Source of the DNA: Chiloscyllium plagiosum | Taxonomy: Eukaryota | Direction: 5' to 3' | DNA length: 64,000 nt | NCBI RefSeq assembly: GCF_004010195.1 | Contig: NC_057716.1 | Location: 9,984,259 to 10,048,258, forward strand | Shown: in pieces, positions 1 through 64,000 of the stretch | How the letters are laid out: each line of letters opens with the position of its first letter | Position numbering within the stretch: the stretch's first letter is position 1 | Notes under the pieces: generated by a model | Database searches by the model: none | What the model saw: only the letters and a program-made list of their open reading frames with translations | Told to the model about the DNA's origin: nothing | Made by a program: the position numbers and the translations under genes

Positions 1-274
1 GCGGCTGTGGGCGCCTCTGCTGCAGCTGGAGAGTGTGGGGGAGGGGTTCCTGCTTGCTGAGAGCCTCGGGCTCCTTTCCCTTTAGTCATTTTAACTTAGG
101 ATAAAGTTGCTTAAATGTAATGTTACACAACTAATTGAGTTACTAAACTATTAAAAATGATTTATAAATGATTTGGTGAGCTTGGTAGGGGGTAGGTGAC
201 CCACTGTGCCCAAGTCTTGGGAGGAGCACTATAGACTCAGTCTTACTGGGTCGCCGCCATCTTGGATCCCCCCC
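1..274 (-). mobile_element. 5' end of an L1-like LINE (G-rich start, YY1 motif, 5'UTR, beginning of ORF1), running off the window
   Basis: The minus strand begins GGGGGGGATCCAAGATGGCGGCG (YY1-type CAAGATGGCG at 255-264). An ATG at 89 opens MTKGKGARGSQQAGTPPPHSPAAAEAPTA, with no stop before position 1. Confidence 0.6.
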
Positions 275-751
275 ATCCCAACTATTTTTAACCATTGTTT
301 TATTATTGTTAAATCATGATCAGTGGAGATCATGAAAATATATTGTACTAAGCATGTGTTAATTATTTGCAATTGCACAATACTTAATATTATTTTTGTT
401 TCTTCCATCATAAGGTAAGCAAGCTTGTCAAAACCGTCTCTCAATCTCAACAGGAAAACTATTTTATATCCATGTTTAACATTAGACAATCCTACAAACA
501 CAATAATGTGCACCAATTATATCAATTCTTTTTGAGTATTTTTATATCTTATTTAATATTTAATACAATGTGGAGACAAGTAAATAAGGAGCATTCTAGA
601 TGTGGAATCTGCTGAATTGAGGCAGATTACCAGTATTAACAGTTCTTTTGCTCTTAACATCTGCTGTAGCTGACTCCCTCATGATCAGGAAAAACCCACA
701 ATGCATAAATATTATTCATTATTTAAAATGTTATTGCACAATCTCACTTAC

Positions 752-826
752 CCTGGCACAGGTCCACCCCTGTCAAGATTATAAATTTGTCTCGGGTTCA
801 GGAGATATTGAAATTTTCTGAGAACT
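752..826 (-). CDS. DGKG: Diacylglycerol kinase exon, catalytic domain: (R)[24 protein letters not shown](G)
   Basis: Acceptor ttttgcag, donor gtaagt, 75 nt, phase 2-2. In frame with the exon at 3082-3155. NLDxGGP is gamma-like. Confidence 0.9.
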
Positions 827-1199
827 CTGCAAAATATTATTATTTTCAATTTTCAGGAAACAAAGCATTTTGCATGCAAACTATAATCTATATTTCACAC
901 CAGATAGAATACCAATATTTTGCATATCACTTTTAACATAATAAAATTATCCCAAATCTCTTTAAAGGAGTGCAATGAAGCAATATTTAACACAGAGCCA
1001 CAAAGGAAATATTAGAGCAAATGGTCAAAAACCAAAGACAGAATCAAAAATAAGAAAAAAAAATGATAGGCAGAGAATTCAAGGGCAAGAATCAAAAAGG
1101 ACCATAATGCAAAATATTAAAAAGACAATACTGAAGATCTTGCGTATGGAGATTTCACAATATAGTGGACTAATTAGTTATGCAAATAAAAATAAATGG

Positions 1200-2300
1200 G
1201 TATGAAATAGTTGGGATGACAGAGATGTGGCTGCATCATAGTCAAGGTTGGAAACTTAACATCCAGCAGTACTCCGTTCTTAGGAAAGATGGACCAAGAG
1301 GAAAAGGAAGTGCGGGAGCATGTTGGTTAAAATAGTTAAGTAATGCAATAGTGAGCAAACAGAATCTGTATGGGAGAGCTTAGAAACATCAAGTCTCAGA
1401 AAACAATAATGGTGTTGCATATGGATGCTCAATCTGTAGTGGTATTCTTCACGAAGGCATTAAACTGGCAACTAGATATACAAGTAATAACAGTACTGCT
1501 GTAATTATGGCTAATTTGAATCTGCATTTGATTGGGCAAATCAAATCAGTAACAATACCATTGAGGTGTTGTTCCTGGAGTGTATATAGGATTGCTTTCT
1601 CAATCAACATATTGAGGACCAACTTGAGAACAGGCCATCCAAAATAGGGTATTATGAAATGGGAATGGAAACATTGGCAATATAGTTGTGAGAGACGTGT
1701 TGGGAAAAAGAGTGACCAAAATATGACAAGATTATTCATTAAGATGGAAATTGATGCTGTTGATTCTGGTGCTAGGGTCCTGAATCTAAGTAAAGGAAAC
1801 TCTGATAGTATGAGGCAGGACTTTGCAGTGATAAATTGGGGAATGCTACTTAAAGGAATGATGCTGGGCAATCATGGCAAACACAAACAACTGCAACAAT
1901 TGTTTATTCTAATCTGGCAGAAAAAAACAAATGGGAAAGATGGTCCAACTATGGAGAACAAGAGAACTTGGAATTAGTATTAGGTCAAAAACACAGCATT
2001 AGACCTGAGGATTGGGAACAGTTTAGATTTGAACAAAGGGATTGATTAAGAAAGGGAAAAATGGTATATGAGGGTAGCTTGAGGGGAAACAAACAAATTG
2101 ATTATAAAAGCTTTTGTAATACGTGAAGGCAAAACAATTAGTGAAGACAAATAAAGACAAATATAGTTTCCTTTCAGCAGGAAACCAGGAAAGTTATAAT
2201 GGAGAACAAAGAGGTAGAAGACTGATTCAACAAATACTTTGGTTCTGTCTTCACAAAAGAGACCACACAGAATGTCCTAACAGGGTATGTTTCAGATCAA
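1200..2300 (+). mobile_element. Decayed CR1-type LINE ORF2 fragment (AP endonuclease region)
   Basis: Degenerate reading resembling ETW..., MGDFNLHIDW (atggctaatttgaatctgcatttgattggg) and GKSDHNM (gggaaaaagagtgaccaaaatatg); many stops. Confidence 0.65.
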
Positions 2301-2312
2301 TCTGGTTTGAAA

Positions 2313-2960
2313 CAGAGAAACATAGAAAATGGGGGCAGGGGTAGGTCATTCAGCACCTTGAGCCTGCTCCACCATTCAGTGAGATCATGGCTGATCATCC
2401 AACTCAGTCCCTTGTTCCTGCTTTCTTCCCATAGCCTTTGATTCCTTTAGCCCTTAGAACTGTATCCAATTCCTTCTTGAAAACATTCAATGGTTTTGCC
2501 TCAACTGCTTTCCGTGGCAGAGAGTTTCACAGAACACCACTCTACCGGTGAAGAAATTTCTCATCTCAGACCTAAATGGCCTTCACCATATCCTCAGACT
2601 GTGAACTCTGGTTCTGGACTCCCCAGTCATCAGGAAAATCTGGCTTCATTTACCCTCACTTGTCTTGTTAGAATTTTGTTCGTTTCGATGAGATGCCTCC
2701 TCATTCTTCTAATCTGTTCACTGATCTAGTCTCTTCGTACATCAGTCCTGCCATTCCAGAAATCAGTCTGGTAAACGTTTCTTGCATTCCCATCACAGCC
2801 ATGATTTCCTTCCATTGATAAGGAGAACAAAACTGCACACAATACTCCAAGTGTAATCTCATCAAGATCCTGTACAATTGCAGTAATACATCCCCGCTCC
2901 TGTACTCAAATCCTCTATGGAGACCATTTGCCTTCTTGACTGCCTGCTACCCCTGCATGC
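2313..2960 (-). mobile_element. CR1-type LINE 3' end (RT C-terminus and 3'UTR)
   Basis: Starts with a (catagaaa)-like tail and ggtcattcagcaccttgagcctgctccaccattc. Contains caaaactgcacacaatactccaagtg, the reverse of the LEYCVQFW motif. Confidence 0.75.
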
Positions 2961-3081
2961 TATGTCTTTATTGCTTGCTTCTCTAATATTTCACTGGAGC
3001 CATCAGATATTAAGTACCACAAATAAAAAATACGTTACATGAATATTTCTTCTGATCTGATAATGTCATTTTCTCATTTAC

Positions 3082-3155
3082 CTTTCACCTTGTCTTCCAC
3101 CACTTTTCGGATTCACAAACACAAGAAGTGGATGTGTTCCAGGCACTGTTGTAAT
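3082..3155 (-). CDS. DGKG: Diacylglycerol kinase exon, start of the DAGKc domain: [24 protein letters not shown](R)
   Basis: Acceptor attttacag, donor gtaaat, 74 nt. Contains the hallmark NPKSGG motif; GGRQGER matches gamma (beta has GGKQGER). Confidence 0.93.
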
Positions 3156-4419
3156 CTGTAAAATAAATAACCTGATAAGTACAAACCATTGATACAAACA
3201 TGCATTGTATCAGTTTGTCAAGTAGGTACCAATTAACTCTAAAGTATATTTATATTTACTTCTGCAAAAATAATAATCTTTTATTATGATTAACCACCTC
3301 TGGTTACAGGGTCCATCCCAGTGCTCACTGAGTCATAGAAGATATTCTGCTCTTTGATCATAATCATAACCATACGCCACCACCATCAAAGCCATTGAAT
3401 CTAAATGCAATTGAAAGATTAAAAACACACTAAAACAAAGTTGTTGCGTGCACAGCATTCCCAAATTGTCAGAGGTAATTATGCAATATTTTCCATGGAT
3501 TTCCTAAACTATATTGTCAAAACGTAAGGGTGAACAACAAAGGATAATGAACTCAGTTCCTACTGAACACTAAATATGACTCAAGTACAAGCTGTAACAT
3601 AGCAAAACCTAACACTTGCAGCACAGAAACAGGCCATTTTGTCCGACAGTTGCAAACCAGTGTTTATGCTCATGAGCTCCTCCCACACTTCTGCATCTAA
3701 TCTCATCAGCAACCCTTCTATTATTCTGTCCTTCATGTGCTTATTTTGCATCTCCATACATGAATCAATGCTAGTTACCTCAATTACTTGGTGGTAAATT
3801 TTGCATTGCTACCACTCTCCTAGTGAAGAGGTTTCTCCTGAAATCCTGACTTTTTAAAAATTTGTGAACACTAGTTGCAGTCTCCACTTCAATTGGAATT
3901 ACATTCTCTATACGTTCTAGCCATTAGCCCTTTCATAATCTTAAAAATGTTGACCAGAAATACCTGCGCTGTGAGCCAACTTCTGCTCACATTTTGTCCT
4001 GTTTTGCTCTCTTGGAATATTCCATTTCCTAAATGCTTTCCTTCTTTTAATATAAGTAGATGCAATCCATTTATCAAGTTCAAATTGACCTTCTGTTATA
4101 GTTGAATAGACAATTCATTCAGATCAGGATTTTTATGCTGTAAATGTGATTAATTTATAAAATATCACCCCCTTTCTCAAAATAAATAACCTCATATCTT
4201 GTATTATGTCTTGACTTAACATCACCACCCACCATATTAGTCTCGCCCAGTAAATAGGTCATTTCAGTGTCATTACTTAGGAGTTGTGTGTGCAACCTTT
4301 AATGGCCTCTATTCCTATCATGACTTCTCTTTTGTAATTTACATGTTTGCAAAATACTTTACTAATAGCTAAGACCCTCAAAACCTTGTGATCAAATTAA
4401 GATTGTTATTGCGATAAAG

Positions 4420-6902
4420 AGGAAGCAGTGGCGTATTTGCATTATTGCCGAACTAGCTCTCTAGACACCCAACTAATGTTCTTGGGTTTGAATTCAGCCA
4501 AGGACAGGGCTGCATTTTGAATTCAATAAAAATCTGGAATTAAAAATCTAATGATGACCATGTTGATAATGACCATTGTTGGTTGTCGTAAAAACCCATC
4601 TAGTTTACTAATGTCTTTTAGTGAACAAAATAGCAATGAATCAAGACAGAATACTAGGCATAGAATATGGCATAGGAAACAATGTCAAACAGCTCTGTTG
4701 ACCCTGCAAGGTCCACCTCACTAACATCTAAGGGCTGGTGCCAAAATTGAAAAGTTGTCTCACAGACTAGTCATACTTGAATAGCTGACACACTGAAACA
4801 CACCTTACAGAATGCCCCAGATGAGACTGTCATCATTCCTTGGCATTCCTACCTGTAGGGCAGATCAGAGGTGGCAGCACGGTGCTTTACCTTGGGAGGA
4901 ACTTGCCTTGGGATTTCTGACTCCAGACCTCAAAGTCTCATGGTTTCATGCCAAACATGGGTATGGAAACCTCAAGACCTCCTGCCGATTACTAGCAACC
5001 CTGTGGCTGATGAATCAGTACTCCCTACATGCAGAACACTGCCTGATGGAAACACAAAAGTGCAGAATGTTCTCTGAGTGTACATCAGAACCACAGCTTA
5101 GATCTGTAGCTGGTGGTCAGGGAACCAACAAGAGGGGAAAAAATGTATCTGACCTCATACTCACCAATCTGCCTGCTGGGGATCCATTTATCCATGACAA
5201 TATCAGTAAGAATGACCACCGCAAAGACCTTGTGGAGACAAAAGTCCGGTCTTCACATTGAGAATACCCTTCCTAATGCTATGTATCATTATCAATGTGA
5301 TAAATGGGATAGACCAAACAGATCCAGCAATTCAAGACTGGTTTCCAGGAGGCTCCGTGGGCCACTGGCAATGGCAGAATTGTTCTTAAACACAATCTGA
5401 TGAAGAGTCATCCAGACTTGAAATATTAGCTTGCTTTCCCTCCATGGATGCTGCATGACTTGCTGTGATCTGCAGCATTTTTTGTTTCCAGTACAATCTG
5501 CAGCCACACGGCTCAGCATGTTTTCTACCCTACCATGACATTAAGCCAGGGGATCAAAAACAGCAACTGCCTGAGAAACTCAGTTGACCTGGCAACCTTT
5601 TCTTGATATCATGGTGAATGAGTAGAATTGGGTTAAGGCTGGTATCTAACAACCTAGTGAAGCTACAACACCATATTACTTGCATGCCAGACCGACTCCA
5701 CAGCCAGCAGATCAGGTCTAAGCTCTGCCGTCTTGCCACATCCAGACATGAATTCTGATGGACAATTAACCAACCTACTGGAGGAGGTGGCTGTACAAAC
5801 ATCCTCAATCTCATTATTAGGCAAAAGATAAAGCTGAAGTATTTGCACCAATTTTCAGCCAGAAGTACCAAGTTGATGATCCATCTTGGCCTCCTCCAGA
5901 GATTCCAAGCATTGTAGATACCAGCCTTCAGCCAATTAGATTCACTGTACGTGATATATGAAGGCAGTAAAAACTGCAAACACTGTGGGCCCTGACAACA
6001 TCCTGGCAATGATGTCATGTGTTGCAGAACTTGATGCTCTCCTAACCAAGCTGTTTCAATACACCTGCAGCACTGGAATCTAGATAACAGTGAGGAAACT
6101 TACCCAGTAAAATGCCTCAACTACTGGAACAGTCCATGTCTAAATATAGCAAGACCTGGACAATATCCTACTTGGCTCCACAAGTGTTAAGTAACATTGG
6201 TGCCACACAAGTGCCAGACAATGAGCATATCCAAAAAGAGTGAATCTAACCATTACCTCTTGACATTACCATCAATGACTTTTCCATTATCAACATCCTG
6301 GAGGTTAACACAGACCAGAACTAGACTAGCCATATAAATACGGAATTACAAGAGCAGGTCAGAAGCTCAGAAATTTGCAGTGAATAACTTATTTCCTGAC
6401 TCCCCAAAGCCTGTCTACCATAAGGCACAAGTCAGATGTTTGATGGAATACTTCGACAAGCATCTGAAGAAACTGAAACAATTTTACAGCATATAGGATA
6501 AAGTAGCCCAGCTTGACTACACCACATTGACATATATTTACTCCCTCCATTACTGACTACAAGATACCAGTAGAAATTCATCTGAGTTACTTAGACAGCA
6601 TCTTCCAAACCCAAGACCAGTATTATCTAGAAGGACAAGGGCATCAGATACACGGGAACACAACCAGCTGTAACGTCTATTCTAAGCCACTCACCATCCT
6701 GACTTAGAAATAAATTATTGGCCCTTCAATGTCTCTGATTAAAAATCCTGGAACTCCCTCACTAACATCATTGTGAGTCTGCCCACAATGGACTGTGATG
6801 GTTCAAGATGACAGGTACTGCCACCTTCAAGGGCAACTACTGATGAGAATTAAATGGCAGCCCAACCAATGATGTCCATGTCCTCATGAGTGAATTAAAA
6901 AT
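4420..6902 (+). mobile_element. Decayed CR1/L2-clade LINE with a tRNA-like/SINE-like 5' head, then APE and RT remnants and a 3' tail
   Basis: A-box-like TGGCGTATTTG (4429-4439) and B-box-like GGTTTGAATTC (~4485-4495). APE motifs appear in the ORF track (PTRGKNVSDLILTNLP, ISKNDH). The 3' tail caagggcaact...atgagtgaattaaaa recurs at 14410-14460 and 19380-19450. Confidence 0.7.
5397..5492 (+). mobile_element. ~95 bp PLE terminal fragment starting at a hammerhead motif, inserted in the LINE
   Basis: CTGATGA(5397-5403)-A-GAGTC-ATCCA-GACTT-GAAA-TATT. ACAATCTG occurs at 5392-5399 and 5493-5500. The body resembles the right arm of the element at 21181-21413. Confidence 0.7.
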
Positions 6903-8164
6903 GTTCTGATCATTACTTTATTTGCTTATTCTTTAACAAAAGCACAATTTCTCTTGCAGGAAAAGCAGGATAAAACCGTTCAAATGTACAAATGTCTAAG
7001 ATTATGAATACAAATCTTGTCAAATTTTACTTAGTGTTTTGTATATATTCATTGAATGTGGAAGTCTATTTAGGATTGATTTGCTCTCGAATTGTAAAGG
7101 CAAGTTTACATTGATCTATTGAGTACTATTTAAGGAATAGTTTATTTCCTTCAAATTTGCCTAAATTCTTTAGCATTTATCATCACAAAAAAACTTCCAA
7201 ATTCTTAACTACCAGCCTTAATCCACAACAAAGGCTTTGCTCAGGATTCCGGTTTTGCAACAACAGTATGTTCTTTTACCTTTTACTATTTTGTTCTTTA
7301 CCCCATCAGCATCAATGGCTGGCTTCCACAAATGCATCATGTGGTCTCATTCTCCAAGTGCCCTACAAACCTTTATTTGTTTTTGGAACTACCTGCCAAA
7401 TAAAGCCACACCAAAGCATACTCCTTAAACTGACTAAAGTAGTAGTGTGGATAGACAAAAATTATAGGTCAATATAGAATTTTCATAAGCTTTATTAATT
7501 TAATTCTGAAGTTTCTCACTGCCATCTTAATTACTTTTTGATTTGATTTCCAACTTTTTTTGTTATACTTTGTCATGCTCTCCTCCTTTCCTTCTGTGTA
7601 TGCTTTCTTTATTCTTCAGCTCATTTCTTTGTTCATCGGTGATATTTTATTATTGGCTACTTTGTTCTTGCTTTAGTGGGATTTTTTTCATGGACTTTGT
7701 TGATCAAGGTTTAAACTAGTTTAATTTTTAACTCATCAATGAATGTTTACAGTTTATTTTCACTATTCTATTCTGATCCAGCTTTGTTCAATTTAATACT
7801 TAAGTCTTTGTCATACTTATGTCCTTCTCAATCATTATCTTAAATGATTGCGTTATGATTGCTATGGTTTAGATTTACTACTGCTCTCTCATTTCTTTTG
7901 TTCATTTCCATTACTGGATGCAGTTATGCCCCCTTACATGCTAGGATTTTATATATTGGGTAACATAGGAATCTTGGTATTGATGTTGAGTTCCATTCCC
8001 TTTTGCTGCCTCTTTACTTTGGAACACACAAAATTTCTTATGCTTATTATACCACAAAATTCATTAATTTCACATGATTATTTACATATTTCTTCCTCCA
8101 TCACCTTTTGTCTATCAGCTGCCTTGGAGTACTGTAGAAAATTGTTGGGGCCAGTTTGTTAGAT

Positions 8165-8322
8165 ATATTCAGGGGGGAATTGGAAAAGGGATCAAGGGGT
8201 ATGAATAGAAAGTTGGAATGGGATACTGAAATTGCACGATCAACCATGATCATAGTAAATGGTTGTGCAGGCTCGAAGGGCTGAATAGCTTACTCCTGCA
8301 ATTTTTTTCTATGTTTCTATGT
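8165..8322 (+). mobile_element. CR1 3'UTR fragment
   Basis: gggatcaaggggtat...ggctcgaagggctgaatagcttactcctgc, ending in a (ttctatgt)n tail. Confidence 0.65.
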
Positions 8323-9366
8323 ACAACCTGCTTAGTATAATTGATATCTGATCTGTTATTTCAATTCATGCCAATTCAGTTTCCAACTATTCATTAGATA
8401 TGTTGCTTTTACCTTCTGCCATGATATTATCTTTATTTAGTACAATTACACCCAAACATTTTCAATTCCTTGTCCTTTCTGATTATGTTAATATCTGTAA
8501 TATTCAGCTGTCAGTCACGCTCTTCATCTGACATTGCCATTATTCCAGCACATTTGTTCTCTTTCTATGGATTATTGCTTCCAAGTCTCCCAAGTTACTT
8601 GGATACTGTACTAGCAATTTAATTCTGCCACAATTATTCATTTTATCAGGCATTTTATGTATCTGGTTTATAAATGCATTGGCTCTCTGGAGTATCACAT
8701 TATCCCTGCTTTCTATCTTGATTTAACCTTTACTCTCATCTTTTATTTCTTTCACCTTCAAACTTATTTGGTTTTTGCCTGGTGCTTTTAGCCAACGTGC
8801 AAACTGAACATCCTACTGACAGCTCTTTTCATCCTTTCTACTAGGAAACTAATTTCACACTTACTCAAGTGGAGCTCATGCGAAGGGTAAAATTGTTTCC
8901 TATCCAGTACAGTGCCAGTATTTCATGAAATGGCCATCTCCTTTCAGTTATAAACATAATCAAACCATCAGTGTAAAAGGAACATCACAGCCATAGTCCA
9001 AATTGCTCACGATATAAAACAATCATGTAAATGAACTGCAGTGTATAATGGTGGATAATAAATTTCCCTTGTGCCATTGAAAGTATTCCGTATATTTATT
9101 TGCAAATAGGATAAAGTATTGGAAATGGGTGAAAGTAGCAATAATAACCATATACATTTTCATTATTGTTACTTCCTTCTGTCCTACTGAAATTGGAAAC
9201 AAATCTAGATACCCTAAGAAGAGTAAAATAACATATTTGCAAAAATGTCACTTTGTAACTTGCATTAAATTAAATGGATTTTCACCTCTACATTGGAAAA
9301 ATTTTAAAAAGTAATTTCTTCATACTGCTTATTTGGGACAATACATTTGCAAGGTGTCAAAACTCT

Positions 9367-9770
9367 ACAGAATGTTCAGAGGAGATTTATCATGATGACA
9401 TAGGGATGTACAAGTTGCCAAAGTGGTGAGATCGGAGAAGTTGGGATTGTTTTCTATGGAGCAAAGCAGATTGAGGGGAGCCATGATAAATGAGGGGTTT
9501 TGACAGTGGAAGTGTGTCAGTAACCAGAGGCCATGGGTTAAAAAAGGCACCAGAGCTGGAGGCAATTTAGAATAAATATCTTCATTTTGAGGGGAGAGTA
9601 TGGTCAGGAGCACACTATCTGAAAGATCGGTAGAATGAGATCTCACTGGAACTTTTAAGAAAGTATTGAACATAAATTTAAACATGACCAATTCAGAAGT
9701 TTATAAGGAAAAAGCTGGGACGTAATTGGGATGTAAGCTGGCATATTGACCTCCTCTGTGCTGAAATGTT
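9367..9770 (+). mobile_element. Old CR1 3' fragment
   Basis: Similar to the VQRRF...EKLGLFS...RLRG region of other CR1 copies in the window. Confidence 0.55.
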
Positions 9771-10544
9771 TGGGACGCTATTCTATACTCATCAGGCAGG
9801 CATCAAATAAAACTTAAATATCTGCTAAAGCACACAAGATAACATATCTTCCAATTTTCATTCTCAAGAAATAATAGAATCGGAATGATTTGATTTGCTT
9901 TTTCCTGCCCACTTCCACTGCAGTCCCTATCAGGAATTTTAATTCTAACATTTATTCCCCCACCCAACCTCCCCCAACATCTCCAAGTAGTTTCTCAGCT
10001 TTGTTACTCTCAACAAAGAGGTTTCTTCTTCCCCTGCAGTTCAGGAACCATTATGTTCATAGAACAATTATGTAATTGCATCTATATTTATCACTAGGCA
10101 AATTACAAAAACAGCATTCAGGGATTGTAAAGTGCAAGTTACCATTGATGTCCACAATCACAATAAGCAACTACAAAGAACACATTAATTAACTTGTATT
10201 TACATGCTGCACTTCATTTCTTCAGGAAGTCCCAATTTACAACAAGATCAGTGTTGTTATATGATCAAAAAGGAACAAAGGCCAAAATTTAATAGAACAA
10301 AATATCAAATTTGTACTCCTAAAGGGAGGTAAAAGGTGCACAGGACACTGTTGATGAGATCAATGTATCATAGCAGCTTAAGGTGCCTATCCAAACTAGT
10401 GTAACAGCATTCAGAGTAATCCAAAATGGCAAATACTAGCTCAGGTACTCAAAACGACACAATAGATTACCTGCCAAGAATGAATGAAACTTGTACTTTG
10501 GTTTGGTGCAGTGTTTATGTCCTGCCTACAGCTTCTGAACTTTT

Positions 10545-11290
10545 CTTTCTACTCATTCATGGATGTGGGCATTACAGGCTAAGCCAGCATTAAGTGCTCA
10601 GCCCTAATCACCTTTAAGGAGGTGGTGATAGGTTGCCTTCTTGAACCACTGCAATCCACTTTGTGCAGGTTGTTAAGGAGAAACCTCCGGGTCTTTAGTC
10701 CATCAACACTACAGGAACAGCAAGAATATTCCATATCAAGGTGCTGAGTGGCCTGTAAAGGGAACTTGCAGATGGTGGTCTTCCCATGCACCTGCTGACT
10801 TTGTCTTTTGTGTTAAAGGCCATGGATTTAAAAGGATGCTGTCAGAGAGACTTCTTTGAGTTGCTGCGGTGCATATTTGTAGATAGTACACATTGCAACC
10901 ACTGTGTTAGTAGTGGAAGGAGTTAATGTTGAAGGTATTAGATGGGTACCAATCAAGCAGGCTACCTTGTCCTGAATGGTATTGAGCTCCTTGAATGTTG
11001 TTAAGGCTACACTTATCTAGTTAAATGCTGAATATTTTATTATACTCCTGACATGTGCATTGTAGATGATGGACAGGCTTTGTGGAGTCACGTGAGTATG
11101 GACAGGCTTTGTGGAGTCACGTGAGTTACTTGCTGCAGAATTCCCAGCCTCTGACCTGTCTGTGTCATTACAGTATTTATATGGCTTGTCTATTTCAGTT
11201 TTAGGGTTTAGAACTTGTAAGGAAGGAAAGAACAATTTGTATTCCTATGCGATGAACTACTTTGATCTGCCATTGTTGTACTGCAAATAA
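10545..11290 (-). mobile_element. 3' part of the same CR1/L2-clade LINE family as 4420-6902
   Basis: Reverse complement of the shared tail (attcatggatgtgggc...ccagcatt...gccctaatcacc). The ORF track gives TPQSLSIIYNAHVRSIIKY. Confidence 0.7.
11069..11126. repeat. Perfect 29 bp tandem duplication
   Basis: atggacaggctttgtggagtcacgtgagt occurs twice (11069-11097, 11098-11126). Confidence 0.95.
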
Positions 11291-11612
11291 TAAGACAGCT
11301 ACTGTATGCATAACAGGATCACCTTTATGGTATGGAGATACACAATCACGTTTTAGTAACTGGCTAAGTGATCGATCTTGGCCAAAGCAGTGGAAGAATT
11401 CCCAAATGTTCTTTAAATCATTGATCGTGATCCACCTAAACCAGCAGAAGTAGATTAATGTTCTGGAAGCAGTAATTTCAACAACGTAGTACACCACTCA
11501 TCTACATCGGAAAGCCAGCACAGGTTATATCCTAGGTGACCTTGATGCTACAATCTTCTGATGAAGAGGAATGAGTTTTTAAAATCTGAATCAAAACAGT
11601 AACAAACTTATT

Positions 11613-11984
11613 GATGATTTGGAGATGCTGGTGTTGGACTGGGGTGTACAAAGTTAAAAATAACACAACACCAGGTTATAGTCCAACAGGTTTATTTGGA
11701 AACACTAACTTTCGGAGCGTTGCTTTATCATGAGGTGATTGTCAAGGATAGGAGTGTAAGACAGAATTTAAAGCAAAAGTTTACAGTGTGATGTAACTGA
11801 AATTATATATTGAAAAAGACCCGGATTGTTTGTTCAGTCTTAACTTAATAAACTTTTGCTATAAATTCTATGTCTTACAATCTTATTCTTGACAATCACC
11901 TGATGAAGGAGCAAGCGCTCCAAAATCTTGTGCTTCCAAATAAACCTGTTGGACTATAACCTGGTGTTGTGTGATTTTAAACTT
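11613..11984. mobile_element. Fold-back PLE terminal element (family A) with degenerate hammerhead motifs in both arms
   Basis: Arms aagttaaaaataacacaacaccagg... and ...cctggtgttgtgtgattttaaactt. CTGATGA at 11900-11906. AAACTTATT at 11604-11612 and 11979-11987. Same family as 24665-24881. Confidence 0.85.
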
Positions 11985-12244
11985 ATTCATGCAATCAGTA
12001 AAATAACACATTGAAGAAAAGTAGAATGAGGAGCTAGTTCTAAACTTCTTTAAAAGGTTCTATAAGCCATGAGCAAATCATGAACATCCTGCAAGTGCAG
12101 GGAAAATGAATAACATCTATAGTCTTCTAACAGTTGTAATTCTACTATTTGTATTATGACAGTATAAGTCATATATTGAGCAAACTACCCAATATATTGC
12201 ATGCTGCCTTATGGATCACAGAATATGTGAGATGTCAATGTGAT

Positions 12245-14460
12245 GACATTACGATACATGATGACTGAGCAGCAAAAGCAACATTTGACAATTCGAGCTC
12301 AGCAATCTATAGTCAATGAATCAGATCATAGCTCTGCTGCATTTTGCATCCATTTTCAGCCAGACATGCTGAGTTGATGGCCCATCTTGGCCTCTTCCCA
12401 AGATCCTCAGTTTCATGGATGCCAGCTTCATCCAATTTAATTCACTGCAAGTGATATCAAGAAATGGTTGAAAGTGCTAGATACTGCAAAGGCTATGGGT
12501 TTTACAGCAGTTCTGCAATAGTACTGATGACTCACAATCTAGAGCTAGCCAGACTGATAGCTACGCTTCTCTAATGTAGTTAAGTACACTGGCATCTACC
12601 TAGCAAAACAGAACAGTGCCCAGGTATGTCCACACAGTGCAGGACAATGCTAGCCAGCCAATAATTCCCCTTAAACTTACATTCAATCAGGATCAAAGCA
12701 ATGAACATTGTCATCGAGAGAACTATCGAGCAGCACTTGCTCAACAATAACCTGTTCGCTGATGCTCAGTTTGGATTCCGCCAAGGTCACTTGCTACTTG
12801 AACTCATTACAGCCTTAGTCATAACATGGATGAAAATGCTGAACTCAAGTCAGGGGTGAGTGAGTGTGACAGCCCATGACATCAAGACTGCATTTGACTA
12901 AGAGTGGCATCAAGGAGCCCTAGCCAAACAAGAGTCAATAGGCATTAGGGGATTAATCTCTGCTGGCTTGGAGTCATACCTTGCATAGAAAAAGACACAT
13001 GGTTGTTGGAGGGCAATCATCTCAATGACAGTAAATCACAGGAACATAGGAACAGCAGTAGGCCATTCAGCCCTTTGAGTGTGCCCTGCCATTCAATGAG
13101 ATCATGGCTAATCAGTGGCCCAAATCCATATACAACTTTGGCCTATATCCCTTAATATCTTTGCTTAACAAAAATTTAAAGCTAAGAACTGATCCAGCAT
13201 CTACTGCCATACAAGAGTTTCAAACTTGACAACCCTTTATGTGAAGAAATGCTTCCTAGCACCTCTCTTGAATGGTCTGGCACAAGTTCTCAGATTATGC
13301 TCCCTCATTCTAGAATCCCTTAACAGTAGAAACAGTTTCTTTATCTACTCCTTTTTCTGTTGATATCTTGAAGATTTCACTCAGATCGCCATTAACCTTC
13401 TAAATTCTAGAGAAACTTGTACAATCTCTCTTCATAATTTAACCTCTGAAGTCCAGGCATCATTCTTGTAAAACTATGGTATAGTCTCCCCCAGGTCAAT
13501 ATATTCTTCCTAAGATGTGGTGCCCATATCTGCTCACAGGATGGTGTTCCAAGCCCAACTATCTTCAGCTGCTTCATCAATGATGTTCCCTCCATCGTAA
13601 GGTCAGAACTGCGCACGATCATTGGTGACTGCACACTGTTTACTGCCATCCAAGACTCTTGAGATTCTGAAGCAGTTTGTGTTCAAATACAGTCAGACTT
13701 GGACAACATTCAGGCTTGGGTGATAAATGACAAGTAACATTTGTACCACCACAGGTGGCAGCGATGACCATCTCCAACAAGAGGGAACCTATGCACTGTA
13801 CTTTGACATTCCGACACATTACCAGTACTGAAGGTCCTCATCCCCATCAACATTGTGGGTGTTGCCTCTGACCAGAAACTGGACATATAAATACAACAGC
13901 TACAAGAGCAGGCTAAATTTGAGCAATCCTGCAAAAAGTAACTTATTTTCTGATTCCTGAAAGGCATTACCGACAAAGCACACTTCAGGAGTATGATGGA
14001 AGATTCCTAAATTGCCTACATGAGTCCAGTTTCAGCAATGCTCAAGAAACTTGATCACCAGGATATAGCATCCTGCTTGACTGACACCTCATCTCACACC
14101 TGCAACATTTGCTGCCTCCACTACCATCATATAGTTGCAGCAAAATGTGTTATAACAACTCACACAGGCTCCTTAGAAGGCACCTTCCAAACCCACCAAC
14201 ATCTAGAAGGACAAGAGCAGCAGATACATGGAATAGTGCTTTCTGCAAGTTCCTCTGTAAACCATGGACCATCCTGACTTGGAACTATATTACTGCTCCT
14301 TCACTGCCTGATGTCAAAATGCTGGAAATCCTACACTAAAAGCATTTTAAGCAATAAGTCTACAATAGATGTACAGCAGCAGTTCAAGAACTAGCTCACC
14401 ACCACGTTCTCAAGGACAATTGGGGAACAACAATAAATGTTGACCCAAACAGCAATGTGA
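12245..14460 (+). mobile_element. CR1/L2-clade LINE RT region and 3' tail (same family as 4420-6902), interrupted by a CR1 insertion
   Basis: Remnants of QFGFRQG, DIKTAFD and GPTIFSCFIND motifs, followed by the shared 3' tail. Confidence 0.7.
13044..13533 (-). mobile_element. CR1 3' end nested in the older LINE
   Basis: CR1 tail acataggaacagcagtaggccattcagccc; TCACAGGA is duplicated at 13036-13043 and 13534-13541. Confidence 0.8.
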
Positions 14461-15040
14461 ATTGATTAAAGAATTACAGAGATTTTTCATTTCAAATATA
14501 CTTATGTCATACAACTGTGCTATTTATTGCTTTTGAATGAAGTAAATCAAACTCACTCTTGCAAATCATCAATTGAAAGCTTCAGGTACATGCTAAAAGT
14601 GTTTGCTCACGATATATATAGACCATCAAAAACAGACATGAAAAGCTTCTAAATATAAATGCCTCATGAATTTTTTTCACTGCAATCTGTTTTCACTGGT
14701 TTGTCAACCTATATTTAATAACCATATAATTATCCATGTGCATTGCACAACCACACATAAAACAGTCAATGCTTTTGCCCTGCTTATAATTGGAACAGAG
14801 ATTATTTTAGATGTCTGTACTCTGTACATGCATACAGAGTACAGTCACTACAGGTGCATCTTTTCTTGAAAAATAATAAATGCTTGACAATTTTTTTATT
14901 TTTATGATAAATTGCTTGAGTTAAAAATGCTATATTTGCTGGATAGAAGGCTGACAGGACTACAAACTTTACCTTGCCAAAAGGCATACATTTATTGTCA
15001 TTTTACATGAACTATTACACTTAACATTAAGTCCAGATGA

Positions 15041-15791
15041 TTTTTGAGAAGAGTTTTAGCTCAGTTTGATGATAAGTATGTAAGTAAGCTTACTGAGTTT
15101 GAAGATTTGTTTTCAGATGTTTCGTCACCATCATCAGTGAGAGTCTCTGGTGAAGGGCTGGTGGTATGTCCCACCTCTCTTTTTATAGGTCTTGATTTCT
15201 GAAAATGCATGAGGTCATTTCTGGCTCTTTTTTCTCAAGGGAAGGTAGATAAGATCTAAATTGATGTGTTTATTGATAGAGTTCTGATTAGAATATCATG
15301 CCTCTAAGAATTCTCATGTGTGTTTTTGTTTCGCCTGCCCTAGGATGTATGTGTCGGACCAGTCAAAGTGGTGGCCTTCTTTGTCTATATGTATAGAAAC
15401 TAGTCATAGTGGGTCGATAGTGGCCACAAAAAGATGTGACCCACTATGACTGGTTTCTATACATAAAGACAAAGAAGGACATTACTTTGATTGGGATAAT
15501 ACATACATCCTAGGACAGGCGAAACAAAGACACACATGAGAATTCTTAAAGGCGTGGCATTTTAACCAGAACTCCAACAATAAACACATTGATTTAGACA
15601 CTATCTACCTTCCCTTGAGAAAAAAGAACCAGGAATGACATCCCCCACCCGAATAAACCAAGACCTATAAATAGAGAGGCGGAACATACCACCCGGCGCT
15701 TCACCAGAGACTGTCGCTGCTAACGTTACCTAGTACGGTGACCAAACATCTGAAAACAAACCTTCAAGCTCAGTGAGCAAACTTACATACC
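15041..15791. mobile_element. Inverted pair of PLE 3' ends (family C) with GIY-YIG C-terminal remnant and hammerhead motifs
   Basis: Arms ~15085-15416 and ~15439-15790 are reverse complements. The right arm reads SIHKDKEGHYFDWDNTYILGQAKQRHT*EFLKAWHFNQNSNNKHIDLD. The minus strand at 15110-15140 reads TCA-CTGATGA-TGGTGAC-GAAAC-ATC-TGA. Confidence 0.85.
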
Positions 15792-16386
15792 TTTTGCCAT
15801 GGAAGTTATGTTGTAGTTATGGCTTTTGTAGCAAGTGCACCTAACATTACTGACAAAAAACGTCTACAAACTAGTGACTGGGGTGACACCAAAAGTGAAC
15901 ATAATTTGTGCAGGCCATGCACGTCCTAATCACAGATTTTCATTTTCTCCAACTTTTAGTTGAGCTTTTCTGTCAAAAATTTGCCATTGACAACTGTGGT
16001 GCCAATATTTTCTGTTTAATTTTGCTTTGAAGGTTTATTGTACCACAGGTTGGATGGAAGAATTGCTCCTTTCCTGCCTCATTCCACATATTTGTATATT
16101 GTTGAAGGCTTTGGCCACTAGGTGGGTCTGTGGAATGCATTTCCAAAGTTTCCTCTTTAACTGAACCCAAAACACCATGATCCAGAATGTAGATGGGAAA
16201 GAGGAAGGGGCTCAGAAATAGACACTTTGGACTTCAAAGAGTGTGGAGACAGAAACAGAAAACAATTGGCAGAGATATTTTGACTTCAGTCAGATAGTTA
16301 AGAGCAGGGAAAAGGAAGAGTAGCATGACTGAGCTGGATTGCTGAGGCAAAACTTTGGCTAAGGATGATATGGTCAACATGTCAAA

Positions 16387-16605
16387 ACTAGGAGAAAGTG
16401 AGGACTGCAGATGCTGGAGATCAGAGTCAAAGAGTGTGGGGCTGGAAAAGCACAGCCGGTCAGGCAGCATTGGAGGAGCAGGAGAATCGACGTTTCAGGC
16501 CTAAGCTCTGGCGTAATTCCTAATGAAGGGCTTAAGCCCGAAACGTCGATTCTCTTGCTCCTCAGATGCTGCCTGACCAGCTGTGCTTTCCCAGCGCCAC
16601 ACTCT
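16387..16605. mobile_element. Fold-back PLE terminal element (family B) with a hammerhead motif
   Basis: Inverted arms around ~16510. ATTC-CTAATGA-A-GGGC-TTAA-GCCC-GAAACGTC-GATT at 16516-16551. A 13 bp TSD, TCAACATGTCAAA, at 16374-16386 and 16606-16618. Confidence 0.85.
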
Positions 16606-17694
16606 TCAACATGTCAAACAATGCAGACAATCCATGCAGGGTAAGGATAAACAATGCAGTACATCCACTCAGAATGTCATTTGTGATGTTGGCTGGGAGT
16701 TGGTTCAGTACTATAGCAGAAACAGAAACATGATTGGAAGGCAAGTGGGATCAAGAGCAGATTTCTTCTCTGAGGAGCATGGTAATTACTACTTACAAGG
16801 AGAGGGAGCATATAAGATTAGACATTTACGAATTCAGCTCACTGGAAAGATGGCGAGGAAAGGCACCCAAGTGATCGGCAGCTTACTGGAACTATGATCA
16901 TTGGTACATAAGTGGGTCACTTAGGTCGATTTCGGAGCATTGTGGGGTGTGTATGAGTAGGTGAAGTAGTTCATAAGCTTCTTAAATTTGGTTAAGAGGA
17001 TGTGGAGGATGTAGAGAAGAGATATTTGAGGAGAGAGTTGATAGTGGAGGCAAGAAGTCAGTGTTTTATTTGATCTCTGTCGGAGTAATAAGCCATTTAG
17101 TCCCTTAAACCTGCTCCAACATTGAATGGGAACATTGCTGACATAAATCACAACATCAGTTTCATCTGTCCATTGCACAACATATCTTGTTTAATTAGGT
17201 GTGGTTCAATCATTATTCAGGTGAGTCTGCATCTTGTGTGCAAATCACTGAATAGGAACCAGCCCAATTTCCTCTGCTGACTCAGCCTCCCTCTAAGAGA
17301 CTTGTGGTGTTGATTTGCACAAGTCTCAAATAGGGAGTAATACTTTAAATTTGGACCAGGGTATTCACAACGTATAGTGGAAAAATTAAAGCACTATCCA
17401 CCAAATGGGTTGTTAATGCTGAGTCCAACAAAGGTTTCAGACCAAAATGAACAAATTTTGTTGAATAAAGTCTCTAAAGAATATGGAAAGGTAGATAAAT
17501 ATAGATGTGTATGTGTCATGTCATTTTTGACACTTGCTTTACCTCATGCAACCTATTCTGGTTATCTAAATCTCCCAGGCTTCCTTCTGGTGACTGTGTT
17601 GTACCCAAAGACTAATATATATTTCCTGGAGTGCCTAAAACTGACTACAATACTCCAAATGTATCTGATTAATACTTTGTACAACATACTTTGT

Positions 17695-18009
17695 GGGCGG
17701 CACGGTGGCATAGTGGTTAGCACTGCTGCCTCACAGTGCCAGAGACCCGGGTTCATTTCCCGCCTCAGGCGACTGACTGTGTGGAGTTTGCACGTTCTCC
17801 CTGTGTCTGCGTGGGTTTCCTCCGGATGCTCCGGTTTCCTCCCACAGTCCAAAGATGTGCAGGTCAGGTGAATTGACCATGCTAAATTGCCCGTAGTGTT
17901 AGGTAAGGGGTAAATGAAGGTGGGTTGCGCTTCGGCGGGTCGGTGTGGACTTGTTGGGCCGAAGGGCCTGTTTCCACACTGTAAGTAATCTAATCTAATC
18001 TAATCTAAT
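17695..18009 (+). mobile_element. Full-length tRNA-derived HE1-like V-SINE
   Basis: A box TGGCATAGTGG, B-box-like GGGTTCATTTCCC, V-domain gtttcctccggatgctccggtttcctcccaca, CR1-like 3' end and (taatc)n tail. Confidence 0.9.
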
Positions 18010-19129
18010 AACAACATAACCTCTTTCTATTCCAGGCCTCTTTGAGATGAAGGTCAATATTCCATTAGCCTTTTGGATTATCCTCTGCATCTACACAGCG
18101 CTTTATTGATTTGGACACCGAAATCCCTTTGCCCCTTCACAGCTTTCCACTGTATTTTAAAATTGCTGTCAAACATAGATGATCTCTCACTTCATGTTGA
18201 ACCCTACCTGTCACAGTTTTCCCATGCACAATTAGTAATTTCCTGCTCGTACCTGTACAACTTGCTATATGTGCTCACGTTATGCAAACTTGGACTGACC
18301 AATTTTAAACCATTTATCCGAGACCTTAATATCTAGATGATGTACTGCTATAGATCCCTTGACAACAAGACATACTGTCAGAATACATTTCCTTTATCTG
18401 TACTCTTCACCTTCCATCCATCAACCAAACACCGATTCATCGTGTCACAACGTTACTTCCATCTGTTGCTTTTTTTTTTCTGATGGCCTTGTGTGGAATC
18501 TTTATTAAGGCTATATGGAAGTTCATAAGGCAACATCCTCATATATTCCACTGACCACCAGGCATCCTTGAAAATTCAACTAATGCTTCCAGAGCTGATC
18601 CACACTTCACAAATCTGTAGTTTTTTCTGATCAGCTCTCTCGCATTCAAGTATTCACTCACTGCAATCCAAGTAAAAGATTCCAGTCAGTTCCTCACACT
18701 TGATGGTTAGCTATGTTTCATCGGAAGGAGTGAGGTTTTTCTTGGCAGCCAACAGGCCTGTAACATTATGATGCATGGTTTGCAGAGAATACACTGTTGA
18801 CTTAAGATCAGTGAGGTGCTCAATGTTGAGACCAGTGATTATCAGAGATGGGGTTGGGTGGTGAAAAGGGAGATTGGGGGTGCTGATGGGATTCTGCAAG
18901 GGGACTCTTGCAGAGTCCTAAGTTCTTCTCATGGAATTCAGTCTATTAAGGTGATAATTTGCTTTTGTGGGGCACCTAAGTACTGACAGGTGAGGTGGGG
19001 AAGATGGTGATCCATATTTCTCAAACTAGCCCCCTATGCAGCCAAATTCCACCGCTGTGGCCTCAGGACAAACCCCTAATGTACTTGTGGAGAGATACTA
19101 ACAAGGTTGCACATTACGAAGAACCTTTG

Positions 19130-19450
19130 CTGAAATTCACCATGGCTCCTTAGATGGCATCATCTAAATGTATGACCAGTACCAAGAGCAGTAAATACAT
19201 GGGACTACCACCACATTCAAACTCCCCTCCAAGCCACTCACCATCCTGACTTAGAAATGCATTGGGGTTCCTTCACTGTTGCTGGGCAAAATCTTGACCT
19301 CCCTCCCTTATAGTATTGTGGATCCACCCACACCAAATGGACTGCAGCAGTTCAAGAAGGTAGCTCGCCACTGTCTTCTCAAGGGCAATGAGGGATGGGC
19401 AATTAATGCTGGCACATAGTGTGCAATGTTCATATCCCATGGCTGAATAA
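19130..19450 (+). mobile_element. 3' tail of the CR1/L2-clade LINE family
   Basis: ccaagccactcaccatcctgactt...caagggcaatgagggatgggcaattaatgctggc, as at 6680-6900. Confidence 0.7.
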
Positions 19451-19852
19451 AAGTGTCCTTATGTAGACTACACATTTCAAACTCAGAAAATGAGAACGTT
19501 ATCACTGGCTCTGGGGATTTGCATTTTCCAAATAAATTTTAAAAATGAAACTGTTGACAGAGAACAGAAGAAAGAAAAGGCAAGAGGAGCAAGTAGAGTG
19601 GTTGAATTTGCTGGTCATTAGGAGTTGCATAGTGTGGTGAGTCAGCCTCTCTCACCTATCAGTCTGTTAGCCCTGTGCCAGTTTTGTACTTTCCTTTTAA
19701 TATAAGACAGCTAAGTATTTAAACATTTTGAAAGCAATGCAGGCTATTTTGAAGCTCCAAATGCATTTACACCAGTAGTCACAGAAACATTAATTATTTT
19801 GTATTTCAAATCAATACATGGTGATCATTGGTAGCTAAATAGTTCAACATAC

Positions 19853-19969
19853 CTGCAATCCTTGGCCATCTACTGTTGTCGAATTGTGCTTAAAAGCTTG
19901 GTTGTTATCATCTGAACTCGTCGTTGTTGGTGAATCACTTTCAGCCTTTTTCTGATTGGGCTGTCTATC
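19853..19969 (-). CDS. DGKG: Diacylglycerol kinase exon, C1b-catalytic linker: DRQPNQKKAESDSPTTTSSDDNNQAFKHNSTTVDGQGLQ
   Basis: Acceptor tttttgaag, donor gtatgt, 117 nt, phase 0-0, open. Ends in the conserved TVDGQGLQ. Confidence 0.88.
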
Positions 19970-20020
19970 CTTCAAAAACAGAAAATTAACCAAAAGGATT
20001 AAACATGTTTGGTTCTAAGC

Positions 20021-20405
20021 AAAGAACAAAGAAAATTTACAGCCCAGGAACAGGCCCTTCGGCCCTCCAAGCCTGAGCTGATCCAAATGTACTGTCTAAA
20101 CCTGGTGGTCAATTCCTAAGCATTTGTATCCCTCTGCTCCCCACCTACTCATGCATCTGTCCAGACCCATCTTAAATGATTCTACTGTGCCTGCCTCTAC
20201 CACCTCTGCTGGCAATGCGTTCCAAACGCCCACCACCCTCTGTGTGAAATACTTGCCACATGTATCCCCCTTAAACTTTCCACCTCTTACCTTGAAAGCA
20301 TGACCTCTCGTTATTGAATCCTTCACCCTGGGAAAAAGCTTGTCTCGATCTACCCTGTCTATACCCTTCATGATTTTGTAAACCTCAATCTCCTTTTTTC
20401 TAGTG
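20021..20405 (-). mobile_element. Young CR1 3' end
   Basis: ORF track: EVYKIMKGIDRVDRDKLFP...FTQRVVGVWNALPAEVVEAGT. Confidence 0.85.
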
Positions 20406-20704
20406 AAAATTCTGGCATCTCTATATTTTGCTGGATATACCAGGCAAATGTCCCAGAACTTTCCAGGCGTTTGTGAGAGTGGATTTACATCATATTTATT
20501 CACAGAAATTTGCAGAAAATCATTTCACTCCAGTCTTGAGTGCAAACTTGTTCAATCATCCATGCCACTTTTAAGAAACATACATCAAACCCTTCTGCTT
20601 TTTATCAAACATAGCTTCATCATCTATGCAAAAGGTCTGTTCTTGCCAGTTTTCTCCAATTTACTTGACTAATGCACTATCGTAGATTTACAGATCAAAA
20701 TAAC

Positions 20705-21068
20705 AAAATCATGAGGGGCATGGATAGAATAAATAGACAAAGTCTTTTCCCTGGGGTGGGGGAGTCCAGAACTAGAGGACATAGGTTTAGGGTGAGAGAG
20801 GGAAGATATAAAAGAGACCTAAGGGGCAACTTTTTCACACAGAGGGAGATACGTGTACGGAATGAGCTGCCAGAGGAAGTGATGGAGGCTGGTACAATAG
20901 CAACATTTAAAAAGCATTTGGATAGGTATATGAATAGGAAAGGTTTGGAGGAATATGGGCTGGGTGCTAGCAAGTGGGACTAGATTGGGTTGGGATGTCT
21001 GGTTGGCATGGACGGGTTGGACCGAAGGGTCTCTTTCCATGCTGTACATCTCTGACTCAATGACTCTA
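20705..21068 (+). mobile_element. Young CR1 (HER1-like) 3' end
   Basis: ORF track: KIMRGMDRINRQSLFPG...NFFTQR...ELPEEVMEAGTIATFKKHLD; (tgactcta)-type tail. Confidence 0.85.
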
Positions 21069-21180
21069 ACTGAAACTCATCAATTGTTAAAGCAACAATA
21101 ATATTTAAACCTGTCCGCTACCATTATAATTTTAAGAGTCATTTTTTGGCAAGACACGTACCTTAACTTGAAAACAAATA

Positions 21181-21413
21181 TAAGCAAAATACTGCAGATG
21201 CTGGAAATCTGAGATAAACACAAAATGGTGGTGAAGCTCAGCAGGTCTAGCAGCATCCATGAAGAGAAAACAAAGGGGTAACGTTTCAAGTTCGATAAGG
21301 TTCTTTATTGTCTGAAGGTGTGTCATATCAGAACTGAAACGTTAACTCTGTTTTTCTCTCTCTATGGATGATGTCAGACCTGCTGAATTTTGTAGCATTG
21401 TGTGTTTGTTTGT
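21181..21413. mobile_element. Fold-back PLE terminal element (family D), older, with a degenerate hammerhead
   Basis: Arms cagcaggtctagcagcatccatgaagaga...taacgtttca and tgaaacgttaac...tctatggatgatgtcagacctgctg. CTGAAGG (21312) ... GAAACGTT (21336-21343). TSD AAAACAAATA at 21171-21180 and 21414-21423. Confidence 0.8.
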
Positions 21414-21785
21414 AAAACAAATACCCTTGAAGAAATTGGAAATCTATGGGAGATTTGAAAGGAAGATAAAATGATAAATTTAATTATTTATAATAGCATT
21501 TGAAAAACTATAAAGGCAGATCTGTAAAAAATAAAAGATATTTTGTGACCCTGAGGGTTTTCACAGAATGCAAACAAACTAGGAGCAGGAATAGGCTATT
21601 CAGCCCCTCAAGTCAGCTATGCCTTTTAGGATGGCTAGTTATGACCTGATTGCAACTTTAAATTCAAATTCCTGTCTATACCTGATAACCTTTCATCTGT
21701 TTGGTTCACAAGGATCTATACATTTCTGGCTTAAAAATATTCAAAGACTCTCTTTCCACTTTCTCTTCAGGAATTCATGACCTTC

Positions 21786-21810
21786 TGTGAGTGAGTGAGT
21801 GAGTGAGTGT

Positions 21811-21855
<45 letters not shown>
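21786..21855. repeat. (GTGA)n/(GA)n microsatellite abutting an assembly gap
   Basis: Read directly from the sequence. Confidence 0.95.
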
Positions 21856-22517
21856 NNNNNNNNNNNNNNNNNNNNNNNNNNNNNNNNNNNNNNNNNNNNN
21901 NNNNNNNNNNNNNNNNNNNNNNNNNNNNNNNNNNNNNNNNNNNNNNNNNNNNNNNNNNNNNNNNNNNNNNNNNNNNNNNNNNNNNNNNNNNNNNNNNNNN
22001 NNNNNNNNNNNNNNNNNNNNNNNNNNNNNNNNNNNNNNNNNNNNNNNNNNNNNNNNNNNNNNNNNNNNNNNNNNNNNNNNNNNNNNNNNNNNNNNNNNNN
22101 NNNNNNNNNNNNNNNNNNNNNNNNNNNNNNNNNNNNNNNNNNNNNNNNNNNNNNNNNNNNNNNNNNNNNNNNNNNNNNNNNNNNNNNNNNNNNNNNNNNN
22201 NNNNNNNNNNNNNNNNNNNNNNNNNNNNNNNNNNNNNNNNNNNNNNNNNNNNNNNNNNNNNNNNNNNNNNNNNNNNNNNNNNNNNNNNNNNNNNNNNNNN
22301 NNNNNNNNNNNNNNNNNNNNNNNNNNNNNNNNNNNNNNNNNNNNNNNNNNNNNNNNNNNNNNNNNNNNNNNNNNNNNNNNNNNNNNNNNNNNNNNNNNNN
22401 NNNNNNNNNNNNNNNNNNNNNNNNNNNNNNNNNNNNNNNNNNNNNNNNNNNNNNNNNNNNNNNNNNNNNNNNNNNNNNNNNNNNNNNNNNNNNNNNNNNN
22501 NNNNNNNNNNNNNNNNN
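21856..22517. other. Assembly gap (662 N)
   Basis: Run of n. Confidence 1.
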
Positions 22518-22626
22518 CCCGAAACGTCGAATCTCCTGTTCCCTGGATGCTGCCTGACCTGCTGTGCTGTTCCAGCAATAAAGTTTCAACTTTGATCTCC
22601 AGCATCTGCAGACCTCACTTTCTCCT
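22518..22626 (+). mobile_element. PLE family B terminus emerging from the gap, with the 3' half of a hammerhead
   Basis: CCC-GAAACGTC-GAAT followed by ...gatctccagcatctgcagacctcactttctcc, the reverse complement of the start at 16391. Confidence 0.85.
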
Positions 22627-24404
22627 CTTGCATGCTTCAATCAATCAATCAATCAAACTCTTAGTCTTCTAAGTTTCAGATGAAACAAGCTTTGCTTGCC
22701 CAACCTTTCCTCATAAGACAGCTCTTAATATTCCAAGTATTAACCTGGTCATTCTTCTCTGAACTGCTGCCACAGAATTTACATCCTTCCTTAAATAAAG
22801 GGACCAATACTATATAGAGTTCTCCAGATGTGGTTTCACCAGTGCCTAGTAAAACTAAAACTTATGTTCACTACTTTCATATTCAATTCTCCTTGCAATA
22901 AACAATAACATTCTATCTGCTTTCCTAATTACTCACTGGACCTATAAACTAACTTTTTTGCGATTAATGCATGAGGACACTATATCCCTCTGCATTTCTC
23001 AGTTCTGCCAAGAATGAACAATTGCTCATTTTCCTACATTATACTGCATTTGTCAGAATCTTGCCATCTCATTTAACCACTTTATTTTTTCCAGGACGTC
23101 TTTTCCCTCTTCATAACTCACTTATTTTCCCTTGTGTCGTTGGAAAATTTGACAACTATACCTTCTGTCCCCTCATCCAAGTCATGATTTAAATAATGGA
23201 CAGTTGATGTCCCAGCCCTGATCACTGTGGCTCATCACTTGTTATACCTTGCTCGCTTGAAAAAGACCCGTTTGAGTCAACTTCCTTTTAGCAAGTTATT
23301 CTTCTACCCATGCTAATATGTGGAACTCTACAACTTAAGCTTTAATTTTCCACAACTGCATTTGATGTTACACTTTATCAAATACTTTTGGAAGCAGCTG
23401 TATAATGCATTCATTGGTTCCTCTTTATCCACAGCAGTTGTTATGTCATCAGAGAACTCTAATAGGTTTGTTAAACATAATTTCCCCTTCACAAAACTAT
23501 GTTAACTCAGCCTGATTGCCTTTCAAGAGTTTAATTTACAATCCATCAGGACCCGGGCACATGTCAAAGTCAAACAGCATAGAAACAGACCCTTCCGCCC
23601 ACCACATCTATGTCAACCAACAAACACAAAAATACACTAATCTCATTTACCTGCACTTGGTGCACAGCCTAGTATGGCCTGGCATTTTAAGGACTCATCC
23701 AGATACTTTTTAAATGCTGTGGAGGTAATTGCCTCAACCACCCTCTCAGGCAGCCCATTCCATACATCTATCACATTCTTGGTGAGAAAAATTCTCTCTC
23801 ATATTTTATCTAAATTACTGGCTCTTCAACTTAAATTATGTGCCCTCTGCTCTGTCCACAGTCTCAGTAATTTATTTAGTACCACTTCTGTGATGATTAT
23901 AATTCAACCTTTCCTTCAATTTCCTGATTTATAATTGCTAAGATATTACTTCTTTAATCAGTAGTGAAAATAGGTGCATAACACCTGTTCAATTTACCGG
24001 CCATCTCCTTATTTTTCACTCTTAATTTTCCAGACTCACTTTCTACAGAATCAATACTCACTTTGTTAAATTCTTGCTATTTAGCTGTTAGATATTTAGA
24101 GAAACTCACACTACCTGGTCTTATATTCTGACTAATTTCCTCTTGAACTCTGTTTTTTTCAGTCGACCTTGCTGTTTTTCCTATTCTGCCCAATTTAATC
24201 AGCAGTCTACTTTTGTAGCTGCCTTTGTTCTCTGCTGAATCAAGAAACGGACCACTGTTGGTTGAATATTTCAACCGAGTCAATGTTAATTATTCGCAAG
24301 AATATAAGAAGCTTAATTCTAAAGGAGAAGGAGAAAAGTAGAGCAAAATGACACTTAAAATGCTCAGGTGTTCTACAAGGAAATCTAAATGGTCAATGTC
24401 TTAC

Positions 24405-24503
24405 CAGAACTACAGGGCATATGTAGGAGGGAAGCAAAATGTGGTCTTTTAGTTGGCCACCGTCACATTCAGGCTTGATATGTGAGACACATTTGTTGTG
24501 AAG
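24405..24503 (-). CDS. DGKG: Diacylglycerol kinase exon, end of C1b: [33 protein letters not shown]
   Basis: Acceptor cctctacag, donor gtaaga, 99 nt, phase 0-0. Completes the H-x2-C-x7-C pattern; CDGG and HILLP are gamma-like. Confidence 0.93.
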
Positions 24504-24717
24504 CTGTAGAGGAAAAAAATAAGCTTTAAGTAACTCAAGGTAGAAGCTAATGATAAACTCAAGGGTCAACAATGGAGGGTTATATAGCAACACTGATTCT
24601 AACATAATTCAACTAAGTCAAAAATCAAAATTCTTGGCTCATTTATAGATATGCATAAAACAATAGTTAAAAATCACACAACACCAGGTTATAGTCCAAC
24701 AGGTTTAATTGGAAGCA

Positions 24718-24752
24718 CACTAGCTTTCGGAGCGTCGCTCCTTCATCAGGTG
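24718..24752 (-). ncRNA. Minimal type I hammerhead ribozyme motif (sense to the DGK pre-mRNA)
   Basis: Minus strand: CAC-CTGATGA-A-GGAGC-GAC-GCTCC-GAAA-GC-TA/GTG. Core intact, 5 bp stem II, 3 bp stem I, palindromic AGCU in place of stem III. Confidence 0.7.
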
Positions 24753-24755
24753 ATT

Positions 24756-24790
24756 CACCTGATGAAGGAGCGATGCTCCGAAAGCTAGTG
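24756..24790 (+). ncRNA. Minimal type I hammerhead ribozyme motif
   Basis: CAC-CTGATGA(24759-24765)-A-GGAGC-GAT-GCTCC-GAAA(24780-24783)-GC-TA/GTG; predicted cleavage after A24787. Confidence 0.7.
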
Positions 24791-25279
24791 TGCTTCCAAT
24801 TAAACCTGTTGGACTATAACCTGGTGTTGTGTGATTTTTAACTTTGTACACCCCAGTCCAACACCGGCATCTCCGAATCATAAAACAATAAGTAGCTTTC
24901 TTCAATATTTTATCAATAGTATTATATTCTTAAAGCCAAATTCAAGGAATAAAATTACATGAAGCACTTGGTGCATAAGGAGCTCATCCTGTCTCTGGAC
25001 ATCCCTGGGTCATCATTCTGAATATTTAATCTGGTAATGATTGTTGCTGCACTTCCCACAATCTTGCGCCTCCCCAATGAATGCTCCCATCTGGAACTTA
25101 ATTCACTCATGTACCGGTTGTGGGTAATAAATCTGCCATGATCACATCCATTACCATTAGAAACATAGAAATTCTATGGCACAGAAACTGGCCAATTGGA
25201 CCATCAAGTCTGCACAACCATTTAAAGAGCATTCCATTGAGACCCACCATATCCTCATAACCTTGAATGCTTTTTTTTT

Positions 25280-25520
25280 ATACCATGGCCAACCCACCTA
25301 ACTTGTACATTGCTGGACACTGTGGGGAAATTTTTAGCATAGTTAATCCAGCCAACCGGCACATGTTTGGACTGCGGGAGGAAACTGGAGACCCGGTGGA
25401 AATCCACGCAGACATGAGGAGAACGTGCAAACTTCACACAGACAGTTGCCGAGGCTGGAATCAAACCTGGCTCCTTGGCGCTGAGGCAACAGTGCTAACC
25501 ACTGAACCACTATGCATCCC
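25280..25520 (-). mobile_element. Diverged HE1-like SINE
   Basis: ggaaactggagacccggtggaaatccacgcagac...cagtgctaaccactga, the reverse of the head and V-domain at 17695. Confidence 0.8.
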
Positions 25521-26101
25521 TCAATTATTGAGCACTCAATTTACATTATTCTATTCATCAGGATCATTGTAAAAAATATTGTGAACATTTGACATATAAG
25601 GATCCTGGTACTTCTATCAGATGTTCAAAATCTGAGATTTGATTACTACGATGGAATTGCATTGTCTCGTCACAACCTGCTGGCTTACCAGTGCCTTTCC
25701 ATTCCCCACCTTCCTCTTTTACAGTATGCCAAACCTGTTGAATTAAACTAAAACTCAGATAATCTAATACTTTGTCTCAGTGCTTTACAACACTTTGTTT
25801 GATAACTCAGTCTTAATTAAAAAAAAAGTCTCCTTCCATTTAAAGAATTAAACATAACAAAATTGAAGCTTTTGTAGTCCTTCTCCAGTAGGAGGATTAT
25901 CACCAAAAAAATGCAGGTTAATTTGGGATTTTGCTCACAGAAATAGTTGGAAAGGATTACATTCTCCATTCACTGAAAGAAAATTGTTTGCATGAATTGT
26001 CCATGCAGTTATCAATTCACACTGCAGTCAATTAGCTAACATAGCATGATTACTTCTGGAAAGATCACAATTGAATGGACTTTAGCTGCATATACAAGAT
26101 A

Positions 26102-26317
26102 CAGGTAGTTCTTCTATAACATGATGGCTGCGTTTTTGTGCAACGCTGCATGATAGAAAAATCATGCTTTAGAAACAGCACTTAAAGTGTTCATGTAATC
26201 GCGTTACAGCCAACACACGCTTGAAAAGCTCAAGTTTTAGAAACAATGTCCCCAATTTGTTAATTGTGTTATAGCAAATTTGCATTAAGAAAACTCGCGT
26301 TATAGCAGAACAACCTG
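26102..26317. mobile_element. Tc1/mariner (Tigger-like) MITE
   Basis: TIRs caggtagttcttctataac and gttatagcagaacaacctg, flanked by TA on both sides. Confidence 0.8.
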
Positions 26318-28494
26318 TAATGAGATTCATGGTTTTACACACATCTCTGAACACATCTACAAATATGCCTCAACCATCCAAAAATCTTTCCAAAGCACAG
26401 TCAGTGTCTGTTTTAACTCATGTCAATATTAGCTATGATAAAGTTTTGTCCTTACTACATATTATTGTAGAAAACATGCAGTTAGATCAATAAAATGCAA
26501 GATACAAACATTTTGTGCTTTTTTCCCAGACCTCAAGATTCATGACAACTGCAAGATTTATAATTCTTACTATCCTCTTATACTGGACAGTTATACTCTT
26601 CATCAATCACATTTGCACAATTTAGCTCACTTTTGAACTCTTGGATTACAGTGTGAAGGAATTGTCTGTGCGACTTGCAGCTAATTTGCATTTGAAAATT
26701 CTTATCATCACCTGACGCTATTAATGCATGTCCAACACTCTGATGAGATATATGAGGTTTTTATTGAAGAGAAACAATAATGTCTTGACTGGATATCTGC
26801 AGATCCATCAATTTCCCCAAACTAATTGCAGGGATGAGAGTGGCTAATGACTAAACAGTCTGAAAATTAGTGGCCGATGGCAAAAAGGTTGCATTTCTTT
26901 TCACAAGGAATCAATTCATTGTAGCCCTTTTAATTATCTGTAATGAATGTAAATTCTTCCAAGGCCATTTCAAATCTTGTAGAATCATTGCAATTCCCTT
27001 TGTTTACGCTCTGGTACTGTCAAGTTTGCAGAGCAAATTATTTGCATCAAACCATCAAAGTGAGCTCAGCATTCCAACCTCCTCAAACGGTCCACATTAT
27101 CTCCGTTTCTCAAGCCTCCTGGACTGTACATCTCGATGCTCCTCACTCTGTCTATCCGCGCACACAGAAAACCCCCCACTCAACAACTAAACCTATCTCT
27201 TCACATCAAGGGCTGTAAAATCTCATTAAAAATACATAAACATAGGCCTTCAAATTTCTGGGTGCCAAGTTCATAAAAACAAGTCTAAAGATGAGCCTAT
27301 TTCCCTCTTCCTTAACATAAAAATGTACAAGGTAAATTAAACTTAAATTTATACATTGTTTCTGACACCTGCAAGAGCAAGTAAATTTAAAGAACTTTTG
27401 CTTCACCAAAAGTTGAAAAACTCAATGGGATCACCTGGAACACAATTTTAATGCAGAAATGAGGCCATGTGTATTAGTTGCAAACCACTCATGAGAAGGT
27501 TGAGTTCCTCCAATTTCTATATGCATCTCATTTTCTGGTGCACAGGGAAGACTAATGATCTATGCAAAGCTTTGGAAAATTGGAGTTAGAATGTTCTACA
27601 TGATTCCATGTAAGGTCCAAATATTCAGACTGATTCAATAACAAGATGTCTGTTGACTGAACAAAGGAATCACCTCAGAAGTGCACTTCAATCTGCTTTG
27701 AATGTTTACATTACGTTACCATGTAGCCTGAAACTCACCATTAAGATTACATACCAACAGTGTGGCGAAGGATCTATAGATGCCAACAATGTTTGTGGGA
27801 AGTACGTAATACTGAAATCATGTTGTTGTCTGAGAGTAATTTTAAAAATTATGCAGAATATATTTTATATATATATATATAAATAGGACAGATTTCTTTG
27901 TACAGTGTTGCTTTCTCTAAGTTGAATTTTATCTAAGTATTGATAATTCTTTTACAATAATAGCATCTATGCTGCATCTGTCTTATTTACAATTTAAAGA
28001 TTTAAAACAAACTGGAAGAATTGATTAAAATTAAATTCAGAGTCAGCTTGGATTAAAATTTTACCATATGCAGAGCAATGACACAACAAAGGATTTATTT
28101 AAATTAGTCACATATGTCTATTGTCACAAAACACATTTTATTCAGAAAACATTATTTATTACAAGCTGTCAATTTAACTTTTTAAAAAATAATATCTAGC
28201 AATGTTTCAGAAAGAGTGAACACCCTTGTGATATGACAAGGGTTTTTCTATAGGATCGCACTTCAAAGAGATACATTGAAGATCGCAAGTACAGAAAACA
28301 AACTCAGGATCCTACATAATTAATGCTCTGGTGATTGCAGTTTCCATGAACCACCCTTGGCACAAACAACTGAATCTATTTAACTTCAATCGAATTACAA
28401 GTCAGCTCTTAGATCTCCTTCTGCTAATATTTAACCCTCTCCCACTCAAATGAAGAAAACATCAAGTCAACATTTCTGAAGCATCCTTCTACAG

Positions 28495-29045
28495 CTAGAA
28501 CACAGAACATTAGAGCGTAATACAGGCCCTTCGGCCCTCGATGTTGCGCCGTGCTGTGAAACCAGTCTGAAGCCCATCTAACCTACACTATTCGATTCTC
28601 ATCCATACGCTTATCCAAATGACCATTTAAATGCCTGTAAGTTGACGAGTCTACAACCATTGCAGGCCGTGTGTTCCCATCCCCTACTATTCTCTGAGTA
28701 AAGAAACTACCTCTGACATGTGTCCAATATCTATCATCCCTCAATTTGAAGCTATGTCCCCTCATGCTAGCCATCGCCATCAGAGGAAAAAGGTTCTCAC
28801 TGTCTAACCCTCTGATTATCTGTATGTCTCAATTAAGTTACCTCTCAACCTCCTTCTCTCTAACGAAAACAGCCTCAAGCCCCTCAACCTTTCCTCGTAA
28901 GATTTTCCCTCCATACCAGGCGACATCCTAGTAAATCTCGTCGGAACTCTTTCCAAAGCTTCCACATCCTTCCTATAATGCAGTAACCAGAACTGCACGC
29001 AATACTTTAAGTGTGGCCGCACCAGAGTTCTGTACAGCTGCAGCG
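28495..29045 (-). mobile_element. CR1 3' end
   Basis: ORF track: RPHLKYCVQFWLLHYRKDVEALERV...LFSLERRRLRG and FFTQRIVG. Confidence 0.85.
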
Positions 29046-30394
29046 TGAATAACCAGAGACTTTTATTTTCGTTTCATTGCCCAGCTTTATATAGTCCCTC
29101 TTCTTCTTCTTTGTAAATTCCATCATGCTAAGCAACAATCTCTTGAAAGGCTGCAAATTGGATAACATGCCCCATGACTTTTGAAAATGTTCACTTACAC
29201 GTAGATACATAAGCGAGATTCAGTTCTTTGATATTGCTCCCTCACCAAGGAGAAACAACGCTTTAAAAATTAGAGGAACATTGAACCTGTGTATTATTAG
29301 TCAAAATATGATGAATTGGAGAAATGATAGATCTTATTTTCTAAGCATGCTGGAAGCCATTTTTGAGGACTGTGGATTTAAAAAAGTTGCATCCTGAGAA
29401 ATGACAACAAGATAACAGATGTCTTCTCTTTTTGAAGGTTCATTATGAGCAGACATTGTGTGGCCTCCACTCAGTTATTACGGACCAAGAGTCCATAGCA
29501 TAAATCCACCTCAAATTTGGCAGAACGCTGTGGCAGGTATTTGACTCTCCTCTAGCAGTATTATATTCATCTGAGATGGAGTTAAATTAGCATTGGGTGC
29601 CGAGTAACAGTGTATTGTTTTGAGTACTGACGTCTCTCAGTGTGATGAGGAGGGCTAATGTGGATATTTGTGAGACAAAGGGCACAATGTTAATGGAGTT
29701 GATCATAAACAGGCTTTGGAAGCTAAGAATTTAATGAAAGTGAGACTCTCTGACGAGATGTTAGCTGAACCAAACTAAGCTAGCGTCAACATTTAGAACT
29801 TAAAACATGAGAAATGTTTAGCAGATGGGCAACTGAGAATTTGCAAGAGTGTGGAAACTTTGTGCAGAGAAGCAAGGGAATTTTTTAAAACTTTAATTTA
29901 TTGGTTTCAAATATTTATTAAATATATAAAACAAGATTAGATGGATGTGGCAGCACAGGAAGTGTTCCACATCTGCAGCATGTGGGAGGCTTGTGGACAG
30001 CAGCGTCATTCCAGCACCCACGTCTGCCACAGTGTCTGAAACTCAAGGAATTTCAGCTTGAGAGATTGAGGCATTTCAAAGCATCATGGAAAGTGTGAGT
30101 TACCAGGACATTTAACACAGGAGTCAGCCACCCCTCATGTAAAGTTAGATAAGGACTGGACCGTATGACTGACTCAGACAGGTAAGGGGAATTAGATAAA
30201 TGGTGCAGGAGCCTGAGCCCTTGTCAACACATACGAGTGTGCAATGTCAGAAACTGAAACACCAGTTACCTTCCTTCGGTTACTACAGCCATAGCACCCA
30301 TTTTACCAAAGTGCAACAATAAAAGTCACCACAAAATAAAAGTCACCACAAAATAAACATCCTGAAGTTTCTTGTCAGAATAGAATTTGGATAT

Positions 30395-31080
30395 TTCTGA
30401 AAGACAGACACATTGTCAAAGCTTCTCATCTTGTATTCATCAGGATAAAATACAACAATACCAATTTCAAATGATCACAGGTTATATTACAAGAGGAAGG
30501 AGAGCTGATGGTTGCCAAATAACCTCTCATTAGCCATGACATTGTTATCAAGAAAGGAATGGTGAACTATAGGCTCTTCAAGCTCCTGAATAATTCAAAA
30601 ACGGTGCAAAGTTTGACCAAATTCTTTTTAGTTACAGAGAATAGGTCCTTACATGGGAGTGCATGTGACTTCTAGCATGCATTAATGAGCCACATACAAA
30701 TTCAACTGATATTTTAAATGGTATCTGGAGTAGTTATTAGCATACTCCGTGTTATTCAGCAAGTGCTGTCATTCATTGAACAATATTTAATACTAGACAT
30801 TTTGCAAGGTTGGGCTGGTTAGGTATAATCTGTATTCTGCCTAATAAGAACAATTGAAAGCAGTTGCAATCAGCTAGTCGCAGTGATGCATAGCCTACGT
30901 ACCTGGCATCACACCAGCACAAATTCATGCAACGTTGTTCAATTGTGTGTTAGATATAATGTCTTGTTATCAAAAGGTGTCACTCCTGTAGATAATGCAT
31001 CGCAGTTACAGCATGAAATAGTTTTCAATGGACACAGCCCACAGATTAGATTAAATCTATGCAGTTATGTCTCATCGTGA
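30395..31080 (-). mobile_element. Decayed PLE 3' region (family E) with a GIY-YIG remnant and a degenerate hammerhead; a partial inverted terminus lies at ~31375-31520
   Basis: The minus strand reads CWCDARYVGYASLRLA (~30873-30920). CTGATGA-ATACAAGAT-GAGA-AGCT-TT-GACA at 30414-30443 (minus). Confidence 0.65.
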
Positions 31081-31523
31081 AAGGAGGTAGACAATCAAAC
31101 AATTGATGGGAGGTGGCAGCTCCAGAAATATCCTGAGCTTTAATGATGGGGGAGCCCACTTTAATCAGTGAAAAAAGGCAAGACCGAAGTGTGTGTAATC
31201 ATTGTTAATGAGAAATGCTGAGTGAAAGTTCCCTCTCAGCATCTTCCCAAAGTTCTCAGGATCAGAAATGATACTCTTCAGATATTTGATTCCCTTCACA
31301 AGAAATGAGTGAAGGCACAGGATGCAGAAATATCCCAGGTGTAGTACTGTAGTCTACTGAAGAAATTAATTGCCATTTTTGGTGTCTTCTCTGTGGCAAC
31401 ACGTCGACCAAATAGAGTGCACTTGCCAACTAATCAACACTCTCTTCTCAAACAGTAATAAATGTTGTTCCCCTTTATATTAGTATTCTTGTGATATCCT
31501 GATAGAGTGTGTCCTTTTCAATA

Positions 31524-31741
31524 CAGTCGGCTTTGATATAACTTGATAGGTTCGCACAAGAATGGAACGGTGTTATAAGGAAATCGTACAATGGTCACAT
31601 CATTTTAACTAATGGGCTGGAATCGCGTGATACCCAATACAGGTAAGAAAATTGCACGTTCTACAAGTAATGGTCTAAATTCTTCAATAGCATTAAAGCC
31701 AACTTGTGTTGAAGAAACACGCATTATAACTGAACCGACTG
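31524..31741. mobile_element. Tc1/mariner (Tigger-like) MITE related to 26102-26317
   Basis: TIRs cagtcggctttgatataac and cattataactgaaccgactg, TA flanks, similar length (218 vs 216 bp). Confidence 0.8.
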
Positions 31742-32289
31742 TATCATCTTTGCTGAATTACCCACTGTAAACATTGTACGAATCATCATTAACCAAAAAC
31801 TGAACTGGTCTAGCCATACAAATACTGTGCCTACAAGAACAGGTTCAAAGGTGGGGAATTCTGCGGTAAGTTATGCTTTTCAGGCTAAGGCCAATATCCA
31901 CTGCTTATCTTTAATTGCTGTCACCACCACCAAGTGTTGTCAGTACACTCACAATGCTGTTCCCAAAACCAGCCCGTCATTGTCCAAGGCTCAAAGCAGC
32001 ACTATGATCGAAGAGAGTTCAGTGGCCTGAATGAGTGCGACTTCATCAACATTCAAAGTGCTTAACACCATCCAGGACAAAGCAGGCTGTGTGACCTACG
32101 CCCAATCGACCACCTTAACCGTTTACTTCATCCACAACTGATCCACACTGACATCAGACTCTATCATACACAGAATACAATACAGTAACTGCTCAAACCT
32201 CCTACATCTGCACTTTTCAAATTTGCTACTTGAACCAACACAACACAGATAACATGGTAACAGTGGTGGACATCATTGCTTAATACCAT

Positions 32290-34400
32290 AAAGGTAACAT
32301 GGTGAGAACTCCAGAGCAGTGAGTTCCAGTGGATGCAGCAATAGACATTTACAGATTTTAAAATGCTACGTCTTTAAGAACTATTTATATAGAAAGTTGG
32401 TAGCTGCAGAACTTGAACAATCAAACAGCATGCGACCAAAGCTGTGGAAAAATCAGCAAGGGAGAAGAAACATTTAATAGTAGAGCCTTTAGGTTAGACC
32501 TGGAAAGCAAAGTGCAGTGGTAATTGTGAGTGAGAAGCCAATCACACATCGTGTGGTTACAGGTTCAATTGGGAAACAAGGACCTTTAGAAGCAATCCCA
32601 ATTAGAGGTTCAGCAAGGAAGCAAACAGTCCATGAGCAAAGTTCAAAATTCATTATGGCAAGGGGATATCTTTAAATTGAAAGTACAGAACAGGCTGAGG
32701 TTAGAAGCTTTAAAAGGCTACTTAAATAAAGAGTGTGCATAATGTTGCCACCATACAGAGTGAGCAGACACTGAGTCAAGTCGATATGGCTGACGTTACA
32801 ATTGCCAAAACATAAAAGGTGGCACAGATAATTCTCAAGAAGTTAGTCAAGCTTTAATAATAATTTTAATCTGAGAAAAAATAAGTTTCTTGCAAGAGCA
32901 AGATTTATCAGAAGAATTCAGCATCTGGGGAATCGTGATAATTTAATGAATGATTTCAACAGGTCACTGGAGAACTGAGACTGAGAAGAGAATTCCTAAG
33001 AGATGGAATTGTCTGAAATCAGTGATGCCGCCTTGCCAGATTTATTTCAGTCCAAAGATGATGTCTTTGATGAATACTATTTCAATTGTCCTGGAAACAG
33101 AAAGCAGGATGAATGCACAAGTGTGACAGATTCCATTCAAAAGAAACACGTGACAAGAAAGTAGTCCAGTCAGTATCAGTGATATAGGTCACTTCCAAAA
33201 CATGTGTAAAAATAGGGCACACGTGCAGAGCAGCATTAAGTCAAATGGCTACTCTCACAAAGGTGATAAAGTAGTAGAGCTACTAGCATTAGAAAGGTAT
33301 CAAATGCATCTCTAAGGGAAATGGATGATCCAACTGCCTCGAGCTTGGCAGAACCCTTTTCTATCAATGGACATTTCACTAATTTTAAACTGACACTTAC
33401 AGGGGCAAGTGTATCTTATCAGATCATTTATCACCTGTGAAGGAACAAAAGTTGCAGCTTGCAGAGATGAAAGTGCATGTTTCAGGTGGAATGACTCAAG
33501 ATAACAGGTATGCTGCAAGGCAACACCGCAACACAAAGAGCACAAGATAGGAGGAAATGTAAAAATTATTCATATTCTTGAGCTTGCCCACACATATCTT
33601 GACTTCAATATTCGTAAAGTAGCAGAAGGAGTAAAACTCATAACAGACAGTGAACAGATCAAAACAAACCAAATCCGTCCAAAGACAAGCCAGTCAGAAA
33701 ATATCTAGCCTGGGAATAAACAATTGTTGAACAATCAAGGAACAACTCAGTAGAAGATTTTATTGGGGTTCCTAAATTCATGGTAGATCCCAAAAAGCAG
33801 AACCCATTGAGATTGTTATGTTAGCATTAAAGATATGCCTCAGATGGTCAACAAGATGGAAATCTATGCCTACAGAGTGTTGGCAGAAATGTTTTCCATT
33901 TCTATCATCAAGAAAGAAAACTCAGATATGAGAAACAAGCAACTTTTGAGAAGGTGCAGTTGAAAAGAATGAGCACTCCAATCCACTTGACGTCATCAAT
34001 GTTTAAATAAAAAAAACTTTCCAGGTATCAACATGGCTTGGTGAAAAATTGTCATAACAGATGTGAGTTTCATGTCAGATGATGCACAGACAGAAATTCA
34101 AGATTTACATTTCAATTCTTCATCTTCCAAGGTAAAATAATCGGTGCCAGTTATAGAACTAAGTCAGTGGCAATCCTCAAGTAACATGACTGAGGGTGTG
34201 AACATGAAGGATTTACCACTGAGGGGGAATGAAGATGTTCGACCTAATCTACAAGGTGATGTAAAGTATTTACGTGCTTCAACATTAATGTACCCACATG
34301 TTGCGAATCAACATGTTTACTTGGATTCAATTTGTGTTGCATAGGGCTGCAATATTGAGATGGGATGACCAACAGTCACAGATACAGGACATAGTCAAGA
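32290..34400 (+). mobile_element. Highly decayed Gypsy-type LTR retrotransposon internal region
   Basis: Gag-like LRD.IV..ISD.AL.DL.QSKDD (~33000), Zn-knuckle-like IGHFQNMCK (~33184) and protease-like INGHFTNFKL..TGASV (~33363). Many frameshifts; boundaries uncertain. Confidence 0.55.
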
Positions 34401-34767
34401 AGAAATTACCTGGTCGAAAAACCCATAATAATGCAAAAAATAAAAAAAATTAAAATTTCTTTTAAAAGGGAATTCATCAGATTTAAAGGACTCTAAGACG
34501 ATGCTTTGGTGAATTCCTCTATGAAACAAATTCAGGATATTAATAAGTGCTTCAGGTAAAGTCGTAAACCACCTACCTGGTTTAGTGGGAATTATACCCT
34601 CGCAGAAGAGTGTCCAAGAGACAGTAGTGCATGATGGGTGGGGGTGGCGGAGTGGATTCAGTTGCATCGAAAATTGTGGAATAAGGTAAGTGGGGAGGCC
34701 TCAGGAGAGGGTATTAAACTTTTCGTAACAAGTAATAGGATAAAGACTAAAGAATCGGATAAAGGAT

Positions 34768-37700
34768 TCCCTAGTGTGGAAACAGGCCCTTCGGCCCAAC
34801 AAGTCTACACTGATCCTCCAAAGATTAACCCACCCAGACCCATTTCCCTCTGGCAAATGCACCTAATACTATGGGCAATTTAGCATGGCCAATTCACCTG
34901 GCCTGCACATCTTTGGACTCTCTCGTCTCTCAACTTAAAAGCTAAGCCCTCTGGATTTGGACTTGCCACTTCAGGGAAAAGACCTTGTTTATTCACCCTA
35001 TCCATGACCCTCATGATTTTATAAACCTCAGTAACGTCAGCCTGACGCTCCAGGGAAATAGCCCCAGCCTATTCAGCCTCTCCCTGTAGCTTAAATCCTA
35101 CAATCCTGGCAACGTCCTTGTAAGTCTTTTCTGAACCCTTTCAAGTTTAATAACATCTTTCCTATAGGAGGCAGAACAGGATTGAATGCAGCATTCTAAA
35201 AGTGGCCTCTCCAATGTCCTATACAATTGCAACATAATATCCCAACTCCTATACTCAATGCACCGACGAGTGAAGGCAAGCACACCAAACGTCTTCTTCA
35301 CCACTTTGTCTACCTGCAACTCCACTTTCAAGGAACTATGAACCCAAGATCTCTTTGTTTGATACCACTCTCCAGGGCCCTATCATTAACAGTACAAGTC
35401 AAGCCCAGCTTTGCTTTACCAAAATGCAAAACCTCACATTTATCTAAACAAAACTCCATTGCCACTCCTCGGCCTATTGGCCCATCTGATTGAGGTACTG
35501 TTGTACTCTGAGGTAACCTTCTTCACTGCACACTACACTGCCAATTTTGGTGTCATAGTCATACAGCACAGAAACAGACCCTTCAGTCCACTAGTCCATG
35601 CTGAGAATAATCCCAAATTAAACTAGTCCCACCTCCCTGCACTTGGCCCACATCCCTCCAAACCTTTCCTATTCGTGTACTTATCCCAATGTTATTTAAA
35701 CACTGTAATTGTGCCCACAGCCACCACTTCCTCAGGAAGTGCATTCCACACACAAGTTACCCTCTGAATAAAACATTTATCCCTCATGTCTTTTTAAGTC
35801 TCTCTCCTCTCATCTTAAAACTGTATCCCCTAGTCTTGAAATCCTCCATCCTAGGGAAAAGACACCCTCCATTAACCCCATCTATACATCTCATGATTTT
35901 GCAAACTTCTAGAAGGTCATCTCTCAAACTCCAATGCTCCAGTGAAAAATGTCCCAGCCTATCCAGCCTTTCTTTATAATTTAAACCTTCTCAGCAACTC
36001 CTGGTGAATCTATTCTGTACTCTCTCCAGCTTAACAATATCCTTCCTATAATTGAGTGACCAAAACTGGACACAATACTCCAGAATAGGCTCACCAATGT
36101 CCTTTACAACCTCGATACGACTTTGCAACACCTATACTCAACATCTTGTGCAATTGAAGGTCTCCCTGCTATAGGAAGGATGTTGTGAAACTTGAAAGGG
36201 TTCAGAAAAGATTTGCAAGGATGTTGTCAGGGTTGGAAGGTTTGAGATATAGGGAGTGGGTGAATACGCTGGGGCTATTTTCCCTGGAGTGTTGGAGGTT
36301 GAGGGATGACCTTGTAGAGTTTTATAAATTCATGAGCGACATGGATAGGATAAATAGACAGGGTCTTTTCCCTGGAATAGGGGAGTCAATAAACTAAAGG
36401 GCATGGCTTTAAGGTGAGGAGGGGTAAGGGATCTAAGGGGCAAATTTTCACACAAAGAGTGGTGCGTATATGGAATACGCTGCTAGAGGCCGGTACAATT
36501 GTGACATTTAAAAAACATCAGGATGGATATATGAATAGGAAGGATTTAGAGGGATATGGGCCAAATCCTGGCAAATAGGACAGTGAAGAAGGTTACCTCA
36601 GATTACAACAGGATCTTGATTAGATGGGCTGAGAAGTGGCAAATGGAGTTTAATTCAGATAACTGTGAGGTGCTGCATTTTGGGAAAGCAAATCTTATCA
36701 GGACTTATACACTTAATGGTAAGGTCCTAGGGAGTGTTGCTGAACAAAGAGACCTTGGAGTGCAGGTTCATAGCTCCTTGAAAGTGGAGTCGCACGTAGA
36801 TAGGATAGTGAAGAAGGCATTTGGTACGCTTTCCTTTATTGGTCAGAGTATTGAGTACAGGAGTTGGGAGGGCATGTTGCAGCTGTACAGGACATTGGTT
36901 AGTCCACTGTTGGAATAACTGTGTGCAATTCTCGTCTCCTTTCTATCGGAAAGATGTTGTGAAACTTGAAAGGGTTCAGAAAAGGATGTTGCCAGGGTTG
37001 GAGGATCTGAGATACAGGGAGAGGCTGGGGCTATTTTCCCTGCAGTGTTGGAGGCTGAGAGGTGACCTTATGGAGGTTTACAAAATTATGAGGGGCATGG
37101 ATAGGGTAAATAGACAAAGTCTTTTCCCTGGGGTTGGGGGTTCCAGAACTAGAGGGCATAGGTTTAGGGTGAGAGGGGAAAGAAACCTAAGGGGTAACTT
37201 TTTCACACAGAGGGTGGTACGTATATGGAATGAGGAAGTGTTGGGAGACTGGTACAATTGCAACATATAAAAGGCATTTGGATGGGTATATGAATAGGAA
37301 GGGTTTGGAGGGATATGGGTCAGGTATTGGCAGGTGGGATTACATTGGGTTGGGATATCTGGTCGGCAGGGATGGGTTTGACCGAAGGGTCTGTTTCCAT
37401 GCCATATATCTCTATGACTCTATGAAATCAAGTGTGCTAAGCATCTTATTACCACCCTGTTCATATGTGATGCAAACATCAAAGAATTATGTACCTGAAC
37501 TTCTTGGTTCCTCTGCTCCACAACACCTAAGGCTCTACAATTAACTGTGTAAGTCTTACCCCTTTTTGTTGTACCAAATGCAATACCTTGCATTTATCCA
37601 GATGGAACTCCATCTGCCATTTTTATCTCATTGACCCATGTGATTAAGATCTCTTTGTAATCTTAGGAAACATTTTATCAACTATCCATTATGTGACCAG

Positions 37701-38900
37701 TTGTTTGAGTCCACAAACTTACTAACCATTCCTCCTGTATTCACATCCAAGTCATTTATATAAATGACAAATGCAGTGGACTCAGCACTGATCCTTGCAT
37801 CACATCAATTGGTCACAGGCCTCCAGTCTGAAAAGCAATCCTCTACCATCACCCTTTGTCTCCTACCTTCAACCCAATTTTGTATTCAACTGGCTAGCTC
37901 TCCCTGTATTTCATGTGATCTAACCTTGCTAACCAGTCTACCATGCATAACCTTATTGAACGCCTTGCTGAATTCCATATAGACAATGTCTACTGCTCTA
38001 CCTTCATCAATCTTCTTGGTTATTTCTTCAAAAAACTCAATCAAGTTAGTGAGAAACGATTTCCCATGGGCAAAGCCACGTTGACTATTCCTAATCAGTC
38101 CTTATTTTTCCAAATGGGCATATAAATCCTGTCCCTCAGAAACCTCCAACAAATTAACCACCACTCTGGCTCATTAGTCTATAGTTCCCTGGGTTTTGCT
38201 TACCATCTTTCTTGAATAATGGCATTGCATTAGTCAACTTTCAGCCTTCTGGCACTTGCCCTTATCAGTGACTATCGATGATACAAATATTTCAACAAGG
38301 TGCCCAGCAATCACATTTTTCAAGTTATCACAATTTATTTTGTCAAGTTCTTCCGCATCCTTCTCAACAATAAATACTGACACAAAGTACTTGTTTAGTA
38401 TTTCACCCATCTCCAATAGTTCTAGACATAGACAGCCATGTTGATCTTTAAGGGGTCCTATTCTCTCTCTGATTACTATTTTGCCCTTAATGTATTTTAG
38501 GATCTCTTTGAATTCTCTTTAACCCTATTTTCCAAAGCTACCTTGTGGCCCTATTTTACCTTCCTGATTTCACTCTTAAGTATGCTCCTCCTGACCTTAT
38601 ACTCCAAGAAATTCATTTGATCCCAGTTATCCAAACCTGACATATGCCTCCTTCTATTTCTTGACCAGATTCCTCTAGTCATCCAGCATACACACTAGCC
38701 TTGCCCCTCGCACTAACTGGAATATCTGTCTCTGAACTCTTAGTATCTCATTTTTGAAGGTCTCCCACTTTCCAACCTTCACTTTATCGGTGAATAGCCT
38801 CTCCCAATCAACTTTTGAAAGTTCCTGTTTAATACCATCTAGACTGGCCTTATTCAAATTAAAACTTTCATTTTTCGATCTGGTCTATCCTTTTCCACAA
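34768..38900. mobile_element. Nested cluster of CR1 LINE fragments in both orientations, plus an HE1 SINE tail (34768-34918)
   Basis: Multiple ORF-track fragments (WAEKWQMEFNSDNCEVLHFG, EQRDLGVQVH, LERVQKR, NFFTQRVV). Plus strand at 36140-37425; minus strand at 34920-36140 and 37425-38900. Confidence 0.85.
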
Positions 38901-39892
38901 TGTTTGGTTGTGAAAGACGAGGAATGCATTGAACTCTACCCAGTATGATGATGATATAAGGACCTGATTGGGACAGCAGCCCTGGATCTCCAAAGAGAAA
39001 GACCAATGATCTAGATCTCATTTTTTTTGTCACAATGTTTATCACACCATCCAACTTATACCTAATTGTTATCATTCAATAAACTACATGCTGCTTAGGA
39101 TTAGAGCCTCTTCTTGCCAGACTACCAAGTCGCACTGGACAAAGCAGAGCCCAACTACAAGTAGAATACCTGCAGAAAATCTCCTTTATGGTCACTAAGT
39201 GTCCAGCTAACTCATATAACCTGATAAATAATGCTGAGGATCCATCTTATAACATAGTGCCAGCACAGGACATCACTTCATCTTGCAACACCATGCAGAG
39301 GAGTTTTATTTTACTTTTAGAGGGAACTGCAGTGGAAGCACCAGAATGGATGCATGTGGGGAAATGCAAACTGAAGGCAGGTGTGGCAGCATTTATACAA
39401 ACTTAATTTCAGCAACATCAGGAAGAGTTGTACACTCAAGTGCCACAATTTTACCATCCATGAACAGCATGCAATCAAAACTAAATGAAGTGTTTTTAAT
39501 ATGATGCGAATCAATAGTTAAGGTCTATTTCTTTCATTTTGCCCACGTCTTTTAACATATAGTTTTAACTGAACAAATGGAATCACTGTTATCGCTGTTC
39601 TCCCACCATTTAAAAGGAATTGATTTTAATTGTCTGGATTTTATATAAAATGCTATTAGTTTGAAAAAATCTTAATACAGCAAACAATGACACTCACAAT
39701 TTTTCTTCTTTAATGGAACCCTTGTTCCAAACTGTGCATTTCTAGCTAAGATTTCACCAGCAGTTGGCAATGACTCTTTGCCTGCACTGAGAAACCAGCC
39801 TGCCCTCTAGTGCTCATGAAATTTTGCTCAGTTTTCACAATAATCTTTGCGCATACATTGAAAAAAATGCATGTTATTTCCTCAATACTTAC

Positions 39893-40009
39893 AGTTATTT
39901 GGCACCAAACACAGTGGAGACCGGTGAGACCCTGGTAACATTTAATGCTTTTGCGGCATCGATCACATTTGGTTGGAGAGTTTCCTTCCACCCAAACATG
40001 CTGCATGAC
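39893..40009 (-). CDS. DGKG: Diacylglycerol kinase exon, C1b first part: [39 protein letters not shown]
   Basis: Acceptor ctatgaag, donor gtaagt, 117 nt, phase 0-0, with C1-domain Cys/His spacing. Confidence 0.93.
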
Positions 40010-40956
40010 CTTCATAGGAGATAGAGAAATTGACTAAGATTATTAAGGCTGAATAAGACAAATTAGAGAATTAGCTCATCTGTATGAATCAAATGGGGCA
40101 TCTAGAACATACCAAGAGATTCAAAATCACAGAGGTAAATTACACTGTGTGATATTATGAAAGCAAAGGCAGCATTACTTGCATCACCACAAAATAATTT
40201 TTGGTCCAACTACCTTTTCAAAGGTCGTTCACCACCACTTTCTGTGGCATTCAATTTAATTTTAAAACCGTAAGTTGCTCTAAGCTCCAAGACAGTTTGT
40301 CACCTATCACTACACATGGGTGGTGTAACAGCCCTCAGGGGCAGGCATCACAATCTCAAACTTAGCATTCACCCTCTTGAGCAAGCCTTTGAAAATGATA
40401 GCAGTTTCATTTCTGATGGGACTGATCTCATCTGGTGGCATTCATTTATTTCTTTGTGACATTCTTTTGGAACTTTCATGCCTGAATCTCTTGGTCAGTG
40501 ATGAAGTGAGAGTGTGCACTGCCGACCCCATCAGAGACAACAGGCTTCCATTTTTATGCTGGAGCTTTAGGACCTTCCAATCCAGCTTCAGCTTGTACCC
40601 AGCAATGAGGCAGGATAAGGGGCCCAGTGCTGGGCACAATTCCAAAGACACCATGACCTCTTTCATGTCAAGAGCTGAAGACATAATCCTCGAACTCTGC
40701 CTTTAGTGCAGTGAACTTGCCATTTCAAAACAAACCCATATCTGTTGCAAACGCTGTGCTCATCCAACCCATCAACCCAACACTGCTTGCTCCTTTTCCA
40801 GCATGGCTCATTTTATTCTTCATGCCTGACAATATTCACCCTACTCCTGAAATTGTTCACCACTTCCAGACCCTGCTCAGCACCATCCCACAATCTGGTG
40901 GGGAAGGTGAAGAGAAGGAGAGTAGACTGAGCAGTGTTGGAAATGCCTGTAGGCAT

Positions 40957-41010
40957 GGTGGTGATGATGGTGATGATGATGATGGTGATGATGATGACGG
41001 CGATGATGAT
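40957..41010. repeat. Imperfect (GAT/GGT)n trinucleotide repeat
   Basis: ggtggtgatgatggtgatgatgatgatggtgatgatgatgacggcgatgatgat. Confidence 0.95.
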
Positions 41011-42063
41011 CTGTGCCACGGGCATCACGCAAGGAGGGGCGGTGTTGAGAGGGAACAGCAGAGCTGTGGAGCGCATTAAGGGCTGAGAGTTTAAGAGGTG
41101 TGAGCAATGCCAGGAGGTGGGGAGCATGGATTCAGAAGGGTTTTACTAGTGTCTGAGTTCAGGATAACAGAGCAGCATTTGGCAGTGGATCAGTGTCAGG
41201 TGGAGGGTAAGCAATGTTTGGGGTGGGAGGGGGTTGTTGGTCAACAATGTCAGGAAGGAGAGAGGACAAACATTGTTATTGTGAACAGTGTGCAGGGATA
41301 CTAAATGTCCTTTGATGACATTTCTTCTAATCTAAAGGATTGCATTTCTAACAACTGGGCTTTATCCCTGTGAGAGACAGTTATCAATAAATCAGCATGA
41401 AAGACTGGGTGGACAGCCCAAACTCACTGAATGGCAGGTCACCAGTGACTTGGCAGCAAGGGCTTCCAAAGAATTATTTTGATTTCCTGTACCAAAACAG
41501 TGCTGTGAATCTGTGATTCAGGGTTCCAAACTAAATCAGCTCCCACGAGCTTCCATTTCCTCAGGTGAAAACGGGATCAGGAACCAAGGTCAGTTTTATT
41601 TTGCTGACCGTTTGGGTAAATCTTTGGAGAATTAGCAAAGTGGGAGTATACTTGTAATTGGATGTGCTCTCTTGTGCCTTGAAAACCACATTAGATCAAT
41701 AAATGTTATAGGGTTCATGGTTGAAGCCTGTTCAAAAAATATTTCGCTGGCACACATATTAAAATGTGCTTAAATTACAATCACTTTAATTGCACAGCTA
41801 ATTTTGCAAATGTTAGACTGTTACAAATAAATCTTGTATAACCTGTGAAAAATTAACATTCAGAGATTGTGATTATCAGGGCTTGAGGTTTGCTATTGGA
41901 GAGCTTGCTTACAACAGCTAAAGTATTCATTCCAGAGGATTGTAATGTATGCTTTGAGGAAAATCCTAACACATTAATGAATATCCCACTTTCAGAATCA
42001 CAGTATTCAGAAGTTTAAAACACATCTGCATGTTCTGCAAATGTTCAGTGAAATTGCACTTAC

Positions 42064-42152
42064 ATTAGTATTCCTTTTGGACTTTACGTATGTGCTTATG
42101 CATGACGCGATTTCTTTGGATACACATCTCTCATGGACTGTGTATTTGCAGA
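42064..42152 (-). CDS. DGKG: Diacylglycerol kinase exon, end of C1a: (F)[29 protein letters not shown]
   Basis: Acceptor tttttcag, donor gtaagt, 89 nt, phase 1-0. In frame with both neighbouring exons. Confidence 0.93.
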
Positions 42153-44371
42153 CTGAAAAACACAATACAGGGAGGTCAAATAATCCTTGATTCCCAATAT
42201 GGACTTGCCTTATATGTCATCTACTATGTTCATTTTGAAGTTGCATAATTTAAATCATTAACTCAAGCACATAAGAAACAGAAGTAGGTACAGGCATCTG
42301 ATCTATTGAAACAATTATGTTGGTCTCAACTCCACTTTTCTCTCTATCCTCAACTCCCTTGTCAAAAGTCTCTCTAGCTCAGCTTTCAATATATTCAATG
42401 ACTCAGTCACCACCATACTCTGAGGAAGCTAATTCCAAACACTAGAGACCCTCAGAGACAAAATTCCTTTTCATCTTCATTTTCTGTGGGAGACAACTTC
42501 ATCTGAACTCATTCTGAACTCATCTGTGAGAGGAAGTATTTCCTCAACAGCTAACCAGTCAATCCTCTCAGAATCTCATATGTATCAGTAACATCAATTC
42601 TCATCTAAACTTCAGAGTATGGCCCAAGCTGCTTAAATGTTTCCTCATAAGACAAAGCCCTTATTCCAAGAATCAGCCAAGTGAACCTTCACTGAATGAC
42701 TTAAAAAGGAGACCAAAACATTGTACTCCAGGAGTGTTTCACACATGCCCTGTGCAGTTGCTTTTTGTTTTATAATGTTCATGTGAAGTGCCTGGAGACA
42801 TTTTCTGCTGTTAAGATTGTTATAAATGTAAGTTGTTGTTTGTTACACAGCTGAATTGCAATACATTTAGTTCAATAAAGGCACACTTGGGTTATAAAAA
42901 AAGATGTCCACTTACAAATGTGACAATTGTGTGTTTTCTCAAGGAGGAACGCAATTACACTATGTACCATGCTGCCAGTGAAAGGCACACTGAGAAGTGT
43001 TGTCAAGATTGTTCCTCTATTCAGGAATGAACTAAACACATAATCATGGCCACAGTTACTTCCACAGTCATGCTGTGGCCCGAGAGGGATGCATTCTCCT
43101 GCACTCGTACCTGGGAATAAGTGATTTATGCAGAATCCATAAAGTTAGAGAAAAGCCCTTCAATACATGTCGCACTGCCGCATTCCCTATAGACTTTGAC
43201 GATTTTAAAATAACTCCAGGAATGGCCAACCACTTGTTTAATCAAAATTACAGTCAGTGGAACTCAATCAAATCCACCAACAAACTTTAAATGTGATGGA
43301 GATAGTTCAGTGGGTTTTCGAATTTTGTGGGGTGGGGTGGTTTGGGGAGCAGGGTTTCACCCAACTCCCCTATATATGTTCAGCTGCGTGTGTTGAACAG
43401 AGATGCTAGATACTGCTGGTACCTAATCAGAGTTCCATGCTGACTGGAGTCACCATCTGTCCACTCAACATGACACCTAAGCATTCTTGTTGGGCAGGTA
43501 CTCATAGTCCTCAGCTAAATGTGAGCTATTGCAGCTTGCACCTGAATGATGAACAGCCAACGGGAAAGCAATTCTAGAACCAAAGCACTGCTCATAGCAC
43601 ACAAACAAGTAACCAGATTGCTTAAACTAAGTAAGACAACTTATATAAGTGTGGTAATGTAGCGTATTTGCTATTTTGATACCCTTCTCTCAGGATACAG
43701 CTTACTTATTGGACTGAATGATTTTGCTCATCATTGAGACTTTGAATCTTGATGTGGAATCTTGTTGCAGAATAGAGCCTAATGATTGAAATCAAGCCTC
43801 TGTCCTTCTGGAGATAATTTGATTCACCTTGGAAATGCATAAAACTAAAATCGTCAGACTCCTTAAGGGAGTGACTCAAAATGCTGAACGTGACAAAGTA
43901 TCTATAATAAACCCAAATTTGTTGCCTTTCTACATAGCAAGTGAACATGTTTTGAAGTACAGTTACTTTCTTTGCTGCAGCTGATAGGATGTAGAGCAAA
44001 TTTACAGACTGCAGTTACAGACATGAACAATTTATCTGTTTTGATGGTAAAACTACACACAAACATATGAATTAGGAGCAGCAGAAAGCCATGAAGTCCC
44101 TTCAACTCCTGCTCAACTCATGGCTGATCTAACTGTAACCTCAAATCTGCATTCCCACCTAACAACTCTTCACCTTCTTGGTAACAACAACTTATCTATT
44201 CCACCTTACAAATGTTCACTTACTGCTTCCATCACCTCTTCAGGAAGAGGGTTCCAAAGACTCATGACCCTCAAAGAAAACATTTCACTTTATCTGTTTT
44301 AACATGATTTTTAAACAGGAACATTTGGTTCTAGACGCCACTAAAAGAGCAAGCATCATCTTTAACATATA

Positions 44372-45475
44372 TCTGGATCAGTGGTGCTGGAAGAGCACAG
44401 CAATTCAGGCAGCATCCGAGGACAGGCAAAATCGACGTTTCGGGCAAAAGCCCTTCATCAGGAATAAAGGCAGAGAGCCTGAAGCGTGGAGAGATAAGCT
44501 AGGGGAGGGGGGGGGGGGGGAGAGAGTAGCATAGAGTACAATAGGTCAGTGGGGAAGGAGATGAACGTGATAGGTCAGGGAGGAGAGGGTGGAGTGGATA
44601 GGTGGAAAAGAAGCTGGGCAGGTCGGACAAGTCCGGACAGGTCAGGGGACCGAGTTTCTGGAGGTTAGAAGCTAGGATGAGGTGGGGGAACGGGAAATGA
44701 GGAAACTGTTGAAATCCACATTGATGCCCTGGGGTTGAAGTGTTCCCAGTGGCTCAACATTTCAACTCCCCCTCCCACTCTGCCGAGGATATGGAGGTGC
44801 TGGGCCTCCTCCACCACCGCTCCCTCACCACCAGACGCCTGGAGGAAGAACGCCTCATCTTCCGCCTCGGAACACTTCAACCCCAGGGCATCAATGTGGA
44901 TTTCAACAGTTTCCTCATTTCCCCTTCCCCACCTCACCCTCGTTCCAAACTTCCAGCTCAGCACTGTCCCCATGACTTGTCCGGACTTGTCCTACCTGCA
45001 TATCTCCTTTTCCACCTATCCACTCCACCCTCTCCTCCCTGACCTATCACCTTCATCTCCTTCCCCACCTACCTATTGTACTCTATGCTACTCTCTCCCC
45101 ACCCCCACCCTCCTCGAAACGTCGATTTTGCCTGTCCTCGGATGCTGCCTAAATTGCTGTGCTCTCATCTTTAACCACGTGGGAAGGGAAATTGCGGTCT
45201 CTAAAGAAGGAGGCCATCTGGTGTGTTCTATGAACTGCTCCTCCTGGGAGCAGATATGGCGGAGGCGGAGGAGTTGGGAATACGGGATGGCATTTTTGCA
45301 AGAGGTAGGGTGGGAAGAGGTGTAATCCAGGTAGCTGTGGGAGTCGGTGGGTTTGTAGAAAATGTCAGTGTCAAGTCGGTCGTCACAGATGGAGATGGAG
45401 AGGTCCAGGAAGGGGAGGGAGGTGTCAGAGATGGTCCAGGTAAATTTAAGGTCAGGGTGGAATGTGTTGGTGAAA
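44372..45475. mobile_element. Rearranged young Penelope-like element (family B): inverted GIY-YIG/3' termini plus an RT fragment, nested in a CR1
   Basis: ORF track: PLE RT C-terminal region FTNTFHPDLKFTWTISDTSLPFLDLSI...YKPTDSHSYLDYTSSHP (minus) and GIY-YIG tail PVAQHFNSPSHS...LEEERLIFRLGTLQPQGIN (plus). Inversion point near 44740. Confidence 0.9.
44430..44465 (-). ncRNA. Minimal type I hammerhead ribozyme motif with intact core (sense to the DGK pre-mRNA)
   Basis: Minus strand: ATTC-CTGATGA-A-GGGC-TTTT-GCCC-GAAAC-GTC/GATT, with palindromic ACGU in place of stem III and a GUC cleavage triplet. Confidence 0.72.
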
Positions 45476-46516
45476 AATACCCTATCAAAAATCCAGCATT
45501 TCGTATGTTTCAATCAAGTCATGTTTTAGTCTTCGAAACTTCAACCAATATAAAGCCTAGCCTGTGCAATCTTTCCTTGTAACTGTCTCATTTCAGATAT
45601 GAGTCTGAAAAACCTCTGAACTGTCTCCAACACATTTACAACATTCTTCCAATAAAGTGACTGATACTGTGCACAATTCTCCAGATGCAGTCTCAATAGT
45701 ACACTGTATAACCGAAAGATAACTTCTCTACTTTTGTATTCAACTTCCCTTGCAGTAAATTCTAACATTTGATTAGCTTTTCTAATTACTTGATGTTCGT
45801 GCACGCTAACCTTTCACGATGCATGTATGAGGACAGTCTTTGCATCTCAGAACTCTGCAATCTCTCAACCCTTTGTCAAAAGAAAGCTGCTTTGGGATCT
45901 TTTATGCCCATTTTAGAGGACAACAGTGTTTTAGTTTAATGATTGATCTGCAAGATGGCTTCTCTTAAATTACAGCACTCCTTTGGTTTTCTCCTGTGCT
46001 ATGTTGAAATAAGGTATCTGTCACTTCAATAATGTGGAAGGTGGAAAACAAACTAGCTCATCTTTGCAAGTCTCCTGAACTGGTCTGAAAGGAGCTGCTG
46101 GTGTGTGAAGCAATCATGACTTTATCCCAATAATGTTGGGTTGCTACTTTCACTCTGCCAAATGACGTAACTCAAAACCAGCTTAGTTGAGCAGACACAG
46201 ATTCCAATCAACTTTCCTACCAAACTGCAGGAAGTGAATTATATCAAATCTGGAATTTAGAGTTCACTAAATAGACCTGATACTTAGCAGAATGTTTCCC
46301 GTGCATGTTGGTGTCATCTCCCTCCACTCTGAGTTCTTACTCCTAATTGAAAGTCTCCACCAAAATCCTGGAAGCTGTTTTGCATTGGAATAGTTGCCCC
46401 TGATCAGTTCAGTGAGATGAGAGATTGAATAAATTGGGCTTAGATTCTCCAGAGGTTAGAAGAATGAGAGACATTCTCATTGAAATGTGCACAGTTCTGA
46501 AGGACCTTGATTGAGT

Positions 46517-47421
46517 TGTGATCCCAGCTGATGCTACAACAGACAGGTCAGATTCCAGTATGAAATCTGACGATTGATCAGATTTTGTTCTTTTCATGTA
46601 TTACAGTGGTGTTTCAGTGAAGCATAAACACAAGGCTGCAGATTTGATTTTAACAATAAATAAAACTTTTGTTATGCAAAGCAAGAGAACCAAAATAAAA
46701 ACAAAGTTAGCTACATATATCACAGTTTAAAAGAATCCAAACTAAATCCTCTCTGTTCCCCAACTTTAGTAGCAGACTTTAATACTACCCTTAGAAATTG
46801 GCAGAATTCTTTGGAGCCAGATTTAAGTGAGAATGTAACAATGTGAGAAATAGGAGCATGAGTGGACCATCTAGCCTACCAATCACTTTACAGTTAACTA
46901 GAAATCCAGGGAATCTTTTCTTGCCTCATAAATCTGTAGGCTGACATCATTGGTGTTTTTTTAGTTTTGGGCCTGAGAGCTGTGAATCCTCACAACACTG
47001 AGATCTTAAACTTCCTTACTTTTGAAAGCAAATTTCTAACCAAAAGCTCCCTAAGTGCTTTGAACAAATTTTCTTTTCCACTCTTTTCTTCCATCTGACC
47101 TCAGGTCACTATTAAATTAAAATGCTTTGGACAAAACATATACAAAGACTTGCCCATCCTAGCTTCTGCTGAGTTAATGCTGAATTTTTTTTCTTCTCCT
47201 GTCATAAAACTCCATGATATTAACAAACTTTCATTTGCCATTCACAATGGCTTCAGTTATCTGCTATTTTATAAACTGGTTTAAAATCATGATTCTGAAA
47301 TGACTGATTTAATTAATTATTAAACTTCTTCACAAAAACAAGATCAGTCCCATATGCCACTAGTTTAAAATCCACACTCAAACAAAATTATTTTATTTCA
47401 AACCATATACCTTTCATCACA
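46517..47421. mobile_element. Possible solo LTR interrupting a CR1 fragment (46410-47770)
   Basis: TGTGAT...ATCACA inverted ends, with CR1-like sequence resuming on both sides. No clean TSD was found. Confidence 0.4.
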
Positions 47422-47846
47422 GTATGATAGACACAGAGATTGTTGATATTGATTAGTGAATCTAAAATTTGGGGTGGTGCACAATCTCAGGATAAGAGGC
47501 AATCAATCAATCATTCAGTATAGAGAAGAGGAGAAATTATGTTATTCATAAGAATTGTGAATCTCTGGAATTCTCTATTCCAAAAGAACACAGATACTTC
47601 ATTGTACATTATATTTAACACTGGGATCGGTACCTTTTGGTTTCTCAAAAATTAAGGGATAAATAGTTCAGGGAAGAAAGGAGAGTTAAAGCCCAAGAAC
47701 AGCCATCATCCCAAGAACACAGAATAGGCTTGGTAGGCTAGATGGTCCACTCATGCTCCTATTTCTCACATTGTTACATTCTCACTTAAATCTGGCTCCA
47801 AAGAATTCTGCCAATTTCTAAGGGTAGTATCAAGGTCTGCTACTAA
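46766..47846. repeat. 117 bp inverted duplication (46766-46882 vs 47730-47846)
   Basis: Direct comparison by eye shows about 2 mismatches. Confidence 0.92.
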
Positions 47847-48269
47847 TTTCCTTGGCAGCCCTCCTGAATTTCTTTGATGTATTATTAAATGCTGAAACAT
47901 CTTGGAAGCACGAAGAGGAGAAATTGAATGAAATCAGTCCAGACTCATGGCTTTTATTAACTTCCTACAAACTGACAGGGTTGCCTTTCTGCATCAGCTT
48001 ATCTTGCCTGTTTCTGCGTTGGAAAGCTTCATCTTGGAACTAGAGCCTTAGAAAATCATACGAAATTTGTGTGCGTGGAAAGTAACCATATTTAAAATTA
48101 GATTAAGTATGCAACCATATTTAAGTAAAATCAAACGTTTTAGCACATGAAATCTATGAAGCACAGAGAAACTTTCAAAAAATGTGAATGGAGGCTTTTT
48201 TAAAAAAAAAACAAGTCAAAGTTACATTCTGAATGACTGTAACAGTACTGTACTCTTTTTCCACATCTT

Positions 48270-49170
48270 TCTGACTCTGCCTTGGGCACAGTTGACAATA
48301 GCAATCTCCTCAAATATCTTTCGTCTACTGTCTAGTGTGACTGCACTCATTTGGTTCCTCTCCTATCTTTCAATTTGTGGCCACAGAATCCTCTCCAATG
48401 ATTTCAGTTCTCTTTCCATTCTCGTACCTATACCTCTTGATTTCACAAAAAATCTATCCTTATCCCCCTCCTACTCTTAACTACTGGCTACCCCTGTGAA
48501 ACATCATTTGAAAATCCATTATGTGTGACAGCAGCACCCAATTCTACCTCACCCCCAGCTGGAAGATCTTTGACTGCTTCTCCGACACCCAGTACTATGA
48601 GCAGAAATTTCCTCCAAATAAAAGTTATGACCAAAGCCATTGTTTTCCATTCCTGCTACTAAATGTGTTCATTTGCCATCAACTCCACTCTTCCATCATA
48701 CAATTCACAACTTGGATGTCCAATATGATGGCATATTCTGACTGCATACCCATCCCATCACTAAAACACCTGTTCCCACCTTGCCAAAATCACCAACTCT
48801 GCCTCAGTTACAGTTGATTAATTAATGCTTTCCTGTCTCTCTGAGCTGAACTCTCATATCCCATCCACCATCCACACATGCTCATTCAGAATTCTGCTTC
48901 CGGCATCCTAACCCACTCCACATCCTGTACACCCATCAACACTGGCTTTTGTTTGAACAATGCCATGGTTTTATAATTTTAATCGTGGATTTAAACTTCT
49001 TTTATAATCTTCCCTTATCTCTGTAACCTACATAAATTCTACAAGATATCTCCATTTCTTCAATTCACTATTGACTGCCATGCCTCCAGCTGCCTTGGAG
49101 CCCAAGCTCTGGATTTCCCTTGTAAACCTTTCCACTTCTCTTTGCTGCATTGGGATGCTCCTCAAGCCAA
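48270..49170 (+). mobile_element. Old L2-like LINE RT/3' fragment
   Basis: Remnants of ALIWFLSYLS and DSTQFYL, followed by a C-rich L2-like 3' region. Confidence 0.5.
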
Positions 49171-50057
49171 GTTACTCTTGCTGATTTGATCTTTCATTTC
49201 TTGCAGCTCCTTCAATAAAATGCACATACATTGTTGAATGTCTGATTGAATAACATGACAAAGCTCCACAGGAAGGAAAACAGTTTGTTGAAATGCAGTA
49301 TTTTCAAGATCATATTCAAAAAAATGCTGAAAAGGTTAAGTAATTTCAGGAAAGATCAATATTTTAGCATGGGGTGAAAATTCCACATCCCGTGAAAATG
49401 TAATTGTTCGTATCAGTAGGAATTTAGAGTGCAACCGATGGGGAACAATTCGGCAGGTTCCACCCAGCTTTAGATCCAGCTTGCTAAGCAGTTAACACAA
49501 AGTAAGTTTAGAGCAAAATTCAGTAGACTTGCACAAAACCATTTAATTATCTGTGCTATTATTCCACAATTCTTTTTGTCTTACCATGTAATGAATGCTT
49601 GCTCAACACTTAACTTGCACAAAAACCATTATCAAATGATTTCTGCATTATACCTCTTCTCTCTCCCTCTCTCAATATCACCGCATCCTTGAAATTACTA
49701 TTTTCAACAACATGGTAATGATTATATTGGCAAGAACAGACAAAATTGCCTTATGTTAAGATAGGCTTAGCAGACATGTGAACAATAATGCTCAGAGTAA
49801 TCTCAAGTTAGGATTTCATCTGATTCAAATTGGTTAAATTTGCAGATTGTCAATATTGAATATGTAAGTAACTTTCCTGCTAGCTAAATTGGCCTAATCT
49901 CAAAATACAATAATGAGGAGTCGGATTTATATGCCACAACGTATCAAAATAGGTACAGGAACACATGCAGACATTCAGAGAGAATGGCTAGGAACACTAA
50001 AATATAAGTGCTTCCATTAGCTGTGGATGCTTTACGGGTAAAATATATGAGGATTTA

Positions 50058-50219
<162 letters not shown>

Positions 50220-50992
50220 TCAGTGAATGTTCACTTTTTTCTTATTCCTTACCTACATATTTAACTATTATCCTTATCCATATCATTCATGCCATTGACC
50301 TTGTGTCAGCCCTTTCAAAGAGCATTCCAGTTACTTCCACTCTCCTATTTCCCTATTGTATTTTCCCCTTCACGGGTTTATCCAACTGCTTTTCAAAAAT
50401 ACAACTATTTCCATCACCCTACCAGGTTATGCATTACAAATATGGTTCCTTTCATCATTATCACCTCGAATATGTGCCGTTGAGTTTCCTTCTCTGAAGA
50501 GCATGCCTCTAGCTTCTGTATCTAACTGCATAACTTAATCTTTCATCTTTAGAGCCATTCCAGGAAATCCCTTCTCTCATCCATCCAGCTTCTTTACATG
50601 GCTTCTTCAGATAGGGTATTCAAAACTGGACCCAATGTTCAGGCTGGGTCTGACTAGCATTTTATATAAGTAGTGCGGAAGTCTTCAGAATATGTATGCC
50701 ATTCTCAAATTGCTACTCAGCATTGGAGATGCTTAGAGTAACAACTAGGTAGGAGGCCGGATCTCTTCCTGAAAAATTGAGATGGATCAAGTTTATGTTT
50801 GGGTAAGAGTGATACTGTGTCAGAGTTCCTGGGAATAATAATCCAAGCGGGGGCAACTAAACCTCTACAGACACAATTCAGATCCCAGCATAGCAACTGT
50901 ATTAATTACTACATCTGGAATAAAATGCTAACCTCATTAAAAACGGTCAGGAACCAGATGAGTATTTATGAAAATGCCCTTCAGGGGGCATT

Positions 50993-52799
50993 TTCATTCT
51001 GCAATTTAAAAAAAATAGCTGAAGGCACTGAATACAGCAAAAGCTGGCAACGTCCCAGCTGCAGTACTCACCTCAGACACAGCTGCACCCTTAGCCATGC
51101 TCCTTCAGTACAGCTACAATACTGAGAATAACCTGACAACAGGGGGAACTGGTGTACTAAAAGCAGGATAAATCCAACTTTACTAATTACTGCCCCATTG
51201 GTTTAACCTGAATGATCAGCTAAGAGATGAACAGTTTCACTGACATAACTATCATGCAGTTCTGTTGATGTGATCACCGCTACATTGGGAAGATAGGACG
51301 CCAACTTGCAGAATGTTTCAGAGAACATCTTTGGGACACAAACAAACCTACCTCCCTGTGGCCGAACACTTCAACTCCCCCTCCCACTCCGCTAAGGACA
51401 TGCAGGGAAGGAAATCTATCAAGTTTACCAGGTCTGCCTATGTAACTCCAGAAACACAGTGAAGTGAATGATCCTTTATTGCCTTATGAAATGACCTAGC
51501 GATCCACTCAGTTGTATCAAGCTACTCCAGAAAAGTAAAATATGAACAAAACTGGACAGACCACCTGGCATTGACCCAGGTGTCAGAAACATCAAGGCAT
51601 ACCCTGCATTCTCGTCTCTGCAAAGTCTTCATCACAAACATCTGGGGATTTGGCTGAGTCCTGAAAAACATCTTTGATAGACTGGCCTGTTGCAGGAGGT
51701 GAGAAAACTAGCAACAGCGGGCAAAAATATCTACCTGACCCTGTCCTCGTAAATCTAGTTGCTGTCGATGCATCGGTCTGTGACAGTATTGGCAAGGGTG
51801 ACTACCACATTATCCTTGTTGAGATGAAGTTATTTGTTCATTTTGAGGAGACTTCTCACAGGGGTAACTCTCACTCAAATGGGAAACTCTCACTCAAATG
51901 GGACAGATTCAGCAACAGATCTGGCAACTCAAAATGGTGCATTTGAGAGGTGCTGAAGGCGTCAGCAGCAGAACCGTATTCAACCACAATCTGCATATCC
52001 CTCACAGCACCATCAAGCTAAGGTGATAATGAGCTTCTGGGATTGCAGGGCTGTAGCAATAATATGGTAGGAGCAACAGTGATATATCTTAAACAAGGGT
52101 GATAATGTGGTGAAGCAGCCACACAAAATTATATACATTTTAAACAGCAGCGCAGCCAGCTAGACTGGGCAAAACTAACACATAACAAATGAATCAGATC
52201 AAAAGTTCTGCAACCTTGCCACATCCAGTCATGAACAGTGATGAGCAATTGAGAAGGAAACTCCAAAGTATTCCAAATATTCACTGGAGGAGCCCAGTCT
52301 GTGAAAATGACAATGCGAAGGGTATTTATAACTTCTCATACAGTCCCCACTGTCAGTCTTCAGAAAATTCAATTCATTCTGCAATTTAAAAAAATAGCTG
52401 AAGGCACTGGATACAGCAAAAGCTGGCAATGTCCCAGCTGTAGTACTGATCTCAAACACAGCCGCACCCTTAGCCATGCACCTTCAGTATAGCTACAATA
52501 CTGAGAAAAACCTGACAACATGGAAACTTATCCAAGAGTGCCTGGTGTACTAAAAGCAGGATAAATCTAACTTTACTAATTACTGCCCCATCGGTTTAAC
52601 CTGAATGATCAGCTAAGAGATGAACAGTTTCACTGACAGAACTATCATGCAGTTCTGTTGATGTGATCACCGCTACATTGGGAAGATAGGATGTCAACTT
52701 GCAGAATGTTTCAGAGAACATCTCTAGGACACAAACAAACCTACCGCCCTGTGGCCGAACACTTCAACTCCCCCTCCCACTCCGCTAAGGACATGCAGG
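50993..52799. repeat. ~420 bp direct duplication (50993-51406 vs 52373-52799) spanning a LINE/PLE junction
   Basis: Both copies run from ttcattctgcaatttaaaaaaa to gctaaggacatgcagg, with high identity and one ~13 bp indel. Confidence 0.9.
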
Positions 52800-54030
52800 T
52801 CCTGGGCCTTCTCCACCATCAAATTCTAGCTACCTGACACCTGGAGGAAGAACAGCTCATCTTCTGCCTTGGGACTCTCCAACCACATGAGATCATTGTT
52901 GATTTCACCAGTTTCCTGATCTCCCCTCCCCCCACCCAATCCCAGATCCAACCCTCCAACTCAGCACTGCCCTCTTGAACTTTCTTCCCACCTCTCCGCG
53001 CCACCCTCCACTCTGACCTATCACCATCACCCCCCACCTTCATCTATCTATCGCATTCCCAGCCACCTCCACACCCCTGCCCCAGCCACCTCAGGCACCC
53101 CTCCATATTCCTGATGAAGGGTTTATGCTCAAAATGTCGACTCTCCTGTTACTTGGATGCTGCCTGACTGGCTGTGCTTTTCCAGCACCACACTTTATAC
53201 CTCTGATCTCCAACATCTGCAGTCCTAGCACTTACTCAGCAACAACCTTTATTGTCAAACTCAGTTTGGGCTCTGCCCGGGCTACCTGGCTCCAGAATTC
53301 GAACCTTGGGCCAAAGTTGGACAAAAGAACTAAACTCCAGTGGTGGGGTGAGAACAAGTGACCTTGACATCAGTGTTTGATGAAGGAGGACATTGTAGAG
53401 TATAGACCAAAAGATACATGAGCTGAGTTAGGCCAATCGGTTCATCAAGTCTGCGCCACAGGGGTCTAGCAAAATTGGAGTCGAGTATCAGGAAAAGAAC
53501 TCTCCACTGGTCGGGGTCATACCCAGCACAAAAAGGAAACTGGCTATGGTTGCTGAAAGTCAGTCGTCACTGCTCCAGGACATCTCTGCATGAGTTCCTC
53601 AGGGTAGTATCCTAAACCCAAACCATCTTCAATGGTTTCATCAATGACTATCTCTACATCACAATGTCAGAAGTGGAGATGCTTGCTGGTTGTGTAGCGT
53701 ATTTCAAACAACTTCAGACTCTTCAGATACCGAGGCAGTGCACTCCCACAGGCAGCAATGTGAGGACAACATTCAGGCTCGGGCTGACAAGTGGGAACTA
53801 ACACTCCCACCACACAGCCTAAATGGACTAGGCATTGTGGCAATATAAACAGGTCAGAAACTGCGAATTCTGAGGCGAGTTACTTACTGCATGACTGTGC
53901 AAAGCCTTCTCATCATCTACAAGGCACAAGTCAGAAGTGTTATAGAATATTCTGCACTTGTCTGGATGACTGCAGTTCCAAGAACACACTTCAACCATCC
54001 ACAACAAAGCTTGATTAGCAACCCAGCCAC
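51405..54030 (+). mobile_element. Second long copy of the CR1/L2-clade LINE family of 4420-6902, interrupted by a PLE
   Basis: Shares ctgcaaagtc...aacatctgggga with 4705-4735. APE remnant DPVLVNL...DSIGKGDYHIILVE and RT remnant VPQGSIL. Confidence 0.7.
52648..53228 (+). mobile_element. PLE family B 3' end (GIY-YIG remnant, terminus with a CpG-decayed hammerhead)
   Basis: YIGK.G.QLAECFREHL...PVAEHFNSPSHSAKDMQVLG, then ATTC-CTGATGA(53111)-AGGGTTTATGCTC-AAAATGTC. Confidence 0.85.
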
Positions 54031-54395
54031 ACATCTTAAACAGTTAAGGCTACCACCAGTCTCCCTGTTGTAGGTATGGCTACTGTATTGTTAGAATAGC
54101 AGCTCCAGGATTATTTGCCAAAAAATAATGAAGGAATAGTGATATAATTCCAAATCAGGATGGCGTGTGGCTTGGGGAGAAACTTGTGTTCCCATACGTC
54201 TTCTGCTTGTCCTTCTAAGTCGTACAGATGGAGGATTTACAAGGTGTTATTGAACTTTACGAGTTGCTGCAGATGCATCTTCCACAGGGTACAGATTGCT
54301 AACACTTTGAGCCAGTGCAGGAGGATATTTGGTGTTTGGACCATGGGATGAGTGTGCACAGATCAGCATGGAGGCAAGTCAGGGGCCCTACGGTG

Positions 54396-54725
54396 GATTA
54401 GATTAGATTAGATTACATTACATTACATTACAGTGTGGAAACAGGCCCTTCGGCCCAACAAGTCCACACCGACCCGCCGAAGCGAAACCCCCCCCATACC
54501 CCTACATTTACCCCTTACCTAATACTACGGGCAATTTAGTATGGCCAATTCACCTGACCTGCACATCTTTGGACTGTGGGAGGAAACCGGAGCACCCGGA
54601 GGAAACCCACGCAGACACGGGGAGAACGTGCAAACTCCACACAGTCAGTCGCCTGAGGCGGGAATTGAACCCGGGTCTCTGGCGCGGTGAAGCAGCAGTG
54701 CTAACCACTGTGCCACCGTGCCGCC
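54396..54725 (-). mobile_element. Full-length HE1-like V-SINE, near-identical to 17695-18009
   Basis: Reverse complement of the 17695 copy, with a (gatta)n/(catta)n tail. Confidence 0.9.
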
Positions 54726-55207
54726 ATCGATTGTGGTGGAGAGGCATACTGGACCATTGGGAGTGGGTGGCATGAAGTGTGAGATGGCGGGGTTGGGTGC
54801 ATATGAAGACTTAAGGGTCTAATAACAAACTTAAGGCAAGTTAGAGCCCCAGGCAGCAAAAGCAGGCCTTTTAAACAATTGACTTGAGCACTCAGCAGCT
54901 CCTATTGCTGTCTCCAATCTGCATCAGGGTGATGTGCCTGACTGCCTCATGCCCTGAATCATCATCCCGACCCATCCCAGAATGAAGATCCTGCTCCTCA
55001 TTGTGGTGAGCGTGGCAAGACAGGGAATTCCCCAATTCTGTACACCAGCCTTGGGAGCCAAAAACCAGACCCATAACTGTATGCTTCCAAAATGTGTGTA
55101 CAAACCAGCTCAGTTTCTGCACACCTCTAAATGGTACAGCTTGGTTTAACCATTTCTTCTCATTTTTCTGACTGAAATGCACCACTTCCCATACTTCTGT
55201 GCATGGA

Positions 55208-55470
55208 ATGATAGAGACGTACAGCACGGAAACAGACTCTTCGCTCCAAATCATCCATGCCGACCAGATATTCTAAAATAATCTAGTCCCATTTGCCAGC
55301 ATTTGGCCCATACCCCTCTAAACCCTTCCTATTCATTTACCCATCCAGATGCCTTTTAAATGTTGTAATTGTACCAACCTCCACCACTTCCTCTGGCAGC
55401 TCATTCCATACACGTACCACCCTCTGCGTGAAAAAGTTGATCCTTAGGTGCCTTTTAAATCTTTCCCCCT
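55208..55470 (-). mobile_element. CR1 3' end
   Basis: Reverse complement of the 20705-21068 type. Confidence 0.8.
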
Positions 55471-55819
55471 CACAGAGTGGGGGAGTTTGAAGCACTTAAC
55501 CACTGAACAACAATCCAAACAAGATTAACGGTCACTGACTGGGGAATCATCCCTTTGAATTGTCATGGATTATTTACCATAATTACATAAGTAGCTAAGC
55601 AACATGATTGGGCATTAGTATTTTTATTATTAACAGCATTGTATAAATAATATTAATGAATAAAATTCCATAGGCAATCAGATAATGTAATTACCCAGTA
55701 CCAGAAGTGGTTATGAAGAAATCACTGATGGTTGTTAAAAGCATGACTCAATGTTTAAAATTCTACTTCTGAGCAGCTCTATAATTTTCACAAATGAATG
55801 CTTACAGCCCTGTACTTAC

Positions 55820-55939
55820 TGTCTCCATGCCAAGGAGGACCAGTAATGGAATAGTAGTTATTCCTCCTCTTATCCACTCTTCCAGTGTAACTGTACCATC
55901 GTGATCGTAGTCTATTTCCTCCATCATTTCCATAAGTAT
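55820..55939 (-). CDS. DGKG: Diacylglycerol kinase exon, EF-hand 2: [40 protein letters not shown]
   Basis: Acceptor ctctgcag, donor gtaagt, 120 nt, phase 0-0. Contains the EF loop [12 protein letters not shown]. Confidence 0.93.
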
Positions 55940-56774
55940 CTGCAGAGTAACATATGCACATCTAATCTACTGCCTTGTAAGTGTTTTCCTTCAAAGTTTC
56001 TTTGCTTTTAAAACAAATACTTACTTAAAATTCATACATTTGCTGTTCTTTTTGAAAGTTAAAAGACAATAATACACTGCTTTCTGTGACAATCTCAAAA
56101 TATTTATCAAAGATGGAAATTGGACATTGAGCAGGAATACTTGAGCTTTACATGGATGACCAAAATTTTGGTAGAATAATCAAATCTGGAGAAAACTTTG
56201 GGGGGTGGAGGGCAGTAAGGTGGTGAAGTGGAGCTGCTCTGAAGCACAGGGTGAGATTAAAAAAATGATATCGACATCAAAGATTGAAGAGAGGGGTTAA
56301 GAGGAGTTAAGAAATGTTACACAGAATGTTGGAGTTGTGAAAACTGAAGACATGAGCTGGCACACAACGTAGGAACTGAAAATTCGAGCCATGGAGAGAT
56401 TTGGAAATGAGGTTAAAGATTGAGCATCTGGGAAATATGTTGTGGTAGTAACAAGCGAAGTGATAGTGTGTTGGATTTGGGGTAGTACATGAATGGGTCG
56501 TGGAAGTTGAAATGTGTTTAAATTTAAGTTTACAGAGCATGGAAGTGTGGAAACCAAAGAAGGAGATGACATGAATCAGGGCAACTGAAGACAAAATTAT
56601 TGACTTTCAAATAATAGATAATAAATGGAGTTTAAAGCTTTCAGATAGAGCACTGAGGACACCATGCACAGAGCAAGTTCAATTGAATGAGCTTCTGGGA
56701 AGATATGGAACATGTGTTGTACTTCTCTTCAGGGCTGAAAGTGATAGTCTTAGTTTTCGAAAATTATGGAGTGG

Positions 56775-57720
56775 TTACAGCATAGAAGGTGGCCATTCAG
56801 CCCACTGAGTCCATTTCAGCATTCTGCAAGAGCAATTTAACTAGACTCACTCCCATAGCCCTTCCACTGTTAATTCACTTTATCATTTCTAGATGCACAG
56901 CCAATTCTCTTCTGAAAGCCTCAAATTAATCTTCCTCCACTATGCTCTTAGGCAGTGCCACTCCCCAGGTTATAAAATTCTTATGTTGTCTTTGATTCTT
57001 TTCTAAGTCTTTGTAAGTTGATATCCTCTATTTCTTGTCTACCCCACCATTAAGAATAATTTCTGTGTCTCTACTCCATCTGGGCCCCTCATCTCTTTCA
57101 AATCTTGTTGCAACTTTCTCTTCTCCAAGAAGGAAAATCCAAGATCATTCCACTCTGCATGCAACAGAAGTTGTCAACACTGCACACATTATCATACATC
57201 TTCCTTGCACCCTCTCTAAAGCCTCCCCATCCTTCCTGAAGTATGGCAGGCAGAATCAGACATATTTGAGATTGAACCCATTTTAAAAAGGCTCATCACA
57301 ATTCTCTTGGTATTGTCCTCTGTGCACTGAGTATAAATGCAAGAGTCCCATATGTCTTTTTAACCACCTTCTCAATCTGCCCTGCCATTTGTACACATAT
57401 GCAAACCTACAAGCCCAGTTGAAATCATGAATGTAAATTGAGAATATCAGTTATTCTAGTCCTAAACCCTGAGGAACACTACTGTATACCAACATCCAGT
57501 CCAAAACACAACTATTTGCTACAACCATCTGTCTTCTATCATACCGACAACTTGGAATCTTATGTCTGTTTTATTCCATGGACCACACTGTAGCTGACAA
57601 GCATGTCAGCTATCATTTTATCAAGCGTCTTCATGTCCACCATGTGAACCACATTATCCTCATCAACTTTCCCTGCTACCTTATCAAAAACTCTAGCAAG
57701 TTAGCTTAAATTGCAAAGAA
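56775..57720 (-). mobile_element. Old CR1 3' fragment
   Basis: Tail gaaggtggccattcagcccactgag and ttgcaccctctctaaagcctccccatccttcctgaagt. Confidence 0.55.
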
Positions 57721-58429
57721 ATTCTGGTTCACTCATGATAATTAAGCATTCATCACATAAGGCTAGTGGGAGTGGTGGGAAGAGATGGGAGTTAACCACC
57801 AACAATCAAACCAAGCATTAACCTTAATATCCATGATAATTAAGATGTTTGGAAGAATTGCTGGTGAAATAGGATAAGTGATACTCCTTATAGTGATTCA
57901 GACAGATCTAATGAATAGTAACTAAACCAGTAACACACCAGGTACTGTCAAGTTTGAAGTCCTTACACTCGTAACTGTGGAAGAAAGAATCATATTAGTG
58001 GAATCATGGAAAAGAGCTGATGAGGCATCAGGTTTTGAGGGGGGTTTGGTCACTGAAGAAGACAGTTTGAAAATGGCAAACTCTTCCATCCATAATTATT
58101 GTCATACTGTCAGCACTGTTGGTGGTCATGTGGTTGGATGGGGACGGACACTGGAAAATGAACAAGGGCAGTGAAATTGAAGAGAGGAAGTTGGGGAAAT
58201 TTAAGAAAAAACTGAAATCTGTGATAAGACCAAGCAAGGTAGGCAAAAATATCTTTGCAAGGAATTCTCCCTTATAGAATAAGCTTCACACAGTCAGGAA
58301 GGAGAGATCACATCCAGAGTGAGACACAGTCCCAGTAACTATATCGTTCGGGAAATTTGGAGACAGCATGGAAATAATACAGGCAAATCTTTGTTTTCTT
58401 TCTCCATTTTAAAAGGTTAAAATTCAATA

Positions 58430-58975
58430 GTCTAGTGAGACCACATAAGCGTCTGGTCAGACTGCATTAATAATATTGTGAGTGTTTTTCATCCTTCTTT
58501 GTCAGGAAGGATGTGCTGGTGTTGGAGGATGTCCAGAGGGGTTTTACATAAATGATCACAGGGATGAAAGCCTTGTCATATGAGGAACAGTTGAGGACAG
58601 TAGGCCTGTACTCGTGGAGTTTAGAAGGAAGAGGAAGGATTCTCATTGAAATTTACAAAATACTGAGAGGCTAGAGTGGACATGGAGCAGATGTTTCCAT
58701 GACTAGGAGAGACTAGGATCTGAGGGCACAGCCTCAGAGTGAAGGGATGACCCTTCAGAATTAAGATGATGAGGAATTTCTTTGGTCAGAAGGTGGCTAG
58801 TCTGTGGAACTCATTGATGCAGAGAGCTGTGTAGGCTAAGTCAGAAATAGATTCTCAATTAGTAAGGAGATCAAGGGTTATGGGGAAAAGGCAGGAGAAT
58901 GAGTTGAGAAATATCAAATGGCACAGAAGGCTGAATGGCCTAATTGTACTCCTATATCTTGTGATCTTAAGGTCT
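58430..58975 (+). mobile_element. CR1 3' end
   Basis: LVRP...RKDVLVLEDVQR...GLYS.EFRR-like reading and the tail ggctgaatggcctaattgtactcctatatctt. Confidence 0.75.
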
Positions 58976-59465
58976 TATAAACATGTTTCACATTAGCATG
59001 CAATGTTTCCACAAACTGTGATATTGCTATTACCCAGTTTAGGCCATTCAATCATTTGAAATTATTTTTCTCTCCCAGTTGGTTTTGCATCAATTTTAGA
59101 AGGTTTTACTGGTATGGATTTGGGGAGTGTCTGGTGGAATAATACATTTATTCTGAAATGTCACCTAAAATCAATGGAAAAGCAGAAAATATATTTTCAA
59201 GAAATTGTTTTGTGACTAAAATATTTTAAAATAAACAGAAGACATATGGCTGCATATTGGAGGTGTAATATTAAACTAAATTAAATTAAATTCCATCCTG
59301 ATGATTTGCAGGCATGCTGACAGTGGTTCAGTAAAGGCATTAATCTAAAATAATAGATGTATGCAACTTCTAGGAATCATTATGTGAAGCTTGCAGAGGG
59401 CACACAGAGGGCAGTGAATACATCACTTGCCTAATAAAACAATGGTGCTTCAAAGCAACACTTAC

Positions 59466-59540
59466 TGGCTTGAGTTCAGTCGCATCCCATTCCAAGTATT
59501 CCGCCACATGGACCATTTGATTAATGATACGATCTAATTC
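59466..59540 (-). CDS. DGKG: Diacylglycerol kinase exon between the EF-hands: ELDRIINQMVHVAEYLEWDATELKP
   Basis: Acceptor ttattgcag, donor gtaagt, 75 nt, phase 0-0. Confidence 0.93.
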
Positions 59541-61055
59541 CTGCAATAAAAGTAAAAACAAAATTTAAAAAGGTAACCGCCTGACATGTTTTGCTTTTGC
59601 TTGCAAAGACATTATGAGTTGGATTTTCTCAGTCCCAGTGCCATGTGGAGGTCTTGGGAAGAGAGTGGGGAAAGCATAAGATGGGCATGCTAATAGCACT
59701 CAGTCACCACACGATTTGTTAATAGTGGGTACTACAGCACGGTCACTGTCCATCAAACAAAGGCAAGCAATGAATGAATGAATGCTATCTTTCTAACGTC
59801 CATTTCCAGTCCTCGCTGATATTTTATGGTGTATTTGTAAACCATCTCGTAAGCTGTGATGGTGTCCTGGAAGGCCAGGGTCAGGGGCTTATTCTAGCTA
59901 CTTTTAGGGTTCATGGAGGGGTCTCCCACAAACAGCAGCCATCCTCATAGCTGTGTCTCTATTTTGACCGTACAAAAGCCAAAGCCCCATTTAGTAAAAT
60001 AAATTGTACAAGAGTGCCTCAAAGTGAAGGTGCCCTCACTTTCTCCCTGCAGCCTCAGCATCTTTACTACAGCCATTACAAAGGCTGCTGAGCAGCTGTT
60101 CTGAACACAGGACTGACATCTTGAGAAATGGGACACCATCCCAAATTGACCGCCTGGTGTCCTGCTGCTCACTCATGTGAGCTCGGGACCTGGTTCATAT
60201 TCTGGCAGCAGCTCTGCCTAAGTTGCAAAATGTTTAAAGGTTTCTGTAAAATTCAACAGTGTATATTTCAGAACATGAATTGTCACCAATGACATATATT
60301 AAGATCAATTCAAATAACTGTATAAATCATGTTTATTTTTCCCATATCAAAACAGAATAAAGACAAAGATGAAAGAGAAAGCAATTGTGCCTTACACAGG
60401 TTTTTCCCCATTATACTCTGAGTCATTGTCACTTTTCCAGAGCAAATAACATTCCTTTTGGCAGTGGGAAGAAAGCTGAAGAAAGAACCTAATTATGATT
60501 AACTCATTGAGTGTGAAAACAACAGGTTACTTTTGGTAGACTCGCATTTCCTTCTTCTGGTGAAACGGTTTACATTTTTCCTTTTGCACTGTTCACTGCA
60601 TTGCCTTGGGAGAGCAATCTTCAATTCTTACAGAATCTTAGACAATCTTGGATGGCTGGGAACTATCCTGTGCATCCAGACATAGAGAAGGGCTGTGATG
60701 ACAGGGACCGGGTAAAAGGAAACAGCCTTGGGTTGCTGCTTTTAATTGTTATTCAATGATTCCTGTTTCAAAATGACTAACTTGGGGGAGGTCAGGACTG
60801 AACTTGGCTCTCATGTCTACGTGGATGAATAATGCTTGTGGCCATTTAAAACAATGTAATATACAATATTCCAATACCACAGTAAAATCTGCATTGCATT
60901 CATGAAAAGGATTAAATACTATTATTACTTCTGCTGTGATACTCAAGAAAATGTAGACTTGAAAAGAAAAACATCTCCTTGCATTATAGCTGGTGAGTCG
61001 GCAAGTTTCAAGGATTACAGTTCTGCAATTCCTAAACAATCAAATAAAAACTTAC

Positions 61056-61105
61056 TGAGCTGTCCAGAACACCATTTCCATCTGTGTCATAGAGTCGAAA
61101 CATAA
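61056..61105 (-). CDS. DGKG: Diacylglycerol kinase exon, EF-hand 1: (F)MFRLYDTDGNGVLDSS
   Basis: Acceptor tttgacag, donor gtaagt, 50 nt, phase 1-0. The EF loop DTDGNGVLDSSE is completed by the next exon. Confidence 0.92.
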
Positions 61106-62078
61106 CTGTCAAAAAATAAATATCAGTAAGCGACGAATGATATACACTAATATTGAACTTGATATTTACTTTTAGGAGTTGAATTTATCAACTTTATTTT
61201 TTACGTGACATGTTAAAAGCACATACTGATTATCAGCATTAATGTCGTGTGTTAAGGCATCAGTGCTAATTGTTAGAAACATTTCAATGGGCAAACTCAA
61301 TCATTTACTCTTTAAAATTATTCGAGATGGGATTGGGATTGTCTCTCAAGTTTACTTGGAAAGTGCCAGGGACCTACTGCACTCTTAAGCTATGTACACT
61401 AAAGGACTGCAAAGTCTTTGAGAATTCTCTCTGCAATTACATTCAGGTAAGATACAAACCACTAGAAGACAGACAATTTCAGAATTCCTGAAGGAAAAAA
61501 ACAACGAAACAGCCTTGAGGATCTCTTTCACCCTTCATCTTCTTGTAAGGAATATTGACAAATTACCTCCTTGGGATAAAACCTGGTCTATTGTAAATGT
61601 GCAGAGTTTTGCACTGCTGCATAACGCTATTGCTGGCATTTCATAATTCATTAAATTTAATACTATCTAGATAGTGGGAATGCAATAACTTATTTTAATA
61701 AGGCACACTTTTGAATTAATCCCTCTTAATTTGCTATGTCAATACATCATAAATTGATAAAATATTTCATTAGTTAACATGTTTCCAAATTGAACACAAT
61801 GGAAAATGGGTGTTCATGTAATGCAATATCAATATGCTTTATGGCAAGAAGGATCTCTTCAACTGTATAAAGTAGATGCTTGTATGAAAGTTTGATGATA
61901 CGCAGATAGTAGCCCCACCACTTCTCAGTTAGATTATGAAGCGTCAATGCCACCAGTGAATATACTGGAATACACAAAACATCAGCTTAATGACCCCAAA
62001 GCCTGAACAAACAATGAACTGTATAATGTGACTAAGGATACTGACTTACAAAGTGAGGTTTGTTTCAGTCATTATTAT

Positions 62079-62439
62079 CATAGAATTTATAGAATCCCTA
62101 CAGTGTGGAAACAGGCCCTTTGGCCCAACAAATCCACACTGACCCTCCGAAGAGTAACTCACCTAGACCCATCCCTCTGCCCTATTATCCTATATTGTAT
62201 TTACCCCTGACTAATGCACCTAAGCTACATATCCCTGTCCACTATAGGGCAATTTAGCATAGCCAGCTCACCTAACGTGCACATCTTTGGATTGTGGGAG
62301 GAAACTGGAGCACCTGAAGGAAACCCATGCACACACTGGGAGAACGTGCAAACTCCACACAGTCGCCTGAGGCTCAAATTAAATCCGGGTCCCTGGCACT
62401 TGAGGCAGCAGTGCTAACCACTGAGCCACCATGCCACCC
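62079..62439 (-). mobile_element. HE1-like SINE (related subfamily)
   Basis: cagtgtggaaacaggccctttggccc...gcagcagtgctaaccactgagccaccatgccaccc. Confidence 0.85.
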
Positions 62440-64000
62440 ACTTATATCAAGAGAAGATGTCTAGTTACAAAAGAACATGTTGAAGCATACAACAAACACA
62501 ATATCATTTGCAATGATATCATGTGGAAGTGAAATGTAGTTTGATGATGGAACACTTCAAAAATAAGTTTTGAAATTTCAGCAAGAATGCTATGATGTAA
62601 AAAAAACTCTCCATATGGCAAGCAAAAAATAATCAAAAATTAAAGTAACAATTTCAAAAGTGTTTAATTTATAGATAGCGTATAAATAAAACATTACAAC
62701 ATGTGCTACAGTGGACTTACAAATAAGATCACATTGACCCCATCTCTACTTCTATACCCTTGGGAAAGTAGCATTTCAATTGCTTTCAGTGAGGACTGCA
62801 ATACATCTGTTTCAAGTAATGAAGCTGGTATTACATTTATTTGCAGGCTATTACACATTTCTGAAAGTTGCTGTCATTTGACTTATTTTGCTAGTTCGAC
62901 TGCTCAGCAATCATAAAAACCACACAATTTTTACGTCAATCATGAAAGTTCACACATTTCCAAAGTTGTTAATTACTTTCAATACTAAATTTAACAGTTT
63001 TTGGCTAAGAATCTAATTATTTTTCTTTACATGGCCCTAATCTGGTGCTGACTGAGCGTATGATTGTGAATCTTATTCCCACTATTATATTGGCGCTCAC
63101 AAGTGTAATATACACAAGTTAAAATCGTCAGGCCTGATAATTAAAACTACTTTAAAAAATGTTTTCACACTTGGGGATTTTTTTGGTGTCTGAGCAATGT
63201 ACGCAGCATTCTCCCCCATAGCCCCTGATTTGTGTTTTGCCTTGGTACCAAGTACCTTTTAGCTTCACCTTTCCATCAGGTATTAGGCTTAATCAATGCT
63301 ATTGTGGCTAAATAACTTTAAAATATTCAAATAAAAGCAAAAGGCTAATCAAAGGTCAAACTCATAAAACTATTTTTGAAATGCTGGGAACCAGATCAAT
63401 TTCAATTTTCCAACAGACTTCCTAAAACAAGACATAAATAATCTGTGGAGCAAAGCAGAAAAGGTAACAACAGTGAAGGAAGAAATCTGGTAAGCTAGGT
63501 AAAACATTCTGAACAGTATTTTCAATCTGAAACAACAGAAACCATCAAACTGAATCTTTCCGATTGTCAGGCAGTCATTCATGCAGTGTAGATGGGGACA
63601 CCCAGTGTACCCTGCCACTGGACCAGCACGGTCACCTCTTTGACGACATCAGCAAGAAAGTCCTTGGGGTTCTTGCCCAGTCAGGAAGCTCACCACTCAA
63701 GCCCTGTCCCACCTGAAGTCAGCAGCTTCTGGGAACTGGAGATCTTCACTGGAGGTACAGATGGTTGTTCCAGCAGTGGTGGCAGGGTCAGGCAGTATAA
63801 CAAAGTGGGGGGGGGGAAATGTGGGCAAAGCACACATTCAATGTGATTGAAAGCCCATCCATTGTCAGTTGTGACACTAAGATTGTGAACAAACTGGTTT
63901 ATCCTTAGATAATTGCCAGAGAGTTGGTAAAGTGAGAACAGAACTGATGGACTGTTAAGTTGAACTTTATATCTTTTCTGTCTTTATATTCCATGATTTG

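Follow-up and report, generated by a model that had tools for sequence, protein, structure and literature searches.

Fold-back insertions of Penelope-like element termini with minimal hammerhead motifs in the genome of Chiloscyllium plagiosum

Introduction

Head-to-head pseudo-LTRs (pLTRs), a tail on one side only and minimal hammerheads on opposite strands have all been described in published work on Penelope-like elements (PLEs). Dual minimal hammerhead ribozymes lying 100–700 bp apart on opposite strands were already reported in metazoan PLEs (Cervera and de la Pena 2014, PMC4209133). In the in vitro work on the Poseidon element PAc of Anolis carolinensis, two internal start sites were found to bound the tail, both target strands were nicked and extended, and the main template was uncleaved RNA (Frangieh 2024, PMC11167929). 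In full-length L1 insertions, an extra G is described as the mark of a copied cap (PMC11702581).

The window analyzed in this study is a stretch of 64,000 nucleotides of the C. plagiosum genome (contig NC_057716.1, positions 9,984,259 to 10,048,258). Its fold-backs are the already known PLE insertion pattern, very abundant in this genome. A preliminary description had suggested that these hairpins may be mobile elements of a retrozyme-like or viroid-like layout. Our results do not agree with that proposal: the junctions are varied, units with a shared junction occur in opposite long/short polarity, the short arms do not group together and the outer ends fall at two fixed 3' sites.

Results

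The repeat pieces in the window sort into five families (A to E), and sequence grouping of all pieces confirmed the number that had been proposed. Family A comprises the units at 11613 and 24665. The first is a fold-back of 373 bp (11611..11984, both strands) with TSD copies at 11604 and 11979; its long arm lies on the minus strand (11611-11841, from -105 to +124 counted from the C of CUGAUGA) and its short arm on the plus strand (11849-11984, -51 to +84), and each arm extends past the inferred start on its upstream side. The second is a young fold-back of 218 bp (24665..24882, both strands) with an 11–12-bp TSD at 24654 and 24879, in which the minus short arm (-6 to +89) and the plus long arm (-4 to +122) are 97–99% alike.

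Family B is found at 16387, 22518, 44461/45116 and 53111. The unit at 16387 is a fold-back of ~219 bp (16389..16608, both strands; TSD at 16374 and 16606) with a minus long arm from +7 to +127 and a plus short arm from -4 to +87, and the piece at 22518..22625 is a plus-strand arm with a tail that lost its 5' side in an assembly gap. A complex copy (44372..45513, both strands) contains a short-ended minus arm with a core at 44461, a partial arm at 45115, an internal inversion (44504-45113) and a coding remnant from the RT side (45088-45513, minus). The last is a 5'-truncated plus-strand copy (52600..53233) with an endonuclease coding remnant, a decayed core at 53111 and a tail. Family C is represented by an old, decayed lone arm (5392..5500, plus strand, core at 5397), with a possible 8-bp TSD overlapping the core, and by an old fold-back of 233 bp at 21181..21413 (both strands; TSD at 21171 and 21414), with the long arm on minus, the short arm on plus and an arm–arm likeness of 71%. 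Family D is a fold-back of ~715 bp (15076..15790, both strands) with decayed cores at 15137 (minus) and 15717 (plus), a TATA box in the plus arm and endonuclease C-terminal coding remnants in each arm; a TSD was looked for around this unit and none was found. Family E is a lone old minus-strand arm (30340..30470) with a decayed core at 30443. The copies of families C and E were too old for end mapping.

The TSDs of 9–13 bp that had been claimed around four units were recovered (9 bp at 11613, 13 at 16387, 10 at 21181 and 12 at 24665); in a control of 300 random position pairs, with a search window slightly narrower than that of the test, no match exceeded 8 bp. A typical length of ~220 bp held for three fold-backs (218–233 bp) and failed for the unit of 373 bp, whose arms begin at -105 and -51. 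As a further correction to that description, the unit at 15137 has endonuclease-like coding remnants in both arms.

These repeats are ends of PLEs with minimal type I hammerheads and are bounded by TSDs, in agreement with the preliminary description. Of the five families, A, B and D could be tied to a coding region, and C and E could not. The family A copy L129 has a pLTR-ORF-pLTR order, and its broken ORF retains DKG and RT motifs. Pfam gave a weak RVT_1 match to its protein (E 0.0044, below the cut-off) and nothing for three of the four proteins in the same search, and the Atlas neighbors of L129 at 0.96 were eukaryotic RT/DUF8422 clusters. When the Neptune/Nematis motif CX2-5CxxC of the RT-EN linker was sought in L129, a cysteine-rich stretch was seen ahead of a deletion. 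Putative remnants of a C-terminal GIY-YIG endonuclease were read by eye in families B (YIGET) and D, L129 being without an endonuclease region; Pfam returned no family for any of four endonuclease fragments, and the PDB sequence search gave no match. Family D is presumably Poseidon-like, judging from its look.

About 15 hammerhead-like motifs had been listed in the window. A core or a remnant was present at all 15 positions inspected, as was a sixteenth at the partial arm at 22518, and most are decayed: the strict minimal type I descriptor was passed by just two of them (24749 and 24759), and the core at 44461 kept its core letters and failed the 3-bp stem I test. One unlisted AT-rich match to the strict descriptor in the window is of a kind that also arises in shuffles (0–2 hits in 30 shuffled windows). 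The intact motif of family A (24756..24790, plus strand, with a mirror copy at 24749 on minus) has stem I CAC/GUG, stem II GGAGC/GCUCC and the palindrome AGCU, and it is predicted from its letters to be cut after 24787. The CUGANGA and GAAA boxes, stems I and II, a palindromic stem III and the UH site were all seen in genomic copies of A, B, C and D, and 12 old copies of family E did not pass the minimal type I descriptor. Stems I and II both vary among these four families and stay paired, as had been described for stem II; since A, B and D copies were chosen by their stem II, only the change between families is informative. A palindromic tetramer (AGCU or ACGU) indeed takes the place of stem III. 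The Rfam scan gave no hammerhead family among 12 weak matches (up to E 5).

All five families are dispersed repeats of the genome. Exact cores numbered 15,860 for A, 17,874 for B and 440 for D, and the reversed pattern gave zero for each. For families C and E, 40 scored candidates each yielded 41 and 40 matches, respectively, at ~75–90% identity. Head-to-head core pairs at most 30 nt apart occur at 2,207 family A sites and 2,245 family B sites, so the recurrence of these fold-backs was well founded.

The 3' ends are bimodal, near +85 and +122 in A, +92 and +127 in B and +75 and +110 in D. The two sites are ~35 nt apart and nearly every fold-back has one of each: among the 50 fold-backs of A, 47 paired a short outer end with a long one, as did 32 of the 33 of B (79/83 overall). 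Lone arms end at either site. TSDs of at least 10 bp were found in 33/50 A units and 12/33 B units. LINE-type copying from a poly(A) end was also considered and rejected, as none of 220 family A arm motifs ends in an A run at that site.

The 5' ends are sharply clustered (p 7e-32 in A and 2e-26 in B), and in this respect the fold-backs go beyond random truncation, as had been supposed. Among 137 family A arms, mapped on references carrying 100 nt upstream, 50 start at -10..0, 19 at -94..-11, 42 are longer and 26 start inside or after the core; among 105 family B arms, 41 start at -9..0, 19 at -94..-10, 13 are longer, 16 lie beside gaps and 16 start later. Primary arms were chosen by an intact core, which hides starts within the core. 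A TATA box stands at -36 to -40 in 40 of 98 family A cores, namely those that retain upstream sequence, and the 5' pile sits ~30 nt behind it. Family B has no clear TATA box. In family D the TATA-like box lies at -47 to -50, and the short arms, few in number, begin at -10 to -23; 49 of 68 core-bearing D arms were scored as long, several more were long by eye, and the short calls L362 and L374 were judged false by eye and excluded.

An extra G was found where the native base is C in 19 of the 22 family A arms that break at -8. By hand count, 75 of the first 100 among 2,949 genome sites carry it, as do 13 of 26 rows judged by eye to abut host DNA (p 0.005 against 25%). In family B, 100 rows counted by hand had 23 G, 19 A and 58 C at the break, a weak G excess in which C is native in some subfamilies. 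The G at a fold-back junction could derive from the partner arm. In the unit at 11613, both long arms have G at the break position, and an older native-G subfamily may thus inflate the count.

The ribozyme cut site was also considered as the main 5' end and rejected: a start at +28 to +31 was found in 3 of 137 A arms, and none of 105 B arms starts at +28. Genome-wide, 242 sites match a 5' end at the cut site, of which about two thirds of the 100 listed are point mutants by eye, the start-site and cut-site pattern counts being unmatched in strictness.

In one RNA run (poly(A) library, non-hairpin reference), 906 of 3204 reads on L129 carry poly(A) 57–60 nt after the core. In the window, the young unit at 24665 has an ATTAAA signal and, within 24799..24819 (plus strand), the corresponding positions (+57 and +60) that match these poly(A) joints. 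The poly(A) reads span the family A cut site without a drop, and cleaved pieces would escape such a library. The same mapping revealed no place where many molecules begin; the start site and the cap are inferred. Contig runs X2 and X3 indicate presence only.

The 47 sampled units had 41 distinct junctions, four of which recurred and accounted for 10 of the 47. Breakpoints different in every copy, which the preliminary description had named as the sign of ordinary one-off insertions, were largely observed; they are clustered and not scattered. In the sampled units we found no shared junction with shared diagnostic changes of the kind a SINE- or MITE-like master copy leaves, and the units are head-to-head, not the head-to-tail units with a complete hammerhead each that mark retrozymes. 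One direct pair of 355 bp (L145) extends into the flanking DNA and has the appearance of a local duplication.

Within a unit, the distance between the arms is 0.078 in A and 0.102 in B, smaller than the 0.100 and 0.154 that separate arms taken from different units. This is also compatible with a cDNA folding back on itself or with later gene conversion. A 2-nt subfamily marker was discordant in 8 of 35 family A units, where 17 would be expected at random (p 0.001).

Discussion

We consider it likely that the fold-backs are made anew at each insertion by the protein of an autonomous PLE, which copies a capped, uncleaved leader twice and joins the copies head to head. The pseudo-LTR promoter would give a capped RNA starting 4–10 nt before the hammerhead core in A and B. 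As described in vitro for another PLE, the protein would nick and extend both target strands, and reverse transcription would start inside the RNA at the two sites that bound the tail. Because these sites lie only ~90–130 nt from the RNA 5' end, each cDNA would run off at the cap, often gaining a C that reads as the extra G. Judging from the letters of the junctions, microhomology, trimming or the addition of a few bases would then join the two cDNA ends, followed by fill-in. The product would be a short arm and a long arm, head to head, within a 10–15-bp TSD. Single stubs may come from extension of one strand only, and long arms from an RNA that extends beyond the start on its upstream side or from a template jump to such sequence. 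In this scheme the hammerhead would be carried along uncleaved, and the hairpin would be a dead-end product. Points that tell against it are the weak G excess of family B and its want of a clear TATA box, the scarcity of short copies in family D and the RNA mapping that showed no start.

The self-propagating alternative, in which transcription of a master fold-back is followed by processing at its two hammerheads and re-insertion through the PLE protein, could account for thousands of units of similar length and for the recurring junctions, as well as for the unusual centre common to L264 and L265. However, two of the four recurring junctions, like L264/L265, have the long arm on opposite sides, and 41 of the 47 junctions are distinct. 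The family A arm distances are near equal (short–short 0.103, short–long 0.100, long–long 0.099), with no short-arm clade, and the sole pair with an identical junction and an identical TSD (L276) is a local duplication. Moreover, hammerheads on opposite strands would leave one per transcript, paired to its own complement. This alternative is already largely refuted, and we regard it as highly improbable.

It is unlikely, too, that a cDNA from the outer tail site runs off, folds and copies itself, with the endonuclease cutting the new arm at the inner site, a route close to the self-priming of Arkhipova (2013, PMC3846280) and the endonuclease resolution of Craig (2021, PMC8557442). The rule of one long and one short arm, the palindromic centres of some units, the closeness of same-unit arms and the private changes common to both arms of several units (L074, L107, L110, L255 and L269) speak for it. 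However, the discordant marker suggests that some arms derive from separate templates, barring recurrence of the indel; some junctions, such as those of L169/L170, with the full start and G on both arms and added bases between, are impossible from a stemless fold; lone arms ending at either site do not fit; and in the PAc experiments both strands were extended from the same start sites (Frangieh 2024, PMC11167929). Still less do we favor an RT stall after the hammerhead fold, or RNA processing there, as the cause of the 5' pile in place of a capped start. The pile adjoins stem I in A and B, family B has little G excess and RNA mapping showed no start, all of which would suit such a cause, but the G excess of family A falls exactly at TATA+30, the short starts of D move with the TATA box to ~-17 (five primary arms and three partners, by eye) and the ribozyme cut site is no hot spot.

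Beyond the capped-leader explanation, we tentatively suggest that the pseudo-LTR could work as U3-R-U5, with a TATA box, a capped start before the hammerhead, poly(A) ~66–69 nt on and then the RT-start tail, and that stubs and fold-backs might be failed strong-stop jumps. Reverse transcription would first yield a target-primed strong-stop cDNA, and copying of the ORF would require it to jump, by way of the R repeat, to the transcript 3' end. If so, the jump would regenerate pseudo-LTRs and partial tandems, and stubs and fold-backs could arise without an antisense template or circles made by the ribozyme. Retroviral minus-strand strong-stop DNA is a short cDNA begun near the RNA 5' end, which is tRNA-primed and needs RNase H. 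The likeness is a short cDNA near the RNA 5' end, whereas priming on the target is proposed here.

The interest of these sequences lies in the insertion record held in thousands of copies more than in the object itself. For the in vitro PLE system already in use, specific predictions follow from a sense leader with a cap, a poly(A) site in the pLTR and strict short and long pairing, and the poly(A) signal means that copies could terminate host transcripts. Our literature search, with most subscription papers and supplements outside its scope, found no statement of a capped-leader or strong-stop model.

The units resemble the published descriptions of EN+ PLE units (Arkhipova 2013, PMC3846280; Craig 2021, PMC8557442) in their inverted pLTRs, a tail of 30–40 bp at one end, a TSD of ~10 bp and heavy 5' truncation; unlike those, thousands here lack coding sequence and have both arms ending at a single clustered point. 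For head-to-head units, Arkhipova (2013, PMC3846280) proposed self-priming with an antisense template, whereas capped sense RNA is what the extra G suggests. The start of the ORF overlaps the hammerhead and tail in PAc, whereas the family A tail stops at the ATG, and the main text on PAc gives no account of inverted units and no 5'-end map of insertions (PMC11167929). The type I core, the extra base before stem II, the palindromic 15.2-16.2 and the many families per genome agree with the metazoan PLE hammerheads reported by Cervera and de la Pena (2014, PMC4209133); relative to that report, the cores here are often less than 30 nt apart, most window copies are decayed and the motifs are known from sequence. 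Non-LTR retrozymes, as described (Cervera and de la Pena 2020, PMC7229834; Li 2026, bioRxiv 10.64898/2026.07.22.740005), are likewise PLE-derived, non-coding and of similar size with a type I hammerhead, but they are head-to-tail tandems that lead to circular RNA, whereas our units are head-to-head with one core per strand and bear no sign of self-propagation. Finally, L1 twin priming as described (PMC11702581) shares priming at both target ends, an inverted product, a retained TSD and microhomology at the inner joint; it inverts without duplication, whereas the first 85–95 nt occur here in both arms.

Hammerhead motifs and their link to Penelope-like elements

The hammerhead-like motifs of the preliminary description are present in the window (G000:C7:9984259-10048258 in an assembly of 3.56 Gb) and represent five families of repeats (A to E). 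The four fold-backs at 11613, 16387, 21181 and 24665, in which a long and a short pseudo-LTR (pLTR) arm stand head to head, are bounded by target site duplications (TSDs) of 9, 13, 10 and 12 bp. The proposed unit size of ~220 bp holds for three of them (218-233 bp), but unit 11613 measures 373 bp. Both cores of unit 24665 pass a strict minimal type I descriptor, while all other listed cores fail it; the one at 44461 retains the core letters, and the rest are decayed. Elsewhere in the window, a second inversion within a family B copy (44504-45113) precedes a minus-strand fragment from the RT side, a direct duplication (51000-51406 and 52380-52799, 91% alike) takes in the start of a family B coding remnant, and open frames flanking a short (GAT)n-like run at 40329-41079 are possibly a host exon.

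The family A locus L129 consists of a pLTR, a broken ORF and a second pLTR. Its ORF takes the ATG closing the tail (the one-sided extension) as first codon, carries DKG and RT motifs and gives a weak match to RVT_1 in Pfam, and its protein has RT-like neighbours in Atlas. Endonuclease-like remnants were seen by eye in family B and D copies, with no confirmation from a Pfam search of these remnants, and no link to an ORF was found for families C and E. Sections of PMC3846280 and PMC8557442 already describe head-to-head inverted pLTRs with tail and TSD, and part of PMC4209133 reports minimal hammerheads on opposite strands, 100-700 bp apart. The fold-backs are a real feature of a known kind. At L035, L064, L096 and L386 the ends of one family adjoin those of another, as if PLE ends were preferred targets.

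Genome-wide there are 15,860 exact cores of family A, 17,874 of family B and 440 of family D. Pairs of head-to-head cores separated by ≤30 nt were counted at 2,207 sites in A and 2,245 in B, with 0 in controls. For the locus sample we took the listed matches as they follow one another along the genome (90 loci in A, 70 in B and 65 in D) and added 20 fold-back sites hand-picked from the lists for each of families A and B, recurring-junction sites included. Assembly gaps adjoin 16 of the 105 family B arms (loci L061-L090 and L211-L250), and one gap in the window ends at 22517. Long family B copies are therefore collapsed in this assembly; since primary arms were also selected by an intact core, long copies are under-counted.

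Arm ends and start site

The 3' ends are bimodal, with a spacing of ~35 nt, in families A, B and D. One outer end at the inner 3' site and one at the outer 3' site were found in 47/50 (A) and 32/33 (B) fold-backs. With the C of CUGAUGA as 0, the 5' ends fall at -10 to 0 in 50 of 137 family A arms and at -9 to 0 in 41 of 105 family B arms, a pile of about twenty-fold relative to the 85 upstream positions. In family B the tail ends in a pyrimidine run, followed by AG in some subfamilies, which resembles a splice acceptor (window 16389-16400, minus strand; L083, L214, L244), and a few copies continue past the tail into common downstream sequence. Drosophila Penelope has an intron in its leader.

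A capped start is well supported in family A. Of 98 cores, 40 have a TATA box at -36 to -40, ~30 nt upstream of -8, and a G precedes the break in 19 of the 22 arms breaking at -8, the native base there being C. A non-C at this position occurs at 2,949 sites genome-wide; a hand count of the first 100 gave 75 G, 15 T and 10 A. Because the G may come from the partner arm, rows that looked host-joined were counted separately, and G was found in 13/26 (p 0.005). In unit 11613 the G at the -8-break position is in both long arms and is possibly a native variant. In L1, according to part of PMC11702581, an extra G is the signature of a cap that has been copied. As a 5' end, the ribozyme cut site gave just 242 matching sites, about one-third of 100 listed being true breaks, with a pattern of different strictness from that of the start site. 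For family D the evidence is suggestive: a TATA-like box lies at -47 to -50, most arms are long, and the starts of the few short ones range from -10 to -23, with several at -17/-18. For family B, with a weak G excess (23 G, 19 A, 58 C), a capped start is uncertain. Several old family E copies (L397-L407) have a TATA-like word ~50 nt upstream of the core.

RNA reads were matched to the single 5' pLTR of L129. Run X19, poly(A) single-cell RNA, gave 3,204 reads, mostly 90-95% alike and perhaps from another species, and run X20 gave 0. Poly(T) loose ends lay at +60 (499 reads) and +57 (407 reads) in element sense, ATTAAA or AATAAA occurs near +40 in 80/98 family A cores, and the DNA beyond the site is not A-rich. 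Read depth did not drop across the hammerhead cut site, and no start site was listed for X19 on this pLTR. Many copies contribute to these reads, which may stem from host transcripts ending in fossil arms; what the reads show is that family A has a working poly(A) site, not that an element is active.

Discussion

The fold-backs had been proposed to be independent ribozyme hairpin elements mobilised by the PLE machinery. A copied hairpin RNA would preserve junction and polarity, but 41 distinct junctions were found among the 47 sampled units having both cores, and in two of the four that recur the long arm is found on either side. By hand count, 46/50 family A junctions were distinct among the matches listed. 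Distances between 39 family A units were equal for short-short (0.103), short-long (0.100) and long-long (0.099) arms, and 21 family B units were similar. The family A fold-backs L264 (G000:C1:40554742) and L265 (G000:C1:41028751) do have the same unusual centre, as a propagating hairpin would, though with opposite long-arm sides and different TSDs. Overall, a self-propagating hairpin as the source of the fold-backs is not supported. At L276 (G000:C1:10199825 and 10201063), two fold-backs of family B lie 1.2 kb from each other and have identical junction and 9-bp TSD; they are a local DNA duplication. At L145 (G000:C1:17711312-17711696), two family A cores in direct orientation 355 bp apart have a retrozyme-like layout; the repeat takes in flanking DNA and is probably a tandem duplication.

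The two 3' sites, the pairing of a short with a long arm, the clustered 5' ends, the extra G in family A, the varied joints and the TSDs were observed directly. We presume that a capped leader would be primed by both target strands, both cDNAs would run off at its end, and the two cDNA ends would be joined head to head. Some fold-backs have private changes common to both arms, and the arms of 8/35 units disagree in a 2-nt marker; either of these signals of one versus two template RNAs could be obscured by gene conversion or slippage.

A bolder reading, based on the succession of TATA box, start, hammerhead, poly(A) site and tail, is that the pseudo-LTR would be a U3-R-U5 unit with a strong-stop jump. 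We regard it as rather doubtful, the jump itself being a proposal. The cap-like G and the poly(A) site bring an open question about PLE replication within reach of specific tests. Sections of Schostak 2008 (PMC2377424) report that the promoter of Drosophila Penelope is internal and lacks a TATA box, and argue that pseudo-LTRs are not products of reverse transcription, which weighs against generalising. The bimodal 3' ends have a likeness in Poseidon of Anolis carolinensis (PAc): according to part of PMC11167929, it has two internal start sites, and its protein works from uncleaved RNA and extends both strands of the target.

What the first reader, a model, noticed from the sequence alone, without database searches (positions are those of the whole stretch)
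24654..24890. Near-perfect 179 bp palindrome with an intact hammerhead on each strand, ~160 nt upstream of a DGK splice acceptor
The arms are 89 bp with one mismatch and a 1 nt loop at 24754, and there is a 12 bp TSD (CATAAAACAATA), so the insertion is young. A transcript of either strand makes the antisense copy first and the ribozyme second, so the ribozyme should be trapped in an 89 bp duplex, a self-masking arrangement (inference). In the DGK pre-mRNA the hairpin ends ~160 nt before the acceptor at 24503. There it could be an ADAR or Drosha/Dicer substrate, or affect splicing of the C1b exon. Such a palindrome is also cruciform-prone in DNA.
Basis: partly seen in the sequence, partly recalled or inferred. 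Interest (0 to 1): 0.72.

Follow-up and report, generated by a model that had tools for sequence, protein, structure and literature searches.

The report
Penelope stub palindrome, likely cap run-off
The hairpin is a real, recent insertion of two head-to-head end-pieces of a very common jumping gene, one of thousands like it in this genome and probably of no use to the host gene; the copies suggest that both halves are likely reverse-transcribed separately up to the capped start of the element's RNA.

Summary
The palindrome, the 12-bp TSD, both hammerhead cores and the splice acceptor are as described. The insert is the shortest form of the known Penelope-like element (PLE) insertion: an inverted copy, a direct copy and a 35-nt tail. 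The genome holds 17,370 exact tail matches and 1,992 exact head-to-head junctions. Two related species have the empty site. The hammerhead is the minimal PLE type with no helix III, reported to need a second same-sense copy, so 'self-masking' is geometrically true but probably moot. Nothing supports an effect on DGK. The scan has noted this family before on other DNA of this genome. Arm 5' ends pile just upstream of the hammerhead (88 of 157) and often carry a non-templated G (32 of 81 stub arms versus 1 of 87 longer arms); a second PLE family shows the same. 121 of 126 pairs join one tailed and one tail-less arm, either can be the longer (23:18), and some pairs differ at subfamily sites. This favours two target-primed cDNAs running off a capped RNA over the published self-priming idea.

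The parts
24654..24665 (+). left target-site duplication (12 bp; last base also counted in the arm)
   Evidence: single copy at the empty site in organisms B and C
24665..24753 (-). tail-less arm: inverted copy of the PLE pLTR 3' end; its hammerhead is in sense on the DGK pre-mRNA
24718..24752 (-). minimal type-I hammerhead, minus strand; predicted cut 24721/24720
   Evidence: motif by inspection; activity untested
24754..24754 (.). head-to-head junction, 2-4 nt short of the inferred RNA start on each arm, with at most 1 nt of microhomology
24755..24843 (+). tailed arm: direct copy of the PLE pLTR 3' end
24756..24790 (+). minimal type-I hammerhead, plus strand: helix I 3 bp, extra A after A9, helix II 5 bp, 4-nt palindrome in place of helix III; predicted cut after 24787
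   Evidence: features as in PMC4209133
24844..24878 (+). 35-nt PLE 'tail'; in full-length copies it ends at the ORF start codon
24879..24890 (+). right target-site duplication
24397..24503 (-). host exon of a type I diacylglycerol kinase (end of C1b plus linker); acceptor AG at 24505-24504
   Evidence: DGK naming from recalled motifs plus two Pfam C1_1 hits

Best explanation
This is a recent, species-restricted stub insertion of an abundant endonuclease-bearing Penelope-like retrotransposon, likely made when two target-primed cDNAs, one from each cut strand, started at the element's two internal sites and ran off the likely capped 5' end of its RNA just upstream of the hammerhead before being joined head to head. 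Shown here: the family, the architecture, the empty orthologous site, the pile-up of 5' ends and the non-templated G. Inferred: that the G is the copied cap and the A beside it the transcription start; that each arm is its own cDNA; end joining at the centre; a 12-nt staggered cut. Each arm covers the hammerhead simply because it lies between the priming sites and the RNA start. The locus is most likely a neutral passenger in the DGK intron. Confidence by part: PLE by-product about 0.97; no host function about 0.9; defined 5' end read as cap run-off about 0.7; two separate cDNAs rather than fold-back about 0.75.
For: Family: the unit has 98-100% matches genome-wide; full-length copies run pLTR-ATG-RT-GIY-YIG-3'UTR-pLTR. 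Abundance: 17,370 exact tail matches; 412+1,580 head-to-head junctions, reversed-pattern controls 0. Architecture: 121 of 126 pairs are one tailed plus one tail-less arm; TSD of 8 nt or more in 96 of 121 pairs, mode 12, versus 15 of 601 shuffled. 5' ends: 88 of 157 arms end within 12 nt of the hammerhead's front, 0.029 per nt against 0-0.009 in other bins; only 1 ends at the ribozyme cut. Extra G: 67 of the first 100 of 4,746 non-templated bases at -4, against 22 of 100 one base further up; 19 of 24 versus 3 of 21 true ends (p=1.8e-5); 32 of 81 stub arms versus 1 of 87 long arms. Second PLE family: 17,743 arms break off at one A, 57 of the first 100 with G. Against fold-back: the tail-less arm reaches further in 23 pairs, the tailed arm in 18, ties 18; young pairs differ at subfamily sites in 27 of 187 calls against 58 of 3,497 background. 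Literature: PAc cuts and extends both strands and starts at two internal sites bounding the tail (PMC11167929); an untemplated 5' G is the accepted cap signature for L1 and SVA (PMC4859970). Empty site in three runs of three studies.
Against: No RNA 5'-end data: the cap is inferred only from DNA. An RT that adds a C at any run-off end would also give a G. Many Gs double as 1-nt microhomology with the partner arm (about 6 of 19 by eye). Only about 12% of family-1 arms with an intact front carry the G (estimate), and the focal copy has none. One copy in this window has a G at that place inside longer homology. About one arm in six runs past the inferred start (25 of 157 beyond -37), which needs a second kind of template. 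Most pairs agree at subfamily sites (84 of 126 with no difference; discordance far below random pairing), the focal pair included, and long arms pair with long arms (7 of 59, p=3e-6), so both arms usually come from one RNA or one source. Gene conversion or mutation hot spots could explain part of the discordance, and picking young pairs lowers the background. With unlimited span, ViennaRNA pairs 24533-24557 (possible branch-point region) with the insert at p 0.76-0.99, although local folding leaves the pyrimidine tract and AG much the same.
Confidence: 0.7

Rival explanations
1. The palindrome arises by fold-back self-priming of one cDNA or of an antisense RNA, as proposed for rotifer PLEs, so the second arm is a copy of the first.
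For: Proposed in PMC3846280 for head-to-head PLE palindromes. The focal arms are identical but for one CpG change; 84 of 126 pairs show no subfamily difference; long arms go with long arms.
Against: A copy cannot gain a tail or reach further 5' than its template, so the tailed arm should always be the longer; found 23 tail-less longer, 18 tailed longer. Some pairs carry the extra G on both arms (e.g. the L084/L250 locus). 20 of 54 young pairs differ at a subfamily site, one pair at four sites with 1 of 69 background differences.
Confidence: 0.15
2. The insert is a functional regulatory hairpin in the DGK pre-mRNA: a masked ribozyme, an ADAR or Drosha/Dicer substrate, or a splicing modulator.
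For: A very stable 89-bp duplex is predicted in the pre-mRNA, 150-160 nt from the acceptor; long intronic duplexes are generic ADAR substrates (recalled). Unlimited-span folding pairs the insert with 24533-24557.
Against: Absent in organisms B and C, whose flanks differ by only about 1-3%. Thousands of like hairpins genome-wide. Monomeric minimal hammerheads showed no cleavage (PMC4209133). An RNA-type contig of organism A has the normal exon boundaries (carrier status unknown). Incidental editing is plausible but would not make it a function.
Confidence: 0.06
3. The palindromic stub is a mobile unit of its own (MITE-, SINE- or retrozyme-like), copied whole from master palindromes.
For: Stubs dominate: none of 100 unbiased copies shares more than about 700 nt of element with another; some junctions recur.
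Against: Junctions and arm lengths differ from copy to copy; the 5' G marks fresh reverse transcription of each arm; no tandem arrays seen; the tail lies outside the inverted repeat. Short capped read-out RNAs from promoter-bearing pLTRs could still serve as templates in trans, which is a variant of the best explanation.
Confidence: 0.06
4. The palindrome is an assembly artefact.
For: No listed contig spans the centre at this locus.
Against: Independent contigs enter the element from both unique flanks in the orientations shown; clean TSD and clean empty sites; same architecture throughout the family.
Confidence: 0.02

Closest known systems
Complex insertions of endonuclease-positive Penelope-like elements: inverted 5'-truncated copy, pLTR and 30-40 bp tail (Craig et al. 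2021 PMC8557442; Arkhipova et al. 2013 PMC3846280; passages read)
   Same: Head-to-head inverted copy, tail on one end only, TSD, parent with RT then GIY-YIG, partial tandems.
   Different: Here the commonest product is a 200-230 bp stub pair whose two 5' ends stop at one place, often with a non-templated G; the data do not fit the self-priming proposal of the 2013 paper.
Minimal hammerheads of metazoan PLEs (Cervera and de la Pena 2014, PMC4209133; results and discussion read)
   Same: Type I core, extra base between 9 and 10.1, G10.1-C11.1, palindromic 15.2-16.2 with no helix III; that paper already reports dual motifs 100-700 bp apart on opposite strands and many solo motifs from truncated PLEs.
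   Different: Helix I is only 3 bp here; sharks were not named in the part read; no link to an RNA start was drawn there.
PAc, Poseidon element of Anolis (Frangieh et al. 2024, PMC11167929; main text read, supplements not seen)
   Same: Two internal RT start sites bounding the tail; both target strands cut and extended; hammerhead cleavage not needed for insertion.
   Different: In PAc the tail lies inside the ORF; here it ends at the start codon, and the parent has a Cys-rich RT-EN linker like Neptune/Nematis. That paper does not address 5' ends or how inverted copies form.
L1/SVA untemplated 5' G and twin priming (Hancks and Kazazian 2016, PMC4859970; passages read)
   Same: Extra G read as the copied cap; two primed cDNAs giving an inversion.

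Membership tests
Endonuclease-positive Penelope-like element (parent of the insert) | Reverse transcriptase in the ORF that follows the pLTR | tested here: met
   Pfam RVT_1 E=7e-9, 36.1 bits (cut-off 29.6) in L215; YIDD motif in several copies
Endonuclease-positive Penelope-like element (parent of the insert) | [quoted passage not shown] | tested here: met
   Pfam GIY-YIG E=8e-4, 20.1 bits, just under the 22.6 cut-off; the two Cys and later His are visible in the translation
Endonuclease-positive Penelope-like element (parent of the insert) | pLTRs from partial tandem arrangement | tested here: met
   L208 and L209 carry the unit before the ATG and again after the 3' UTR
Endonuclease-positive Penelope-like element (parent of the insert) | Inverted 5'-truncated copy and 30-40 bp tail at one end, with TSD | tested here: met
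   121 of 126 pairs; 59 of 98 unbiased copies; TSD mode 12
Endonuclease-positive Penelope-like element (parent of the insert) | RT phylogeny within PLEs, sister to telomerase | not tested
   No tree built; no reference RTs fetched
Neptune/Nematis clades | [quoted passage not shown] | tested here: inconclusive
   A C-x4-C-x2-C motif precedes the endonuclease, as PMC8557442 describes for these clades; clade not confirmed by a tree
Minimal PLE hammerhead (type I, dimer-dependent) | Conserved core, extra base after A9, helix II, palindrome in place of helix III | tested here: met
   By inspection on both arms; a second family keeps the layout with a different helix II and a different 4-nt palindrome. 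Rfam finds no match
Minimal PLE hammerhead (type I, dimer-dependent) | Self-cleavage, as a dimer or with protein help | not testable with these tools
   RNAcofold of two units did not return the canonical dimer as its lowest-energy form; only 1 of 157 arm ends lies at the cut site
Non-LTR retrozyme | Tandem head-to-tail repeats of a hammerhead unit | tested here: not met
   Single head-to-head pair with TSD; no tandem array here
MITE / fold-back DNA element | Fixed palindromic unit with terminal inverted repeats copied whole | tested here: not met
   Centres and arm lengths vary per copy; a 35-nt tail lies outside the inverted repeat
pri-miRNA or endo-siRNA source | Discrete small RNAs from the locus | not testable with these tools
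   No raw RNA or small-RNA run was listed

The most novel reading that the evidence does not exclude
Penelope-like elements integrate by double target-primed reverse transcription: one cDNA starts at each of the two tail sites, sometimes on two different RNA molecules, and on linear capped RNA both run off the cap after about 95-130 nt like a retroviral strong-stop, which makes the tens of thousands of hammerhead stubs and palindromes. Long and partial-tandem copies would need another template on which the tail is followed upstream by the 3' UTR (a read-through tandem transcript or a hammerhead-made circle). This would explain the inverted-plus-tail hallmark and map the transcription start of two shark PLE families from DNA alone.
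Probability: 0.5. Interest if true: 0.62.

Novelty: new member of a known kind. Interest (0 to 1): 0.37.

Why it matters
The locus itself is ordinary: one recent stub among thousands, with no sign of a role for DGK. The value lies in the family. How PLEs make their inverted-plus-tail insertions is called unresolved in the papers read (PMC8557442, PMC3846280, PMC11167929). The copies here give three countable signatures: a cap-like G at one base, one tailed plus one tail-less arm with either longer, and arms of different subfamilies within one TSD. These separate fold-back from double priming and can be tested directly in the existing PAc in vitro system. They also point to a genome-wide load of several thousand near-perfect hairpins as a possible background source of double-stranded RNA (inference, untested).

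Tried and rejected
Rfam at gathering threshold: no match in the window. Pfam and PDB with the 36-aa exon alone: nothing; neighbouring exons gave C1_1; the exon with the kinase-domain motif near 3113 was not scanned. No RNA holder listed for the locus; the RNA-type runs laid are contigs, so editing, cleavage and small RNAs could not be read. Run X11 (organism A) does not cover the left flank, so polymorphism within the species is undetermined. 5' ends at the ribozyme cut site: rejected as a main route, 1 of 157. A subfamily with a templated G: rejected as the source of the G excess, 1 of 87 long arms. A splice junction as the source of the G: rejected, the sequence upstream of the G varies and the template has no AG there. 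RNAcofold of two hammerhead units did not give the canonical dimer. Tail 3' ends do not separate long from stub arms: 5 of 24 and 10 of 52 reach through the ATG (the first try was offset by one base and is not used). Lunse et al. (PMC5785218) was not held and is known here only through the review PMC6765202. Searches for an earlier report of a cap G or strong-stop-like run-off in PLEs found none; subscription papers and all supplements were not seen, so this is weak evidence of novelty. Look-up of earlier scan notes by sequence and by the cap wording: nothing.

Full report
Observation. Either strand folds into one long hairpin, z about -25.5, reached by 0 of 200 shuffles. A 35-nt stretch (24844-24878) lies between the right arm and the right TSD. 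The minus strand carries exons of a type I diacylglycerol kinase (two Pfam C1_1 hits; the DGK name rests on recalled motifs seen). The insert lies in a 15.4-kb intron (donor at 39892), 150-160 nt before the acceptor at 24504. RNA-type contigs of two studies match exactly 24397-24503 inside longer contigs.

Real and recent. Contigs of two samples of organism A run from unique flank into the element at both ends (24300-24687, 24858-25200; one study, one sample possibly the source). Single contigs of organism B (two studies) and organism C jump from 24653 to 24879, an empty site with one TSD copy, in flanks about 1-3% different. No listed contig bridges the centre, and a third run of organism A lacks cover on the left flank.

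What it is. The 124-nt unit has many 98-100% copies in the genome. Exact patterns give 17,370 tail matches and 412 plus 1,580 head-to-head junctions with 0-6 and 7-36 nt spacers (reversed controls 0). Longer copies lead through a 3' UTR to a GIY-YIG domain. Near-full-length copies run hammerhead, tail, ATG, RT, Cys-rich linker, GIY-YIG, 3' UTR, hammerhead; the tail ends at the start codon. This is an endonuclease-positive Penelope-like element, probably Neptune-type (no tree built). An adjacent inverted truncated copy and a 30-40 bp tail at one end are the described hallmark of such insertions (PMC8557442, PMC3846280, passages).

How common the architecture is. I took the first 100 tail matches on contig C1 and dropped two (L052, a duplicate of L049; L061, not anchored). 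Of 98, 59 have an inverted arm within 60 nt, 19 further off, 20 none; 19 have both arms starting just before the hammerhead, as here (a few junction alignments are ambiguous). That scales to roughly 3,400 look-alikes as a lower bound. Among 126 head-to-head pairs from all loci then held (partly chosen by junction pattern), 121 join one tailed and one tail-less arm. TSDs of 8 nt or more flank 96 of those 121, mode 12, against 15 of 601 shuffled pairs.

The ribozyme. Both arms keep the core, with an extra A after A9, a 5-bp helix II, a 3-bp helix I and a 4-nt palindrome where helix III would be. This is the minimal PLE hammerhead, which showed no cleavage as a monomer and little as a dimer (PMC4209133, results and discussion read); the anole element's needed the protein (PMC11167929, main text read). 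The monomer fold is worth -8.8 kcal/mol against about -175 for the hairpin, so masking is predicted. But a transcript of either strand holds only one sense copy, so there was probably little to mask.

Where the arms stop. 88 of 157 arm 5' ends fall within 12 nt of the hammerhead's front, 0.029 per nt against 0-0.009 in other bins; one lies at the ribozyme cut. At base resolution, 4,746 arms have a non-templated base at -4 (67 G, 21 T, 12 A of the first 100, hand tally), 3,928 at -5 (22 G, 57 T, 21 A), and 18,184 run on. Reading 30 loci of each kind by eye, G marks 19 of 24 true ends at -4 and 3 of 21 at -5 (p=1.8e-5). In loci not chosen on that base, G stands in 32 of 81 arms without upstream homology and 1 of 87 long arms. 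A second, unrelated PLE family does the same: 17,743 arms break off before one A (57 G, 27 A, 16 T of 100), while of 44,396 that keep the C, 94 of 100 listed run on; 20 of 30 loci read had G, none with upstream homology. Both As sit in initiator-like pyrimidine-A contexts (consensus recalled). An untemplated 5' G is the accepted trace of a copied cap in L1 and SVA (PMC4859970, passages), and Penelope's start site lies in its pLTR (PMC2377424, passages). I infer a capped RNA start just upstream of the hammerhead. Limits: no RNA data; about 6 of 19 Gs could also come from the partner arm; terminal C addition by the RT is not excluded; the focal copy stops 2-4 nt short and shows no G.

How the two arms are made. 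Self-priming (PMC3846280) predicts identical arms with the tailed arm always reaching further. In the unbiased set the tail-less arm reaches further in 23 pairs, the tailed arm in 18, with 18 ties. Arms differ at subfamily sites more than background: 14 of 59, 25 of 90, 9 of 104, 7 of 111 and 0 of 25, against 379 of 7,410; in 54 young pairs 27 of 187 against 58 of 3,497. Against over-reading this: discordance is far below random pairing, 84 of 126 pairs show none (the focal pair included), long arms pair with long arms (7 both long, 4 mixed, 48 both short), and gene conversion or hot spots could contribute. The anole enzyme cuts and extends both strands and starts at two sites bounding the tail (PMC11167929). 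The simplest reading is two cDNAs, usually from one RNA or source and sometimes from two, joined at their ends. Arms that run past the start need a different template (read-through tandem RNA or a circle); this was not resolved.

Host effect. Nothing supports one. The insert is species-restricted and typical of its family. Local folding leaves the pyrimidine tract and AG much the same with and without it, though unlimited-span folding pairs 24533-24557 with the insert. Editing, small RNAs and cruciforms could not be examined. Incidental ADAR editing is plausible from general knowledge and would be shared by thousands of such hairpins.

Novelty. The element type, architecture and ribozyme are in print, and earlier notes of this scan on other pieces of this genome reached the same identification and noticed the pile-up of ends (looked up after my reading was fixed). 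The cap-like G and the arm-length and arm-haplotype tests were not found in five paper searches or in the scan's notes; subscription papers and supplements were not seen. Verdict: new member of a known kind; ordinary as a locus, moderately interesting as evidence on PLE mechanism.

Noticed in passing
window 11611-11984: An older, longer inverted-plus-tail insertion of the same family (about 89-91% identical); both arms carry a G at the inferred cap position inside longer homology, the only long arm with G among 87.
   Followed up: partly
window about 44370-44600 (-): Copy of a second PLE family with its own minimal hammerhead (different helix II and a different 4-nt palindrome in place of helix III); more than 60,000 exact motif matches genome-wide, with the same 5' G pattern.
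   Followed up: partly
L208 (G000:C2:103884300-103892700): Near-full-length partial-tandem copy of the parent element, broken by stops and frameshifts and interrupted by copies of the second PLE family.
   Followed up: partly
window 24844-24878: The tail partly mirrors sequence just upstream in the arm and ends at the ORF start codon in full copies; tail ends scatter over about 12 nt around the ATG.
   Followed up: partly
L049 and L052 (G000:C1, 1.17 and 1.68 Mb): The same insertion with 1.5 kb of flank, 99.7% identical, at two places 0.5 Mb apart: a segmental duplication or an assembly duplicate.
   Followed up: no
junctions listed: Many centres hold short untemplated or locally re-copied pieces of the hammerhead front, as in polymerase-theta-type end joining (comparison recalled).
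   Followed up: no
window about 21850-22550: Assembly gap (run of N) next to a GA microsatellite in the intron downstream of the exon.
   Followed up: no
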